Source: Acaryochloridaceae cyanobacterium VAR_48_metabat_390 (GTDB taxonomy: Bacteria; Cyanobacteriota; Cyanobacteriia; Thermosynechococcales; Thermosynechococcaceae). From it: a DNA stretch of 60,798 nucleotides. The notes under the pieces were generated by a model. That model worked only from the letters and a program-made list of their open reading frames with translations. It did no database searches and was not told the origin of the DNA. Each line of letters starts with the position of its first letter. Positions within the stretch are counted from its first letter, which is position 1. Positions 1-60,798 of the stretch are shown in pieces. The DNA lies in assembly GCA_031422435.1 (NCBI GenBank), contig JANPLU010000056.1, forward strand, positions 1 to 60,798, read 5' to 3'. Position numbers and translations under genes: made by a program.

Positions 1-63
1 ACCTCGTTGCTTTAAGGCTAGATTGTATTCACTCCAGTTGCGGACGCGGTATTGCTGTTTCAC
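1..63 (-). CDS. IS5/IS903-group transposase, N-terminal 21 codons (partial)
   Basis: GTG at 63-61 gives MKQQYRVRNWSEYNLALKQRG, matching the IS903-type N-terminal motif (NWxxYNxALxxRG). Too short for the ORF track. Confidence 0.8.
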   Translation of the reverse strand, partial: MKQQYRVRNWSEYNLALKQRG

Positions 64-140
64 CCTGCTGGCGCTGACTTTAGTTATTGAGATTTATATT
101 CTCATTACACATTGGTGACTCCTATTTATGCAACAACGCC
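1..140 (-). mobile_element. Left end of an IS5-family (IS903 group) insertion sequence; runs off the window
   Basis: Minus strand from 140 reads GGCGTTGTTGCATAAATA, resembling the IS903 terminal IR GGCTTTGTTGAATAAATC. A transposase N-terminus follows it. Confidence 0.8.
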
Positions 141-566
141 ATCCGAATCCCATAGATAGTTAGAAATAACCTGACCACCTAAGGAGTGTGCCACAATAAT
201 CACTTTTTTCGCCGAATTCCCCAAATCCTGATAGGCAGCCTGGAGACTTTTTGCAATTCTTTCTTGGGCGTCACTGTATACCCCAAACTTATCAGCTTTA
301 CTACTTTCTAGGCTTGCAGCGTCCGAAAAGCCAAATAGCAAGAATTTTCTTAGATCAAGCCAGTCAACTTTGGCCTGAGTACGTGTACGCTCAAACAGTT
401 CAGTCTGAGGGGTTTGCAGTAGATCTTGATAGTACACGGGTTGAAAAGAAACCTGATCCCACTCATTTGGTAAAAGCTTAGACTGTAGCTTTTGCTTGAA
501 ATCATCCGCATAGTTTTTTTCGGTATCACCCATGCCGTGAACCGTGAGCAACGCAATTTTTTTCAT
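126..566 (-). pseudogene. Alpha/beta-hydrolase-like protein truncated by the IS
   Basis: HGMG and AHSLGG nucleophile-elbow motifs. The last codons and stop (GVVA*) are supplied by the IS inverted repeat at 126-140. Confidence 0.7.
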
Positions 567-638
567 CTGCTATTACCCTAAATGATAACTGGTGTCGAGA
601 TGAATCTTAGCGCTGATCGCGTGGAAAAGTGAGTTAAG

Positions 639-689
639 AAATCTATAGATTGCACCGACAAATAAAATGTTGGGGCAATCTATAGATTT
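639..689. terminator. Long hairpin downstream of the HtrA gene
   Basis: AAATCTATAGATTGC (639-653) and GCAATCTATAGATTT (675-689) are a perfect 15-bp IR, with further inner pairing. Confidence 0.55.
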
Positions 690-707
690 ATTTGCTGCTA
701 CATAAAT

Positions 708-1901
708 CTATGGTTCATTACTCTGGGTTAATCGGGTCGGAATTGGCTCTGGCTGGATGCCAACATTGAGCGTTTGTCCACTGCGTCTTACCTCTAGCTG
801 GATTGATCGCCCCACCGAAGTATTTTCTACCCTTTGCTGCACCTGACTGGCTTTAGTGACATCTTGCCCATCAATGCGCTTAATGACATCACCCATTTTT
901 AAGCCCACTTTAGACGCTGGAGAGTTGGGCAGCACCTCAAAAATGAGAACACCCTGATCTTCTTGGACTCGTAGATTAGAGCTAGCATCCCCATTAATGC
1001 GCTGCCTTAGCTCAGGCGATAGATTTGTCATCCGAATGCCCAGAAAAGGATGGTTGACCTTACCCGTTGTCGCAAGCTGATTGGCGATTTTCTGAGCCGT
1101 TTTAATTGGGATTGCAAACCCTAACCCCTGGGCACCGCCGCCAATAATGGCGGTATTCATTCCAATCACCTGCCCATACTGGTTCAAAAGCGGTCCACCT
1201 GAGTTGCCTGGGTTAATTGCCGCATCGGTTTGGATGAAGCCCACGCGCTTATCGGGTACGCCAATGTCGCCGCTAGTGCGTCCGGTGGCGCTGATGATGC
1301 CCGCCGTTACGGTATTGTCTAAGCCCAAGGGGTTGCCAATGGCGATCGCCCATTCCCCAGGTCGAAGCTGATCAGAATCGCCCATTTGCGCGACGGGCAA
1401 ATTGTTCGCCTGAATTTTGACCACGGCAACATCGGTGAGGCTATCTTGCCCCAGAACCTTACCTTTAAGCGATCGCCCATCTTTGAGCAATACCGTCACA
1501 GAATCTGCACCATTCACCACATGGGAGTTGGTCAAAATTAGCCCATCGTTGCTGATAATAAAGCCGGAACCCGTACCCCGCTCCACACGAGTGCGACTTT
1601 GAGGCATCTCACCCCCAAAAAACTGTCTAAAAAATGGGTCATTAAAAACCGCAGGGGTTCGACTTCTGACTGTGCGTGACGCATCAATACGCACCACTGC
1701 TGGCCCCACTTTCTCAACCGCTCTCGCAATAAAATTTTGATCGCCTTGGACAAGTCGTGGTGCAGCAAGCTGCGCGACGCTAGGCTGTGGCGCAAAAGAT
1801 TTACCTGGAACCATTTGCGTGCCGACCAGCGTTGCAAGGGAACCAACCAAGAGCACAGATAAATAAGTAGCCGATTTCTGGATGGAGACTTTGGGCGACA
1901 T
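708..1901 (-). CDS. HtrA/Deg-family serine protease (HhoA/HhoB type) with one PDZ domain
   Basis: GSGFII, LTNSHVV and IQTDAAINPGNSGGPL motifs; N-terminal hydrophobic segment; C-terminal PDZ. Confidence 0.93.
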   Translation of the reverse strand: MSPKVSIQKSATYLSVLLVGSLATLVGTQMVPGKSFAPQPSVAQLAAPRLVQGDQNFIARAVEKVGPAVVRIDASRTVRSRTPAVFNDPFFRQFFGGEMPQSRTRVERGTGSGFIISNDGLILTNSHVVNGADSVTVLLKDGRSLKGKVLGQDSLTDVAVVKIQANNLPVAQMGDSDQLRPGEWAIAIGNPLGLDNTVTAGIISATGRTSGDIGVPDKRVGFIQTDAAINPGNSGGPLLNQYGQVIGMNTAIIGGGAQGLGFAIPIKTAQKIANQLATTGKVNHPFLGIRMTNLSPELRQRINGDASSNLRVQEDQGVLIFEVLPNSPASKVGLKMGDVIKRIDGQDVTKASQVQQRVENTSVGRSIQLEVRRSGQTLNVGIQPEPIPTRLTQSNEP

Positions 1902-2166
1902 GGTGAGGTAAGAGGGGTAGAGGTTTTTAGAGGTAAAGCTTCAAGGTCAATTTGTTTTGGGGTTAAAAATTTGCTAAGGACTATGTACGGTTATTCCTAG
2001 CAATCTTTTAAATTCTACTCATTTTCTAAAAGCTTTAGGAAATGACGTTCGTTGCTTTAGGGTATTGAATCAACGCCTAAAGAATGAACGCCATTTGTAC
2101 GGTGTGAGGTACATACTGAGCAAAGACGGACATTTTGAGCAAAGGTTTCCACAGCGAGAGGAGAAT

Positions 2167-3126
2167 ATGACGGATTATCAGCCGTCACAGCAATGGCAGC
2201 AGGCTCAAAATGAGCTTCAGCGCGTGTGGGGTTATTCACAGTTTCGGCCTTTGCAGGGTGAAATTGTTTTGTCAATTTTGCAGCGCAAAGATACCCTGGT
2301 TATGCTGCCCACAGGGGCGGGTAAGTCGCTATGCTTTCAGCTTCCGGCACTTTTGCAGACAGGCTTAACCATCGTAGTATCGCCCCTGGTTGCGCTAATG
2401 GAAAACCAAGTGCAGGCTTTGAAGACTCGCGGGGCGGATGCGGCGCTGCTGCACAGTGAGCAGTCGCGGGAGCAGCGACAGCAAACGCTATATAAGCTAG
2501 AGCGTGGTCAGTTAAGGCTGCTGTATCTGTCGCCAGAATCTTTGCTGGGCGCTAATTTATGGCAGCGCCTGATAGCCCCTTCTGTAAAAATCCAAACCCT
2601 TGTGATTGATGAGGCACACTGTATTACCCAGTGGGGCAGCAGTTTTCGACCCACCTATCGAAGGCTGGGTGCGGTGCGATCGACGTTACTGCAACAGCAG
2701 CCTGGGTCAGAAATTGCGATCGCCGCTTTTACCGCCACCGCTGACCCTGCCACTCAGCAAGATATTCGTAATGTGTTGGGTCTAAAGCAGCCGCAGGTCT
2801 TTCGCAATAGCCCCTACCGCAAAAATCTACACCTCAAGATTGTGCGGGTGTGGACTGCGGCACGTCGTCGCGATCGCCTCAATCAATTCATTCAAGCCCA
2901 AGGCCAAACCACTGGATTGGTCTATACCCGCAGCCGCAGAGATAGTGAGCAACTGGTCGAATGGCTGCAACTTCAGGGGTTGCACACCGCCGCCTACCAT
3001 GCTGGACTTGCCCCCCAAGAGCGTCGCCACATTGAGCAGCAGTGGCTCTCTGGCGAAATTCTCTTTGTGATTTGCACCTCTGCCTTTGGCATGGGCGTAG
3101 ATAAACCCAATGTGCGAAAAGTATAG
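2167..3126 (+). pseudogene. recQ: RecQ-family helicase, N-terminal part (interrupted by the Tn554-like element)
   Basis: LPTGAGKSLCFQLP, SPLVALMENQV, DEAHC, TATA and AFGMGVDKPNVR motifs. ATG 2167 follows GAGGAG. The frame is cut right after motif V; KV* comes from the element. Confidence 0.92.
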
Positions 3127-3247
3127 CTATCTACAGTCCGTCAATAATGTAAACATAGAATATATCAGCACACCATAACATTCTTCATTTACACTTAAAA
3201 ATACATTAGTAAACAGAGTAAATAGAGTATACTAAGTATATTGTCAG

Positions 3248-4345
3248 ATGTACTTAGTAATGAAAGTTCAAAGGATAAGGATCCCAAGTAGTGACAAGGT
3301 GACTTGGGTTTTGTTGGATGACAATCATAAATTCGTAGAACCAGTTAAAGGCTATCTGAAGTACCTGGATAGCCTAGAAAGATCTCCTAACACTATTCAC
3401 GCTTACGCTAATCACCTAAAGCTTTTGTGGGAATACCTCAAGGCTTCTGAGCTTGAATGGACTGAGGTTAATCTAGAAAACCTTGCTAACTTCATTTCAT
3501 GGCTGCGAAGACTAGACCATCGGGTTATCTCTATAAAGCCACAGGAGTCTAGGCGCTCTGAAGGGACGATTAACGCGATTCTGTCTGTAGTCTGTGGGTT
3601 TTATGACTTCCATGAACGCATAGGCACCTTAGAAGGGATTGATGCCTACCGTTATCAGTTTCAACCTGGGCAGCGATATAAGTCTTTCCTTCATCACATC
3701 AATAAAGGAAAGGCAACACGGACACGGCTCTTAAAGCTCAAACAGCCAAAGAGAATCCCTAAGATTCTGACTCAAGAGCAATGTCTAGCAGCGATCGCCG
3801 CCTGTAATCGCCTAAGAGATAAGTTCTTGCTATGTCTGTTAAGCGAGACAGGGATGCGAATAGGACAGGCTTTAGGACTAAGACATGAAGATGTCCGGTC
3901 TTGGGACAACCAAATTCAAATCGTCTCTAGAGATGACAACGCTAATGGAGCTAGAGCAAAGACCAGAGAGACATATACCATCCATGTCTCTGTAGATTTA
4001 ATGGTCTTGTATGCCGATTACCTGACGAACGAGTATCCCGAAGATATCAACTCTGACTATTTATTTATCAACATCTGGGAAGGGCGAATAGGCTACCCAA
4101 TGACCTACTCAACGATCCAAGCCCTATTTAGCCGCCTATCCAGAGAATTAGGGTATAAGGTTCATCCCCACATGTTTCGGCATACCCACGCAACAGAACT
4201 AATTCGTAGCGGGATGGGTATGGCAATGGTTCAAAAGCGTCTAGGCCATGCCAGCATTCAAACCACGATTGACACCTATACGCATCTTTCGACTGAAGAC
4301 CTTAAAGATGCCTACAACACCTATCTAGAGGAAAGAGACAAGTGA
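3248..4345 (+). CDS. tnpA: Tyrosine recombinase, Tn554 TnpA-like (likely start ATG 3260)
   Basis: MKVQRI...YLKYLDSLERSPNTIHAYANHLKLLWEYL resembles the Tn554 TnpA N-terminus. Catalytic TGMRIG, HPHMFRH, LGH, TYTH. Confidence 0.88.
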   Translation: MYLVMKVQRIRIPSSDKVTWVLLDDNHKFVEPVKGYLKYLDSLERSPNTIHAYANHLKLLWEYLKASELEWTEVNLENLANFISWLRRLDHRVISIKPQESRRSEGTINAILSVVCGFYDFHERIGTLEGIDAYRYQFQPGQRYKSFLHHINKGKATRTRLLKLKQPKRIPKILTQEQCLAAIAACNRLRDKFLLCLLSETGMRIGQALGLRHEDVRSWDNQIQIVSRDDNANGARAKTRETYTIHVSVDLMVLYADYLTNEYPEDINSDYLFINIWEGRIGYPMTYSTIQALFSRLSRELGYKVHPHMFRHTHATELIRSGMGMAMVQKRLGHASIQTTIDTYTHLSTEDLKDAYNTYLEERDK

Positions 4346-5943
4346 TTGAGCCTCAGATTGATTTATCCGAACCATTAGTAAATACTGAAGTAGACTCTGT
4401 TTCAAGGCCAGCGCTAGTCTGTAGGCATTGTGGCGGTTGGCGTTTTGTTAAACGGCGGAAAAATCCTAAGGGCTATCAAATATACCTTTGCAGGGTTTGT
4501 AACCGTCATTTTGATGACGAACCACCTAAGCCTGACTATATTGTTGACCCTGAAGCTGAGTATAAAAAGGATATTTGGGACAGTCGAAACCTTGGAGTGC
4601 CTAGCAGGGTAGGGAGGTATCTCTATAAGCTCAACTTTGAGAGTATTGAGCAATCCTGGCTCATTCAGCCAGCTAAGCAGTACATTCGTTTCACTTTAAG
4701 CACTCTGAGCTTTTCCTCAGCCATCGAAAAGCTGCTATCTATAAAGCGGTTCTCAAAGTATTTAGCTCAGGCTCATCCATCGGTTAACCCTGAGGATATT
4801 GACCGGACAGTGATTGTAGGGTTCCTCAGCCACCTATCGACTCAGAGCTTATCTGTTTCTACAAGATGTCAAACCATCGGTAGCCTCAGAGGGTTTTTAG
4901 AGTCTTGCGTTCAAAATGATTGGGTCAGAGTCCGAAGGTACTTAGTTCGGCATGAAGATTTTCCCAAACGGTCAAAATCTGTCCCTAGATTCATTCCTCA
5001 AGATGTGCTGAGTCAATTAAATAAACATTTAGAAGATTTACCGGAGCCAGTCATGCGGATGGTTCTGGTCATCCAAGAATGTGGAATGCGAATTTCTGAA
5101 CTGTTGTATCTGAAGCCTGACAGCCTGATTCAAGACAAGTCAGGAGACTGGTTCTTACGGTATTACCAGTTCAAGATGAAAAAAGAGATCACCATCCCAG
5201 TCTCTAAAGAGATCACCTTTGTTATTCAGGAACAGCAGCGCTACATTACAAAGCATCTTGAGGGTTTTGTGTATCTGTTTTGCGCTAACGAAGGTGGAGG
5301 GCGATCGGCAAACGGGGTCTTTATCCCAACTCCCAAAAACATGAGTCCACAAGCATTTGCCCTATACCTCAATAAATTAGCTGCTAAGCACAACATTTGT
5401 GCTTCATCGGGCAAGGTTTGGCATTTTCAGGCTCACCAGTTCAGACACACTGTAGGCACCAGAATGATCAACAATGGTGTTCCTCAACATATTGTGCAGC
5501 GCTATCTAGGGCATGAGTCGCCAAATATGACGGCGGTGTATGCCCATATCTTTGACCAGACCATGAAAGAAGAGATCGCTAAGTTTCAAGGCAAAGTGGT
5601 CAATATTGCTGGGCAGGTGATTGAATCAGATGAGCTTGAACAAGACATAGACGATTTAGCCTGGTTTAAGCGTAATATTCAGGCACAGGCATTACCTAAT
5701 GGATCTTGCGCCTTACCTTCTATCTCTCAAGGGTGTCCACATGCAAATGCTTGCTTGACTTGCTCTCACTTTCGGACTACGGCAGAGTTTCTGGAAGACC
5801 ACAAAGGCCAGTTAGAACAGACTCAAAAGATTCTTGAGAAAGCAAAAGCGAATGGATGGGTTCGGCAGATTGAGATGAATGAAAAGGTTAAGATCAGCCT
5901 AGAAAGCATTGTAAAGACTCTAGAGGAACCTTCTGATGGCTAA
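4342..5943 (+). CDS. tnpB: Tyrosine recombinase, Tn554 TnpB-like, with N-terminal zinc ribbon
   Basis: GMRISE; HQFRHTVGTRMINNGVPQHIVQRYLGHESPNMTAVYAH; C-terminal CPHANACLTC cluster; overlaps the tnpA stop. Confidence 0.88.
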   Translation: MIEPQIDLSEPLVNTEVDSVSRPALVCRHCGGWRFVKRRKNPKGYQIYLCRVCNRHFDDEPPKPDYIVDPEAEYKKDIWDSRNLGVPSRVGRYLYKLNFESIEQSWLIQPAKQYIRFTLSTLSFSSAIEKLLSIKRFSKYLAQAHPSVNPEDIDRTVIVGFLSHLSTQSLSVSTRCQTIGSLRGFLESCVQNDWVRVRRYLVRHEDFPKRSKSVPRFIPQDVLSQLNKHLEDLPEPVMRMVLVIQECGMRISELLYLKPDSLIQDKSGDWFLRYYQFKMKKEITIPVSKEITFVIQEQQRYITKHLEGFVYLFCANEGGGRSANGVFIPTPKNMSPQAFALYLNKLAAKHNICASSGKVWHFQAHQFRHTVGTRMINNGVPQHIVQRYLGHESPNMTAVYAHIFDQTMKEEIAKFQGKVVNIAGQVIESDELEQDIDDLAWFKRNIQAQALPNGSCALPSISQGCPHANACLTCSHFRTTAEFLEDHKGQLEQTQKILEKAKANGWVRQIEMNEKVKISLESIVKTLEEPSDG

Positions 5944-6454
5944 GGAGGGCGCTTATTTAGGTTGGCAACGGAACACGGAAGGGATTAAATCCTCTGCTCA
6001 GAAAAAGAGGCAAGATGCCTTTGACAAGACGGACGAAGCTATAAAGGTACTGATCAAGACCCAGAAACCTATAAACTTTGAGGCGGTCGCACAAGCTGCT
6101 GGCGTAACTAGGCAATGGCTTTATAACCAGCCAGAGCTAAAGAATAGGATTGAGACGCTTAGGGCACAACAGACCCCAAAGAAGTCAATTCCTCAATCCC
6201 AATCGGCATCAGACGCTTCAAAGGACGCAATTATCAAAACTCTTAGGCAGCGACTCAGAAAGGCAGAAGACGATAACAAAGAGCTACAGAAGCGGATTGA
6301 GGTTGCTTATGGGATGGCTCAGGCTGACTTAGTAGAGTCTCTAGAGTCTGAGGTCAAAGACCTACAGAAGCAGAATCAGCACTTAATGAGGCTGCTTACT
6401 GAAGCTAGAGAAGAAATTACTGAGGCGAGACCCCAGCGAATTCAGGAAAAATAA
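5936..6454 (+). CDS. tnpC: TnpC-like (DUF6262-type) HTH/coiled-coil protein
   Basis: INFEAVAQAAGVTRQWLY HTH followed by a coiled coil; third gene of the overlapping tnpABC operon. Confidence 0.8.
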   Translation: MAKEGAYLGWQRNTEGIKSSAQKKRQDAFDKTDEAIKVLIKTQKPINFEAVAQAAGVTRQWLYNQPELKNRIETLRAQQTPKKSIPQSQSASDASKDAIIKTLRQRLRKAEDDNKELQKRIEVAYGMAQADLVESLESEVKDLQKQNQHLMRLLTEAREEITEARPQRIQEK

Positions 6455-6549
6455 GCGTTGACAATAGCAGGCTATAGTCCGTCATTAGTTGACAAAAACA
6501 AATCAATATGCAAATATAGTAGACAGATTGCTTAACTACTAACCTAATT

Positions 6550-7401
6550 TTGTCAACTAATGATTTGTTGGCTGATTTTGAGGATGGTGGCAATTGCCCA
6601 GAAAGCTCTAGTCTAAAGCTGCGTATGATTTTCGAAGATGATTTGTTTGACGAATTAAGTAATCAAAGACTTAAAAAGTATCTACAAGTTTATCAAAAAT
6701 CAATTCCACTTGATTTTGATCAAAATCTTTTTGAATTAATACGTGGCTTCCCAAGACTTTGTGAAAAAGTTGAAGGTGAAATTCCTATTAGGAAAGAATT
6801 CAAGAGAAATGCAATGCAGGGAAATTTTTCCCGCGCTTTATTTGAAAGTAAAGTTATAGATTTGTCAGAAAAACTTTCTTTAAAATCTGGAGTTTTTGCG
6901 TCAGGAGGTGGATCCAGGCATATAAAAGTTTCTACCAATTCTGTAGTTATTACAATTCATTCGATTGGGGACAATGAGACAAGGAAATCAAGATTCACTG
7001 AGTACAAAAAAAGACTTTCCAGATCAAACCCAGACGGAAACTCAGAGGATATCAACTTACAGGGTAATTTTTTTATAGATGATGATATTGGTCAGCCAGA
7101 GATAGCTTTCAATGATAATTTTAACGACTCTAGACTGTACTTCACAATTTGTGTCCCCAGATTTTCGCATAGTAGGAGAGATGCATATTTAATTCTCCCA
7201 ACTTCTTATTATTCTAGTAAGTCTATTTTTGAGTTAAACTACTATGGTATACGAGAAGTTTTTGAAACGGAACAGCCATTTTCGGTCTACACTGAAAATG
7301 ACATTACACCTGGGTTGATCTCATTAAAAAATGACGATATAAATATAATTTTTCCTAATCCATTAGATGGAGAGGGCAAAACAGAAGATGGAGAGACATA
7401 A
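6550..7401 (+). CDS. Uncharacterised AT-rich cargo protein, translationally coupled to the XRE-peptidase gene (start uncertain)
   Basis: 283-aa ORF; the stop TAA overlaps the next ATG at 7401; many AGA/AGG codons. Confidence 0.7.
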   Translation: MSTNDLLADFEDGGNCPESSSLKLRMIFEDDLFDELSNQRLKKYLQVYQKSIPLDFDQNLFELIRGFPRLCEKVEGEIPIRKEFKRNAMQGNFSRALFESKVIDLSEKLSLKSGVFASGGGSRHIKVSTNSVVITIHSIGDNETRKSRFTEYKKRLSRSNPDGNSEDINLQGNFFIDDDIGQPEIAFNDNFNDSRLYFTICVPRFSHSRRDAYLILPTSYYSSKSIFELNYYGIREVFETEQPFSVYTENDITPGLISLKNDDINIIFPNPLDGEGKTEDGET

Positions 7402-8636
7402 TGTTAAATGGAACACCTGGATTTCAGGGGTTAAGACTCAAGCAATCGAGAATTATTAGACGGAAGAATATAACTGCTCTTGCTAATGAATTAGGTATAA
7501 GCAAGGCGACAGTTTCAGCGTATGAACAATGCTTACGAACTCCAAGTCCTGAGGTAATGGGGAAAATTTGTCAAGTCCTTGAGTTCCCGCTCGACTTTTT
7601 CCTTTCTGACCCTAAAAAGATAGTTGAAAATGATAAGCCAGCAATGTGGAGGTCTTATCTTTCTGCGACACAAATGGCAAGAAGCTGCGCAGCGGAAAAA
7701 TGTAAAATCTTTGTTTCTATTGCTGCATACTTAAACCAGTATGTTAACTTCCCCCCCTTAAATCTTCCTAAATTTGATGTGCCGTCTGACCCCACATCTA
7801 TTTCTGATGAAGATATTCAACACATTGTCAAAAAAACTCGAAAATACTGGGGATTAAGTTTAGGCCCTATTAGCAATATAGTTTGTCTGCTTGAAAATAA
7901 TGGTTTGATGGTAGCTAAATTTCCATTTGAATGTGAGAAATTAGATGCATTTTCAGTTACGATTGATGGCTATCCAATTGTCGTGATTGGTTCAGACAAA
8001 GGCTCTGCAGTCAGACAGAGATTTGATGCTGCGCATGAGTTAGGCCATTTCTTGCTTCATAGAAATGTCCCGAAGGATGATCTTGAATCCAAAAAGTTTC
8101 ACAACATTCTTGAGCAGCAAGCTAACTATTTTGCATTTGATTTTCTTTTCCCTACAGAAGCTTTTGAGGCTGAAGTCAAAAGAATAAGCCTTAATGATTT
8201 TATGTATGCAAAAAGAAAATGGAAAGTTTCAATTTCTTCCCTCATTTTTAACTCAGCAAAAAAGAATTTTTCATCTCCTGATGAGACAAGAAATTTATTT
8301 AGAGCTTTAGCCAGGAGGGGCTGGAACAAGATTGAACCTTTTGATGATGAGTTTGTTTGCGAAGAACCTCGATTAATTAGAGAAGCACTGCAATTAGTTT
8401 TAGAAGGTGGAATTCAAACCCCCTTGGACATATATAAGCAATTCGATTTGAACTTTTATGACATTGAGTCAATAGCTGGACTGCAAGAAGGATATCTATC
8501 ATCCTTTAATAGCAGAAATACTTTGACATTAAAAGAGAAGTATTCAACACATCCCCCACAAAGCGTCGACGCAACCCCCAAAAGTAAATCATCAAACGTC
8601 GTTAGTTTTCTTGAGGCTTACGCCCAACGGAAGTAA
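7401..8636 (+). CDS. XRE-family HTH fused to an ImmA/IrrE-type Zn metallopeptidase
   Basis: N-terminal HTH (ALANELGISKATVSAYE); RQRFDAAHELGH (HExxH); EQQANYFA third-ligand motif. Confidence 0.88.
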   Translation: MLNGTPGFQGLRLKQSRIIRRKNITALANELGISKATVSAYEQCLRTPSPEVMGKICQVLEFPLDFFLSDPKKIVENDKPAMWRSYLSATQMARSCAAEKCKIFVSIAAYLNQYVNFPPLNLPKFDVPSDPTSISDEDIQHIVKKTRKYWGLSLGPISNIVCLLENNGLMVAKFPFECEKLDAFSVTIDGYPIVVIGSDKGSAVRQRFDAAHELGHFLLHRNVPKDDLESKKFHNILEQQANYFAFDFLFPTEAFEAEVKRISLNDFMYAKRKWKVSISSLIFNSAKKNFSSPDETRNLFRALARRGWNKIEPFDDEFVCEEPRLIREALQLVLEGGIQTPLDIYKQFDLNFYDIESIAGLQEGYLSSFNSRNTLTLKEKYSTHPPQSVDATPKSKSSNVVSFLEAYAQRK

Positions 8637-8641
8637 AAGTT

Positions 8642-8672
8642 AAGCCTTGGAGACCTAAAATCTCCAAGGCTT
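8642..8672 (+). terminator. Perfect 12-bp stem-loop after the XRE-peptidase stop (terminator or processing stem)
   Basis: AAGCCTTGGAGA-cctaaaa-TCTCCAAGGCTT. Confidence 0.65.
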
Positions 8673-8677
8673 CTCAT

Positions 8678-8744
8678 GGGCCTCGCAGGATGCCAGTGGC
8701 GTCTCCTAAACTCCGGCTGAGGGGTTCGACTCCCCTGAGGTCCA
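8678..8744 (+). tRNA. tRNA-Arg(CCU)-like RNA with shortened D-arm (atypical or pseudo-tRNA)
   Basis: Acceptor GGGCCTC/GAGGTCC+A; T-arm AGGGG-TTCGACT-CCCCT; anticodon arm GGCGT-CTCCTAA-ACTCC (4/5 pairs); only 13 nt between the acceptor and anticodon stems. Confidence 0.65.
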
Positions 8745-8849
8745 CACCTTAAGCTATCAACTCTAATCTGTTTTACAGGAAGGCTCTGAGTAGCTCACAG
8801 TTAAAGTCTAGGCTGTAAATCTTAAGTACCAAGGCTGAAGTCTCAAGAG

Positions 8850-9596
8850 CTAATTTTCGCTGAAAACCCTTGAAATCCTCCTCTGGATATCTACCGCAGC
8901 CTGAAGGGGGTCAGCCGCATTTTTTATTGGTCTGCCAACTACAATATAATCAGCTCCATTTAGGAAGGCTTCTTCTATGTCAACAGTCCTTTTTTGATCA
9001 TCAGTATTATCAATGGGTCTGATCCCAGGTGAAACTATTAAAAAGTTATCACCCAGGTAATTTCTTAATGATTGAGCTTCCAAGCCTGAAGAGATAACCC
9101 CATCGCAACCCAAGTTTAACGCTCTTTTAGCTCTAGACAAAACTAACGCTTCAACATCACACTGAAACCCTAAATCGTCTAAATCTTTTCTATCAAGGCT
9201 TGTAAGAACCGTAACGGCAAGAATTTTTAAATCTCCCTTTGCCTCTACAGCATATTTCAAGATCTCATCGTTGCCATGAACTGTAGCAAAAGTAGCGCCT
9301 TTATTTTTTAGCTGACGAACCGCAGATCCAACCGTTTGCGGAACGTCAAAAAACTTTAAGTCCACAAAAACCTTTTTCCCCTGGTCTGCTAGCCAATCAA
9401 CCATTTCATAATAGCCGCCAGCCATAAAAAGCTCTAATCCAAGCTTGTAAAATACGACAGAGTCTCCAAGCCTTAATACCATTTGTTTTGCTAATTCATT
9501 GCTTTCAAAATCAAGAGCAAAAATTAACCTTTCTTTAGTGTCTATAGCTTTATCAGAAAGATAGACTCGATTTTGCATTTCTATTGCTGAAGACAT
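8850..9596 (-). CDS. pyrF: Orotidine-5'-phosphate decarboxylase (transposon cargo)
   Basis: LIFALD, YKLGLEL, DLKFFDVPQTV (DxKxxD), AVTVLTS, PGIRP, DDQKR and VVGRPI motifs; start at 9596 or 9578. Confidence 0.92.
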   Translation of the reverse strand: MSSAIEMQNRVYLSDKAIDTKERLIFALDFESNELAKQMVLRLGDSVVFYKLGLELFMAGGYYEMVDWLADQGKKVFVDLKFFDVPQTVGSAVRQLKNKGATFATVHGNDEILKYAVEAKGDLKILAVTVLTSLDRKDLDDLGFQCDVEALVLSRAKRALNLGCDGVISSGLEAQSLRNYLGDNFLIVSPGIRPIDNTDDQKRTVDIEEAFLNGADYIVVGRPIKNAADPLQAAVDIQRRISRVFSEN

Positions 9597-9849
9597 AGGG
9601 ATAACAGTAGTGTTTTGCTCAAGCGCAAAACTACATTCCAAAGATGATGGACAAATTCTCATTATACCGAACAACTGTCACAGATGTCTATCTATGAGAG
9701 AGTTATGCAATCTTTATGCCTCTAACCTCAAACCATGAAGATTAGCTGAATCATAAGAAATATTTCCAAGATATACTTATACTTCATTTACTGTAAATAA
9801 GCTGAATTCCTTACTCTACGGTGTTTATAGGGATTGAGCTATAAATAAT

Positions 9850-10344
9850 TTGCGCTGGGTCTGCCACTTTCACCCCCCGTTAACCCTTGCAGAATACCTT
9901 CAGGAAATTGGCAGAGCGGGGCGAGATGGGCAGAACGCCCAAACGTTACTGCTAGCAAGCGAACCGACGGGGCTACTAGACCCCACCGATCGCCAGCGAC
10001 GGGAAGGGTTCTTGAAGACCATGCGATCGCAGGCTCAACTAGCACAAACCTTAGCCCAGCAGCTCCCCAGCGAAGGTTATCTGCCCGATATTCTCAAGCA
10101 GGAACCACAGGCAGAACTGGCCTTAGCAATTTTGCATACTCAAGGGCAGTTGAGTTGGGTTGATCCATTTCACTACCGCCTTCAGCTTAAAACTGCAATG
10201 GTGTCCAATGCCGAGCCACAGACTTCCATCGAAGCCTATCTGTCTGTGCGCGATTGCCGCTGGCGATTTTTGCTGGGTGCCTTTGGGTTTGGGCGAGAGG
10301 TGCAGGGGCTGAAGTGTGGTAGGTGCGATCAGTGCATTAATTAA
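9850..10344 (+). pseudogene. recQ: RecQ-family helicase, C-terminal part
   Basis: RWVCHF...YLQEIGRAGRDG (motif VI) and RecQ Zn-binding CRW...CGRCDQC; in frame with the 5' part once the element is removed. Confidence 0.92.
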
Positions 10345-10351
10345 ATACTCT

Positions 10352-10867
10352 CTAGTCTTCTTGCTCATTTATTTTGCGTGTCAGAGTTTCAATTTTTTCT
10401 TTTCGTTCTTCTCTGCGATTATTACTTCCATAAACAAACACACCAACTAAGGCAACAATTGAACCTGTAGAAAGAGTGGCTCCAGCCACATCATGCCCTC
10501 TATCTATGAGATAAATTCCGCCTCCCAATGCTAGGCAAGATATCAAAAATCCAAATATCAACCCAAGTTCAGCACGCTTGCTATCGCCATAGACAACCGT
10601 AGACTCAAGCTCCATGCGGTGCTTGGATTGGGCTTGAGCCATATTCACAATCTCTTGAGCTAAACCAGGCTTAATTAAATCATATGCCTTCAATGTTCGT
10701 GGGTCAGGAATCGGCCCTGAGTATGCCATCGACATCTGAACAGTTCTTTCGATAGATGCAGAAGATTCCTTTTTATGCACAGGGAAATCTTTATGTGCCT
10801 CATGTGGAGAGTTCACATCAAGCCCTTGTGCTTGTTCGTCATCTCTGGGAGCTAAAGAATCGGTCAA
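10352..10867 (-). CDS. DUF2335-like predicted membrane protein
   Basis: YSGPIPDP...AQSKHRMELE motif followed by two hydrophobic helices. Confidence 0.75.
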   Translation of the reverse strand: MTDSLAPRDDEQAQGLDVNSPHEAHKDFPVHKKESSASIERTVQMSMAYSGPIPDPRTLKAYDLIKPGLAQEIVNMAQAQSKHRMELESTVVYGDSKRAELGLIFGFLISCLALGGGIYLIDRGHDVAGATLSTGSIVALVGVFVYGSNNRREERKEKIETLTRKINEQED

Positions 10868-10870
10868 CGT

Positions 10871-11149
10871 CTACACCTTAATCAAATCTTGTGCATTTAG
10901 AAGGACAAGTGTTGCCTCACAAAGAATATTTTCGTCCACACATTTTTCTGTCTCCTTGTTAACAGAAATTGCTAACTCAATATCACTTCCCACCATGATC
11001 CAATCTGACATTAGAGCTAGATAATCAGCCTCTTCGTTGGTTATGGATGAATTATATTGATTCAAAGTCCCGCCAAGATCCAGCAGATGAGCCATGCCAC
11101 CCAGAAAAGATGGTGAAGCAAATAGATAGGCGGATAGAGTATTGGTCAT
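10871..11149 (-). CDS. Small hypothetical protein, 3 nt upstream of the DUF2335 gene
   Basis: 92-aa ORF with ATG preceded by AGAGG; operonic spacing. Confidence 0.65.
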   Translation of the reverse strand: MTNTLSAYLFASPSFLGGMAHLLDLGGTLNQYNSSITNEEADYLALMSDWIMVGSDIELAISVNKETEKCVDENILCEATLVLLNAQDLIKV

Positions 11150-11476
11150 TTTAAGCTGCCTCTTTAAAGTTAAGGCTGAGTCACAAAAATTGTGAACCTT
11201 ATCACTGTCAGAATTTTTTTGTCAACCCTTTGCTGCCATGTTATGATTTTATCTCAATTTAAGTAACGATGCACAGTCAAGTTAGTTAAGCGCTAGCGAG
11301 AAGAAAAGTACGAGTTGAGTTAAAACACACTTGGAACTCCAAGTATGCACCAAGTATGAGTATGATCTCACATCTCTTAAAGGATGTTTAGGAAATCCCC
11401 CAGAGTTCTTGTCGAGAGAAGCTTTGAGTCACGATCATGAAAAATCGTCAAGCTTCTTTAGATATTGATATTCTAA

Positions 11477-11758
11477 CCAGCAGCTCCCTAGCGAAGGCTA
11501 TCTGCCCGATATTCTTAAGCAAGAGCCACAGGCGGAGTTGGCCTTAGCGATTTTGCATACTCAAGGGCAGTTGAGCTGGGTTGATCCATTTCACTATCGT
11601 CTTGAGTCCAAAACTGCGATGGTGTCTAATGCCGAGCCACAGACTTCCATCGAAGCCTATCTGTCTGTGCGCGATTGCCGCTGGCGGTTTTACTGGGTAC
11701 CTTTGGGTTTGGGCGAGAGGCACAGGGGTTAGTGTGTGGTAAGTGCGATCGCTGTTAG
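11477..11758 (+). pseudogene. recQ: Orphan second copy of the recQ 3' end
   Basis: Aligns with 10056-10330 with about 28 substitutions (mostly synonymous) and a 1-nt deletion; ends CGKCDRC* over a HIP1 site. Confidence 0.92.
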
Positions 11759-11905
11759 CCCTAGCGTCATTAATACATCTGGAAAATAGAGCGAGACTAT
11801 AGTTCTCACAACAGAAGACAGTTGCCCTGCTTCTCGTTCTTATTTCCTCTGCTACAGGATCCCAAACGCTTTTCGCCGTAAAAGTGTCAAAATCTAGTAA
11901 GACTT

Positions 11906-13108
11906 GTGAAAGGTAAAAACGTGGGCGAAAAAGCATTGTTTACCCCCACCGGAAAGTGGATCGTTGGCGGTGCTATCGCTGTCGCGCTAGGTCTAGCTGC
12001 CCTCGGCCTAGCGCAGGTGATGAATCGCCCTTCTGCAAAGCAGTCAGAAGCCCCCGCTGCTCCTGCTCAACCCGCTTCTGCTGCCAAAATTACGGCATTA
12101 GGGCGCATAGAACCAGCAGGAGAAGTCGTCAAAGTGGGTGGGCCATCGGGAGAACGCATTAAACGGCTGCTGGTTAAAGAAGGTCAGGCTGTTACCGTAG
12201 GGCAGCCCATTGCCTATCTAGAAAGCTACGATGAGCAGCTTGCGAGTAGAAATGTCTCTCAAAGCCAGCTCAATGATGCCTTGGCGCAATTCAACAGCGT
12301 ACAGCAGTATGGAGAGGCTCAAATTGCAGAAGCACAAACGCGGCGATCGCAGTCTAACTCCCCTAAACTTAAAGAACTCGCAGCTCAAGCCGCAACCATC
12401 ACTCGTATTCAGTCAGAACTTGCCATTGCTCAAAAAGATCTCCAGCGATTTCAAAGTTTACAAACCAGCGGGGCAATATCGCAAAAAGATTTAGACGATA
12501 AGCAGCTTATCTACCAAACCAAAGCTGGGCAGCTCAAAGAAGCCGAAGCCCAACTCGCCAAAATTCAGCAGGAGCGAGACACCAGCATGATAAATGCCGA
12601 TGCTCAAATTCGCTCAGCGCGGGCAGATCAAGGGCGATCGCAGGCACAAATCCAAATCGACACGGCGCGCAGTAACCTCAACCTTGCCCAAGCCAAACTC
12701 GATCGCACCATTATTCGGGCACCCCAATCTGGGCAAATCTTAAAGGTACTCAAAAAGCAGGGTGAGGCATTAGAGCCATCCACAGGCGGAACCTCTGGCG
12801 GGCAGGGGATTGTAGAACTCGGCAACACCAATCAAATGTATGTGGTTGCCGAAGTGTATGAAACCGATGTCAGCCGCGCCAGAGTAGGGCAACCTGCCGT
12901 CATTACCAGCTCAGCATTTTCAGGCGAGATTGCTGGCATTGTAGAGCGGGTGGGTCTCAAAATTGGCAAAAATGATGTGACCAATACCGACCCCGCTGCC
13001 AATACCGACACCCGCGTCGTGGAAGTTAAAATCCGCCTCCTCAATAGCCGTCCCGTTGCAAACCTGACCAACCTCCAGGTACAGGTTGTTATTACGCCCA
13101 AGACTTAA
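11906..13108 (+). CDS. devB: DevB-family ABC exporter membrane-fusion protein (start may be GTG 11921)
   Basis: TM anchor; ALGRIEP; coiled coil; MYVVAEVYETD...DTRVVEVKIRL. Confidence 0.88.
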   Translation: MKGKNVGEKALFTPTGKWIVGGAIAVALGLAALGLAQVMNRPSAKQSEAPAAPAQPASAAKITALGRIEPAGEVVKVGGPSGERIKRLLVKEGQAVTVGQPIAYLESYDEQLASRNVSQSQLNDALAQFNSVQQYGEAQIAEAQTRRSQSNSPKLKELAAQAATITRIQSELAIAQKDLQRFQSLQTSGAISQKDLDDKQLIYQTKAGQLKEAEAQLAKIQQERDTSMINADAQIRSARADQGRSQAQIQIDTARSNLNLAQAKLDRTIIRAPQSGQILKVLKKQGEALEPSTGGTSGGQGIVELGNTNQMYVVAEVYETDVSRARVGQPAVITSSAFSGEIAGIVERVGLKIGKNDVTNTDPAANTDTRVVEVKIRLLNSRPVANLTNLQVQVVITPKT

Positions 13109-13135
13109 CGCTCAAGACCTAGCGCTGCCAGAATA

Positions 13136-14287
13136 ATGTTTGCAATTCCCTTAGCTTGGCTCCAGCTTACCCGCGAAAAAATGCGCCTCTTGGTAGCGCT
13201 GGCGGGGATCTCTTTTGCCGTCATTTTGATGATGATTCAGCTCGGGTTTCGGGATGCGCTGTTTGATGCCTCCACAACCATGCACATTAACCTCAATACG
13301 GATATTGTGCTGATTAGCCCTCAGTCTTCGTCGCTCATTGCCATGAAGAATTTTGCGCGGCGGCGACTTTACCAAACCCTCTCGGTTTCAGGCGTTGAGT
13401 CCATTACCCCAATGTCTATAGGGTTTGGCAACTGGATTAACCCCGAAACCCGTAAGCCTCGACAGCTCATGATTATTGCCTACCCACCCGATGCCGACGT
13501 TTTTAATTTGCCAGGAATTAAGGAGTATCAAAACAGGGTAAAAGCAGAAAACGTGGTGTTGTTTGATGAAGCCTCACGGCCTGAGTTTGGCCCCATTGCT
13601 CAGTGGTTTAGAGAAGGCAAAACCGTGACAGCCGAAGTCTCTGGGCGCAAAGTGACCGTAGGGGGCATTTTTAAGCTGGGGGCTTCTTTTGGTGCCGATG
13701 GCAATATTCTCACCAGCGATATTAATTTAGTGCGGATTTTGTCAGATCGCTCGCTCGCTCTCATTGACGTAGGCCTTATCAAGCTAAAGCCAGGAACCGA
13801 TGCAGCCCAGGCGCTTCAAGATATCCGCAAAGCCCTGCCGGAGGATGTAGACGTGTTGACTAAATCCGGTTTTGCCGACTTTGAACGTTCTTATTGGCAG
13901 AGTAGTACGGCGATCGGGTTTATTTTTAGCCTGGGTTCAGCGATGGGGTTTATTGTGGGCATTGTGATTGTGTACCAGATTTTGTACACAGACGTGTCCG
14001 ATCACTTAGCCGAGTACGCCACTCTAAAAGCAATGGGGTACCGTAGCTATTTCTTGATTTCTGTGGTGCTACAGGAAGCGCTAATTTTGTCGGTGTTAGG
14101 CTACCTGCCTGGTTTTTTCTTAAGTATCGGGCTATATAAGCTTACGAAAGATGCAACGTCACTTCCCATTGGAATGACGGTAGAACGAGGGATTACAGTT
14201 TTTATTTTAGCGGTGATTATGTGTGTGGTATCGGGGGTGATCGCCATGCGTAAAGTTCAGGCGGCTGACCCTGCGGATATTTTTTAG
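13136..14287 (+). CDS. devC: DevC-family ABC permease
   Basis: IPLAWLQL, VYQILYTDVSDHLAEYATLKAMGY and ADPADIF signatures. Confidence 0.92.
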   Translation: MFAIPLAWLQLTREKMRLLVALAGISFAVILMMIQLGFRDALFDASTTMHINLNTDIVLISPQSSSLIAMKNFARRRLYQTLSVSGVESITPMSIGFGNWINPETRKPRQLMIIAYPPDADVFNLPGIKEYQNRVKAENVVLFDEASRPEFGPIAQWFREGKTVTAEVSGRKVTVGGIFKLGASFGADGNILTSDINLVRILSDRSLALIDVGLIKLKPGTDAAQALQDIRKALPEDVDVLTKSGFADFERSYWQSSTAIGFIFSLGSAMGFIVGIVIVYQILYTDVSDHLAEYATLKAMGYRSYFLISVVLQEALILSVLGYLPGFFLSIGLYKLTKDATSLPIGMTVERGITVFILAVIMCVVSGVIAMRKVQAADPADIF

Positions 14288-14289
14288 CT

Positions 14290-14988
14290 ATGGCACTTGA
14301 ACCTGTTATTTCAATTGATAAAGTGAACCACTACTACGGTAGCGGTCAACTTCGCAAGCAAATTTTGTTTGAGGCAACGGCCTCAATTTACCCAGGCGAG
14401 ATTGTCTTTATGACGGGGCCATCTGGCTCTGGTAAAACCACGCTTCTAACATTAATTGGGGCGTTACGCTCAACTCAAGAGGGTAGCCTAAAGATCCTCG
14501 GGCGAGAGCTACGCAATGCCCCCTCGCGGGAATTAGTGAAGGTGCGACGAAACGTGGGCTATATTTTTCAGGCGCATAACCTGCTCAAATCCCTGACGGC
14601 GCGACAAAACGTCCAGATGGCATTAGATCTACATCCTGAAATTCCGAGTCCGGTTATCTACACACGATCCTGCGAGATGTTGAAAGAAGTGGGGTTAGGC
14701 GATTTTATTAACCAGTACCCTCACAACCTATCAGGGGGGCAAAAACAGCGGGTGGCGATCGCCCGTGCCCTAGTGAGCCAGCCCAAAATTGTGCTGGCAG
14801 ATGAACCCACTGCGGCGTTAGATAAACAGTCTGGGCGAGATGTAGTAGAAATTATGCAGCGCTTGGCAAAGCAGCAGGGCTGCACCATTTTGATAGTGAC
14901 CCATGACAACCGCATCTTAGACGTAGCTGATCGCATTATCAATATGGAGGATGGCTATTTGACGGCAGTGGATCCGGCAATCGCCTAA
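14290..14988 (+). CDS. devA: DevA-family ABC ATP-binding protein
   Basis: GPSGSGKT, LSGGQKQRVAIARAL, ADEPT. Confidence 0.92.
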   Translation: MALEPVISIDKVNHYYGSGQLRKQILFEATASIYPGEIVFMTGPSGSGKTTLLTLIGALRSTQEGSLKILGRELRNAPSRELVKVRRNVGYIFQAHNLLKSLTARQNVQMALDLHPEIPSPVIYTRSCEMLKEVGLGDFINQYPHNLSGGQKQRVAIARALVSQPKIVLADEPTAALDKQSGRDVVEIMQRLAKQQGCTILIVTHDNRILDVADRIINMEDGYLTAVDPAIA

Positions 14989-15049
14989 GGCTAAGCCTCG
15001 TCGTCGATATCTGCCAAAAAATTATGCTGTTCATTGCAGTATGAGGCAC

Positions 15050-15808
15050 TCACTTTTTAGAGAGCAGCGTTTCTCGTTTGAGGGAGGGCTGAATTGGTGT
15101 AATGGCCTCTAACAGAGGTCTAATTCGCTCTGTGCCGTTAAACACGTTCACTTGATAGACCTTTTGCTGCGTCAAATCTAACGCCGTCATCCAACCGCTT
15201 TTGGGATGATAGGCGCCCGTATCAATATCTAACCAGCCAACCCCTTGAGCAATTTGCCCTGGCTCAACGCCTTGAAAGGTAAAGGTAATGGTATGCCCCG
15301 TCACAATGGTCTTATCGTCAAAAAACGGCGACTGCATTTGGTGAAATTCTTGACGAATCCAGCAGAACTCTTGAGAAGACTGCTGGTTTAACGGAATGCG
15401 AGGATGTACCCCTGCATGGACAAGCCAAAAATCACCTAAGTCAAAGTAGCTCGGTAGGCTTGAAAACCACTTTAGGTCTATTTCTAGCTGTTCTTCTAGG
15501 TTTCGGTAGCTTTCTAAGGTGCTGCGACCACCCGCGCTCAGCCAAGCATCCATTGCAAAGCTTTCGGGCGTAGCCGAAGAAAAGGCAAAACAGGCCATTT
15601 GCTCATGATTACCCAGCAAGCAAGGATACTTATGAGTTCTTACAAATTCAACAACCTGAGCGCTTTCTGGCCCTCGATCAATCAAATCTCCAAGAAAATA
15701 CATTGCATCCTGATCGGCTGGATTTAGCAGCGCAATCAGATGCTGTAGCCCCTTATAGTGACCATGCACGTCTCCGAACACGATGCGCCGAGAAGAATCA
15801 TCTAACAT
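15050..15808 (-). CDS. Metallophosphoesterase (PrpA-like Ser/Thr protein phosphatase)
   Basis: GDVHG, GDLIDRG, GNHE, HAG, GHT and IDTG motifs; probable start ATG 15808. Confidence 0.88.
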   Translation of the reverse strand: MLDDSSRRIVFGDVHGHYKGLQHLIALLNPADQDAMYFLGDLIDRGPESAQVVEFVRTHKYPCLLGNHEQMACFAFSSATPESFAMDAWLSAGGRSTLESYRNLEEQLEIDLKWFSSLPSYFDLGDFWLVHAGVHPRIPLNQQSSQEFCWIRQEFHQMQSPFFDDKTIVTGHTITFTFQGVEPGQIAQGVGWLDIDTGAYHPKSGWMTALDLTQQKVYQVNVFNGTERIRPLLEAITPIQPSLKRETLLSKK

Positions 15809-16013
15809 GCAGGGGGGCAAGTGCATTCCCGGATGGTGAAAAGTCCATACAGCTATCCTTTCAGCACTTGAGTTGAAGGTGTGTTGATGCCTTCTAGTAT
15901 GCCCCATTTTTTTCAGTGGGCGTCTAGATTGCTAAATTTTGATCGAAATGCTGGAATGCTTTGTGGAGAGAGCCTCCCAGAATTTCCACAACTATATTGA
16001 CAGGAGCAATGAT

Positions 16014-16379
16014 ATGACAGACTGTCTTCATCTCAGGGGTATTCGGGGCTATGGCTATACGGGCGCACTTCCAGAGGAGCAAATCTTAGGCCAGTGGTTT
16101 GAGGTCGATCTTCACATTTATTTAGACCTAAGCGTGGCAGGTCAAACCGATGTGCTGACAGATACCCTACACTACGGGCCGTTGATTGCCCAGATTCAGG
16201 AGATCATTCGGCGATCGCACTATGCCCTGGTCGAACGCCTCGCCACCGTCATCGCAGAGGCGGTGCTGGCATATCCAAGGGTGGAGCAGGTGAAAGTTTG
16301 TCTCCTCAAAAAGCCCCCCATCCCTGACTTTTCGGGACAGATTCAGGTCGAGATCCTGCGCGATAAAGGTGACTGTTAA
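16014..16379 (+). CDS. folB: Dihydroneopterin aldolase
   Basis: GYTGALPEEQILGQWFEVD, LVERLA, KKPP; AGGAG upstream of ATG 16014. Confidence 0.9.
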   Translation: MTDCLHLRGIRGYGYTGALPEEQILGQWFEVDLHIYLDLSVAGQTDVLTDTLHYGPLIAQIQEIIRRSHYALVERLATVIAEAVLAYPRVEQVKVCLLKKPPIPDFSGQIQVEILRDKGDC

Positions 16380-16406
16380 AATGCAGAGTGCCCTTCTGGT
16401 CAAGAT

Positions 16407-18983
16407 ATGGAGTCTGAGACTGCGTTAACGCTGCCCTATGTCGAGGTGTTGGTAGACTGCCCTGGTCACATTGGGCTATTGATCTATCGAGTGCCCAAAG
16501 ACGTTGCCATTGCGCCCGGAGATATCTTGAGCGTAGATTTTGGGGCGCGGCAGGTGGGGGCGATCGCCATTCGTCTCACTGCCAACCTACCCCCAGATTT
16601 AGCCCCAGAGCAGATCCGCGAAGTGGTCGAGATGGTGAGTGATAACTTGTTTCCCCCAGGCTACTGGGCATTGCTAGAGCGAGTAGCGGACTATTACTAT
16701 ACGCCGCTCATGACCGCCATACGAGTGGCGCTGCCGCCAGGGTTATTGCAGCGATCGCAGCGACGGGTGCGTCTACTCATCTCAGATATTCCAGACTCAA
16801 AAGCTATTAGCGCTATAGCCCAGCGCATTGTGGAACTTCTCCAAAGCTCTGCAACCCAAGGCGGCTATGCCTGGAGCTATATCCAGCAGAAGGTGCGGGG
16901 CGCAGACAAAGGACTGCGGGAGCTAAAGCAGTTGGGGTGGGTAGAGGTTACGCTTGCGCCACCCGCAAGTTCTACCCAGCCTAAACGACAGCAGAAAGTG
17001 ACGCTGTTAAGCCAAGACGCAGAAGACTTAACCCCACGCCAGCGAGAAATTTTGGCGACTTTAGCCCACTACGGCGGCGAACTATGGCTTCAAGATTTAC
17101 TCAAGCACGGTAAAACCACCGCGCCTACCCTACAAAAGATCGCCCAAGCCGGATGCATCGCCATCACAACAGAAGAGCGCCTTCGCCTTGAAGATCACGC
17201 GGTATCTAGAGATCAGCCCTTGGTACTTACTAAAGATCAGCAAGCGGCATTGACTGCCATCCACGCGCTATCGGGCTGTGCCACAGTGTTACTCCACGGC
17301 GTAACCGGATCGGGGAAGACTGAGGTTTACTTACAGGCGATCGCCCCCATTCTCAGGCAAGGCAAGTCTGCACTAGTGTTGGTGCCAGAAATTGGTCTAA
17401 CGCCTCAGCTCACCGATCGCTTTCGCGCCAGGTTTGGCGCACGGGTGCGGGTATACCACAGCGCCCTCTCCGATGGCGAACGCTACGACACTTGGCGTTA
17501 TTTGCTCAATAAAGAACCGCAGGTGGTCATTGGAACCCGCTCCGCCGTCTTTGCGCCATTGCCCAATTTAGGGGTGATTATCTTAGACGAAGAGCATGAT
17601 TCTGGCTATAAGCAAGAGCAGCCTGCGCCCTGTTATCACGCGCGGATGGTGGCAGGATGGCGATCGCAGCTCTCTGACTGTCCGCTGATTTTAGGGTCTG
17701 CCACGCCATCTTTAGAAACCTGGGTGAATGTTCAAGGACAAAATGAATCAGATCCCTTGCGACACATTTCTCCCCCTCATCTCCCCCCTTATCCCATTAT
17801 GGGAGATGGGCTAAAGCCGGCTCCCCTCTCCCTTATTGGGTGTGGGGCTGGGGGTGTGGGTGTCTTCCCGCGCTACTACCTTTCACTCCCCCACCGCGTC
17901 CAATCTCGCCCTCTGCCACCGATCACCGTGGTAGACATGCGCCAAGAGCTGCAAAACGGCAACCGCTCCATGTTTAGCCAAACCCTTCAGGACGCACTCC
18001 ACACCTTAAAAGAAAAAAAGCAGCAGGGTATTCTATTTGTGCAGCGACGAGGCCACAGCACCTTTGTCTCTTGCCGAAGCTGCGGCTACGTCATGGACTG
18101 CCCCAATTGCAGCGTTTCCCTGACCTATCACCACGAGTCGCCCCAGCGCAACCCTTTTCTGCGCTGCCACTACTGCAACTTTATTCAGCAGCAGCCCAAA
18201 GACTGCCCTGCCTGCACTTCCCCTTACTTCAAGTTTTTTGGCACAGGCACCCAGCGCGTCATAGAAACCCTCAACCAAGACTTTCCAGAATTGCGCCTGC
18301 TGCGATTCGACAGCGATACAACCCGCCGTAAAGGTGCCCACCGAGACCTGCTGGGGCAGTTTGCCGAAGGGGAAGCCGACCTGCTGGTGGGTACCCAAAT
18401 GTTGACTAAAGGCATTGATTTGCCTCAGGTACAGCTCGTGGGCGTACTTGCTGCCGATGGGTTATTGAACCTCCCCGACTTCCGCGCCAGCGAACGCGCC
18501 GTGCAGACCTTACTTCAGGTAGCAGGCCGTGCCGGACGCGGCGAAACGCCAGGGCAGGTGATTATGCAAACCTATTGCCCCGAAACGCCTGAAATTGGGG
18601 CTGTGCAGCGTTATGAATTCCAAGCCTGCGTGGATGCGGAATTGAAAAAACGCGCCGAACTCAACTATCCACCCTACGGGCAACTTATTTTGCTGCGGCT
18701 AAGCAGCCCCGAAGTGGAACAGGTTGAAAAAACTGCGGAGAAAGTGGCAGATGTTTTGAGAGCCACCATTGAACGAGATCAGGTCAATGTAGAAGTGCTA
18801 GGGCCGGCTCCCGCCAATATCCTGCGGGTCGCGGGTCGGTTTCGCTGGCAATTAATGGTAAAAATGCCGCCGAATCTGGGAGGAAATCCTCATGATTGGA
18901 AGCTACCTAGTCAGGAGATGCAGAACTGTTGCGACAAAAATGTGAGGCTCACAGTTGATGTGGATCCCTTAAACTTTCTCTAG
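16407..18983 (+). CDS. priA: Primosomal protein N'
   Basis: GVTGSGKTEVY, VPEIGLTPQ, DEEHD, Cys-rich CRR, QVAGRAGR, terminal VDVDP. Confidence 0.95.
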   Translation: MESETALTLPYVEVLVDCPGHIGLLIYRVPKDVAIAPGDILSVDFGARQVGAIAIRLTANLPPDLAPEQIREVVEMVSDNLFPPGYWALLERVADYYYTPLMTAIRVALPPGLLQRSQRRVRLLISDIPDSKAISAIAQRIVELLQSSATQGGYAWSYIQQKVRGADKGLRELKQLGWVEVTLAPPASSTQPKRQQKVTLLSQDAEDLTPRQREILATLAHYGGELWLQDLLKHGKTTAPTLQKIAQAGCIAITTEERLRLEDHAVSRDQPLVLTKDQQAALTAIHALSGCATVLLHGVTGSGKTEVYLQAIAPILRQGKSALVLVPEIGLTPQLTDRFRARFGARVRVYHSALSDGERYDTWRYLLNKEPQVVIGTRSAVFAPLPNLGVIILDEEHDSGYKQEQPAPCYHARMVAGWRSQLSDCPLILGSATPSLETWVNVQGQNESDPLRHISPPHLPPYPIMGDGLKPAPLSLIGCGAGGVGVFPRYYLSLPHRVQSRPLPPITVVDMRQELQNGNRSMFSQTLQDALHTLKEKKQQGILFVQRRGHSTFVSCRSCGYVMDCPNCSVSLTYHHESPQRNPFLRCHYCNFIQQQPKDCPACTSPYFKFFGTGTQRVIETLNQDFPELRLLRFDSDTTRRKGAHRDLLGQFAEGEADLLVGTQMLTKGIDLPQVQLVGVLAADGLLNLPDFRASERAVQTLLQVAGRAGRGETPGQVIMQTYCPETPEIGAVQRYEFQACVDAELKKRAELNYPPYGQLILLRLSSPEVEQVEKTAEKVADVLRATIERDQVNVEVLGPAPANILRVAGRFRWQLMVKMPPNLGGNPHDWKLPSQEMQNCCDKNVRLTVDVDPLNFL
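17774..17860. repeat. REP-like G/C-rich branched palindrome embedded in frame in priA
   Basis: Same layout as the reverse complement of 45354-45438; translated as PPHLPPYPIMGDGLKPAPLSLIGCGAGGVG. Confidence 0.7.
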
Positions 18984-19418
18984 GATAAAGAGATCGGCAA
19001 AATAAAGGTTAAGTAGGTTTTCAAGCGAGTTCTTATTTCGCCAGCGATAAACATTAAAATCATGGCGATCGCTACTTAGGATCCTGCCATGACCTAAATG
19101 CTCTGCCAGAACAACCAGCGAAGCATCTGCCATATCTATTGGCAAATCCGCATAATTTTCTAGCAGCTCAATCATCCGAACGAGATGATTTTCTCGTAGT
19201 TCAAAGACTTCAGAGGCACCCGCAGCTAAATTTTTCAGGAAATTGCACTGTGCGAAATTTCCGCCTGTAGACAGTAATAGATAACAGGTTTCTGTAATGA
19301 CTGGATAGGTTGTGATTAAAGGCTCGTCGATTGCTTCAAGTGCCAGTAATGCTGCTTGATGGTAGCGATCGCGCTGGCTGGCAAGCGCAAAGAAAAAACC
19401 AGTATCGACAATGATCAT
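18969..19418 (-). CDS. PIN-domain (VapC) toxin
   Basis: IIVDTGFF, VITETCY, DMADASLV and SSDRHDF acidic PIN motifs. Confidence 0.88.
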   Translation of the reverse strand: MIIVDTGFFFALASQRDRYHQAALLALEAIDEPLITTYPVITETCYLLLSTGGNFAQCNFLKNLAAGASEVFELRENHLVRMIELLENYADLPIDMADASLVVLAEHLGHGRILSSDRHDFNVYRWRNKNSLENLLNLYFADLFILEKV

Positions 19419-19687
19419 GGTTCTTGTGAACGATTGAATCTTTCTTGGATGGCTGAGCTGACAACAGATTTATAGTTGGTCGATAGGTTCATATCTGTCT
19501 GGATGCAGCCGATGAATCCAGATTCTTGAAAAATTTCTAAAGCTGTTATCGTGGCTGGTTCTAACTGGCTATAATAAGCATCAATTGCCGCTTCAATCAA
19601 GATTTTGACATCTTTCTGTTCTGTTTTTTGTTGAACGTAAGCCAGCTTCGACTCATATTCTTGGTTTAACTCAATATTGATTTGCAT
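19415..19687 (-). CDS. Putative antitoxin (RHH/CopG-like) of the PIN toxin
   Basis: Overlaps the toxin start; ESGFIGC...LSTNYK tail; start ATG 19687. Confidence 0.7.
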   Translation of the reverse strand: MQINIELNQEYESKLAYVQQKTEQKDVKILIEAAIDAYYSQLEPATITALEIFQESGFIGCIQTDMNLSTNYKSVVSSAIQERFNRSQEP

Positions 19688-19884
19688 ATATGCCTCTAGA
19701 GCTACAATTTTTCTTCTGAGAATTTCTGAGTGGCTCCTATCCCTCTCAAACATTACACTCCAATTATTCAACAAAGAAAGGTAGACATCTTTATCTTACC
19801 GGAGGCGATCATAGTTCTGTCGCTGTCGGCTGGGGTGAGGCGATCACATTTTCTCAAGTTTCAGCTTTGGAGGTTGATCGCCCA

Positions 19885-20195
19885 TCAAACGGTCAGTTCT
19901 TCTTTGGCAGTCACGGATAGCTTTAAGCCTAGTTCGTTGAGTAGGGCTAAAATCGCTGATAGTTCTGGCGTTTTGCCTTGGTCAAGCAACTAATAGCAGT
20001 TTTCCCAAACAGGATCCGGTTCGTTGGAATTATTGACCCGACTTCTGCAGGCTTCTGCGACGTTTTTCAATGCCAGTACAATATGTTCGAGGTTGCCACC
20101 CTCAAAAATAAGACCGCAGCCAGGTAAGCAGCAGCTTCTACCGGATCTTTTAAGGATTAGATTAAGTAGGATTTATAGCTTTTATGGGTTGGCAT
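19885..20195 (-). pseudogene. Decayed addiction-module antidote (HigA-like) gene
   Basis: MPTHKSYKSYLI*SLKDPVEAAAYLAAVL / frameshift / ...LALKNVAEA...CY*LLDQGKTPELSAILALLNELGLKLSV; a toxin C-terminal remnant (KQYWTDF) lies just upstream. Confidence 0.75.
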
Positions 20196-20325
20196 TTTGT
20201 CTCTTGTGAAAATCTGTCCAATATTGCTTAAAATCACTTCTCCTGGCTGCACTTCCATAAGCCCTTAATCCAAGTAAATAGATTTTTCTGATTTTGATAT
20301 GGTCTTAAAACAAAATTACTGACAG

Positions 20326-20424
20326 ATTGCCTTGGCAAACGATCAAACGTTAGTGATACACAACATACAGGATTTTGCACGGCTTGAAGAGTTGTAGATT
20401 AAGGATTGGGAGGTTGAGAAGTGA
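20326..20424 (+). pseudogene. C-terminal remnant of a VapC/PIN toxin
   Basis: IALANDQTLVIHNIQDFARLEEL*IKDWE resembles the common VapC ending (IALAxxxTLVTxNxxxFxRxxxLxxEDW). Confidence 0.65.
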
Positions 20425-20464
20425 ATACTTGGTGCATATGCTTTACTGATTGTGGCAATTAACT

Positions 20465-22948
20465 TTAATTATTAATCATTACACTTTGCTTGATTTTATT
20501 TTCAATAGGAGTGTAAATATCTGTTTCAATATTCTCAAGTACTCGAATTGAAACGATTAGAGAATATCTAGTACGCTGATTCCATTTCTCTTGAGCTGGG
20601 TTATTCTTCCACCATCCTCCAACCGGATAAATTGCAATAGCTTCTCTTTGAGCTAGGTCAGCGGCGGTACCACGCCAAATATCTGAATGAATGGATCCAA
20701 TGCTCTGCATTTGGGCACCTAAAAACCAACCACTATCTTTGTCATTGTTTGTAGGAATCTCTTCCTCATCTTTAGGTATTTGGATATTAATACGTTTTTT
20801 GAATTCCTTTAACTTCTCTGAGGTACGTTTTACCGAAAATCTTAGTCCATGAGATGCATAGGTATGGCGACTTACCCATCCTCGTTCCCCAGGATTTGGC
20901 TCAACAAAGTATGACAGCGTTACTTTTAGCTCCACTTCTGCCTCACGCAGTTTTTCCAAATCTTCTTGAGGCCAAGGAATCAAGTGAAGGTTCATTTCAT
21001 TAACCTTAATTTTTCCCCCATCCTTTTTGAAAGGTTGAAGATCATCTTCTAGAATCATTGTCAAATCATTTTGAGCACTCTGAAGTGCTTTCTCAAGGCT
21101 CGGAACACCATACCCGTATCGGCGTAAAATAGTGCGCTTATGGCTTTGCAGTGGCTTTTGAGGTAGGTGTCTTAACATGGCAGGTTTCCATCCCGCAGAA
21201 TGAACAATCAAGGCTCGAACTGTTTCAGGCCCATACTGAGGGTATGTAGCCCAAATAACCGCTGCCATATGACTGGCAAATGCCGTTGCTGCACTTGTGT
21301 GCCCTAAAATATTAAACTGCCGAACAAGCGGTTCGTAGTGTGTTGTTATAGTCTGTAAATCGTCAACATCCATGCCTGGTGATATACCATCTGTAGCTAA
21401 GTTTCCCCCTTCCAAAACTATATCGGGTCGAATTGGCCATTGGCTAGCCCATAAAGTGGAAGTCCGACTTCTAGGAGAAAGATCCCCTGCAGGTGCAATT
21501 GGCCTCCAATGAGCATATTTGCAGTCAGTAATATTAACCTTGTCCGTATAGGAACCTACAACAAGTGGATTCCACGCCTGTGATGGATTTAATGCTTGGC
21601 TTAGGTCGTTAAGATCGAGATATTGTTCAGGAGTTATGTCTCCGCAAATATTTCCAACGGGAACTACAATCAGGCGCTGCGGTTCTTCTAACTCTCCTTT
21701 ACCAAAGCATAATTGATCAATCGCAGATGACCATGATGATGGTTTGCCTTGAGCAGTTTCATAGCTGCTGGTTATAGCCATGCAGGTCACGCGTTGACGA
21801 TGTGGTGCGTTGATCTCTGCCCTGCTAACGGCTGATCTTGTAATAGCTCCATAAAGCTTAGGGATATTGTCGCCTTGCTCAGGAAGCATCCTGACGGATT
21901 CCAAACAGTGAGAGAGCAGGATTTTGCCGGAGACAGTAATTGCTTTGAGCAGATCACCATATAACAAAATCCCTGCCATTGCTGTGCCATGACCTTGCCA
22001 ACGCCGACTATCTCCGATGCCCCACTGTGGATTGCAAGTCAGCATATCTCTGGAATCAAGGGCAATTTCAATTAAACGATGTGCTCGAGTCACCCCACTA
22101 TCTAGCAAGCAAATCGCTAATTCATCATTACTGGGTTTAACAACCCGATCAAGTAGGTCATCTATCCAGTCAACTTGTTCAGTCATCTCCATCTCAAAAA
22201 ACATTGATGGAGAATCTTTAGCTAAGCGTAACTCTGCAATTACACCAGTGTTTCTAATAACCCTTTCTAATGTTATTACATTAGAAAGGGCTAAAAGCAC
22301 TTCTCTTTCTGGAAATGAAATACTGTGCTCGGTTGTGCGAATCTGAATTTGTTGAGCAACTTGATTAAAAGTTTCTTTTTGACCACGACGTAGCCAGATT
22401 TCCCACCAAACAATATCTTGATCAGTTTTTGGAAACAATTCTGGCTGATCTGTAAAAATTTGGCGAACAGAACTCAAATGGATATCTTCCAGACGCGCTA
22501 CTAATGCTTGATTCTTGGGATTACCTTTTTTTGTGTCTTCGTCACGATAGGCTATTATTTTTTCTAGAAAAAATTTGTCAGACTGATCAGGGATAAAAAC
22601 TGTTGCCGACAACAATTCCTCTGCATTTTCGGATGGCCTTACTGCAAGAAGTTCGATTTTTTTGTTGCTATTTTCTAACTTGGCCTCTTTAATCTCTTTG
22701 GCTTGTATTTGAAATTCGACATACAATCCAGATTCACCGATTTCAAGTTCAGGTTCACGCAATAACTTTTGCTGTTGAGCCTCTTTAATAACCTTTTCGT
22801 AGGCTTGCTTCAAGGCTTCAGCATGTCTACTTCTATCGCGTGGTGGTGCAGTTTTACCGCCACCGCCTCTCGGAGTATATCTCTGCCTGACTCCCGTATC
22901 AGGAATTGGAACGTATAGGTGAGGAAGATTATATTGATATTCGGGCAT
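20465..22948 (-). CDS. ietS: S8 subtilisin-like peptidase, IetS-type
   Basis: LLDSGV (Asp), GHGTAMAG (His), GHTSAAT (Ser region), RPDIVLEGGN, YGYGVP; downstream of an AAA ATPase. Confidence 0.82.
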   Translation of the reverse strand: MPEYQYNLPHLYVPIPDTGVRQRYTPRGGGGKTAPPRDRSRHAEALKQAYEKVIKEAQQQKLLREPELEIGESGLYVEFQIQAKEIKEAKLENSNKKIELLAVRPSENAEELLSATVFIPDQSDKFFLEKIIAYRDEDTKKGNPKNQALVARLEDIHLSSVRQIFTDQPELFPKTDQDIVWWEIWLRRGQKETFNQVAQQIQIRTTEHSISFPEREVLLALSNVITLERVIRNTGVIAELRLAKDSPSMFFEMEMTEQVDWIDDLLDRVVKPSNDELAICLLDSGVTRAHRLIEIALDSRDMLTCNPQWGIGDSRRWQGHGTAMAGILLYGDLLKAITVSGKILLSHCLESVRMLPEQGDNIPKLYGAITRSAVSRAEINAPHRQRVTCMAITSSYETAQGKPSSWSSAIDQLCFGKGELEEPQRLIVVPVGNICGDITPEQYLDLNDLSQALNPSQAWNPLVVGSYTDKVNITDCKYAHWRPIAPAGDLSPRSRTSTLWASQWPIRPDIVLEGGNLATDGISPGMDVDDLQTITTHYEPLVRQFNILGHTSAATAFASHMAAVIWATYPQYGPETVRALIVHSAGWKPAMLRHLPQKPLQSHKRTILRRYGYGVPSLEKALQSAQNDLTMILEDDLQPFKKDGGKIKVNEMNLHLIPWPQEDLEKLREAEVELKVTLSYFVEPNPGERGWVSRHTYASHGLRFSVKRTSEKLKEFKKRINIQIPKDEEEIPTNNDKDSGWFLGAQMQSIGSIHSDIWRGTAADLAQREAIAIYPVGGWWKNNPAQEKWNQRTRYSLIVSIRVLENIETDIYTPIENKIKQSVMINN

Positions 22949-22998
22949 TTTAAATAAAAAATCTAAAGCGTTATTCTCCTTCGACGATAACTCAAACT

Positions 22999-23979
22999 TT
23001 AGAAAATTGAAACTTTACGTTCCATAATAGCAGACAGTAAATTTTCTTCTGACACGGTTTTTTCTCCTGAGAGCACAGTCAGCTTGGCTGCTTCATCAGC
23101 AGCTCGAACTATTTCAGCTTGGCTTAATCCTTCTGCCTTCATTAAAATCTTTTGCCAATCCCTCAAGTCTATTTGAAAGTAAGCTAGTCGTGTTTCTAGC
23201 AGTTTGCGAATAACATCCTGATTGGGCATCTCATACTGAATAACATCGTCAAATCGACGAAAAACTGCTTTGTCTAATAAATCAGGATGATTAGTCGCGG
23301 CAATAATCAAGCTTTGACTATCGTCATTTTCTAAAAGCTGCAGACAAGAATTCAGAACTCGTCGTATTTCTCCAACATCATTTACAGCAGACCGTTGCGA
23401 ACCGATGGCATCAAATTCATCAAAGAAATAAACGCCGCGAGTAACTGTCATAGCGTCGAAGATGAGTTTAAGCTGGCTTGCTGTTTCGCCCATAAACTTC
23501 GTAATTAAACTAGTGTAGATCACTGTTAGCAGCGGAAGTTGTAATTCTCCAGCAAGTGCAGAAGCAGTCATGGATTTGCCTGAACCCGGAGGCCCGACCA
23601 ACAGTATCTTTCGTCGAGGCTTCAGTTGATATTCTTCTAGACGGCGTTGGTTTAAGTGCTCTATTAAAATACGTTTCAAACGTTGCTCTAGATTATTTTG
23701 GAGAACCATATCGGTCAACCTCGTGTCTGAGTAGCGAACTGAGACGAGATTGGCTAACTCTCCTTTCGGTTGAACCAGCGGTATAGGTGTAATTCTGTTC
23801 TCTAAGCCAGATCCTCGATTTTTAGCTTGATCGATAAGACCTTGAATTTCTTGAGCAACCCGATTATGCCCTTGTCGTGCTTCATGCGCAGCCACCTGAA
23901 GAGCCGTTGAGAAGAACCGTTCCTCTTCGCCCTCTAAATGGCTCTTCAAGAGCGTAATAATGTGACGGGCAGTAGACAT
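22999..23979 (-). CDS. ietA: AAA ATPase, IetA-type
   Basis: GPPGSGKS, FFDEFDAI, AATNH, FRRFD; 50 bp from the S8 peptidase. Confidence 0.82.
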   Translation of the reverse strand: MSTARHIITLLKSHLEGEEERFFSTALQVAAHEARQGHNRVAQEIQGLIDQAKNRGSGLENRITPIPLVQPKGELANLVSVRYSDTRLTDMVLQNNLEQRLKRILIEHLNQRRLEEYQLKPRRKILLVGPPGSGKSMTASALAGELQLPLLTVIYTSLITKFMGETASQLKLIFDAMTVTRGVYFFDEFDAIGSQRSAVNDVGEIRRVLNSCLQLLENDDSQSLIIAATNHPDLLDKAVFRRFDDVIQYEMPNQDVIRKLLETRLAYFQIDLRDWQKILMKAEGLSQAEIVRAADEAAKLTVLSGEKTVSEENLLSAIMERKVSIF

Positions 23980-24237
23980 ATAATCTTTTACGCTAGATAG
24001 ATTTCTCTAGTGAAAGTGAACTAAGTTTTACAGTTCATGTAATTTAAACAGTAATCACATGCCATTCCCTAAGCTTAAGATAACTTAACAAAGTGGCATT
24101 AGAAGCAAATATACTAAAAACGTCATAAAGTTTCAGTCCTGATTAGGATCAATCAATACAAGTTTTATATGGATTGATCCTAATGCTTTATTCCGAAGAA
24201 GGATATTTAGCTACTCTTCAGAAGTGATCACCACTTT

Positions 24238-24291
24238 AGATTCATCCTTGAGCGAGAGTGCGATTTTAGGTATGGCCTTGCGGAGGAAATG
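24238..24291 (+). repeat. Dispersed repeat copy A (HIP1-bounded)
   Basis: 41/54 ungapped identity to 25474-25527; partial third copy at 24352-24371. Confidence 0.7.
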
Positions 24292-24400
24292 TGATCGCTC
24301 ACTTTGGATAGCGTCACCAGTTTTGGAGTGAGATCGCCTCTCTGGATGGTCTGGCGGAGGAAATGCGATCGCCTTAGCCGTCTGACCAACAAAACCCTCC

Positions 24401-24790
24401 TTATCGAATTATCTGAATATTCAGACCCAATTGAAGCCCCGCCCATACTCGATCCGCCGTCAAAACCGACAACTTCTGTTGAATTGCCAAACTCAAACAG
24501 GTTCGGTCTCCCAGCGATAGCCCCAAGCTTTTAGTATCGGCGCGTAATAAACCTGCAATAAAACCCTGCTCCTCGTCAAATGGAATAATCAGCAACTTCA
24601 GCGCCCCAAAAAGCTCCCGAATCTCCACTGCACTGAACCCTTTATCCATAAGCTTCGATATCACCTCAGCCACATTCACCGAACTCATACATGCAGTGGA
24701 TATAACAGAAGCAACCTTTTCAGAGCCAGCTTCTTGATTAATGAGCGCTAACAGTGCCGAAGCATCCAAAACTATCTTACTCGCGCTCAC
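24401..24790 (-). CDS. PIN-domain (VapC) toxin
   Basis: VLDASALLA, VNVAEV, LSLGDRTCL, LTADR. Confidence 0.9.
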   Translation of the reverse strand: MSASKIVLDASALLALINQEAGSEKVASVISTACMSSVNVAEVISKLMDKGFSAVEIRELFGALKLLIIPFDEEQGFIAGLLRADTKSLGLSLGDRTCLSLAIQQKLSVLTADRVWAGLQLGLNIQIIR

Positions 24791-25034
24791 TTTCCGCCCG
24801 TCGCTCCCGAATTAGCTCCTCAGACAAAGAATATCCTTCCGGCACATGCCGACGCACCATCGCCTGTACCCTTGCGATCGCCTCTTGCATCGGAAAATCT
24901 TGAGTTTCCGTCAAAGCGGGTTCCTGAACCAAAACAATCACCTCAGCATCCATGCCCTCATTCAGTTCAGAAGCAGGAATTTCGATCCGGCCACCAGATT
25001 GAATTTTTACCATTTGTCGAATTGCCTGTATCAT
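24777..25034 (-). CDS. Putative antitoxin of the PIN toxin
   Basis: Overlaps the toxin start; SLSEELIRERRAE tail typical of VapB partners. Confidence 0.75.
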   Translation of the reverse strand: MIQAIRQMVKIQSGGRIEIPASELNEGMDAEVIVLVQEPALTETQDFPMQEAIARVQAMVRRHVPEGYSLSEELIRERRAESERE

Positions 25035-25174
25035 CCAACTCGTGCTCCACCAAAGCCAGGCTTAAAATGCTCATCACTTTATTGTTAGACCTATCGTAGC
25101 GTCTCAGACTGTACTTCAGAAATGATCGCCTTCTCTAAGCATCAATTTGAGGAACCTCATAGAGAGGCATTTTC

Positions 25175-25393
25175 CTATCTCCATTGGGCTGACAAGTCAT
25201 CATCAAAATCCTCAGCCATCACTACCTGACCTTCCCATAATCCTGGTTGCCGATTTTGTTTTGCATCTTGATAGACCACCAGCCGAGCCACCGGATTTCC
25301 CGCCTCACTCAGCACAACATCTTCCCCATTGCGCACCGATTCAATCAGTTGATAGAGCTGCGTTTGTGCTTGGTCAATATTGATAATCTTCAT
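25175..25393 (-). CDS. Phd/YefM-family antitoxin (orphan; toxin apparently lost)
   Basis: INIDQAQTQLYQLIESVRNGEDVVLSEAGNPVARLV...PGLWEG...EDFD. Confidence 0.75.
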   Translation of the reverse strand: MKIINIDQAQTQLYQLIESVRNGEDVVLSEAGNPVARLVVYQDAKQNRQPGLWEGQVVMAEDFDDDLSAQWR

Positions 25394-25473
25394 AGCCAAT
25401 GAATCCTCCATCAGCTCCAGTTTAACTAAAGCATTGCCTTTGATTGAGTAGAGGTAGCGCGATCGCCCAATTC

Positions 25474-25527
25474 AGATTCATGCTTGTGTGAGCTTACGGT
25501 CTTGGACATAGCCTTGTGGAGGAAATG
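25474..25527 (+). repeat. Dispersed repeat copy B
   Basis: Matches 24238-24291; preceded by HIP1 at 25459-25466. Confidence 0.7.
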
Positions 25528-25674
25528 CGGACTCTTTGTGCATAGCTATCGCTTACCCCTCCTACATCCAATCCTCTAAGACTAGCCCTGGAACCTAAGA
25601 AAAATCTTGGTAATTGCGCGTGACGACAGTTGCCCCAAGCGAGAGGGCGATCGCTTCTTCAAAAGCTCAGGTGT

Positions 25675-25977
25675 TCAAGCCTTACGCCACTGATTTGCCA
25701 TCTCTGCAAACTCAGCATCCCTTCAAACATTCCAATAAACTTAGTCCAAGGATTTTCTCTAACAGTCTGCCTTGGAGAGATTTCTAGAGGCAAAACCTCG
25801 ACATTACTCAGATGAGCACTCACCAGTTCCTAAATTGCCACCAACGCCTCTTTGCGGCTGCCTGCTTCCACTCTACAGCTTACCAGCTCCACGATTGACG
25901 CAATCGTTCGCCCTGCCTCACTTTTTCTAATAAGACATGAAATTTAGCACTGGCCTGGAAGAACTTAGAATGCTCAT
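25675..25977 (-). pseudogene. Decayed HicB-like antitoxin
   Basis: FHVLLEKSEAGRTIASIVELVSCRVEAGSRKEALVAI*...NPWTKFIGMFEG / frameshift / DAEFAEMA. Confidence 0.6.
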
Positions 25978-26132
25978 AAACACTACAGCGTGTAAAGGTA
26001 GATAAACATTCTATCCAGTTCAAACTTAATCTCAATAAAGCGCTAGATCCGTCATTTTAAGAGGGGCTTTGGATTTTGTGTACGAACCCTTAGTGCAAAG
26101 CTTAGTGATCGCCCTTCTGGAGTTGAGACTGA

Positions 26133-26183
26133 GATCAGAACATTCGATTTACGTTTGACATAGATCCCTTCAGTCTTTTTTAA
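26133..26183 (+). pseudogene. priA: Orphan priA 3'-end remnant 1
   Basis: DQNIRFTFDIDPFSLF* vs priA DKNVRLTVDVDPLNFL*; second codon position conserved in 16/17 codons. Confidence 0.7.
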
Positions 26184-26238
26184 ATTTTAAGAAGTAACTT
26201 AAAAATGAGTAGCTACCCTTTTTCAAAATGTGAAGCAC

Positions 26239-26295
26239 TGCTGTGATCGCAACACCCGCCTCACGATAGATGTAGATCCGTTGAGCTTACTGTAG
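26239..26295 (+). pseudogene. priA: Orphan priA 3'-end remnant 2
   Basis: CCDRNTRLTIDVDPLSLL* vs priA CCDKNVRLTVDVDPLNFL*; 13/18 identical with the stop aligned. Confidence 0.85.
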
Positions 26296-26531
26296 AAAAA
26301 CAGTCAGGTGGCTAGATTACATCTCTAACGCCAACACATGCATCAGCTATGAGTTTCTTTGATCTTCTAGCGTGAAATAACAACCAAAAGCACAGGCTAC
26401 AACCCAAAAGGTAACGAGCTGAGTAACAATGGTTTCCCACATAGGTAGAACTGCGCTTGTAAACTTCTCTTTACATACCTTAAATCATTCTTAAGCCTTT
26501 GGCAATAGATTAAGATTTTCCTGAGTTTGGC

Positions 26532-28232
26532 TTAGCTGCTGCCGCTGCCCAAGATCAACAGGCCAATAAACGATCCGCTATTCCAGAGACTGTGCAGCAG
26601 CATGGAGGCCAATAGATTGCGCGATCGCCAGTACACCACGCCCAACACCATGCCCAAAAGCGACAGCGGCAGTACATCCCCTAGGTTGAGGTGGGCTAAG
26701 GCAAAAATGAACCCACTCAGGGCGATCGCCTGCCAAGCGGGCATATAGCGCGTCAGGGACGTTAAGAAAAACCCGCGAAATAGGGTTTCTTCAAACAGCG
26801 GGGCGCATACCGCCACCAAAAACCACAGCAGCGCAATGGTGAAATTATCGTGCCCCTGCAAAATAATTTCTAAAATGGGGTTGCCGCCGCCTTGATCTTT
26901 GAGCAGCTTTTGATTAAGCAAAGAAATAATCAGCACGAGGGGCAGTGCTACAAAATAGCCTCCTAGCCCCCAGCCGATCCAGTTGCCCTTTAAGTTCAGT
27001 CGTAGCCACCGCAGCACATTAGGGATGTAGGGCTGTAGCGAAATCTGCAAGATGCCTAGCCCCACCACCATCAGGCACCCGTAGCTGAACAGCGCAAAAT
27101 ATGCCTGAAGCCGACCGTCAAAGGTCGAAGGCTTAATGCCGAGCAGCGAAACGACTAAGGGCACAAAGACGTAGCTCACCCCAAAGAACGCGGTAAACCA
27201 CAGCACCATGACCTGCCAAATCGTCTCTGTCGGCCACAAGACAGCCCCTGGCATGGCTCGTTCTGAAGCAGTAGTGCCGCTGCCGCTGTCAGGGTTGGAT
27301 GCTGGGTACGGAGTTGCGATCGCCGCATCAGCTAACTCTTTTCCCATCAACGATGGATTTTCGCCCATCCCTCCTTGAGTCTCTAAACCTTTCCCTGGCT
27401 GCTGCTTCAGAAAAGTGCGAATCCCCCACGTTAGTAGAATGGCAATCCCAACAAAGCTGCCCAACATTGGCATCGCTCCCACTGCCAGCAGTCTTAAAAA
27501 TGCACCTTGGGCGGTTGCCTGTTCGGTTGCCACTAACGCCAAAGCCGCATCCGGTCGTTGCTGAAGGCTGTACAGCTTAAAGAGTGCCTGAAACCGAAAC
27601 CAGCCCTTGAGATTTTTGCTCAAAATTGCGTCAGCATCGGGCAGCAAACGCGGCGGATCGCTCCAAATCCCCTGTAAAACCTGAGCGGTAAGCACTATTT
27701 GCTGCGTGCTAGTTTGTGTTTTTGGCGTATTGACTAGGTCTGTCCAGATCTGGATCGCTTTGTCTGTCTCTCCAGATCGTGCGTAGAGTAACCCTAACCG
27801 TAAATTGAGTTCGTCAATCAGACGGCCTCGGACATTTTGGGGCGATTTTACGAGAGGGGCAGGTGCAGGCTCCACGTCTAGCCTGTCTGCTTGTGGCTTC
27901 TGGGTAGCAGCACTTGATGTGTTTTGTTTTGAAGCCTTAACGCCCTGCTTGAGGCTATCTAAATCTTTTTGAGCCGAATCTCTCACCGTCTCATAGTTTT
28001 TTGCGGCATCTTTAATAGGGTTTTCGCCCAGAAAAGATTTTTGCAAAGAAGCCTTTCCCTGCGCCGATTGATTCAGTGCTTCCCACTCTGAGGCATTAAG
28101 AACCAAATCAGACTGATACAGATTGAGCTGACTTTGAACCTGTGGCTCCGTCCAACTGCTAATCAGCGCCGTACTCATCAGCACACTAACCAGGATCGTG
28201 AGCGCGACTAAAATAGGTCGATAAACTTTCAT
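26532..28232 (-). CDS. CPBP (Abi/CAAX) family intramembrane metalloprotease
   Basis: APLFEETLFRG, FALAH and HSLWN motifs; multiple TM helices. Confidence 0.9.
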   Translation of the reverse strand: MKVYRPILVALTILVSVLMSTALISSWTEPQVQSQLNLYQSDLVLNASEWEALNQSAQGKASLQKSFLGENPIKDAAKNYETVRDSAQKDLDSLKQGVKASKQNTSSAATQKPQADRLDVEPAPAPLVKSPQNVRGRLIDELNLRLGLLYARSGETDKAIQIWTDLVNTPKTQTSTQQIVLTAQVLQGIWSDPPRLLPDADAILSKNLKGWFRFQALFKLYSLQQRPDAALALVATEQATAQGAFLRLLAVGAMPMLGSFVGIAILLTWGIRTFLKQQPGKGLETQGGMGENPSLMGKELADAAIATPYPASNPDSGSGTTASERAMPGAVLWPTETIWQVMVLWFTAFFGVSYVFVPLVVSLLGIKPSTFDGRLQAYFALFSYGCLMVVGLGILQISLQPYIPNVLRWLRLNLKGNWIGWGLGGYFVALPLVLIISLLNQKLLKDQGGGNPILEIILQGHDNFTIALLWFLVAVCAPLFEETLFRGFFLTSLTRYMPAWQAIALSGFIFALAHLNLGDVLPLSLLGMVLGVVYWRSRNLLASMLLHSLWNSGSFIGLLILGSGSS

Positions 28233-28367
28233 GCCCTTGCAAGGATCCTTTTAGCTGAACGTGGGTTGAGCGGGTTTTTCCATCTATATCATCTCCCTGA
28301 CCGCACAATTGCGGTAAAACAGGCTAGACGGGGTAGAATGCTTCTGGCTTTCGCGGAGGATAGAACC

Positions 28368-29726
28368 CTGGCTACTCGTGTTATCTTAGTGCGTCATGGT
28401 GAGAGCAGTTTTAATGTCGAAGGCCGAGTACAGGGGCATCTCAACGTTTCAACCCTGACGGAAAAAGGCGTTACAGACGCTCAGCTTGTGGGTAAGGCAC
28501 TCCAAGGCATTCCTTTTGATGCGTTCTATCACAGCCCGCTGACCCGCGCCCAAGAGACGGCTCAACATATTTTAGCGACCTTCACGCAAAGCGGTAGCCC
28601 ACCCCCTGCACCCGTGGTCAATCCTCTACTGATTGAAATCAGCCTGCCGCTGTGGGAAGGGGTGTTGTTTGAAGAAATTGCGGCCAACGATCCAGTCGCC
28701 TACCAGCAGTGGCAAGTCGCCCCGCATCTGCTCAAAATGGATGTGCCCAATCAAGATGGGCAAACGCAGCCGTTCTACCCGATTCCAGCGCTTTTTGAGC
28801 AGGCAAAACAGCTTTGGCAAGAGCTGCTGCCCAATCACGTAGACCAGACCCTTTTGCTGGTGGGTCACAGCGGTATCAATCGCACCTTAATCTGTACTGC
28901 CCTTGGCCTTCCGCCTGCTCAGTACCAGTCGATTCAGCAGGCAAACTGCAACATCAGTATCCTGAATTTTCCTGATGGCACCTTGGGCAGCACTCAACTT
29001 GAGTCACTGAACATTACGAGTCATTTGGGGCTGCCCATACCTAAGGTTCGCAAGCAGCAAAATGCGCTGCGACTATTGCTGGTACGTCACGGCGAAACAA
29101 ACTGGAACCGTGAAGGGCGATTTCAAGGACAGATTGATGTACCCCTGAATGCCAATGGACATCAGCAAGCACAGCAGGCCGCTGAATTTTTGAAGTCAGA
29201 ACCCATCGACTTTGCGGTATCTAGCCCCATGCTGCGCCCCAAAGAAACGGCTGATGCCATCTTGGGACACCATCCTCAAGTGATGATGACCTTTCAGAGC
29301 GACTTCTGTGAAATTAGCCACGGCACTTGGGAGGGCAAGCTAGAGTCTGAAATTGCCGAAGAATACGCCCAAGAACTAGAGCAGTGGCGCACTCAGCCAG
29401 AAATGGTGCAGATGCCGGAGGGCGAAAATTTGCAGCAGGTGTGGGATCGGGCGATCGCCGCTTGGCAAACCCTCGTCGAAACCGCTCGCTCTAACAATCC
29501 CGGCACTACGCAAGTAGGCTTAGTTGTAGCCCACGACGCGATCAATAAGGTGATTCTGAGCCACGTGGTAGGTGCCGGAGCCGAAAAGTTTTGGTGCTTT
29601 AAGCAGGGCAACGGCGCAGTTAGCGTGATTGATTACCCTGCCGAAGGCCCACCTATTTTACAGGCGATGAACATTACCACCCATCTGGGTGGCGTACTTG
29701 ATCGCACCGCAGCGGGCGCACTGTAG
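28368..29726 (+). CDS. Two-domain histidine phosphatase (phosphoglycerate-mutase family); start uncertain, possibly CTG 28368
   Basis: Two RHG motifs (LVRHGES, LVRHGET); GGAGG 8 nt before CTG. Confidence 0.88.
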   Translation: MATRVILVRHGESSFNVEGRVQGHLNVSTLTEKGVTDAQLVGKALQGIPFDAFYHSPLTRAQETAQHILATFTQSGSPPPAPVVNPLLIEISLPLWEGVLFEEIAANDPVAYQQWQVAPHLLKMDVPNQDGQTQPFYPIPALFEQAKQLWQELLPNHVDQTLLLVGHSGINRTLICTALGLPPAQYQSIQQANCNISILNFPDGTLGSTQLESLNITSHLGLPIPKVRKQQNALRLLLVRHGETNWNREGRFQGQIDVPLNANGHQQAQQAAEFLKSEPIDFAVSSPMLRPKETADAILGHHPQVMMTFQSDFCEISHGTWEGKLESEIAEEYAQELEQWRTQPEMVQMPEGENLQQVWDRAIAAWQTLVETARSNNPGTTQVGLVVAHDAINKVILSHVVGAGAEKFWCFKQGNGAVSVIDYPAEGPPILQAMNITTHLGGVLDRTAAGAL

Positions 29727-29754
29727 CCGTGAGCAGAAGGCGACAGGTGACGCT

Positions 29755-31026
29755 ATGACTGAGGAACTGCTGCAACAGGTTCGATTACTCGATCCGCTAA
29801 CCCAAACGGATCGGGTAGTTGATGTGCTGATTGGAGAGGACGGGGTGATTCAGATGGTCGCCCCCCAGATCCATGAATGGCCTGAGCAAACCCAAGTCCG
29901 CGACTGTACCGGACACATTCTTGGGCCAGGGCTAGTAGATCTCTACAGCACTGTCGGCGAACCAGGCTATGAAGCCCGTGAAACCCTTCACTCGATGGCA
30001 GAGGCTGCTGTAGCAGGTGGGTTTACGCGGGTGGCGCTACTGCCTTCCACGCATCCGGTGATAGATCGTCCTGAACAGGTGGACTGGATGCTGGCGCACT
30101 GTCCCTCTCATCTGCCTGTTACGTTTCATCTGTGGGGCGCACTCACCCAAAACTTAGAGGGCACAAAGCTAGTAGAACTTGCGGAGCTTGCGGCGGCTGG
30201 AATCTGTGGCTTCAGCGATGGACAGCCCCTCAATTCTGCAATGCTGATACGACGGGTACTGGAATACACAAACCCGCTCCAAATACCGATTGCGTTGTGG
30301 CCGTGCGATCGCAGTCTTGCCACCACAGGAGTCATTCGTGAAGGCGTCCAAGCACTTCAGACCGGACTCCTTGAAAACCCTGTTATCTCAGAAACCTCAG
30401 CACTGGCGGCACTACTCGAAATGGTAGAAGCGCTGCAAACGCCTGCCCACATCATGCGTGTCTCTACCGCGCGAAGCGTTGCGTTGATTGAGGCAGCAAA
30501 AGATCGCGGCGTCCCCATTACCGCCAGCGTAACCTGGATGCATTTGCTTTGGGACAGCGAAGATCTGCGTTCCTATGATGTGAATTTGCGCCTTGACCCA
30601 CCCCTTGGCAACCCAGAAGATAAAGCAGCGCTGATACGTGGCGTTGAGACTGGGGTTTTGGATGCGATCGCCGTTGACCACATGCCCCACACCTATGAAG
30701 AAAAAACCGTCCCCTTTGCAGAGGCACCGCCTGGGGCAATCGGGTTAGAGTTGGCGCTGCCATTGCTGTGGCAGACTTTTGTTGAGTCTGGACGCTGGAG
30801 TGCTTTAGAGTTGTGGCAAAAACTCAGCACGGCACCGCTTCAGATTTTAGAGACTGCATCGACACCTTTGGCTGAAGGGCAAAAAGCAGAATTGACGCTT
30901 TTTAACCCATCTCAAGATTGGGAGGCGTTGCCTAGTGTGTTGAGGTCGCGCTCTTTTAATACGCCCTGTCAAAATGCTGCATTAACGGGCAGAGTAATCA
31001 AAACTTGGCAGCCTTTCAAGTCTTAA
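29755..31026 (+). CDS. Dihydroorotase-like protein, probably catalytically inactive (PyrC' type)
   Basis: Amidohydrolase motifs (AAVAGGFT, PPLG, DHMPH), but PGLVDLYST replaces the HxH metal ligands. Confidence 0.85.
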   Translation: MTEELLQQVRLLDPLTQTDRVVDVLIGEDGVIQMVAPQIHEWPEQTQVRDCTGHILGPGLVDLYSTVGEPGYEARETLHSMAEAAVAGGFTRVALLPSTHPVIDRPEQVDWMLAHCPSHLPVTFHLWGALTQNLEGTKLVELAELAAAGICGFSDGQPLNSAMLIRRVLEYTNPLQIPIALWPCDRSLATTGVIREGVQALQTGLLENPVISETSALAALLEMVEALQTPAHIMRVSTARSVALIEAAKDRGVPITASVTWMHLLWDSEDLRSYDVNLRLDPPLGNPEDKAALIRGVETGVLDAIAVDHMPHTYEEKTVPFAEAPPGAIGLELALPLLWQTFVESGRWSALELWQKLSTAPLQILETASTPLAEGQKAELTLFNPSQDWEALPSVLRSRSFNTPCQNAALTGRVIKTWQPFKS

Positions 31027-31102
31027 AGGCAATCGCCTGCGTCTACTCGATAACAGCGATCACCCCAGAAACAAACGCATGTCAAGCGTCGATAGAACAT
31101 CA

Positions 31103-31510
31103 CTAAAGCGAATAAATCGAAATCACCTGAATACTTCGAGTTCGATGAATAGACTTATCCAGCTTTTCAGTCGTGATCAACTCTGTTGCACCCGCTAAAA
31201 CTGCCGCTGCAACATGAAGTAAATCCATTGCCCCCAACCCTGACTGACGAGCCTCGTGATCACCTTTTAGTAGCACTTGCCCCAGATCCGTAACATAGTG
31301 ACCCACCGCACTAAAGTAAGCTTCATAAAACTGCGTTTCACTCTTACGCTGGTTATAAATTGCCTTTGGCAAAACCTCCAGCTTCAAAAACGGGCTAGAA
31401 ACAAACTCTCGATTCGGATCATCTAGAACCTCCACAGCTCGAAGGGATGTTGCCCCTTGACCACGAGCCGCAGCAATCAGCACTCCCGAATCAATAAACG
31501 TCTTAATCAC
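31103..31510 (-). CDS. PIN-domain toxin
   Basis: FIDSGVLI, LEVLPK, MDLLHVAAA, ITTEK. Confidence 0.85.
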   Translation of the reverse strand: MIKTFIDSGVLIAAARGQGATSLRAVEVLDDPNREFVSSPFLKLEVLPKAIYNQRKSETQFYEAYFSAVGHYVTDLGQVLLKGDHEARQSGLGAMDLLHVAAAVLAGATELITTEKLDKSIHRTRSIQVISIYSL

Positions 31511-31773
31511 TCTGTATCTCCCTGATATCCTCCTCTTCTTTCAGCCTTTTCACGCTCAATACCCTCCCAGTCTAGAAGCGGTTCGCCAGAGGCTACAATT
31601 TCAGCCCGAATCTCCTTCAAGCGCTGTCCTAGAAATGTTTTGGGTTGATAAGAAGCTATAAGATCTTGCGGTTTTTCTTCATCCCAAAATGTCTCAACAA
31701 GATCTAACACCTGTTGCTGTCTTACTTGTGGAAGCGAGCGCCATTTTTCCAGTAGTAACTGTTCAGTCGTCAT
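31507..31773 (-). CDS. Putative antitoxin of the PIN toxin
   Basis: Overlaps the toxin start; WRSLP...QQVLD...IEREKAERRGG. Confidence 0.7.
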   Translation of the reverse strand: MTTEQLLLEKWRSLPQVRQQQVLDLVETFWDEEKPQDLIASYQPKTFLGQRLKEIRAEIVASGEPLLDWEGIEREKAERRGGYQGDTE

Positions 31774-31904
31774 AAACACTCCGTTTCAAAACCGACCCTT
31801 AGATCAAGTCTACTCCAGCAATCTGAGCCAAAGCCACAAGGCGATCGCCCTCTCCCAGCAGGCACTAGTTCCTCCATTAATACCCGTCCTATAACTCTTA
31901 TAAT

Positions 31905-32120
31905 TTACGCACTGAAATATTTTGCCACCGGATGATACACAGTCAGCGCTGTCGTCGATTGCTCAGGATAAAACGGCTCACTTTTATCTCTACATCATGC
32001 CAATCCGCTCTATGTCCATAAGTTTTAGCTGCTTAAACTGCTCCGCCACGTTGGGGCAAGCCGGATAGCCAAAGTTATAGCGTGAACTTTGCATGTACGG
32101 GCGTGGGACGGCTCTGTCAC
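31905..32120 (-). pseudogene. metH: Orphan second copy of the metH 3' end
   Basis: 31905-32087 aligns with 33827-34008 (1-nt insertion). After an internal deletion, 32096-32120 aligns with 34081-34105. Confidence 0.92.
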
Positions 32121-32169
32121 GACCAAGAATGCATTAGAGTCAAAGACAAATTTAGAGTAACAATTAAGT

Positions 32170-32529
32170 TTAGAACGTTACCCAGTCGAGGCGATCGCAC
32201 CATTCTTCTGCTTCAGTCGCGTCCCAAACTAACAGTAGATCTTGAGCGAGTTTACCAATCGGTGTGTTTGGGCGAACCCACAACAAGCCCCAGATATGAC
32301 CACCTGCATTCCAATAATCGGTCAGATGTCCAGGCATGCTAGAACGATCCTCGGTTACTAATAGCCGTTGTGAGGCTTCGAGATAAACCAATATTTCTGG
32401 ATCGAGGGTTCCCGTGGGTGGTGCGCTGGGTTCTCCAACACGCGTCACATCAATTTGAGGGTTAAGCCGCAAAAGTGCTGTTTTAAGCCGAGGCGGAAGA
32501 TTTTCATCCAGCAAAAATTTGACCTTCAA
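32170..32529 (-). CDS. DUF5615 PIN-like protein
   Basis: KFLLDENL, DPEIL, LLVTED. Confidence 0.85.
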   Translation of the reverse strand: MKVKFLLDENLPPRLKTALLRLNPQIDVTRVGEPSAPPTGTLDPEILVYLEASQRLLVTEDRSSMPGHLTDYWNAGGHIWGLLWVRPNTPIGKLAQDLLLVWDATEAEEWCDRLDWVTF

Positions 32530-32849
32530 GAAGCTTGCCTCGCTTTGGCTGCTTTAATGGCTTGAAGCCTTTGTACGACGGGTGAGGGATTATTGCACCA
32601 TTCTTGATAGTGCTGCTCTCGCCAATCGTCTAATGCAGCTAAATAGGTATCAGTTTGATGCCGATTATGGAGGTAATAGGTAATAGTGGCGTGAATTTCT
32701 TCTAGGCTTAAGGTTGGCAGGTTTGCCGCAATTTCTTCGGGGGTATAGCCTTCGAGATAATACGACAATACGGTATCAATGCCGACTCGATGACCTTTGA
32801 GGCGAATATCGGTTGGCGAGAGAAAATCAAAGTAGTCTTCTAGCTGCAT
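32526..32849 (-). CDS. DUF433-domain antitoxin-like protein
   Basis: IRLKGHRVGI...GYTPEEI...LSLEEIHATITYY; overlaps the DUF5615 gene. Confidence 0.88.
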   Translation of the reverse strand: MQLEDYFDFLSPTDIRLKGHRVGIDTVLSYYLEGYTPEEIAANLPTLSLEEIHATITYYLHNRHQTDTYLAALDDWREQHYQEWCNNPSPVVQRLQAIKAAKARQAS

Positions 32850-32877
32850 GGCGATCTCTGTTTACTGAACTCAAAAT

Positions 32878-33753
32878 TTAATCCTCTTTGCCAGGAGGAA
32901 GACTCAAAGGAGAGTTTCCAGTTAGGAGTTCTGTTCTCCTAGTTTGTGAGATTTTTTCGCAGATATTTTTAAGGGTGGAGTGTTCGTCAACTTGGGATTC
33001 AATTTTTTGACGAAACTCAACTAGCTCATTAAATTTAGGTAAATAATACCCATCTATATCAGGAATAACTCCGATGATGTCCCAAACACTGGGCTTAAGG
33101 ATCAACAAAAAACCAATTACAGTTATTTTGACTTTCTGAATAGTTGGATTTATCCTGTCCTTGGAAGTGAATTTGTGATTCTCAACTTCCAAATCAATTA
33201 GTAAAGATTGAGCTGCTTTCTCTAATCCTTCAGTGCCATTGATTAAATAGTTGCGAATAGCACTTAATATATCTTCTATGTGGCACTTAATATCCGATTT
33301 CAGTTCTCTAGTCACATCAGACCCAACTATCTCAGACAAAAGTGACGAAAATTCTTTGTCTAAATCAAGTAAGAACTCTTCTTCTAGAAAGGGCTTTGGA
33401 CTTTTAGAATGATATCTATTTGCTAAATTATCAAGTAAAGAAAGAATATTTTTGTCTTCGATATAACTCAAAAAATGCTCCCACTGCTTCCCCCAAGCAT
33501 TTTCTAGTATGAATTGTTCTTGAAATCTATTTATTGCAAAAATATGTCTTTCATTTTGAGAAGAGTTTTCAAGTTTTTTTATCTCTTCTTCCGCATTGTA
33601 CAAGAGAGCAAAGAAACTCACGAAATTTTGAGGTTTAGGATCAAGCTGCATTGCTTGCATTAAAGCTATTCCAGATGGAGCTTTCTTATCTCCATTTTTA
33701 ATGGCCTCATCTAGAATGAACTCTAACTGTCTTAAGGCACTAGATTGATTCAT
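32878..33753 (-). CDS. Uncharacterised AT-rich helical protein
   Basis: 291-aa ORF with no recognisable motif and no HIP1. Confidence 0.7.
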   Translation of the reverse strand: MNQSSALRQLEFILDEAIKNGDKKAPSGIALMQAMQLDPKPQNFVSFFALLYNAEEEIKKLENSSQNERHIFAINRFQEQFILENAWGKQWEHFLSYIEDKNILSLLDNLANRYHSKSPKPFLEEEFLLDLDKEFSSLLSEIVGSDVTRELKSDIKCHIEDILSAIRNYLINGTEGLEKAAQSLLIDLEVENHKFTSKDRINPTIQKVKITVIGFLLILKPSVWDIIGVIPDIDGYYLPKFNELVEFRQKIESQVDEHSTLKNICEKISQTRRTELLTGNSPLSLPPGKED

Positions 33754-33826
33754 ACGAAATTATCGTTTGCACATAATTGAATGCTCTCAAGTTTTGTTTC
33801 TATTGAACTGAAGTTTAGCCTCATAT

Positions 33827-36800
33827 TTACGCACTAAAGTACTTTGCCACTGGATGATACACAATCAACGCCGTTGTCGATTGCTCAGGGTAAAGCTGCT
33901 CACTCTCATCTATCGTCATCCCGATCCGATCTGTGCCCATTAGCTCTAGCTGCTTAAACTGATCTGCCACATTGGGGCAAGCCGGATAGCCAAAGCTATA
34001 GCGTGAACCCTGATATCGCTGCGCCAACATATCGCGGATATTATCTGGCTCTAGGTCGCCGTAGCCTAACTCCTTACGAATACGGGCGTGGGACTGCTCT
34101 GCCACTGCCTCTGCCACCTGCACCGCCAACCCATGAAAATACAGATAGTCGGTGTAAGCATTTTCGGCATACAGCTTTTGAGCAAACTCCGTAGCGATGT
34201 GGCCTACCGTCACCGCCTGCATAGGGAATACGTCAAATTGATTTTCGGTGATCGGACGAAAGAAATCGGCAATGCAGAGCCGCCGGAGTGATTTCTGGCG
34301 TGGGAAAGTCCAGGTAACAAATGGGGTTGCCGTTTGGGGCGTTAACCCTTGCTCAATTACTGCCGCATCGTAAACATGCACCGTATTTCCTTCTGCTACG
34401 CAGGGGAAGTATCCATAGACAAGCTGAGGATGGAGTAGGTTTTCTGCGACCACTCGCTGTTTCCAAGTTTCTAGAACCGGATACACTTTTTGGGCTAAGA
34501 ATGCATCATATTCTTCGCGGGATTGCTCTTTAGGTTTACGGAACTGCCACTGTCCGGCAATGAGCGCCTGTAAATCCATGTGCCAAAACAGTTCTTCAAA
34601 CGAAAAGTCTTCTGGCTTTAAGATTTTTGTACCCCAGAACGGAGGAGTAGGCCGCGCAATATCCGCATCCACCGCTTCGGAGCGCACCGTATCAATGACC
34701 ACTGGCTCAGTCGGTTCAGCTTTTTCGGGTGCGCCGCCATTTAACTCACGCTCGGCCTGATTGATCGCATTCCGTCCCTTCTGGTTAAACTTGGCAAGCT
34801 CTCCGGTGAAGCCTTCCTCATCCTTCCATTGCGTTTCGGCCTTCGCAGGCATATAGCGATCCATAAAGGTAAGGTCAGCAAAGGCATCTTTGCCGTAGAT
34901 GACTTGGCCTTGATAGGCATTCTGACAGTCTTCATAGACAAACTTGGGTGTGAGTGCCGCCCCGCCCAAAATCACAGGCACAGAAATGCCGCGCTCATTG
35001 AAAACGTTCAGATTTTCTTTCATGAAGGCGGTAGATTTCACCAGTAAACCGCTCATGGCGATGCAGTCGGGCTTATGCTCGTTATAGGCATCCACGATCG
35101 CATCCACGGTTTGCTTGATGCCCAAGTTAATGACCTTGTAGCCATTATTGGTGAGGATGATATCCACTAGGTTTTTGCCGATGTCGTGGACATCGCCCTT
35201 GACCGTGGCAATTAAGAATTTGCCCTTACCCGAAGAAGTGTCTTCACCCTCAACCTTCTCCATAAACGGCTCCAAGAAGGCCACTGCCGACTTCATGGTT
35301 TCAGCCGATTGCAGCACAAACGGGAGCTGCATCTGCCCAGACCCAAACAGCTCACCCACAACTTTCATGCCATCCAGCAAAAAGGTATTGATGATATGGA
35401 GCGGTTTGTAGGTTTCGAGGGCAAGTTTAAGTCCATCGTCTAGACCAATGCGTTCGCCATCAATGATGTGCTGTTTTAGGCGCTCCTCAATGGGCAAATC
35501 TGCCAGCGAGGCACCCGAACGCGCATCTTTGGCACTCACCCCTGCAAACAGTTCTGTCAGCCTAATGAGGGGGTCGTAGATGCAGATGTTGTTTTCGTCA
35601 AAGCGACGGCGATCATAAATGAGATCTGTACAGACCTGCTGATGCTCTGGCTCTATTTTGGCGAGGGGCAAAATCTTGGCGGCCGAAACGATCGCCCCAT
35701 CCATCCCCACCTGCATCGCCTCATTGAGGAACATGGAGTTGAGGGTAATTCGCGTGGCGGGGCTTAACCCAAAGGAAATATTGGAAACCCCCAGCATAAA
35801 GTGACAACCAGGGAGATTTTCGCGAATCATCCGAATGGATTCGATGGTGGCTTTACCGTTTTCGCGGTCTTCTTCAATGCCTGTAGAAATGGGCAGCGCT
35901 AGGGTATCAAAAAAAATCTCGTGGGCTGGGATGCCAAATTCAACCGCAGTGCGGTAGGCGCGTTGGGCAATCTGGAACTTTCGCTCAGCCGTGCGCGCCA
36001 TGCCTTCTTCGTCGATGGTGCCGATGACCACGCCTGCGCCATATTCTTTAGCGAGTTCTAGCACTTTCAGAAAACGCTCTTCGCCGTCTTCGTAGTTAGT
36101 AGAGTTGAGGATGCATTTACCGCCTGCAACCTTCAGCCCCGCCTCCATTTTTTGCCACTCTGTGGAGTCAAGCATGAGGGGCAGCGTAACGTTTGTAACT
36201 AAGCGCGAGACAAGCTCATGCATATCACGTTCGCCATCGCGCCCTACGTAGTCTACGTTTACGTCTAGGACGTGGGCACCTTCTTTCGTCTGGGATTTGG
36301 CGATCGCCATCAGTCCATCCCAGTCATCTTCGTTCAGCAGTTCCCGCACTTTCTTAGAACCGCTGGCGTTCAGGCGTTCGCCCACAATCAAAAACGAGTT
36401 GTCTTGCTCATAGGGTTGTGCGGTGTAGATGGAGGCTGATGCGGGTGTGTAGCCAAAGAGATCGCGTCCGCTGTGGCCTGGTTGGAGCGATCGCCGCACG
36501 TCCCGTTCTTTGGGTTTTAGGAGGGTGCCAATTTCGGCTAGTGCCTGGATATGTTCGGGGCGGGTGCCGCAGCAGCCGCCAATCACCTGTACGCCCCAGT
36601 CTTCAATAAAGCGATGGAGCGCCATACGAAGCTCCATCGGGGTCATTTTGTAGTGGGCATGACCTCCTATGTTTTCCGGTAAACCCGCGTTGGGTACGCA
36701 GGACACCACAAAGGGCGCATTTTCCGTTAAATATTTAATGTGATCCGCCATCCGGTCTGGGCCTGTGGCGCAGTTGAGACCCAAAATATCAATAGGGAAT

Positions 36801-37456
36801 GGCTCTAATATGGCTAACAGGCCGCTGATGTCAGTTCCTAAAAGCATAGTTCCCATCACTTCCATCGTCACGGAAACCATTAAAGGACGGCGATCGCCCT
36901 TCTTTGCAAACACCACCTCAATTGCATTCAGCGCAGCCTTAATTTGCAGAACGTCTTGACACGTCTCAACAATAAAGAGATCGACCCCGCCATCAAACAG
37001 CCCCTCGGCCTGAATCTCAAAAGATTCCTTCAGTACGTCGTAGGTCACATGCCCCAAGGTAGGCAGCTTTGTCCCTGGCCCAATGGAACCCGCCACAAAT
37101 CTCGGTTTCTCTGGCGTAGAAAACTCCGCTGCACATTTTTTCGCCAATTCTGCCGCTGTCTTGCTGAGGTAGTGGGCTTGGTCTGCGAGATCAAAATCTG
37201 CAAGGTTAAGAGGGCTACTGCCAAAGGTATCGGTTTCAATCACGTCTGCCCCAGCGGCTAAGAAGTCGCGGTGTACCTTAGCGATCGCTTCTGGTTTGGT
37301 ATGCACCAAATACTCATTACAGCCCTCATACTCAGCCCCCCCAAAGTCTTCCGCCGTCAGATTTTGAGACTGAATATTGGTCCCCATTGCCCCATCAAAC
37401 ACAATGACGGGACGCTCGGGACTATGAAGGCGCTCAAGAAAAGGGCTTTTCATCAT
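33827..37456 (-). CDS. metH: B12-dependent methionine synthase
   Basis: [26 protein letters not shown] (B12-binding), [10 protein letters not shown]. Confidence 0.97.
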
Positions 37457-37798
37457 TGTTTAGGCGTTTAGACGATGCAACAACAGGGTTTGGAGCAGTA
37501 TTTATGAGGTTAGGCTGTTGAACCTGTCCCATCAGAAAGATGAATGCTGCTGTAAATTTAATGACATAGACTTCTTACACAAGTATTTGCATAAAAAATC
37601 TAGGTAATTGTGCAAATTTTTTAAGCTCATCGTCCATTAGGGCGAATAAACTACTTTCTCTCTACTAATCCTACTCACTTTACCTAAATCATCCAACCGT
37701 CCAGCCCAATCCATCCACTTTGCTGGATTGACCGTGGGTCTAAGCAACCCAATCGCTCAGTATTTTAGCGTCTGAATCGCCTTGTTTTCAGTGCATCT

Positions 37799-37933
37799 GG
37801 CGATCGCCACTTCATCTTCTAACAGCACATCTGACTGAAGCACCAGCCACGTAATGGCACGGTACATCGCCCCAGTATCGAGATGGATAGGTCCTAGTTC
37901 TTTGGCACAAAGACGCGTAACGGTGGATTTCCG
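37799..37933 (-). pseudogene. cmk: Isolated internal fragment of cytidylate kinase (cmk or panC-cmk)
   Basis: KSTVTRLCAKELGPIHLDTGAMYRAITWLVLQSDVLLEDEVAIA; DTGAMYRA is the Cmk signature; similarity stops at HIP1 37800-37807. Confidence 0.8.
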
Positions 37934-38041
37934 AGTGTGCTCAGCTTTTTGTGTAAAACAAGTTCAGAAGTACGCATTTTTGACGTTTCAGAGACTCCAT
38001 ACACAAAATTTTGATCAGTTTCCATAGTGCAGCTGATGGAT

Positions 38042-38446
38042 CTACAGTTTGACACCCGTGAAAGAAAACTTCCCACCTAGGTTGTCGCTGCCAACGCCCG
38101 TAAATTCAAACTTATCCCGGCTAAAGGTCATGTTGCTAAAGTTCGTCACCAATCCGCCTGATAGAGACACCCGTGCGACGGCCAAACAGGTCGTTTGGAC
38201 AGTCAAGGAAGAACCTGTTAGGGTTGTCCGAACAGTCCCATTGGAAAATGTGCATCTGGCTCCGGTCGTGATAATTCCGGTCGTGCCAATACTTAGGGGG
38301 CAATAAACCCATCCATCACTAGTATTCACGTAGACATTCCACCGCCCTGCTGCATCGGCCTGGGTACAAGCAGCCCAAGCTGAAGGTGTGATTGCACCCA
38401 CAAGCAGCGAAGCCCCTAACGCGATGCCTACTTTACCTCTTAACAT
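38042..38446 (-). CDS. Hypothetical secreted protein
   Basis: Signal-peptide-like MLRGKVGIALGASLLVGAITPSAWA; Cys-containing, beta-rich mature part. Confidence 0.65.
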   Translation of the reverse strand: MLRGKVGIALGASLLVGAITPSAWAACTQADAAGRWNVYVNTSDGWVYCPLSIGTTGIITTGARCTFSNGTVRTTLTGSSLTVQTTCLAVARVSLSGGLVTNFSNMTFSRDKFEFTGVGSDNLGGKFSFTGVKL

Positions 38447-38811
38447 ATCACATATACCAACTTTTAATAAACTTCTACCATACCAGAAAAGCAGTACCAA
38501 AACGCATCAGGACATTTTTCGCATTTTGAGCTTTCATTCTTCAGAAATTTAGCCTGAGAATATGTCCTAAGCCAAAATCGTACTGCTATATACTTATGTC
38601 GAGCATTCCAAAACCAGGCATCTGACAGAGTATTGTCACGCACAAAAACAATTAGTTTTAACTAGCACTAAGACACATTTTTTCATAGCTTCTAGTTTGT
38701 AGAAAACCTTTATAAAAATCAATATGATTTCCTAAGGCTAAGCGATAAATTTTAATCACTAGCTTCACTATGCACTAGGCTATCTAACTATATTTAGTCT
38801 ACAATTATTAG

Positions 38812-41250
38812 TCATCTATACGGTTTTAATGGAGTGCTGTAGCGACTGCAAACGATTTGTAGCGCCTTCCAAGGTGCATACCAATACAGATCATAGATAA
38901 CGATTGGGACAGACCCTGGCTCTTCTGAGCTACTAAATTGAACGAGGCCGATATTGTTTAGCCCCACAACTTCTTTCCCTTCCTGTAGCCAGCGCCGCTG
39001 CCAGACTAAAGCCCAAAGCCTGTTCCGAAAACGATGGGAGGAAACCTGCGCTTGAATCACACGAGGAAGCCAAACGGGAGGCTGACTCCAGCGCAAGCGT
39101 CTGACGGGCTGACGCAATAACCACTCGCTTCGATATCCCCAAGAATCGTTCTCCTCCAGGGGCTGAAATGAGTTTTTAGTTTTCAATAAATGTTTTCGCT
39201 TTGGATTTTGACCCATGAGTCGGCTGCAAATTTTCCAGTAGAGCGATCGCCATCGACTGGGTGTCACCTCAATTTCGTGATAGTCCGGCGGAGAACCCAT
39301 CCAATAGCGACGACGCTCTGGGAAAAGCGACTTAATTTTCGTCTGTAAGATTTCGGTAATTGACTCTGAATTGCAAATTGCGCTGGCTGTAAGCTGCACT
39401 AAACATGCACTGGGCTGCGGTCGAAATTGCGGAAAACGGCCTGCTTCTTCAGCTAAATTATGCCAGTAGTCCACCCGAATCGCCGCGCCATAGTGAATAT
39501 CGCCAGAAAGCAAAATCACCTGCTGTCGTTCGTTAAATAGCGTTTGTAAAAGCTGACATCGTGAACTGCCTTCGAGATTCCAAGAATCCCCAATGTCCAT
39601 GTCAAAGGATTTTTTGTGATGCTTGCCAAACGCCTGGAGCCGATCCAAAAGCTCTAGCGTAAAAACATTGGTGGGTGCAATTATCAGTGTCAAAGGCGTT
39701 GAAGAACGATCCTCCTGCTGAGCTGCCTTTAGCATGGGTAATAGCTGCTGCTGGTATGCGCCGGGACTCAAGAGCTGAGGGGGTTCATCTGGGGCGCTTT
39801 CAAGGGGATAGCCTCGCTGGGTGCGGGTGTCTAGCACAATCACCTCATGGGACGGCGCGCTAACGCGATAGTGCCATTTCAAAGAATGCGGCGATCGCGC
39901 AAGAACAAGACAGTCTTTCTCTAGACGAAACTCTGGTAGATCCGTAAGGGCATTGATGGACGGCAGACCAAGCACCTGATAGATCTGTGCTAGCGCCGTC
40001 ACATTCGTCCCTTGCGCCTCACACCAGGCTTCAGTAGCGGCTAAAAGCCTAGCACCAGGCTGATCTAAAACAAACTGTTCTGGCGTATTGCCCCACGCCT
40101 GAAACATAGCGTAGGCCAGTAAGGCATTGCGTACCACCTGCCGTCCCAGCGGTTTGCCGAGGACCCTCAGACACCACGCCTGATTAATATTCCAATCATC
40201 ACTGACGTCATGATCGTCAAAAATCATGTAGGTGGGCACATTTGCCAGCGCCCGACGCACCGCAGATTGAGACTGAGCCGTTGCCACCAAAGATTGAACA
40301 GATTGATTCCACTCTTTAGCGGCTTTACCCGTAACGCCGACTTGCTCTGCCACCGGAAACTTTAGCCGCCAAAGACATTCTGACCAGCTAAACAAATAGC
40401 TGAGGCAGTATTCACTAAACAATAAAAAGTGGCTATTGGTTTTCTGTTCGTCGCCTTGCTCACTGGCGGTTAGTCCTGCATGCTGTTCGGCTAATTTCTG
40501 TCGATTTCCAGGCTGCAACTGCTCGGCCAACCCATCCACAGACTCAATCGCCAGCAGTTCTGACCAGCCAAAAAGGATGGGTGCTATCTGCTGAATACCC
40601 CACAGCAGTGGATCCGCTACTTCATCTCCATAAATTTGATCGCCTGTAAAAAATAGATGGTGAGGCCGATCCAGTGGCTGGCTGGCAGTTTCTGCAATCA
40701 TCTGATCGACAATGGGCAGGGCATCAATCCCTTTATCGTGAACCTTGCGGCAGGAACCATGGAAAATCCGCAGACGATTTAAATCTAATGGGGGTAGCGA
40801 AAATGTAGGTAGGCCATGGGGAAAATAGCTGACCGAAACCTCTGGAAATTCAGCGGATCTCAACGCCTGCTTCAGTGACAGCACAGACACTGGATTTACA
40901 CTAATGCCGTCTTCATCACGAGAACCATCAATGACGTTGGGCTTAAAGCTCAAATCATAGGCGTATAGAACCTCTGGAATGAGCGACTCCGTTTCATTGA
41001 CCTGAGCCGTAACCGCAACCACATGTAGGGCTTTACCAAGCGCAATGGTTTGGGCAATGCCTGTAAGAATAGGCTGCGATCGCCTCACCTCAGCCCCGTC
41101 AGATGCCATGACCCGTAGATAGACTTGGCAGGGGGACTGTAAGGCCAGCCAAACCGTCACCGAGTTAGGTTCAACCCGTCGTAAAATTGGCCCTGCCAAA
41201 ATTAAGGGGAGCTGGTCTAAGTCGAGTGGGGATGCTGCTGTCTCGATCAT
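38812..41250 (-). CDS. PhoD-like metallophosphatase
   Basis: GSCRK, TGDQIYGD, FDDHDVSDDW, LDTR, SGDIH. Confidence 0.82.
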   Translation of the reverse strand: MIETAASPLDLDQLPLILAGPILRRVEPNSVTVWLALQSPCQVYLRVMASDGAEVRRSQPILTGIAQTIALGKALHVVAVTAQVNETESLIPEVLYAYDLSFKPNVIDGSRDEDGISVNPVSVLSLKQALRSAEFPEVSVSYFPHGLPTFSLPPLDLNRLRIFHGSCRKVHDKGIDALPIVDQMIAETASQPLDRPHHLFFTGDQIYGDEVADPLLWGIQQIAPILFGWSELLAIESVDGLAEQLQPGNRQKLAEQHAGLTASEQGDEQKTNSHFLLFSEYCLSYLFSWSECLWRLKFPVAEQVGVTGKAAKEWNQSVQSLVATAQSQSAVRRALANVPTYMIFDDHDVSDDWNINQAWCLRVLGKPLGRQVVRNALLAYAMFQAWGNTPEQFVLDQPGARLLAATEAWCEAQGTNVTALAQIYQVLGLPSINALTDLPEFRLEKDCLVLARSPHSLKWHYRVSAPSHEVIVLDTRTQRGYPLESAPDEPPQLLSPGAYQQQLLPMLKAAQQEDRSSTPLTLIIAPTNVFTLELLDRLQAFGKHHKKSFDMDIGDSWNLEGSSRCQLLQTLFNERQQVILLSGDIHYGAAIRVDYWHNLAEEAGRFPQFRPQPSACLVQLTASAICNSESITEILQTKIKSLFPERRRYWMGSPPDYHEIEVTPSRWRSLYWKICSRLMGQNPKRKHLLKTKNSFQPLEENDSWGYRSEWLLRQPVRRLRWSQPPVWLPRVIQAQVSSHRFRNRLWALVWQRRWLQEGKEVVGLNNIGLVQFSSSEEPGSVPIVIYDLYWYAPWKALQIVCSRYSTPLKPYR

Positions 41251-41303
41251 TGGTCTGTTCTATCTAAGAACCACAAATCCACAGCAAGTTAGCCGATGGA
41301 TTT

Positions 41304-42830
41304 TTAGGCGATCGCCGTCTCTTCCAACATCAGCTTTGAGCGCTTCAATGGCGTTGGAATCTCAATAGGGTAATCACCTGTAAAGCAAGCCGAGCAGAAA
41401 CTGGTGGTGCTTTCACGGGTTGCCTCCAGCATTCCTTCCCAACTGAGATAGCACAAAGAATCTACCCCAATCTGCTCAGCAATTTCTGCCACAGATTTGG
41501 TTGCAGCAATCAGATGATCTTGGCTGTCGGTATCAATGCCGTAAAAGCAGGGGTGAGTGACAGGGGGCGACGAAATTCGCATGTGAACTTCAGTCGCGCC
41601 TGCATCTCGCAGCGCCTTCACAATTTTGCGGCTGGTGGTGCCCCGCACAATGGAATCATCGACTAGAATGACCCGCTTACCTTCGAGTACATCCCGCAGC
41701 GGGTTAAGCTTCATGCGAATACCCATCTCCCGCATTTTTTGGGTGGGCTGAATAAACGTGCGCCCCACATAGCGATTCTTGATCAGCCCTTCCACGTAGG
41801 GAATGCCGGATTTTTGAGAGTAGCCGATCGCCGCAGGAATACCAGAATCTGGCACCGCAATCACAATATCTGCATCCACAGGGGATTCTTTCGCCAAATA
41901 GTGACCAATACGAGTGCGATAGCTGTAGAGGCTTTCGCCATGCATTTGGCTATCAGGTCGCGCAAAGTAAATCATTTCAAAAATACAGAGCTTGCGCTCC
42001 GGCTGGGTTGACCAGTGGAAAGAGGCTAACCCTTTTTCTGTAATCCATACCAATTCCCCTGGCTCTACATCGCGCAAAAATTCAGCGCCAATAATGTCAA
42101 GTGCGCAGCTTTCAGACGCCAGCACATAGTGCAGTGGCCCATCGTCTGTGGGGTCTTCCTTGGGCAGTATGCCAATCACCAAAGGCCGGATGCCGTGGGG
42201 GTCACGGATGCCCATAATGCCTTCGGGGGTGCCCACCACTAAACTAAAGGCACCTTCGCACATTTGACAGGCCGTAATTGCGCCCTCTAGCCAGTCTTTG
42301 CCAAGCTGTACCTCATGGGCGATCGCACAGGCAATGCCTTCAGAATCTGTTGTACTCGCCAGCTCCCAATTATCAGCTAAAAGCCGATTGCGCAATTCAA
42401 CGGTGTTGACTAAGTTGCCGTTATGAGCCAGCACTAAAGGCCCTAGGCGCGTTTTGACTAAAACAGGCTGAGCATTGACCACTCGGCTAGAGCCTGTCGT
42501 GGAGTAGCGCGTATGACCTACTGAAGTAGAGCCAGGGAGGGTGCCGAGAATATCTTCATCAAATACTTGGGTTACAAGCCCCATATCTTTATGGAGGTGT
42601 ACCTGATGACCTTCAAAGGTGGCAATTCCGGCAGATTCCTGACCGCGATGCTGAAGGGCAAAAAGACCAAAATAGGTAAGTTTAGAAACTTCTATTCCTG
42701 GAGCATAGACCCCAAACACGCCGCAGGCTTCCTCTGGTTTGTCGGGCGCGTCCAGTACCGGATCGGCTTCTTCATCTGGGTGGGAGAAAAACTCTAGTCC
42801 GTCCGAAGATGCAGAGGAAAAAGCGGCCAT
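41304..42830 (-). CDS. purF: Amidophosphoribosyltransferase
   Basis: EEACGVFG, QHRGQES, VDDSIVRGTT, CFYGID. Confidence 0.96.
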   Translation of the reverse strand: MAAFSSASSDGLEFFSHPDEEADPVLDAPDKPEEACGVFGVYAPGIEVSKLTYFGLFALQHRGQESAGIATFEGHQVHLHKDMGLVTQVFDEDILGTLPGSTSVGHTRYSTTGSSRVVNAQPVLVKTRLGPLVLAHNGNLVNTVELRNRLLADNWELASTTDSEGIACAIAHEVQLGKDWLEGAITACQMCEGAFSLVVGTPEGIMGIRDPHGIRPLVIGILPKEDPTDDGPLHYVLASESCALDIIGAEFLRDVEPGELVWITEKGLASFHWSTQPERKLCIFEMIYFARPDSQMHGESLYSYRTRIGHYLAKESPVDADIVIAVPDSGIPAAIGYSQKSGIPYVEGLIKNRYVGRTFIQPTQKMREMGIRMKLNPLRDVLEGKRVILVDDSIVRGTTSRKIVKALRDAGATEVHMRISSPPVTHPCFYGIDTDSQDHLIAATKSVAEIAEQIGVDSLCYLSWEGMLEATRESTTSFCSACFTGDYPIEIPTPLKRSKLMLEETAIA

Positions 42831-42894
42831 GTGAGGAATGACTCCTGATCGGAAAATTTTAGCCAGATTATGATTGAAGCATGCCCAAGACGAC

Positions 42895-45240
42895 TTAGTT
42901 AGCCGCCAAGCAAGTCTCGATTGCCGTCAGCCAAGGGGAGGCGATCTCCTCCATACTAGCCGAGATTAATGTCAGGTTATCTGCGGTTTTGACTTCAAAG
43001 CGATCGCCTTCCGCCCCTACGGATCCCAACATCTGCCAAGCATTGCCTAGATTTTGCTGAAGATACGCTTCCCAGTCGGGTTTATGGGCAGGATCGACAG
43101 ACACTACTATACGGGCACCCCCTTCTGCAAACAGCAGCTCATCCCAGCGCAAAGTGCCAACCTGGACAGACAGAGTGAACTGCGCCCCACGCTGACCCGA
43201 AATACAGGCTTCGGCTAAGGCAACTGCCACGCCGCCTTCTGCGCTGTCATGGGCAGAACGCACCCATCCCTGCCGAATGCCGTAACGACAGGCTGCTTGG
43301 ACGGAGGTTTCTAGGTCAAAATCTACCCGAGGGGGACGACCTGCGACGGTTTTATGAACCGCTGCCAAATACTCTGAAGCGCCCAGCGTGACTGAGGGAG
43401 ATGGGGTACCTAGCGGAATGCCAAGAAGATAAATGCGATCGCCCTCACATTGCCAGCCCTGCCCACAAATTTGGGTCAGGTCAGGGATTAGCCCCACCAT
43501 GCCCACCACGGGCGTGGGATAAATGGGCTGAGGCTTGCCTTCGCTGTCTAAGGTTTCGTTGTAGAGCGAGACGTTGCCGCCCGTGACGGGGGTTTTCATC
43601 GCGCGGCAGGCTTCTGCCAGCCCTCGGCAGGCTTCTGCCAACTGCCAGTAGCCAATAGGCTTTTCTGGGCTGCCAAAGTTGAGATTATCGGTAACGGCGA
43701 TCGGTTCTGCGCCCACACAGCTCAGGTTACGCGCGGCTTCAGCCACCGTTGCCTTAGCCCCTTCGTAGGGGTCTAGATACACATAGCGGGAGTTACAGTC
43801 TACGGTTGCCGCTACGCCCCGTGTGGCCTGGTGTGCAGGCAAGAGCGGATCGACAGGTCGCAGGCGCACGACAGCCGCATCGGCACCGCCAGGAAGCATG
43901 ACCGTATTGTTTTGCACCTGGTGGTCATACTGACGGTAGACCCAGCGTTTAGAGGCGATGGTCGGGGTTGCCAGTAGCTCGGTTAGTACCTGAGTCCAAG
44001 TTTTAGTGCCGTCGGGCAGGTCTAGACCTGTAGGGGTGGAAGGGGGGAGGCGATCGCCATTCCACTCCCAAGCCTCTCGCGCATAGGCAGGCGGCTCTGC
44101 CAACACCTCTCGCTCATAGATTGGCGTGTTGTCCGAGAGCGCCGTGGCTAAAATCTCAGCGGCAATTTCGCCCTTAAAGCGAATTCGCACAATGGGGTCT
44201 TCTGTGACCTCACCCGCCACTACCGCCTGAAGTCCCCAGCGATGGAAGATGTCAATCAGCTCCTGCTCACGTCCCTTGTGCGCCACAAACAGCATCCGCT
44301 CCTGAGACTCGGAGAGCATGTACTCGTAGGGCACCATGCCAGACTCACGCACCGGAATTTTGTCGAGGTCAAAGTCTACCCCAACGCCGCCCTTTGCCGA
44401 CATTTCGGCTGTTGAGCAGGTAATCCCCGCTGCGCCCATGTCTTGCGCTGCCACCACTGCCCCAGTTTTGAAGGCTTCTAAACACGCCTCAATAAGAGAT
44501 TTTTCTAAAAATGGATCGCCCACCTGTACCGCAGGGCGATCGGCTTCTGACTTATCGCTGAGTTCTGCGCTGGCAAAGCTTGCACCGCCCATGCCGTCTC
44601 GCCCCGTGGTTGAACCCACGTACAAGACCGGATTGCCAATTCCCGCCGCTCCAGATTTAACAATTTCGGGCGTTTCCATTAGCCCTAAGGCCATCACATT
44701 GACCAGCGGGTTGCCGGAGTAAGCTGGGTCAAAATAGACCTCTCCACCCACCGTGGGTACGCCCACGCAGTTGCCGTAGTGAGAGATCCCAGAGACAACC
44801 CCTGTAAATAAGCGCCGTGTACGCGCATCGGCAAGATCGCCAAAGCGCAGCGAATTGAGTAGGGCGATCGGTCGTGCACCCATCGTAAAAATATCGCGCA
44901 AAATGCCGCCTACGCCTGTGGCTGCACCCTGGAATGGCTCCACTGCCGAAGGGTGATTGTGAGACTCAATCTTAAAGGCAAGCTGAAGCCCATCGCCCAG
45001 ATCTACTACGCCTGCATTTTCCCCAGGCCCCACCAAGACGCGATCGCCCGTGGTGGGGAACTGCTTCAGCAGCGGACGAGAGTTTTTGTAGCAGCAGTGT
45101 TCTGACCACATCACCCCAAACATACCCAGCTCGGCACGGTTGGGGTGACGACCTAGGCGTTTCACAATGTCTTCGTACTCTTCGGGCTTTAGCCCTTCTG
45201 AGGCAATTTCTTCGGGTGTAAATGGGGCAGTGGTCAACAT
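42895..45240 (-). CDS. purL: Phosphoribosylformylglycinamidine synthase subunit PurL
   Basis: [38 protein letters not shown]; likely start ATG 45240. Confidence 0.96.
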
Positions 45241-45353
45241 GCAGCCTTTCCAATAGCACAGGCACCTATTGTACAAGCTGAACTCTGTCTCGGATCTCTA
45301 CTTTTACTGACGTAACGGCGAAGGATCACGAATTTGATAACGTCTAATTTTGA

Positions 45354-45438
45354 CCCTCACCCCAACCCTCTCCCTAGGGAGAGGGAGCAAGAGTCTGATC
45401 CCCCTTCTCCTTAGGGAGAAGGGGCTAGGGGATGAGGG
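45354..45438. repeat. REP-like branched palindrome (two hairpins closed by an outer stem)
   Basis: CCCTCACCCC..CCCTCTCCC-TA-GGGAGAGGG..CCCCTTCTCC-TTAG-GGAGAAGGGG..GGGGATGAGGG. Confidence 0.8.
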
Positions 45439-45491
45439 CGTGCAAGGCGTAAGGTCTCTTACCAGTTCTCTAAGTTCTTTGATTCACAATC

Positions 45492-45755
45492 CTAAGGAAT
45501 CAAGCCACCCACAATCTGAAGCAAAAATAGCGCCAACATCGGAGACAGGTCAAACCCTCCCAAGGGCGGCAATAAAGACCGGAATAAGTTGAGGTATGGA
45601 TCCGTTAGCTGACTCAGGACTGCAAAGGGAGGGCTGCTCCAGTTCACTGTAGGAAACCAGGTGAGCAAAATTCTGATAATGACAATAACCGTGTAGATCG
45701 CAATAAATTGCTTTAGCCCACCGCCTAAAACCGATAAAACGTCAGTTGAACCCAT
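45492..45755 (-). CDS. YggT/YlmG (Ycf19) family membrane protein
   Basis: RILLTWFP...LTDPYLNLFR...DLSP. Confidence 0.92.
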   Translation of the reverse strand: MGSTDVLSVLGGGLKQFIAIYTVIVIIRILLTWFPTVNWSSPPFAVLSQLTDPYLNLFRSLLPPLGGFDLSPMLALFLLQIVGGLIP

Positions 45756-45826
45756 GATTTTCCTGCATCATCAAACGCTATCTATCAGTCTAGTCGATTA
45801 AAAAGCGCTGTTTTAAGCGCCAGCGC

Positions 45827-46162
45827 CTAAAAATCTTCTGGTGTGCCGCTGCCGTTGACCTTACTTAACTGCTGACGGGCTAGGTCAATGGCATCATTAA
45901 GCTGAGAAATTTTATCCTCTAACCCCTGACGAGTTTCTTCTACAGTCGTTTCTTCGGTGGCGTTGAGAACCCGCTGCCGGATGCGCTTAAACTGCTCTTT
46001 AGCAATGCTGGCTGGGCTACTTTCTGAAAGCGAATCGGCCTCATCATCTGATTCGATGAGCTTCGTGGCAAGCCAAGTGCCTACAAGGCCGCCCACAACC
46101 GATCCAAAAATGGTTCCGGCGAGAAAGCCGCCCGCAAAGCGATCGCCATCTTGATTACTCAT
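45827..46162 (-). CDS. Conserved cyanobacterial hypothetical protein (Gly-rich TM plus coiled coil)
   Basis: GFLAGTIFGSVVGG; LEDKISQLNDAID. Confidence 0.75.
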   Translation of the reverse strand: MSNQDGDRFAGGFLAGTIFGSVVGGLVGTWLATKLIESDDEADSLSESSPASIAKEQFKRIRQRVLNATEETTVEETRQGLEDKISQLNDAIDLARQQLSKVNGSGTPEDF

Positions 46163-46342
46163 GAGCCAACGTTAATGATCTGCACTACTCTTTAGCTTAC
46201 TGCCTAAGCTGAACTGAACACGCAGTTCTCTGTCTAGAAAAATAGCATGAGTTAAAGTAGCGTCGAAACGTCTCAATCACTTGACAGAGAGTGGCACCTC
46301 ATAAGACACTGCTCATCTTAACCGTCGCCGAAGGACATTGGC

Positions 46343-47266
46343 ATGGGGGCACTTAAAGGTCGCGATCTACTCAGCCTTGCTGATTTATCGACGGAAGAAG
46401 TTTTATATCTGCTCGATTTTGCCGCGCAGCTTAAGTCTGGCAAAGTGCAGCCTAGATGCCCAAAAGTTTTGGGGCTGCTGTTTTCTAAAGCCTCAACTCG
46501 CACCCGCGTTAGCTTTTCAGTCGCAATGGGGCACATGGGAGGGCAGGTTTTAGACCTTAACTCTAACCTCACCCAAGTGGGTCGTGGCGAACCCGTTGAA
46601 GATACCGCCAGAGTGCTAGATCGCTACCTAGATGTTGTTGCCATCCGCACCTTTGAGCAATCTGAAGTCGAAACCTTTGCCCACCACGCCAAGATTCCGG
46701 TCATTAATGCGCTGACCGATCTAGAGCATCCCTGCCAAATTTTGGCTGACCTCCAGACGGTGTTTGAGGCTTTTGGTACGTTTGATGGACTTACCCTGAC
46801 TTATCTCGGCGATGGCAATAACATTGCCCATTCTCTGCTGTTGGGCTGTGCATTGGTGGGGCTTAATGTTCGAGTGGCAACACCCCAGGCATTTCAGCCG
46901 CTGCCAGAGATTGTGGCAAAGGCTAAAGAGATTGCAGGCGATCGCAGTTCTATCACCATCACCACAGACCCAGAACAAGCCGCCAAGGGTGCCCATATTC
47001 TGTACACCGACGTATGGGCCAGTATGGGGCAAGAGGACGAGGCGGATGACCGAGCGCCGATTTTTATGCCCTATCAGATCAATGCACCATTAATGGCCTT
47101 GGCAGATCCTGAAGCCATTGTGCTGCACTGTCTACCCGCTTACCGTGAAAAAGAAATTACCCATGAGGTAATGGAAAGTTCTGCCTCTCGCATTTGGGAT
47201 CAGGCTGAGAATCGTCTGCATACCCAAAAGGCGCTACTAGCCTCTGTGTTAGGTGCAGAAACCTAG
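46343..47266 (+). CDS. argF: Ornithine carbamoyltransferase
   Basis: STRTRVSF, HPCQILAD, YTDVWASMG, HCLP, QAENR. Confidence 0.96.
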   Translation: MGALKGRDLLSLADLSTEEVLYLLDFAAQLKSGKVQPRCPKVLGLLFSKASTRTRVSFSVAMGHMGGQVLDLNSNLTQVGRGEPVEDTARVLDRYLDVVAIRTFEQSEVETFAHHAKIPVINALTDLEHPCQILADLQTVFEAFGTFDGLTLTYLGDGNNIAHSLLLGCALVGLNVRVATPQAFQPLPEIVAKAKEIAGDRSSITITTDPEQAAKGAHILYTDVWASMGQEDEADDRAPIFMPYQINAPLMALADPEAIVLHCLPAYREKEITHEVMESSASRIWDQAENRLHTQKALLASVLGAET

Positions 47267-50050
47267 TGAAAAAGATAGTTTTTGAGTCATAAAATCTGTT
47301 GCAGCCTCTGCGGGAAGAGGACGGCTAAAGAAATAGCCCTGTACACTATTGCATTCGATAGAGCGAAGAAACTCTACCTGATCAGCTTCTTCTACTCCTT
47401 CTGCTACAACGTGAAGATTTAGCGCATGTCCTAACGTCACAATTGCCTTTACAATTTCTGCCTTGCTGGTATTGCTGAGGGCATCAGAAATGAAAGAGCG
47501 GTCAATTTTTAAAACATGAAAAGGGAACGCAATTAAAGAACTTAAAGATGAATAGCCCGTTCCAAAATCATCCATAGAGACAGAGATGCCCATGCTATTG
47601 AGCTTGTTCAATACAGCAATGGTCAGCTTAGTATCTTGAATAGCAATACCTTCAGTAATTTCTAGCTCTAAATACTGTGGATCTAGACCTGTTTCTTGCA
47701 GTATTTTCTCAATCATAGAAGATAAGTTTTGCTGCTGAAACTGTCTCGCAGACAGATTAACAGCCATCCGGAAAGGAGGTATACCCATCTGCTGCCAAGC
47801 TTTGTTTTGGGTACAGGCCGTATGAAGCACCCATTCTCCGATTGCACAAATTAACCCCGTTTCTTCTGCCAGGGGAATAAAATTATTGGGGGGCACCAAC
47901 CCTAATGTGGGATGATTCCAGCGCACCAAAGCTTCCACTGCCAAAATCTGGCCTGTCATTAGATCAACCTGGGGCTGATAATGCAGTAACAATTCATGGC
48001 GTTCTAGGGCTTTATGAAGATTATTCTCTAGCGTAAGCTGTTCTAATGCTTTTGTATTAATCGCTGGGCTGTACACCTGAAAGTTATTTTTCCCCTGCTG
48101 CTTAACGCGATACATGGCTGCATCCGCATTTTTTAAAAGCGTTTCAGCATCTTCGCCATCATAGGGCGCTAGGGCAATACCCAGGCTAGCCCTAATATAA
48201 AATTCTTTCCCCGCCAACAGAAATGGCGTATTGAAAAGATTGAGAATACGCTGCGCAATTTTAACCGCTTCTTCTGAACACGACAGTTTAGAAAAGAGGA
48301 GCGTAAACTCATCCCCACCCCACCGTGCAACGGTATCACCGTCTCGCAAACATGACTTTAGGCGCTGAGCGGCAATTTGTAAAAGACAATCGCCTGTGAA
48401 GTGACCGAGGGTATCGTTAATGGTTTTAAAGCGGTCTAGATCTAGGAAAATAACGGCTAGCAGCTCTCCATATTGCTGCGCCCTCGCCAAGGCTAAAGAA
48501 AGATGATCGTTAAATAGAAGACGATTGGGTAGCCCTGTCAAAGCATCATGGGATGCCTGATGCCGCATGATATGTTCGACACGACGCTGCATCACTGCCA
48601 TGTAGATATGGGTGCCCAATGCCTTCGCCAGACTTACTTCGCTGCGCGTCCATTTCTCGGCCTGGTTTTTTTTGATTTCACACCATGCTTCAAACGATTC
48701 GCGGGGGCGAATGTTTTGCTCATCAGCGTTAATTTTGCCAGCCCATAGCGTTTCGGTTTCAATTTCATTTCTAAAAATGCTGAGAAACCCGATGCACTGC
48801 TGTTGATAGTGCAGCGGCACAATCAAGACAGAGCGAATGGGGGTTGACTCAAAAGCAGAAGCCAAGGGCTGAAATCGAGCCTCTTTATAGAGGTCATTAA
48901 CGACACAGAGGCTCAGGGGACTAGAGCCTTTAAAAACTGACCTAGAGTCAGCCTGTTGATGACTGTAGGCTGCCTTAAAATCATCAATGGCAGCGATCGC
49001 CTTAAGCGTTTGGTTGGGATAAGTCTGTTCTGGTTCTAAGGCTGCTTTAGCAATAGAAGCAAATGCGTTAAGAACTTGGCTTACGGGAGACGTCTCTTGA
49101 GCTTTAGCGAGCTGATGTTGTAAATGCCGTGCTTCCGGCAATGTTTCGGCAATATTCTCTAACTTTGCATCCGTAAATGAGGCCAACGTATCTTGCCAAA
49201 GCTGCGTTTCTTCTAGCCACTGCATTGTGGGCTGCTGTCCAAAGCAGTAAAGCTGAGAGCCTTGTCCCGTTGGCTCTGCTGTAATAAAAAGCCTGCCACC
49301 AGAACCCCCCACACCCTCTACTGCCGCCTCTAAAACCTGCTGCCGAATCACAGACTCCCCAGAGGGTAATAGCAGCAGACGGCTGATGCGATTGATATTA
49401 GACTCATGCCAGGTTTGTCGCCGTGCCTGACTCAAAAGATCAGACTGGGCGATCGCAATGGAAAGCTGATCGACCAAAAGCTGCACAAAGTTTAATTCTC
49501 GTTCAGAATAATGACGGGGCTGACTGTGATGAGAGACAAAAAGACCCCACAGCCTACCTTGATGCACAATGGGCAGTGTTAAGGATGAAGCCACACCCAT
49601 TGCAGTCAAGTACTGAATATGACAAGAATCTACAGGCACGTAGCGAATATCTTCTTTATCAAAGCTGCTGCCCGTCTCAGTGCAGTCTAATCGCGCTAGC
49701 ACCTGTCGCTGAGCGGTTACATCAACAATGACGCGCTGTCTGGCCTTGATAAATAGCGCAAGGGCTTGGGGTGGGATATCACCTGCGGGAAATCGAAGCC
49801 CAAGGAGAGAGGGCAACGGGTTTGAGGCTACGCTATCCCGAGCCTCCGCAATGACCTCTCCATCCCCATCTGGGTGAAATCTATAGATTTTGACGCGGGG
49901 AGTCCTCAAAATTCCACGGATCTCTGCAACCGTGGTGTTTAAAATTTCGCTTAGCTCTAAAGATTGCCGAATGCGACTTGTAATTCGATTGAGCAGTCCT
50001 TCGTAATCTGAAGCAGATGCAGGCATCTCTGGAGTTAGAGCATCTTTCAT
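47249..50050 (-). CDS. Knotless (Cph2-type) phytochrome GAF-GAF with GGDEF and EAL domains
   Basis: GAF1 FPAGDIP...VDSCHIQYL; GAF2 tongue WAG...PRESFEAW; intact GGDEF, EAL and DDFGTGYSSL; likely start ATG 50050. Confidence 0.88.
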   Translation of the reverse strand: MKDALTPEMPASASDYEGLLNRITSRIRQSLELSEILNTTVAEIRGILRTPRVKIYRFHPDGDGEVIAEARDSVASNPLPSLLGLRFPAGDIPPQALALFIKARQRVIVDVTAQRQVLARLDCTETGSSFDKEDIRYVPVDSCHIQYLTAMGVASSLTLPIVHQGRLWGLFVSHHSQPRHYSERELNFVQLLVDQLSIAIAQSDLLSQARRQTWHESNINRISRLLLLPSGESVIRQQVLEAAVEGVGGSGGRLFITAEPTGQGSQLYCFGQQPTMQWLEETQLWQDTLASFTDAKLENIAETLPEARHLQHQLAKAQETSPVSQVLNAFASIAKAALEPEQTYPNQTLKAIAAIDDFKAAYSHQQADSRSVFKGSSPLSLCVVNDLYKEARFQPLASAFESTPIRSVLIVPLHYQQQCIGFLSIFRNEIETETLWAGKINADEQNIRPRESFEAWCEIKKNQAEKWTRSEVSLAKALGTHIYMAVMQRRVEHIMRHQASHDALTGLPNRLLFNDHLSLALARAQQYGELLAVIFLDLDRFKTINDTLGHFTGDCLLQIAAQRLKSCLRDGDTVARWGGDEFTLLFSKLSCSEEAVKIAQRILNLFNTPFLLAGKEFYIRASLGIALAPYDGEDAETLLKNADAAMYRVKQQGKNNFQVYSPAINTKALEQLTLENNLHKALERHELLLHYQPQVDLMTGQILAVEALVRWNHPTLGLVPPNNFIPLAEETGLICAIGEWVLHTACTQNKAWQQMGIPPFRMAVNLSARQFQQQNLSSMIEKILQETGLDPQYLELEITEGIAIQDTKLTIAVLNKLNSMGISVSMDDFGTGYSSLSSLIAFPFHVLKIDRSFISDALSNTSKAEIVKAIVTLGHALNLHVVAEGVEEADQVEFLRSIECNSVQGYFFSRPLPAEAATDFMTQKLSFSLGFCT

Positions 50051-50612
50051 AGAGTTTCTACGCTTCTTATTAAGAAATCTTTGATGGCTATCAGGGAACC
50101 CCTTACCAAGAGGCTGATATACGCAATGCCTAAATCTTAGAGACTTAGTAGATTGCAAACTCCTTACATTCGATCCCCCCTTTATAAAGAGGGGGCTTTA
50201 AAGTCAAAGTCTCCCATTCTTTTGACGTAGCTACTCTGAAAGCGCTGAGAGAATTTAGGAGGATTGAATGTAACGAATTTCTGGAAAGATCATGATTTAT
50301 GATCGGTTAGGACGGGTTAGTGTCAGCAAAAAATATATAAGAAAGCCTCGTCATCTATGGCTTTGACGACTGACCAACTTAAGTTACCCGTATTTTATGA
50401 ACAAATGAACAGCCGCTATGTAGACAATAAATTTTGTCTACGCAAAAATTGATTTATGGGCGAGACATTAATGGATATACGGGTTTTCTCATCCATAAAG
50501 CTCTAAATAACGTCAAAAGCGTCGTATGCTGCACCCTAGCGTTGAGGCTAAAGACCATACCCTTACTCAAAGAAAGTTACTCATTAAGAGTAAATCTGTT
50601 AACTATTGTTGC

Positions 50613-51590
50613 TTAAATTAAGGAGGAACTTTTATTGGTAGGTATTAGTCCTCGCAGGGTTTCTGCGGCTGTACGGGGCATCCACCCAAGCTGCGATCGC
50701 GCTTTGTCTCCGCTCACCCGCACACAGCGGTCATAGACGTAGTGAACCCGCTCTCGGCTTAGGGGTGGCTGCCACCGCAATAGCCTGCCGATGGGGTCTA
50801 AGAGATTCCCTAAAAGGCGCACAACGACTTCGGGGGCTTCCGCTGGTGCCGGAATGCCAGACTGCTGGCTAAACTGCTGAAACATTTCGCGGGTACTCAT
50901 TTCCCCTGCCGAAATAATGTAGTGTTCGCCCCTGCGCCCTCGCTCCGCTGCCAAAATCATGGCTTCTACAAGGTCATCGACATGGACAATGCCTGTGATG
51001 CGATCGCCCCCCGCCCACAGTTTCAGCCGCCCTTTCAGAAAAGTCTGTACCACTGGTCCAAAGTGAGGGTCATCTGCACCAAAAATACCGGAAGGCAATA
51101 CGCTGACCACATCAAACCCTTTCTGGGCTGCTTCATCTACGGACTGTTGGGCAAGGTATTTTGTGCGATCGTAGGCAGAAGAAAAGGTAGTTTGGGTGCG
51201 TACAAAGGTCTCGTCTACCACCTTTCCCTGGGTGTCGCCCAATACGCCAATGGTGCTGCAATGCACCATCTTAGAAACGCCAGCCGCCTGAGCTGCCGCG
51301 AGTACCGCCTGAGTGCCCTGCACATTCACCTGCTCCATTGCCGTGGCATCGACTAAGCCCAGCTCCACATAGGCTGCGGTGTGAAAAACGGTATCTACAT
51401 CTGTCATTGCAGCCGTCAGCGCAGCCTGATCCGTAATGTCGCCGTAGGCATAGGTGAGGGGGAGATTAGCGAGGCGATCGCACTGGCTGGTAAGGCGCAC
51501 GTAGGCGATTACCGCAATGCCCCGCTGCACCAACGCCTTCACCAAATGCGATCCGGTAAAGCCATTCGCCCCTGTGACTAACGCTTTCAT
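50613..51590 (-). CDS. NAD-dependent epimerase/dehydratase (extended SDR)
   Basis: TGANGFTG and YDRTK (YxxxK). Confidence 0.88.
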   Translation of the reverse strand: MKALVTGANGFTGSHLVKALVQRGIAVIAYVRLTSQCDRLANLPLTYAYGDITDQAALTAAMTDVDTVFHTAAYVELGLVDATAMEQVNVQGTQAVLAAAQAAGVSKMVHCSTIGVLGDTQGKVVDETFVRTQTTFSSAYDRTKYLAQQSVDEAAQKGFDVVSVLPSGIFGADDPHFGPVVQTFLKGRLKLWAGGDRITGIVHVDDLVEAMILAAERGRRGEHYIISAGEMSTREMFQQFSQQSGIPAPAEAPEVVVRLLGNLLDPIGRLLRWQPPLSRERVHYVYDRCVRVSGDKARSQLGWMPRTAAETLRGLIPTNKSSSLI

Positions 51591-52735
51591 AGGGCTTTCT
51601 CGTAAATTCGGTAGGTCTTGTAAATCTTACCGCCTGCGGCTTCAATCAGCTTTCGGGAAGGGTAATTGTCTTCAAAAACCCAAGATAGCTCTGCGCGTTT
51701 GTAGGGCTTACCCTTTTTGAGTCCGCCCTGCATCCCCAAATAAATCAGACCCAACGGCACCATCTTGCGCCGATACTCTGGCAGCGAACAAATGGCAATC
51801 ACGCGGCCCTGGTCAATCTGGCGGCGATACCACAGAAATTTGAGAATCCCCAGCCAGTTGAGTTTGCCACCGATGTGCTTGAGCGCAATGTTGTAGTCAG
51901 GTAGCCCCATCCAAAAGCCAATCATTTCACCGTTGTATTCCGCGACCGGAAACACGTCCGGATCTACCAAGTCCTGAAGACTTTTGGCTTCTTCTAGAAA
52001 TTCTTCTAAGGTACGAGGTGTAGAACTCCAGTTATTGGCAAAGGCTATATTAAACAGGTCATAGATTTTCTTACAGTCATCGGTAAAGTCTTGCCCTTTG
52101 GTGTGGATGGGGCGAAAGGTTACGCCCGACTGACAGGCAATGCGATAGCCTTTCTCAAAGGGTTTAGATAGCGCTTGATTCAGCGGAAAGTCATAGGCGT
52201 AGGCATCCTTGGCTTTGTGCCAGCCCATCTGCTCCATCAACTGCGGGTAGTGAGGCGGGTTGTAGGGCATCATCATCATCGGGGGGCTGTCAAACCCATC
52301 GACCAAAAACAGGCAGCTATTGTGGGTAGAAAGGTCTATGGGACCTCGGATGCGCTGAATCCCCTGGTTTTTTAGCCACTGCTGGGCGGCAGCAAACAGC
52401 GCTTTGGCAATTTCTAAATCAGGGATGCACTCAAAGTAGCCAAATAGCCCAATGGGTTCCCCTTCGCGCTCAATCAGCCGCTGATTCACCGATGCCACAA
52501 TGCGCCCGACGGGCTGACCGTTCACCAGCGCGATAAAGGCTTGCAGGGTGCTGTAGGTACGGAAAGGATTGCTGGGGGAAAGCTGAGCGGCGATCGCACT
52601 TCTTAGCGGCGGCACCCAATGCGGATCGGTAGCATAGACGCGCTGCGGCACATCTAAAAATAGCTCAAGGTCTGCAGCGGTTGAGACAGCTCGGATGTCC
52701 GTAGATGAACTTGAAAGAGATGAACTTGAAAGCAT
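51587..52735 (-). CDS. YghO-like GNAT-fold protein
   Basis: WVPPLR, GRIVA, GLFGYFEC, PYNPPHY, ELSWVFEDN, YKTYRIY; overlaps the SDR start. Confidence 0.75.
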   Translation of the reverse strand: MLSSSSLSSSSTDIRAVSTAADLELFLDVPQRVYATDPHWVPPLRSAIAAQLSPSNPFRTYSTLQAFIALVNGQPVGRIVASVNQRLIEREGEPIGLFGYFECIPDLEIAKALFAAAQQWLKNQGIQRIRGPIDLSTHNSCLFLVDGFDSPPMMMMPYNPPHYPQLMEQMGWHKAKDAYAYDFPLNQALSKPFEKGYRIACQSGVTFRPIHTKGQDFTDDCKKIYDLFNIAFANNWSSTPRTLEEFLEEAKSLQDLVDPDVFPVAEYNGEMIGFWMGLPDYNIALKHIGGKLNWLGILKFLWYRRQIDQGRVIAICSLPEYRRKMVPLGLIYLGMQGGLKKGKPYKRAELSWVFEDNYPSRKLIEAAGGKIYKTYRIYEKAL

Positions 52736-52890
52736 AATTTTGAGGACGGCTCAAGGGGATGCCGTGAGTGCAGCCACCCAAAGCATAGCTGAATCGGGCA
52801 ATGACGCTTACTAAGGTATTTTGCACGACAACAAAATTTGTTAAATTACGTTAAGTTGTAGCAGTCTACACAGAAATACTAGGTAAATAC

Positions 52891-53292
52891 ATGAGCAACA
52901 TCGTTGATACAGCCATTAATGCTGGTTCTTTCAAAACCCTAGTCTCTGCCATTCAAGCTGCTGGGCTAGTAGATACCCTCAAGGGTGAAGGCCCTTTTAC
53001 CGTCTTTGCACCAACCGATGAAGCATTTGCTAAGCTCCCAGCGGGCACTGTTGAAGGTTTGCTAGGCGATATTCCTAAACTCAAGCAAATTCTGACCTAC
53101 CACGTTGTCTCAGGTAAGGTCATGGCTGCTGATGTAGTCAAATTGACTTCTGCAACAACCGTTGAAGGTTCGGATGTAAAGATTGACGCGTCTCATGGCG
53201 TAAAGGTAAACGATTCAACCGTTGTAACGCCTGACGTTGCAGCAGATAATGGTGTAATTCACATCATTGATACCGTTCTGCTTCCTGCCTAA
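52891..53292 (+). CDS. Fasciclin (FAS1) domain protein
   Basis: [31 protein letters not shown]. Confidence 0.93.
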
Positions 53293-53329
53293 GCGAACGA
53301 TTAGTTAGCAGAGCAAATTGAGTTTTTAG

Positions 53330-53371
53330 TGTGAGGTGGCAATGATAAGAAGTTGCCACCTCACATTTTTT
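53330..53371 (+). terminator. Rho-independent terminator
   Basis: 13-bp stem TGTGAGGTGGCAA/TTGCCACCTCACA followed by a T run. Confidence 0.85.
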
Positions 53372-53425
53372 AATGTCTAAAAAAACTTACCAAAGATCGC
53401 CTATGGAGGTTACTGAGCCTAAAAG

Positions 53426-54679
53426 CTAGTGCGACAAAAAATCGTCCTGCATAAAGCGATCAATGCGCTGAAGCCGCTGGGTTTCGACTGAATCTCTCTG
53501 GATCAAATTAGGCTTAGCAAGTGCAACTTCGCCACCCCAGTGCTGAACTAAACGCTTCAAAAAGCCATCTTGCTCTTTACGAAACCCATCCGTAAAATCA
53601 TTCCCGCTGTTCATCACTGCAAACCAAACGGTTCCATAGCGCTGCGTCTGAAGAACACCCGCTAATCCACTGGTGTTCCAAAGGGTTCCGGTTTTAACAA
53701 TCGTTGCCACTGGCATCTTCCGTTCCTTCACCGTGCCGTGATCTTGCCCCATCACCGGAAACACATCGCCCAAACTCATCTGATGCTGCTGAAGCTCAGC
53801 CTGAACCGCCTGAAACAGACCCACTACCGCCCGAGGGGAAAGCTGATTATCTTGTCCTAGCCCAGACCCATTTTTGAGCAGAATTTCTGGTGGCGCAATT
53901 CGCCCGGTCTCCAAAGCAATTTTTTGCAGGACTTCCGCCCCGCTCAGCTGCTCCGTCAACGCTTCAGCAATGCGGTTGCTGCTGTATACGTTCATCATCT
54001 TTAATATTTCAGCTAAAGAAAGCGAGGCATAGCGGATCAACGGCTGACCCATGTGACTTTCTGGCTGAGTCTGACTGATGACAGAACCCTCAATCACAAT
54101 GCCAGGGTTGGCCGCATTCCAGGTGGCTTTGAGCTGTTCCCCTGCGGTTTGAAGATTAGTATCTAGGTTGAACGCAAACGTACCAGAGACGATCAGTCGG
54201 CCTGTGATTTTGCGGATGCCTAAGGTGTTGAGCTTAGCGGCAAGGGCGATCGCCTCATCCGTCACAAACAGCGGGTCGCCACCGCCCTGAACATGCAGAT
54301 CCCCCGTCAGCACACCATTGCTCACAGATCCGGTTGCCCATACCTGCGTCTTAAACTGATGGGTCGCCCCCCAAGTCTTAAGAGCCGCCAAAGTCGTCGC
54401 GACTTTTGTTAAAGAAGCAGGTGTCTGAAGCTGCTGCCCCTGATGATCGACCAGTAAGTCTTCATCAGTTTGCAGCCATAGCCCCTGCTGTTGAGCCGCC
54501 ATACCCTGCTGCGCAAGGCTCGATAGATAGACATCTACCAGCCGATCACGTTTAGCATCTGTAGGCTGAAGCGCAAAGTAACGCACTGAAGTAGACTGCT
54601 GTGGAAGCGGCAGCTCAGTCACACGGGCTGTTTTAAGCCAAAACCCCAGAAAACCAGACGTAAAAAACTCATTAAACAT
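53426..54679 (-). CDS. dacB: D-Ala-D-Ala carboxypeptidase (peptidase S13, DacB/PBP4)
   Basis: PASLTK (SxxK), GGGDP, SSN (SxN), NGSGL, KTGTL; likely start ATG 54679. Confidence 0.88.
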   Translation of the reverse strand: MFNEFFTSGFLGFWLKTARVTELPLPQQSTSVRYFALQPTDAKRDRLVDVYLSSLAQQGMAAQQQGLWLQTDEDLLVDHQGQQLQTPASLTKVATTLAALKTWGATHQFKTQVWATGSVSNGVLTGDLHVQGGGDPLFVTDEAIALAAKLNTLGIRKITGRLIVSGTFAFNLDTNLQTAGEQLKATWNAANPGIVIEGSVISQTQPESHMGQPLIRYASLSLAEILKMMNVYSSNRIAEALTEQLSGAEVLQKIALETGRIAPPEILLKNGSGLGQDNQLSPRAVVGLFQAVQAELQQHQMSLGDVFPVMGQDHGTVKERKMPVATIVKTGTLWNTSGLAGVLQTQRYGTVWFAVMNSGNDFTDGFRKEQDGFLKRLVQHWGGEVALAKPNLIQRDSVETQRLQRIDRFMQDDFLSH

Positions 54680-54789
54680 GGGCAAGAACGTTGCAATCTC
54701 TGACGATTCAGTAGTGAAACACCGCAAAACGGCTAGAGTGGAGCCTAGGCAATCTGCTAAAATTCTTTAGGATTCTACAACATTGACCC

Positions 54790-55830
54790 ATGCCAGTATC
54801 TCGCGCACGGATTGCAATTGATGCAATGGGCGGTGACTACGCCCCAGATGAAGTTGTTGCCGGAGCGCTCAGAGCGCAAGAAGAACTGGGTGTAGATATT
54901 TTTCTGGTGGGCGACCCAGAACAAGTCAGCGCCTCTGTTCAAAAGCATTCTCCCTCGGCCTCGGTAGAGGTAGTGGCCTCAGAGGGCGTCATTGAGATGC
55001 ATGAAGAGCCGCTGATTGCTCTGCGTCGCAAGCCCAAGTCTTCTATTAACATCTCGATGGATATGGTCAAGCAGGGACGTGCCGATGCAGTGGTGTCTGC
55101 GGGACACTCTGGTGCGGCAATGGCTGCGGCGCTTTTGCGCTTGGGGCGTATTAAAGGCGTAGACCGACCTGCTATTGGCGCATTGCTGCCCACTATGATT
55201 CCGGGTAAGCAGGTTTTGCTGCTGGACGTAGGCGCAAACGTAGACTGTCGCCCTAAATTTTTAGATCAGTTTGCCACCATGGGCAGCATCTATAGCCAGT
55301 TTGTTTTAGAAACCGAAGACCCTAAAATTGGCCTGCTCAATATTGGCGAAGAGGAGTCGAAAGGCAATGAACTCGCTCTGCGCGCCCATGAGCTGCTTAA
55401 GGTAAACCCCAATATTAATTTTGTGGGCAACGCCGAAGGGCGAGACGTGTTGTCTGGTCACTTTGATGTGGTGGTCTGCGATGGGTACGCAGGCAATGCC
55501 CTACTCAAGTTTGCAGAGGCGGTGGGTGAGTTTGTGGTACAAATTCTGCGCGAAGAGCTGCCCCAAGGCATCCGAGGCAAAGTAGGCACTGCACTGCTAA
55601 TGCCAAATCTCCGTCGCATTAAGCAGCGCATTGACCACGCAGAACACGGCGGGGCACTACTGCTGGGCGTAGACGGCATCTGCATTATTAGCCACGGCAG
55701 TTCCCAAGCACCTTCGGTATTTAACGCCATTCGGCTGGCGGCTGAGGCCGTAGACCATAAAGTTTCAGACCAAATTCGCGGCTGCTATCAAAAAGTGATG
55801 GCGGCATCCGTTTCAAAGGGAGATCGCTAG
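54790..55830 (+). CDS. plsX: Phosphate acyltransferase
   Basis: IAIDAMGGD, SAGHSGA, LDVGAN, LLNIGEE, SHGSS. Confidence 0.96.
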   Translation: MPVSRARIAIDAMGGDYAPDEVVAGALRAQEELGVDIFLVGDPEQVSASVQKHSPSASVEVVASEGVIEMHEEPLIALRRKPKSSINISMDMVKQGRADAVVSAGHSGAAMAAALLRLGRIKGVDRPAIGALLPTMIPGKQVLLLDVGANVDCRPKFLDQFATMGSIYSQFVLETEDPKIGLLNIGEEESKGNELALRAHELLKVNPNINFVGNAEGRDVLSGHFDVVVCDGYAGNALLKFAEAVGEFVVQILREELPQGIRGKVGTALLMPNLRRIKQRIDHAEHGGALLLGVDGICIISHGSSQAPSVFNAIRLAAEAVDHKVSDQIRGCYQKVMAASVSKGDR

Positions 55831-56846
55831 TGCAGCAGCAGCAGCAACATTGGGCGGCCGGAATGGCGATGACGGGATGCGGTTCAGCGGCACCCGCTGT
55901 TTCTTTGAGCAATGAAGACCTTAGCCAAGTTGTAGAAACCTCCGACGAGTGGATTGCCTCCCGCACAGGGATACGATCACGGCGTTTAGCATCGGCAGAT
56001 GAGTCTTTGGTTGGGTTTGCGGCAGAGGCGGCTAGAGGGGCGATCGCCATGGCAAACCTTGCGCCCACAGATATTGATCTGATTTTGCTAGCAACCTCCA
56101 CCCCAGAAGACCTGTTTGGCACAGCCTGTCAAATCCAGGCGCAGCTCGGCGCAACGCGGGCGGTAGCCTTTGATTTAACGGCGGCCTGCTCTGGTTTTGT
56201 CTTTGGCTTAGTAACGGCAGCGCAGTTTATTCGCACGGGTGTGTACAAAAACATTGTGCTGATTGGGGCAGATGTGCTGTCGCGCTGGGTAGATTGGTCC
56301 GATCGGCGTACTTGCGTTTTGTTTGGGGATGGCGCTGGGGCTGTAGTGCTTCAGGCAAGTGAACGCGATCGCCTGTTAGGGTTTGCGCTCCAAAGTGACG
56401 GAACCCAAAACAGCTACCTCAACTTGACATACCAGGCAGAGCATACGGCCTTGACCGATAAAGTGGCGATCGGTCGGGGTACATTTGCGCCCGTTACGAT
56501 GAATGGGAAAGAGGTCTATCGGTTTGCAGCGCGGCGGGTACCAGAGATTATTGAGAAGGCGCTGTTTCATGCAGATCTGACGGCAAATGATGTAGATTGG
56601 CTGCTGCTGCACCAGGCCAATCAGCGAATTTTAGATACGGTTGCCCAGCGGCTCAAAATTCCGCCAGAAAAGGTGATTAGTAATTTAGCTGAGTTTGGCA
56701 ACACGTCTGCGGCTTCTATTCCGTTGGCGCTAGATCCAGAGGTACGCGAGGGACGGATTAAGCCAGGGGATATTGTAGTGTCTGCTGGATTTGGTGCAGG
56801 TTTGAGCTGGGGCGCTGCCATTTTTGAGTGGGGTAGTGGTGAATAA
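55830..56846 (+). CDS. fabH: Beta-ketoacyl-ACP synthase III
   Basis: AACSGF, LFGDGAGA, HQANQRI, GNTSAAS, GFGAGLSWG. Confidence 0.96.
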   Translation: MQQQQQHWAAGMAMTGCGSAAPAVSLSNEDLSQVVETSDEWIASRTGIRSRRLASADESLVGFAAEAARGAIAMANLAPTDIDLILLATSTPEDLFGTACQIQAQLGATRAVAFDLTAACSGFVFGLVTAAQFIRTGVYKNIVLIGADVLSRWVDWSDRRTCVLFGDGAGAVVLQASERDRLLGFALQSDGTQNSYLNLTYQAEHTALTDKVAIGRGTFAPVTMNGKEVYRFAARRVPEIIEKALFHADLTANDVDWLLLHQANQRILDTVAQRLKIPPEKVISNLAEFGNTSAASIPLALDPEVREGRIKPGDIVVSAGFGAGLSWGAAIFEWGSGE

Positions 56847-57036
56847 GACTCACGACCTTGGCGGAGGAAACTGTCTTACGAAGAGATGATAAGGCTCAAC
56901 CTTTGACATAAATAAGCTTTGAGTCTTTATTGTGTATGCCTGAGCCATTCAATCATCAGCTCTCATAAGATCCAACAGCGCTTCTCTCAAAAACTCAAGC
57001 TGAACTAGAGATCAGACTTGAATCTACATTCCGGAT

Positions 57037-59094
57037 TCACTGGGCAAATACGGTGTTGGCAGTGCCCAGTTCGCTAATGCTAATGCAGCGCTGACCCTCA
57101 ATTTGCTGAAGGTAGCGTTTTTCTTGGTAGTAAAGCCGCTTGAGTTCATCTAGCTCTTGAAAACACCGATTCTCTTCTGCCAGCAGCACATCTGCTTCAT
57201 CCGATGCCTCGTCTAACATTTGGGCAAGGTAGGCATCGAGCATGGGTCGCTGCTCGTACTCACGGCTGGCTTCTTTGAGCGCCGCCTGAAGTAGTTCCAA
57301 TACGTGACGGCAGCGCTTCTCACAGGCGATGCGCTCTAGGGTTGCCACAGCCGTCCGAATCGAGAGCGTGGGTCTTAAAATTTCAATCTCGGTGGCCTCA
57401 TTGAGCTGCATGAGGTGATAAACTTGCCGCATTTCTTGGGCGTGCTGGGTGCAGAGATCCTGAAGCGCATCCATTAAGTCCACCTCAGACGGACTAGGCT
57501 CCAGCTCTGGGTGCGCGAGGGTTTCTACAGCATCTTCTGGCTGCTCCTCAATGCCCAACACCTGCCGCCACAAAAACCGATGGTGAGAGAACGTAAATTC
57601 TAAATCTCGCTGCCGTAATGCCTCTTTAACATCCTGTCGGTGGTATGGGCAGTGCAGATAAATCCGCAAAAGCTGAGCTTCCGCGGCTTCTCGCAGGCTG
57701 TAGTCAGCGGGGCGCTGCCATTTCTGCGATCGCCCATGCCAGCGCTGTCCCCGTACCTGTTGGCGCAGCGCGTCTTCAATCTGCAGGGTTTGACGGGCAT
57801 CCCCTTGGCTAATCAGCTCGGCACAGCGATGGATATAGTGCGTCCGCAGGGTGGCGTTGGGGAGTTTGCCCAGTAGCTGCACAACGGTCAGGGTCGCCGC
57901 CTGAAACTGATCCGATTCTCGTAAATCTTTGCCTGCTAACGCCAACTGGATTTGCCAGTCTAGCCACAGCGGAGCCGTCTCGACGAGCTGCTGATAGGCG
58001 CTATTGGAGCGCTCTTTTAGAAATTCATCGGCATCTTTACCGTTGGGCAAGTTCAGCACCCGTAGCTGCACCTCGCCCCGCAGCGCAAGATCTTCAACTT
58101 CAGAAATGGCGCGTTCTGCAGCCTTTTGACCTGCTTTGTCCGCGTCAAAGTTGAGGATAATCTGCTTCGATTCTGTGTAGCGCAGGAGCTGCCGAATTTG
58201 GGCAGAAGCGAGGGCAGTCCCCATGGAGGCCACAACGTTTGTGATGCCTGCCTCGTGGAGTGCAATCACATCAAAATAGCCTTCCACTACAATGGCGCGA
58301 TCTTGCTTGACGATCGCCTTACGCGCCTTATCCAGCCCAAACAGAATTTGTCCTTTATTAAACAGATCGGTTTCAGGGGAGTTGAGATACTTGGGTTCTT
58401 CGTTGGTGAGGGTGCGGCTGCCAAACCCCACAATGCGACTCTGCTGATCGTGGATCGGAATCATCAGGCGATCGCGAAACCGATCGTAATAGCCCTGCTG
58501 GTTCTGACGCGGCACAATCAGCCCCGCCTTTTCGACCAGCTCAGCGGCAATGCCCTTTTTGTCTACAAAGTATCTATAAAGGGTTTCCCACCCGCCAGGC
58601 GCGTAGCCGAGCTGAAAATGCTGAAGGGTTTCTTCGGTAAGGCTGCGGGTTTGCTTAACGTAGGTGAGGGCGTGCTGTCCGCTGGGCTGCCTGAGGGAAT
58701 GCTCATAGAACTGGGCGGCGATCGCCATCACCTCATAGAGCTGCTCCTTGAGGGAAATCTGGCGCTGAAGCTCTTGGCGCTCTTCCTGGGCTAGAGTTTG
58801 GACTGGAACCTGATAGCGCTGGGCAAGGTCTAAAACAACTTCACTAAAAGACTGTTTGCGTAGCTCCATCAGGAACTTGTAAACATTGCCCCCCGCCCCG
58901 CAGCCAAAGCAATAATAAAACTGCTTCTCAGGACTGACGCTAAAGCTAGGAGATTTGTCATCATGGAACGGGCAGGAACCCACAAATCCGCGACCCTGCT
59001 TTCGCAGCACCACATGCTCCGCCACCACATCCACGATGTCGGCAGCCTGACGCACCTGCTCAATGGTTTCAGGGTGGAGGCGGGGGGAGGACAT
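57037..59094 (-). CDS. dnaG: DNA primase
   Basis: CPFHDDKSPSF zinc finger, KYLNSPET, VEGYFDV, FDADKAG, KDADE. Confidence 0.96.
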   Translation of the reverse strand: MSSPRLHPETIEQVRQAADIVDVVAEHVVLRKQGRGFVGSCPFHDDKSPSFSVSPEKQFYYCFGCGAGGNVYKFLMELRKQSFSEVVLDLAQRYQVPVQTLAQEERQELQRQISLKEQLYEVMAIAAQFYEHSLRQPSGQHALTYVKQTRSLTEETLQHFQLGYAPGGWETLYRYFVDKKGIAAELVEKAGLIVPRQNQQGYYDRFRDRLMIPIHDQQSRIVGFGSRTLTNEEPKYLNSPETDLFNKGQILFGLDKARKAIVKQDRAIVVEGYFDVIALHEAGITNVVASMGTALASAQIRQLLRYTESKQIILNFDADKAGQKAAERAISEVEDLALRGEVQLRVLNLPNGKDADEFLKERSNSAYQQLVETAPLWLDWQIQLALAGKDLRESDQFQAATLTVVQLLGKLPNATLRTHYIHRCAELISQGDARQTLQIEDALRQQVRGQRWHGRSQKWQRPADYSLREAAEAQLLRIYLHCPYHRQDVKEALRQRDLEFTFSHHRFLWRQVLGIEEQPEDAVETLAHPELEPSPSEVDLMDALQDLCTQHAQEMRQVYHLMQLNEATEIEILRPTLSIRTAVATLERIACEKRCRHVLELLQAALKEASREYEQRPMLDAYLAQMLDEASDEADVLLAEENRCFQELDELKRLYYQEKRYLQQIEGQRCISISELGTANTVFAQ

Positions 59095-59153
59095 GACTAA
59101 AAATTAAGCGCCAGCTTTCGTAGAATCACATCATCAGTTTAGAGGGTAAATCT

Positions 59154-59738
59154 GTGGTTGTCAGACAGCACCGCACAATTCAAAAGAAACGCTTCCGATG
59201 GTCTTATGTGGCGGCTGGAGGTGCCTTTAGCTTACTGATAGCGGGATTGGGACTGTGGATGGCCTACCCCACGCTTACCTATAAAGGGGTTCCGGTTCGT
59301 ATTCTCGTCCATTTTTTAGAAGATGCACAGGCACGTAGCGCCTACTTTGGGGGTCAAAAAACAGCGCTTCACGGTCGTCTCAAGGCGCTAGGAGTAGAAG
59401 AGGAGATCAAAGATTTTTATCGCCCCCAGTTTCAAGATGAGCAGGCGTTAGACCTTTATATCCATCAGCTTTTGTACAACAATACAGGCTATATCGGGAA
59501 GGCTTACAAGATTGATGCAGAGGGTCAACTCATCCCTAGGCCAACGCTAACGCGTGAGTTTTGGCGCTGGTTTAAGTTAGCAAAACGGCTTCAGCTTGTG
59601 ACCGATCACGAAACGGAAAATGATGAGCTTTTTATCATCACCTCTCAAGGAAGTCGGGTGCCCTACACCACCATTTCAGCGCTTTACCCCATTGCCGACC
59701 TAGAAAAGTGGGTGGCAGCATCGCAGCCATTGCCCTGA
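59154..59738 (+). CDS. Hypothetical protein with N-terminal TM segment
   Basis: 194-aa ORF with a basic N-terminus followed by a hydrophobic helix. Confidence 0.65.
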   Translation: MVVRQHRTIQKKRFRWSYVAAGGAFSLLIAGLGLWMAYPTLTYKGVPVRILVHFLEDAQARSAYFGGQKTALHGRLKALGVEEEIKDFYRPQFQDEQALDLYIHQLLYNNTGYIGKAYKIDAEGQLIPRPTLTREFWRWFKLAKRLQLVTDHETENDELFIITSQGSRVPYTTISALYPIADLEKWVAASQPLP

Positions 59739-59878
59739 AACACTTTGCAAACTGACCTAAAGCGCATTTATACGGCATAAAAGGCAATCTAGAATAGATT
59801 TACAGCAGAGAGGTGCTTTCAGCCCAACACAATAGACTGAATGGCTTAATCTGTCGCCTCAGCTGGAAGGGATTTGGT

Positions 59879-60760
59879 ATGAACCATAGGCAAAGTTTTT
59901 TTGAAGGCTTTGGCGGTCTTCCCCTTTTTTATCAGCGCTGGTTTCCAAATGCAGAGCCAGTCCAGGGAATTGTTGTTGTCGTGCATGGGTTGGGTGGTCA
60001 CAGCGATTTATTTAGGCATGGCATTCTCTGTCTGGTGCCCCAGGGCTATGGGGTATATGCCCTAGATTTACGGGGGCATGGGCGATCGCCAGGGCAGCGT
60101 GGCTATATCCAGCAGTGGCAAGAGTTCCGAGAAGATTTACGCGCTTTTTTACGGTTTGTCCGCAGTCAAGAAGCCGCAAAGAATTATTTTCTATGGGGTC
60201 ACAGTATGGGCGGCACCATTAGCCTAGACTACGCCCTGCACTATCCAGAATTACTACAGGGCTTAATTCTGTCTGCACCTGCCTTGGGGCATATTGGCGT
60301 TCCAGCCTGGAAACTTGCAGTGGGTAAAGTTCTGTCTCGGCTCTGGCCTCGGTTTAAGCTCAAAGTGGGCATTGATCATGCTTTAAGTTCTAGAGATGAA
60401 GCAGTTCTTGCAGACTACGCGACCGACACACTTCGCCATGAATACGGCACGGCTCGTCTATCTGTCGAATTTTTTAAGACCGTGGGCTGGATTAACCAAA
60501 ACCTCGATCAGCTCAAGGTTCCGCTGCTGTTGCTCCACGGCGATGCCGATGGCATTACTTCTCCCGAGAGCAGTCAATCCCTGTTTCAACGCCTTCAGTG
60601 TGCTGATAAAACCTACCGACATTATGCCCATAGCTACCACGATCTGTATGCCGACCTGAACTATATGGAGGTAATCTCCGATATTGCGAGTTGGATGGCA
60701 AGCCATAGCGGGGGATCGCAGCCACTCTCTCTCCCACTCCAGTGTCTTACGCTAAACTAA
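59879..60760 (+). CDS. Alpha/beta hydrolase (lysophospholipase/monoglyceride lipase type)
   Basis: HGLGGH, DLRGHG, GHSMGG, HGDAD; likely start ATG 59879. Confidence 0.9.
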   Translation: MNHRQSFFEGFGGLPLFYQRWFPNAEPVQGIVVVVHGLGGHSDLFRHGILCLVPQGYGVYALDLRGHGRSPGQRGYIQQWQEFREDLRAFLRFVRSQEAAKNYFLWGHSMGGTISLDYALHYPELLQGLILSAPALGHIGVPAWKLAVGKVLSRLWPRFKLKVGIDHALSSRDEAVLADYATDTLRHEYGTARLSVEFFKTVGWINQNLDQLKVPLLLLHGDADGITSPESSQSLFQRLQCADKTYRHYAHSYHDLYADLNYMEVISDIASWMASHSGGSQPLSLPLQCLTLN

Positions 60761-60798
60761 ATCAGACTTCACAAAATTCAAACTCATTGAGAATTTTC

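Follow-up and report, generated by a model that had tools for sequence, protein, structure and literature searches.

Transposons of the Tn554 family are reported from Staphylococcus and Enterococcus only in one account (PMC10214605), to which Actinobacteria and Bacillus were added by another (PMC3414803). Upon insertion, a member of the family brings in its right-end 6-mer from its previous site (PMC10214605, PMC12486829). In circles formed by a Tn554 relative, the att is mostly the left one, and the related SE elements form circles and leave no empty sites. Insertion into competence genes is an established strategy of mobile elements (PMC12378983 section 13; PMC11472951). A review of competence-gene disruption lacks recQ and Tn554 and includes cyanobacteria in a reference only.

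In the window (the whole stretch of cyanobacterial DNA that was analysed, 60,798 nucleotides), a short recQ gene is split by a 6,738-bp insert (positions 3117–9854) with a GC content of 40.5%, compared with 54% in the recQ halves. The 5′ half (2167–3116, + strand; codons 1–317) matches TIGR00614, contains helicase motifs I–V and is 97% identical to the intact gene of genome G001. The open 3′ half (9855–10344, + strand), assigned by sequence and profile match, contains motif VI and a C-terminal cysteine cluster. The cut is located at residue 317 between TSAFGMG (304) and QEIGRAGR (333), and the sequence bears out the earlier note, which had placed it between motifs V and VI. The 5′ product of the occupied gene comprises 319 residues and ends in NVRKV. 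Crossover on either side of the core mismatch generates an open RecQ (NVRWVC or NLRWVC) and neither half contains a stop codon, as the earlier note had also claimed; the rejoined protein has 479 residues. The protein has ~480 residues and a helicase core but not the C-terminal domains found in the long form, and fits the short cyanobacterial RecQ (recQcy) class. In the host itself, the long RecQ spans a gap in the assembly.

The selection on both recQ halves, on which the earlier note had hoped to judge a switch, resembles that on intact relatives. The dN/dS values against intact relatives are 0.11–0.13 for the 5′ half and 0.01–0.18 for the 3′ half, and those of intact–intact pairs are 0.14–0.17 and 0.03–0.17, respectively. 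These values are equally compatible with a recent insertion and with a functional switch and say nothing on function after insertion. The 3′ half differs from the G001 gene at 56 of 476 positions and the 5′ half at 47 of 950. A foreign 3′ allele carried by the element was considered and rejected, given that the same asymmetry is observed between intact relatives and that a second right end was not found.

The near-identical cores AATGTGCG (3109–3116) and AATTTGCG (9847–9854) and the inverted heptamers TATAGCT (3122–3128) and AGCTATA (9837–9843) just inside them, all described previously, were located by a direct sequence check and refined by comparing 13 elements for which both junctions are available. 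This comparison shows the actual junction units to be 6-mers, TGTGCG on the left (3111–3116, + strand) and TTTGCG on the right (9849–9854, + strand). In the register provided by the 13 elements, the right terminus of the element is position 9848 (…GCTATAAATAA), and the AA common to both cores is partly the element's own end. The heptamers belong to an imperfect ~12-bp terminal inverted repeat with a (T/C)AGC core, which recurs in 13 of 13 elements, and the pair is therefore not due to chance. Element comparison defines a left end (3117–3155, + strand), consisting of the left repeat arm (3117–3128) and a conserved GTAAACA box 32 bp inside, and a right arm, AGCTATAAATAA (9837–9848, + strand; consensus GCTMWARATAA). 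The left 6-mer is host sequence, as the intact genes of the same-genus genomes G001, G003 and G007 carry AATGTGCG(G/C)TGG, corresponding to NVRW. The right TTTGCG is not the host's, and no target duplication is present; the right 6-mer was likely carried in from the previous insertion site. The left and right 6-mers are unequal in 7 of the 13 elements (1–5 mismatches) and identical in the other 6, and the mismatches are as predicted by the brought-in rule. Tracing of donor and recipient 6-mers between copies within multi-copy genomes gave no traceable pair. Searches for Rfam matches in 1–14,000 and for a sigma-70 promoter or terminator consensus in 1900–3300 were negative.

The transposition genes are arranged on the + strand in the order tnpA, tnpB and tnpC. 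tnpA (3248–4345) encodes a tyrosine recombinase of 365 residues with the catalytic set R204/H308/R311/H334/Y344 and 45% identity to the Tn558-type TnpA of the L069 element. tnpB (4342–5943) shares a 4-bp overlap with tnpA, so that no gene separates the two, and encodes a second tyrosine recombinase of 533 residues that is 43% identical over 478 residues to L069 TnpB. TnpB contains an N-terminal CxxC-CxxC zinc ribbon (residues 27–53) and the catalytic set R250/H365/R368/H391/Y400, and scores 26 bits against NF050000, under the 28-bit cut-off. tnpC (5936–6454) encodes a DUF6262 protein of 172 residues with 33% identity to staphylococcal TnpC (E 4e-21). The homology of the three genes substantiates the earlier proposal of a cyanobacterial Tn554 relative.

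The cargo begins with a gene for a 283-residue protein (6550–7401, + strand), which may be the toxin of a RosmerTA-like pair. The protein matches neither a Pfam nor an NCBIfam family and has two other homologs; its RmrT match is weak (E 0.018 and 0.0076, with no match for the third homolog), and a PADLOC search at E 0.01 gave no RmrT match. An Atlas search returned just hypothetical clusters with low recognition, and a single-sequence fold was unusable (pLDDT 30). The following gene (7401–8636, + strand) encodes an HTH and M78 peptidase protein that resembles the RmrA antitoxin (PADLOC RmrA, E 5e-102). Given this match and a homolog in only one other locus among those surveyed, the protein is not a conserved excision regulator. 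A second pyrF (OMP decarboxylase; 8850–9674, − strand) is 35% identical to the host's own pyrF on contig C48.

The survey covered 58 cyanobacterial homolog loci. Insertion splits short recQ in 9 of them (at two sites), comM in 7, comEA in 2 and comEC in 1, giving 19 loci in all and eight insertion sites across the four genes. Five of the nine recQ insertions, from five families, lie at the exact codon that is split in the window. The recQ target suggested by the earlier note is thus a recurring one, but it is shared with comM, comEA and comEC, and 39 of the 58 loci are elsewhere or unassigned: the dnaN 3′ end (3), recD2 (1), hsdR (1), a CoiA_N-domain gene (1), IS605 tnpB ends (3, and 2 likely) and 28 without assignment. 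Within the two TnpB clades that contain these insertions, 18 of 24 loci split one of the four genes, and the clades also include 6 of the 39 remaining loci. Three of the recQ site-I elements come from a single genus, and related elements have tree labels in common. The long RecQ is hit by none of the 58 loci and is intact in all eight other recQ-split hosts. Open reading frames are retained by both recQ halves in the window, as they are in the seven further recQ-split loci that are present whole. Loss of the recQ 5′ half at locus L058 was considered and rejected, as that half is present on a separate contig, where it follows a serine-recombinase element. Genome G156 carries, in addition, a large and unrelated serine-recombinase element that interrupts this recQ ~18 bp upstream. 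A metagenome scan for further elements yielded one duplicate and one fragment only.

In a Synechococcus elongatus screen, recQ, comM, comEA and comEC are all high-confidence natural-transformation genes (PMC7125226 supplements), and this set comprises 47 of the 1,885 genes screened. recQ ranks 17th of 1,885 (fitness −2.05, T −17.2), next to fitness values of −2.46 for comEA, −2.43 for comEC and −1.38 for comM, and recQ peaks at 11.8 h, compared with 11.6 h for comEA (PMC7125226). The main text of the screen does not name recQ, though it is ranked beside comEC and dprA (PMC7125226). With all screened genes as the baseline, the rough chance of four genes all falling in the 47-gene set is 3e-7, or 5e-6 if two off-target groups are included. 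From length and annotation, we infer that S. elongatus Synpcc7942_1301 (487 residues, compared with 476–548 in the open frames of this orthologue group) is the orthologue of the short recQ; an E. coli-type recQ is not listed for the strain (PMC5101192). The short recQ was not found with these queries in three genomes of 99% completeness (G012, G023 and G222) that keep comEA, comEC, dprA and comM, and it is therefore not tied to competence everywhere. Co-occurrence of short recQ and competence genes was not supported in four genomes chosen for lacking short recQ.

Trees of 18 elements relate target choice to TnpB. The insertion site changes 7 times on the TnpB tree (minimum 6; mean after shuffling 11.7; none of 5,000 shuffles with so low a count), 9 times on the TnpA tree and 11 times on the TnpC tree. 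The recQ site-II clade has a UFBoot support of 83 in the 18-element analysis and a support of 0.999 in another tree, and the N-terminal zinc ribbon of TnpB varies with the target. As judged from these sequence comparisons, the target site tracks TnpB, not TnpA or TnpC. TnpB likely picks the target, probably through the zinc ribbon and the adjacent binding domain.

The observations are best explained by an intact, selfish Tn554-family element that likely knocks out natural transformation lastingly, likely spreads by copy-out and would be protected from curing by the knock-out, rather than by a reversible switch, and we consider this explanation probable. By analogy with the SE elements, TnpA, TnpB and TnpC would likely generate a circular copy of the element that carries the left 6-mer, with the donor site remaining occupied, and TnpB would select the new target, probably by its N-terminal region. 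The 319-residue RecQ product, which lacks motif VI, is predicted to have no activity. Hosts that possess pili, ComEA, ComEC, DprA and ComM but not short RecQ would be poor at integrating incoming DNA, and element-free alleles would therefore rarely replace the occupied locus. The element would gain from the blocked transformation. A stronger version is advanced only tentatively: one Tn554 lineage may be a dedicated anti-transformation transposon of cyanobacteria that retargets recQ, comM, comEA and comEC by exchange of the TnpB N-terminal module, with short RecQ as an unrecognised core transformation helicase.

The same target list would arise if the lineage hit conserved, dispensable genes that are widespread and cheap to lose, with the role in transformation as a by-product and no gain from reduced DNA uptake. 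Competence genes are conserved and non-essential, the hosts keep the long RecQ so that loss of the short form may be cheap, and sister lineages sit at dnaN ends, IS605 ends, hsdR and intergenic sites. This explanation is nonetheless unlikely, since the eight sites, spread over four genes, are confined to 47 of 1,885 screened non-essential genes, a narrow subset, and since an unrelated integrase hits the same recQ.

In regulated-excision switches, such as the comK prophage and the heterocyst elements, signal-dependent excision between matched direct-repeat cores restores the gene without a scar. The cores in the present family are mismatched in 7 of 13 elements. An excision-controlled competence switch resembling the Listeria comK prophage, in which a signal (e.g. 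dusk) or excision from some polyploid chromosome copies restores RecQ and transient transformability, would agree with the open halves at all eight whole loci including the window and with the identical 6-mers in 6 of 13 elements, which would allow scarless excision. In-frame rejoining is automatic because any 6-for-6 bp junction keeps the frame, and it thus provides no evidence of a switch. As circles carry mostly the left att, the reciprocal empty site would retain the right 6-mer, which would alter a conserved motif non-conservatively in 5 of 13 elements (TG>SA, TG>RR, TG>TL, VR>FG and LI>RS). The excision products proposed by the earlier note were sought in assembled contigs from three sequencing runs of one study, of which X1 may represent the source sample and X3 contributed nothing; the circle joint and the exact empty-site joint (3116>9855) are both absent from the contigs of X1 and X2, which drop rare forms. 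One X2 contig skips the element (depth 4.7), but its joint is 3117>9856 and it was not counted as an excision product; because X2 holds related organisms, another allele is the simpler reading. Together with the absence of empty sites in SE elements and the two elements that would need to leave in G156, these results render a competence switch improbable. The reversible, DNA-damage-induced repair switch of the earlier note is the least credible explanation and was not borne out: it could draw on the open halves, in-frame rejoining, the recurrence of recQ and the upregulation of recQ by gamma rays in Arthrospira (PMC5101192), but the co-targets belong to transformation and not repair, all eight other hosts retain the long RecQ, frame retention is automatic and no excision product is found in the X1 and X2 contigs.

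Lasting disruption of transformation by a selfish element would mean that mobile elements are in conflict with natural transformation in cyanobacteria too, and through a new target gene, and draws attention to a helicase that is ranked high in a genome-wide screen yet undiscussed. A split recQ may explain some untransformable cyanobacteria with a full competence gene set, because standard competence-gene checklists would miss it. Which Tn554 protein selects the target is now testable, as closely related elements with different targets permit TnpB swaps; if TnpB is the selector, such swaps would provide a set of retargetable site-specific integrases and a first handle on Tn554 site choice.

Compared with known systems, the element most closely resembles the Tn554 family (Tn554, Tn558, Tn553/Tn552-II and Tn6674). 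It shares the tnpA-tnpB-tnpC order in one orientation (45, 43 and 33% identity to the staphylococcal fexA-carrying L069 element), the lack of a target duplication, the foreign right-end 6-mer, short imperfect inverted repeats, cargo after tnpC and site-specific insertion into a conserved gene. It differs in its cyanobacterial host, in its target, which is short recQ and not radC or a yolD-like gene, and in its cargo, which consists of a defence-like pair and pyrF instead of resistance genes. L069 TnpB has 637 residues with a long N-terminus, whereas the 533-residue TnpB of the present element has a zinc ribbon instead. The SE elements are gammaproteobacterial and have a core of four genes, one of which, Tfp, lies between intA and intB, in contrast to the three genes without an intervening gene in the cyanobacterial element. 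The cargo pair is similar to RosmerTA (the RmrT-RmrA anti-phage toxin-antitoxin) in its HTH-Zn peptidase, which matches RmrA strongly and directly follows an uncharacterised gene, but that upstream gene matches RmrT weakly, and the defence role is putative. Like the competence-gene disruptors (AbaR/Tn7-like elements in comM; prophages in comYC, comGA, comFA and comK), the element inserts into natural-transformation genes, but it employs another recombinase family, and here one lineage spans four genes and eight sites.

The short recQ gene, which encodes a helicase of the RecQ family, is split by the insert (3117–9854; 6,738 bp) at residue 317, downstream of motif V (304) and ahead of motif VI (333); the earlier note's coordinates for the split gene and the insert proved correct on re-reading the sequence. 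The insert is present as a single copy in the assembly and has a GC content of 40.5%, compared with 49% for the genome and 54% for the recQ halves. It encodes TnpA, TnpB and TnpC, which are 45%, 43% and 33% identical, respectively, to their counterparts in a Tn554-family element that carries fexA and is itself inserted in a radC-like gene of a staphylococcal plasmid. This homology upholds the proposal of a cyanobacterial Tn554 relative. The staphylococcal element is presumably Tn558. Catalytic residues are present in both recombinases (TnpA and TnpB) of the window element. The cargo consists of a gene for a 283-aa product with no assigned function, an RmrA-like HTH-peptidase gene and a low-GC second pyrF (8850–9674) that is absent from all other loci in a tblastn search of the 58 loci described below. 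RosmerTA, the system of RmrA, is described in bioRxiv 10.1101/2022.05.11.491447. Three same-genus genomes have an intact recQ with NVRW at the junction position, and the left core in the window is therefore that of the host.

The last 275 bp of recQ are present twice (10056–10330 and 11477–11750; 89% identical). The second copy has lost 1 bp, and it is this copy that adjoins the flank syntenic with the same-genus genome G001. A DUF2335 gene (10352–10867) and a 92-aa gene (10871–11149) lie between the copies and were not found in nine same-genus genomes. This arrangement suggests an earlier, separate insertion in which the 3' end was replaced.

Homologs were searched for in 401 class-level genomes, then in five family/order sets (48, 57, 90, 173, 17 and 301 genomes, the window's own order counted in) and in genome and metagenome collections, and up to 20 kb was fetched around each match. 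Left-junction positions came from a left-end profile, and the names of interrupted genes from a family search. With the window counted, the resulting set comprises 58 distinct loci from cyanobacteria and leaves out 13 matches at 41–44% identity, one 3.3-kb metagenome fragment and three plasmid matches (H1–H3). Nineteen loci split short recQ (9), comM (7, at three sites), comEA (2, at two sites; a PLD plus HhH protein) or comEC (1). Five recQ insertions lie at the window's codon (site II; window, L055, L058, L088 and L092) and four at motif I (site I; L054, L061, L083 and L084), three of the latter in one genus. The other assigned targets are dnaN 3' ends (3), recD2 (1), hsdR (1), a CoiA_N-domain gene (1) and IS605 tnpB ends (3, plus 2 likely cases without a family match), and 28 loci are unassigned, intergenic or at contig ends. 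The recQ target proposed in the earlier note is thus a recurrent one, but 39 of the 58 loci lie elsewhere or are unassigned, and the other shared targets are comM, comEA and comEC.

Five cargo-free, IS-like 3.5-kb TnpABC elements (L059, L060 and L073–L075) have their own end motif (TTATAT…AGTCG) and unassigned sites. A more distant group (L066–L068, L107, L109 and L110) has three recombinases before tnpC, and its targets include recD2 and the CoiA_N-domain gene. A subclade at the dnaN 3' end (L057, L063 and L077) leaves a complete-looking C-terminus (…PVQIRS), and one genome contains three identical copies (L104–L106) at 3' ends of IS605-type tnpB genes. L055 carries a two-gene cargo between the left end and tnpA (1287–2823), in which one gene starts like a DprA-type protein; we take this pair to resemble defence toxin-antitoxin pairs.

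All 18 competence-gene elements with a TnpB belong to two clades of the TnpB tree (support 1.0 and 0.97). These clades comprise 24 loci in total, the remaining six being L078–L080, L082, L089 and L090. Among the competence-gene elements in which tnpA, tnpB and tnpC are all present (18), the TnpB tree shows 7 changes of insertion site, against a minimum of 6 and a mean of 11.7 after shuffling; none of 5,000 shuffles gave so low a count. The TnpA tree shows 9 changes (P = 0.013) and the TnpC tree 11 (P = 0.39). The window's TnpA groups with that of a comM element, and its TnpB with those of other site-II elements (UFBoot 83). The zinc-ribbon consensus of TnpB differs target by target. Within-target identity exceeds between-target identity by 0.22–0.24 in TnpB residues 1–80, by 0.14–0.21 up to residue 220 and by approximately zero at the C-terminus (10 of 12 zinc-ribbon TnpBs, two being missed by the search pattern); the TnpA excess is 0.01–0.04 throughout. 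TnpB may thus be the target selector, a lead rather than proof, as elements with shared labels are kin.

The shared targets were compared with an RB-TnSeq transformation screen of Synechococcus elongatus, which scored 1,885 genes and found 47 to be needed with high confidence (PMC7125226, main text and supplementary files 4, 5 and 7). In these files, recQ (Synpcc7942_1301; 1,464 bp) ranks 17th, between pilW and pilT (fitness −2.05, T −17.2), near comEA (−2.46), comEC (−2.43) and dprA (−2.28); comM ranks 33rd (−1.38), and dnaN is neutral. The recQ gene peaks at 11.8 h, like comEA, is shade-induced and is unnamed in the main text. Synpcc7942_1301 is probably the orthologue of the window's recQ, judging from its length (487 aa) and from PMC5101192, where E. 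coli-type recQ is not listed for the S. elongatus strain. Open frames of the orthologue group span 476–548 aa, which Synpcc7942_1301 fits, unlike the long forms. The chance of all four target genes falling within the 47 is roughly 3e-7, with all screened genes as the baseline. According to PMC5101192, two strains of Prochlorococcus carry recQ genes as well as comE and comFC, and other strains lack these. A long RecQ (711–756 aa) is kept in all eight other recQ-split hosts, where no second intact short recQ orthologue was seen. In the host assembly, comEA, comEC, dprA and comM are all open, and long RecQ residues 2–156 and 592–747 lie at the ends of contigs C12 and C83, the middle being unassembled or interrupted. 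In genome G156, an unrelated large serine-recombinase element (L142 4938–6422, contig C73) cuts short recQ at AFGMGI, just upstream (∼18 bp) of that genome's Tn554-type site. Against a recQ-competence link, G012, G023 and G222 lack short recQ with the queries used yet keep comEA, comEC, dprA and comM intact. These are near-complete genomes of one genus, and G012 and G023 have no recQ-family match.

An intact Tn554-type element occupies a conserved site of short recQ, and its lineage repeatedly strikes transformation genes. Disruption of competence genes is a known strategy of mobile elements (PMC12378983, PMC11472951), and copy-out is known for SEs, gammaproteobacterial elements with four core genes including Tfp (PMC9345347). 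We consider it reasonably probable that the window element moves by copy-out to a target picked by TnpB, that the truncated helicase would be inactive, and that the split recQ would reduce transformation and so protect the element from curing. The same recurrence of recQ and com genes could reflect safe-harbour targeting, which we regard as unlikely.

Readings that depend on excision were weighed against the junctions. In the 13 elements with both ends, the left end is preceded by a 6-mer that adjoins host DNA, and the right end (GCTMWARATAA) is followed by a second 6-mer and then host DNA; these 6-mers match exactly in six elements and differ by 1–5 bases in seven. If the right 6-mer were retained, the window would undergo a mild V>L substitution and L058 a V>S one, but conserved motifs would be altered in five other elements. 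The recQ frame does open on rejoining, but any such 6-mer junction keeps the frame, and the open frame thus carries no information on a switch. The element is represented in contigs from two sediment samples, and these contigs contain neither a circle joint nor an exact empty-site joint, with rare excision below the reach of contigs. The one element-skipping joint, in contigs from X2, one of these samples, joins 3117 to 9856, which does not match exact excision, and X2 contains related organisms. The dN/dS values of both recQ halves equal those of intact relatives, a match that recent insertion explains. An excision-controlled competence switch is improbable. The reversible DNA-repair switch of the earlier note, although compatible with the open frame, is not borne out and is the least credible reading, because the shared targets are transformation genes, frame retention is automatic and no excision product appears in the contigs.

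In the open full-text literature, no report was found of Tn554/TnpC elements in cyanobacteria, of recQ as a mobile-element or integrase insertion site or regulated-integrity gene, or of recQ as a cyanobacterial transformation gene, although earlier mentions are possible. The available text of review PMC12378983 mentions neither recQ nor Tn554, and PMC10781874 calls the recQ gene an RNA helicase. Tn554-like elements have been described in Firmicutes and Actinobacteria (PMC10214605, PMC3414803). Tn554 and SEs bring the left 6-mer of the donor along, and it becomes the right-hand 6-mer at the new site (PMC10214605, PMC12486829); the layout of the 13 cyanobacterial elements matches this footprint. 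Circle formation in SEs leaves no empty site behind (PMC9345347), a point that had not yet been tested for Tn554 as of PMC10214605. By every defining feature open to testing, the window insert is a member of the Tn554 family; its host phylum, its zinc-ribbon TnpB and the set of transformation-gene targets are new.

What the first reader, a model, noticed from the sequence alone, without database searches (positions are those of the whole stretch)
10056..34105. Recurrent integrase-free '3'-end replacement' islands: core gene, cargo, then an orphaned allele of the gene's own tail
Seen three times within about 24 kb: recQ (tail at 11477-11758), priA (tails at 26133-26183 and 26239-26295) and metH (tail at 31905-32120). 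Each orphan tail is co-oriented with its gene and separated from it by TA, defence or unknown genes. None of these cassettes encodes an integrase or transposase, and HIP1 or near-HIP1 sites cluster at cassette edges. Known: homology-facilitated illegitimate recombination in transformable bacteria uses one homologous anchor plus a microhomology join. Inference: conserved gene 3' ends act as reusable landing pads for TA/defence cassettes, and the stacked tails record the order of acquisition.
Basis: partly seen in the sequence, partly recalled or inferred. Interest (0 to 1): 0.8.

Follow-up and report, generated by a model that had tools for sequence, protein, structure and literature searches.

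The report
Gene-tail landing pads in cyanobacteria
Several ordinary genes in this cyanobacterium and its relatives are followed by toxin-antitoxin or defence genes and then a leftover copy of the gene's own last stretch, likely scars of foreign DNA entering without an integrase; many leftovers begin at the core of the repeat HIP1, which would point to a role for this long-unexplained repeat.

Summary
The tails are real. recQ, priA (two) and metH each have a decayed copy of their 3' end downstream of TA/defence cargo. A relative (G001) lacks all three cassettes, and its flanks follow the orphans (93/100, 88/100, 102/120), so the orphans mark the old gene ends. Genome-wide, 12 of 2,545 genes show this against 1, 0 and 1 in control zones. 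metH tails recur, up to three stacked, in other cyanobacterial families.

However, 11 of 18 distinct metH joins in another family start within 5 nt of the HIP1 core CGATCG (1.0 expected; criterion set after seeing the data). The main priA orphan starts 5 nt from an ancestral site.

Best reading (0.55): uptake with one homologous crossover inside the gene and one illegitimate join. Whether CGATCG sets the join or stops later trimming is open. The mechanism class is known (HFIR, Rhs/T6SS tail displacement). Housekeeping-gene tails with a CGATCG bias were not found in nine literature searches.

The parts
2065..3126 (+). 5' part of a RecQ-family helicase gene, cut at 3117
   Evidence: DEAD + Helicase_C, TIGR00614 over cut-off; continuous with the 3' part in G001, G007, G003
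3118..9850 (+). Element inserted in recQ: two tyrosine recombinases (3248-4345, 4342-5943), DUF6262 (5936-6454), 283-aa ORF, HTH-M78 protein (RmrA-like), pyrF-like gene; layout recalls Tn554 (recalled)
   Evidence: 4-nt repeat at both junctions against the empty site; a related element sits in recQ at another position in L220
9851..10344 (+). 3' part of recQ with the current tail
10352..11149 (-). recQ cargo: DUF2335 membrane protein and a 92-aa unknown ORF
   Evidence: absent at this site in G001 and run X4
11477..11758 (+). Orphan recQ tail (from -289), frameshifted, followed by the native flank
   Evidence: 92.9% to G001; 23 of 33 gene/orphan differences side with G001; flank 93/100 against 23/100
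16407..18983 (+). priA; the last ~300 nt (from about 18685) are a G002-like allele
   Evidence: identity to G001 falls from 85-95% to 74-77% while identity to G002 rises to 89-91%; informative sites switch near -300
18969..25411 (-). priA cargo: PIN pair (18969-19774), IetS (20465-22948), IetA (22999-23979), second PIN pair (24401-25034), Phd-type antitoxin (25175-25411)
26133..26183 (+). Proximal, strongly diverged priA tail (17 codons)
   Evidence: 23.1 bits; same tail and left flank in G007
26239..26295 (+). Distal priA tail, the old gene end; starts 5 nt before the position where G001 (C698) and G004 alleles carry CGATCG
   Evidence: 55/57 to the G001 allele, then 14/33 upstream; site at -52; run X4 contig joins 18925 to 26239
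31103..31779 (-). PIN-type TA pair downstream of the metH orphan; older than the cassette
   Evidence: directly follows metH in G001
31905..32120 (-). Orphan metH tail (from -279), with internal deletion and frameshift, followed by the native flank
   Evidence: flank 102/120 against 39/120 to G001, but inside the tail only 8 of 27 differences side with G001
32170..33753 (-). metH cargo: 291-aa unknown ORF, DUF433, DUF5615
   Evidence: DUF433/DUF5615 also precede a metH orphan in G003 and G004, with other joins
33827..37456 (-). metH, intact

Best explanation
Each locus is a cargo insertion at a gene's 3' end that left the old end behind, likely made when DNA taken up from a relative recombined once by homology inside the gene and was joined at its far end by a short illegitimate join, likely without an integrase. 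Shown: insertion against empty sites; orphan followed by the native flank; a replaced priA stretch longer than its orphan; variable joins; reuse of the same genes; a bias of joins to CGATCG. Inferred: (1) entry by natural transformation; (2) RecA crossover in the conserved gene, which stays whole because the donor supplies a new tail; (3) joins land at, or are later trimmed back to, the recipient's CGATCG, with only 1-3 nt of donor microhomology; (4) once formed, gene-end plus orphan give a cassette two homology arms from one gene, so it can spread to relatives whatever lies downstream; (5) repeats stack tails, oldest farthest.
For: Empty sites and flank polarity. priA: about 300 nt replaced, 57 nt left; G007 has the same join but a ~100-nt replaced stretch and other cargo. 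12 of 2,545 genes against 1, 0, 1. metH joins at -279, -228, -77 within the genus and from -24 to -1372 elsewhere. No integrase or DDE transposase among 48 ORFs scanned from the other family's arrays. 11 of 18 distinct joins within 5 nt of the gene's CGATCG, 1.0 expected; 11 of 15 against 2.7 under a narrower null. Joins track the allele: at -88 to -91 in genes that have that site, at -101 to -109 in genes with only the -106 site. Other copies of the cargo ends share only 1-3 nt with the join. Same join with different downstream genes: recG in G000/G003 against G001, sufS in G000 against G003. ComEC and DprA present. A true integrase island beside recG in G009 looks different: a perfect 49-bp repeat in tRNA-Gly.
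Against: The first, pre-set HIP1 test on this genome was negative (1 of 12 joins within 10 nt, 0.4 expected). The CGATCG criterion was chosen afterwards; G000 gives 3 of 12 within 8 nt, 0.32 expected. The window's recQ and metH joins are not at CGATCG. Of 8 new joins only 2 are, and 4 had no site available. None of 8 long metH orphans starts at a gene-side site, and long ones are slightly better kept (median 93.5% against 90.1%, P=0.03), which fits later trimming. A longer replaced stretch is shown only for priA: recQ 9847-10330 differs from run X4 no more than the backbone does (31/484 against 200/3190), and recG, smpB and sufS show no clear tract. An integrase element lies inside recQ. An Rpn-family gene is cargo in L217, and the smpB cargo holds a multicopy repeat. 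Kin are not independent. A class-wide sufS search found no nearby second tail in 101 genomes, though it also missed G000's own.
Confidence: 0.55

Rival explanations
1. The CGATCG bias is secondary: insertions first leave long tails with random joins, and later deletions trim them until they stop at CGATCG on one side and at a cargo gene's stop codon on the other. This changes step 3 only.
For: The best-kept orphan is the longest (1372 nt, 99.6%); 0 of 8 long orphans start at a gene-side site; several joins abut a cargo stop codon; HIP1-bounded excision is reported (passage in PMC13756078).
Against: Some short CGATCG-joined orphans are 94-98% identical to the gene; the length-identity correlation is weak (rho 0.33, P=0.07).
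Confidence: 0.4
2. Circular tail-plus-cargo molecules, closed at HIP1 or at random, integrate by one crossover (Campbell type); the orphan is then donor sequence up to the crossover and host sequence after it.
For: Near-identical long duplications; arrays of 0.8-1 kb units separated by tails of one length; the run X4 recQ allele is gene-like up to the HIP1 at 10325 and orphan-like after it; HIP1 plasmid recombination is reported (passage).
Against: It cannot replace more of the gene than the orphan holds, yet priA lost about 300 nt against 57; the priA orphan is G001-like from its first base (19 of 21 sites).
Confidence: 0.2
3. Relics of integrase islands whose attP restored the gene end, with the integrase lost or acting in trans.
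For: Two tyrosine recombinases inside recQ, whose family targets recQ elsewhere; fixed joins for recG (-100, three genomes) and priA (two genomes).
Against: At least ten different joins in metH; eleven unrelated target genes in one genome; no integrase in young arrays with 95-99% tails; the fixed joins share their left flank, so they can be single events.
Confidence: 0.12
4. Local tandem duplication of the gene end, with cargo inserted between the copies later.
For: 99.6% identical copies in L156; an ISAzo13 tandem duplication in the scan.
Against: Gene and orphan are different alleles found in different relatives; only the distal copy has the native flank.
Confidence: 0.05
5. Joins cluster near -100 in metH because the last ~100 nt carry a promoter needed by the downstream genes, not because of CGATCG.
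For: Most short metH orphans are 87-109 nt long and precede co-oriented genes. Promoters were not tested.
Against: Joins split between two sites according to the allele; in other genes they follow each gene's own site (recG -98, priA -52, chrA -44).
Confidence: 0.08

Closest known systems
Homology-facilitated illegitimate recombination (HFIR) in Acinetobacter, Pseudomonas stutzeri and Streptococcus pneumoniae (seen second-hand in PMC2884548 and PMC5361080 passages; the originals were not held)
   Same: One homologous anchor, one non-homologous join, loss of recipient DNA, competent host.
   Different: Here it is read from natural genomes, aimed at housekeeping-gene ends, and biased to the recipient's CGATCG with only 1-3 nt shared.
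C-terminal displacement in rhs genes (PMC2935791) and V. cholerae T6SS orphan immunity arrays (PMC5361080)
   Same: Conserved 5' anchor, displaced ends stacked downstream, HFIR proposed, no integrase seen.
   Different: There the exchanged tip is the functional variable part with its immunity gene. Here the tail is near-synonymous and the new function rides in unrelated cargo.
Integrase-lacking HGT hotspots with recombination in flanking core genes (PMC5635113)
   Same: Defence-rich cargo beside recombination and repair core genes; mosaic flanking gene.
   Different: That model uses both flanking genes; the passages read do not describe tail duplication. Here one gene supplies both arms, and downstream neighbours differ between species.
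Integrase islands that restore a gene's 3' end (tRNA islands; example at tRNA-Gly in G009)
   Same: Gene kept whole, displaced end at the far side, tandem stacking.
   Different: Fixed, near-perfect att and an adjacent integrase; here joins vary, tails are other alleles, and integrases are absent except inside recQ.
HIP1/CGATCG-linked recombination (PMC4390886, PMC13756078, bioRxiv 10.1101/2024.09.10.611283)
   Same: The same motif; a methylated HIP1 at the end of a homology arm raises integration about 100-fold in PCC 7002.
   Different: Those are plasmid or two-arm laboratory events; none of the text read describes natural displaced gene tails starting at the site.

Membership tests
HFIR product | Homologous crossover on one side only, with recipient DNA replaced | tested here: met
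   priA: allele switch near -300, 57 nt left; not shown for recQ, recG, smpB, sufS
HFIR product | Short microhomology at the illegitimate join | tested here: inconclusive
   1-3 nt where another copy of the cargo end was at hand; 5 nt at the G004 metH join; true donors unknown for the window's joins
HFIR product | Host is naturally competent; event depends on RecA | not testable with these tools
   ComEC and DprA genes present; function untested
Integrase island at a gene 3' end | Integrase within the island | tested here: not met
   none among the cargo ORFs scanned; two lie inside recQ, upstream of its tail
Integrase island at a gene 3' end | One fixed att core per target gene | tested here: not met
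   metH joins from -24 to -1372, sufS joins at -26, -49, -54, -69
Rhs/CDI/T6SS displacement arrays | Displaced ends stacked downstream of a conserved anchor | tested here: met
   two priA tails; up to three metH tails
Rhs/CDI/T6SS displacement arrays | Variable toxic C-terminus with cognate immunity gene | tested here: not met
   tails are conserved helicase or enzyme ends
Integron or CALIN cassette array | IntI integrase | tested here: not met
   the two window recombinases score far below the TIGR02249 cut-off; the other six in the genome were not classified
Integron or CALIN cassette array | attC hairpins between cassettes | not tested
   no attC model was run
HIP1-site recombination product | Join at HIP1 or its CGATCG core | tested here: inconclusive
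   met for 11 of 18 metH joins in family f15 and recG; not met for the window's recQ and metH
HIP1-site recombination product | Site present in both partners | tested here: not met
   other copies of three cargo ends lack CGATCG at the join; small sample

The most novel reading that the evidence does not exclude
Methylated CGATCG marks where incoming DNA is joined to the cyanobacterial chromosome. Conserved genes with this site near their 3' end thereby act as an integrase-free, integron-like cassette system across the phylum, with the gene's own tail as the repeated recombination site and TA/defence genes as cassettes.
Probability: 0.3. Interest if true: 0.82.

Novelty: new variant of a known kind. 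Interest (0 to 1): 0.62.

Why it matters
HIP1's function has been open for three decades. Displaced gene tails give a countable record of natural insertion joins in cyanobacterial genomes, and their bias to CGATCG turns the 'HIP1 as recombination site' idea into a simple single-anchor transformation test. They also offer a concrete route by which TA and anti-phage genes collect beside core genes in hotspots without integrases, and a way to read the order of acquisition.

Tried and rejected
Exact HIP1 at cassette edges or joins in this genome: not enriched. An integrase island after recG in G009 as the source of recG tails: it is a tRNA-Gly island. The idea that the whole recQ 3' half arrived with the integrase element: suggested by G001 (87% against 95%) but not supported by run X4. 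Replaced-tract profiles for recG, smpB, sufS and the G125 metH were uninformative. The weak gshB tail hit (23 bits) did not reappear and was dropped. The class-wide sufS search was insensitive. Assembly artefact: contigs of X1 (possible source) and X2 (same study) carry the cargo, and relatives share the joins; metH lay outside the stretch laid. Earlier scan findings: three look-ups returned nothing. No folding or complex prediction was run.
Full report
SETTING. The window is contig C56 of G000 (3.70 Mb, 136 contigs). It is a cyanobacterium with 3,855 HIP1 sites, one per 960 bp. The closest titled metH records are Thermosynechococcaceae and Acaryochloridaceae assemblies and Altericista. Positions written as -n count back from a gene's stop codon.

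THE OBSERVATION. The recQ and metH tails are the only two long direct repeats in the window (275 nt at 89%, 185 nt at 85%), and both are frameshifted. The priA tails read as protein matches of 38.9 and 23.1 bits; the weaker one would not stand alone but is shared with G007. Cargo is PIN, Phd, DUF433/DUF5615, DUF2335, IetA/IetS and unknown ORFs. Two corrections follow. First, the recQ 'core gene' is only its 3' part: the gene is cut at 3117/9851 by a 6.7-kb element with two tyrosine recombinases and DUF6262, 2 of 8 PF00589 matches in the genome. Second, HIP1 does not cluster at the cassette edges: 1 of 10 edges lies within 30 nt (6.5% expected), and that site is ancestral coding sequence.

MORE THAN CHANCE. 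I scored the last 30 residues of each ORF of 150 aa or more (own ORF caller) against 15 kb in four zones, requiring a stop. At score 45 or more there were 21, 8, 2 and 3 hits (downstream-same, upstream-same, downstream-opposite, upstream-opposite; 2,545, 2,508, 2,545, 2,508 genes). After dropping 9, 7, 2 and 2 hits lying in paralogous genes, 12, 1, 0 and 1 remain. One of the 12 is an ISAzo13 transposase duplication. The others are recQ, priA, metH, recG, smpB, sufS, a chromate transporter, a sugar-binding protein, an rfbH-like gene, a WYL gene and a DUF4351 gene. Their cargo includes ParE, PIN, RES, HicB, Uma2, DRT8 and a two-component system. An earlier tblastn pass gave the same asymmetry (16 against 1-7 at 25 bits).

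WHICH COPY IS OLD. In G001 recQ runs straight into the ABC operon, priA into the CAAX protease gene and metH into the PIN pair. The 100-120 nt after G001's stop match the flank of the orphan, not of the gene: 93/100 against 23/100, 88/100 against 38/100, 102/120 against 39/120. Inside the tails, gene/orphan differences side with the orphan at 23 of 33 sites (recQ) and 19 of 21 (priA), but at only 8 of 27 for the more decayed metH. In run X4 (another study) single contigs skip 10330-11783 and 18925-26239, the second confirming the orphan's start to the base.

HOW MUCH WAS REPLACED. The window's priA is mostly G001-like down to about -300 and G002-like after it, while the orphan matches the G001 allele at 55 of 57 nt and only 14 of the 33 before. 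More gene was replaced than was left behind, which a single crossover with a circle or an att site cannot do alone. G007 has the same orphan pair and join, a switch near -100 and a Type ISP restriction gene as cargo. This test succeeded for priA only: for recQ, G001 suggested a long tract but X4 did not, and recG, smpB, sufS and G125 metH were unclear.

REUSE. In the genus, metH orphans follow DUF433/DUF5615 in G000, G003 and G004, with joins at -279, -77 and -228 and three different downstream genes. recG orphans start at -100 in G000, G001 and G003; sufS orphans occur in G000, G001 (two), G003 and G007. Across the class, 3 of 148 genomes with a metH match had extra short matches. In the family of one of them (f15), 9 of 68 did. 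I fetched those 9 and 5 unflagged genomes: 11 of 14 had orphans, 21 in all, up to three per gene, on the gene's strand (two genomes have them on a separate contig). Of 48 ORFs scanned from these arrays, none is an integrase or DDE transposase; they are XisH/XisI, Uma2, PIN, BrnT, TumE, Gp49, HEPN, GmrSD, methylase and others. Among 78 titled metH loci, 11 of the 69 with at least 1 kb downstream had orphans, none on the opposite strand. Eight of their 16 joins repeat earlier ones; the new ones are in Chamaesiphon, Symploca, Cronbergia, Microcoleaceae and Synechococcales records. The sufS tail gave no nearby second hit in 101 genomes, but that search missed G000's own orphan.

THE JOINS. My first test, exact HIP1 within 10 nt of the 12 G000 joins, was negative (1 observed, 0.4 expected). 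After seeing I tested the 6-base core within 5 nt in the gene copy. The result was 14 of 21 joins, or 11 of 18 after merging shared left flanks (1.0 expected; 11 of 15 against 2.7 if only -140 to -60 is allowed). Plain GATC sites at -138 and -231 had no join within 5 nt. Joins at -88 to -91 occur in genes that have the -89 site; genes with only the -106 site mostly have joins at -101 to -109 (one row at -87 shares its flank with a -103 join). In G000, 3 of 12 lie within 8 nt (0.32 expected; post hoc), and the priA orphan starts 5 nt before the site that two relatives' alleles carry at -52. Against this: the window's recQ and metH joins are not at a site; only 2 of the 8 new joins are (4 had none available); none of 8 long metH orphans is. 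Where another copy of a cargo end was held, it shared only 1-3 nt with the join and lacked the site, which points to the recipient's site. Kin share events, so the P-values overstate.

MECHANISM. Best reading (0.55): donor DNA from a relative recombines inside the conserved gene, supplies a new tail and cargo, and is joined illegitimately near the old end. The leftover tail then serves as a second homology arm, which would explain identical joins before different downstream genes. ComEC, DprA and two C5 methylases are present (methylase specificity not determined). Whether the site sets the join or halts later trimming is close to even: the best-kept orphan is 1,372 nt at 99.6% and long ones are slightly better kept, yet some short ones are 94-98% identical. 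For recQ an integrase route is not excluded; a related element lies in recQ at another position in L220.

WHAT IS KNOWN. Passages read: HFIR-type sequential displacement in V. cholerae T6SS arrays (PMC5361080); rhs C-terminal displacement (PMC2935791); hotspots lacking integrases (PMC5635113); HFIR summary (PMC2884548); HIP1 papers (PMC4390886; PMC13756078; PMC9239245). I read parts 1-3 of 4 of bioRxiv 10.1101/2024.09.10.611283 (supplements not seen). The two original HFIR papers were not held. Nine searches listed no paper whose title or abstract start describes displaced housekeeping-gene tails in cyanobacteria or their CGATCG bias; subscription journals are largely outside this library. The name Tn554 is recalled, not from a call.

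VERDICT. Interest 0.62.

Noticed in passing
window 3118-9850: Element with two tyrosine recombinases and DUF6262 splits recQ and carries an RmrA-like HTH-M78 gene and a second pyrF-like gene; a 60%-identical relative sits in recQ at another position (L220). Excision could restore the gene; not tested.
   Followed up: partly
window 24231-24291 and 25467-25527; motif at 24280, 24354, 25516: A 61-nt direct repeat (75%) and a short purine-rich motif running into HIP1-like sites flank the PIN pair and lone Phd gene; similar pieces lie after priA in G002.
   Followed up: partly
window 25175-25411: Phd/YefM-type antitoxin with no toxin ORF of 60 aa or more beside it.
   Followed up: no
L097:2000-2113 and 5327-5440: After the chromate transporter the duplication includes 114 nt of downstream flank ending at a HIP1 site; cargo is a PIN pair and a DRT8 reverse transcriptase.
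   Followed up: partly
L099:2106-4779: Nested tails of two different genes: rfbH-like gene, DUF4351 gene, HicB, DUF4351 tail, rfbH tail.
   Followed up: no
L107:3080-10992 (G009): Conventional integrase island in tRNA-Gly right after recG, with a perfect 49-bp repeat.
   Followed up: yes
L124-L139: These family f15 stretches are rich in CGATCG (2-6 per kb) but poor in full HIP1 (0-1.2 per kb).
   Followed up: no
L129, L131, L134, L139: XisH/XisI pairs occur as repeated cassettes between metH tails without any recombinase nearby.
   Followed up: partly
L121:3234-3370 (G003): A chromate-transporter tail lies upstream, not downstream, of the intact gene.
   Followed up: no
L199: A metH homologue on an Acaryochloris marina plasmid.
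   Followed up: no
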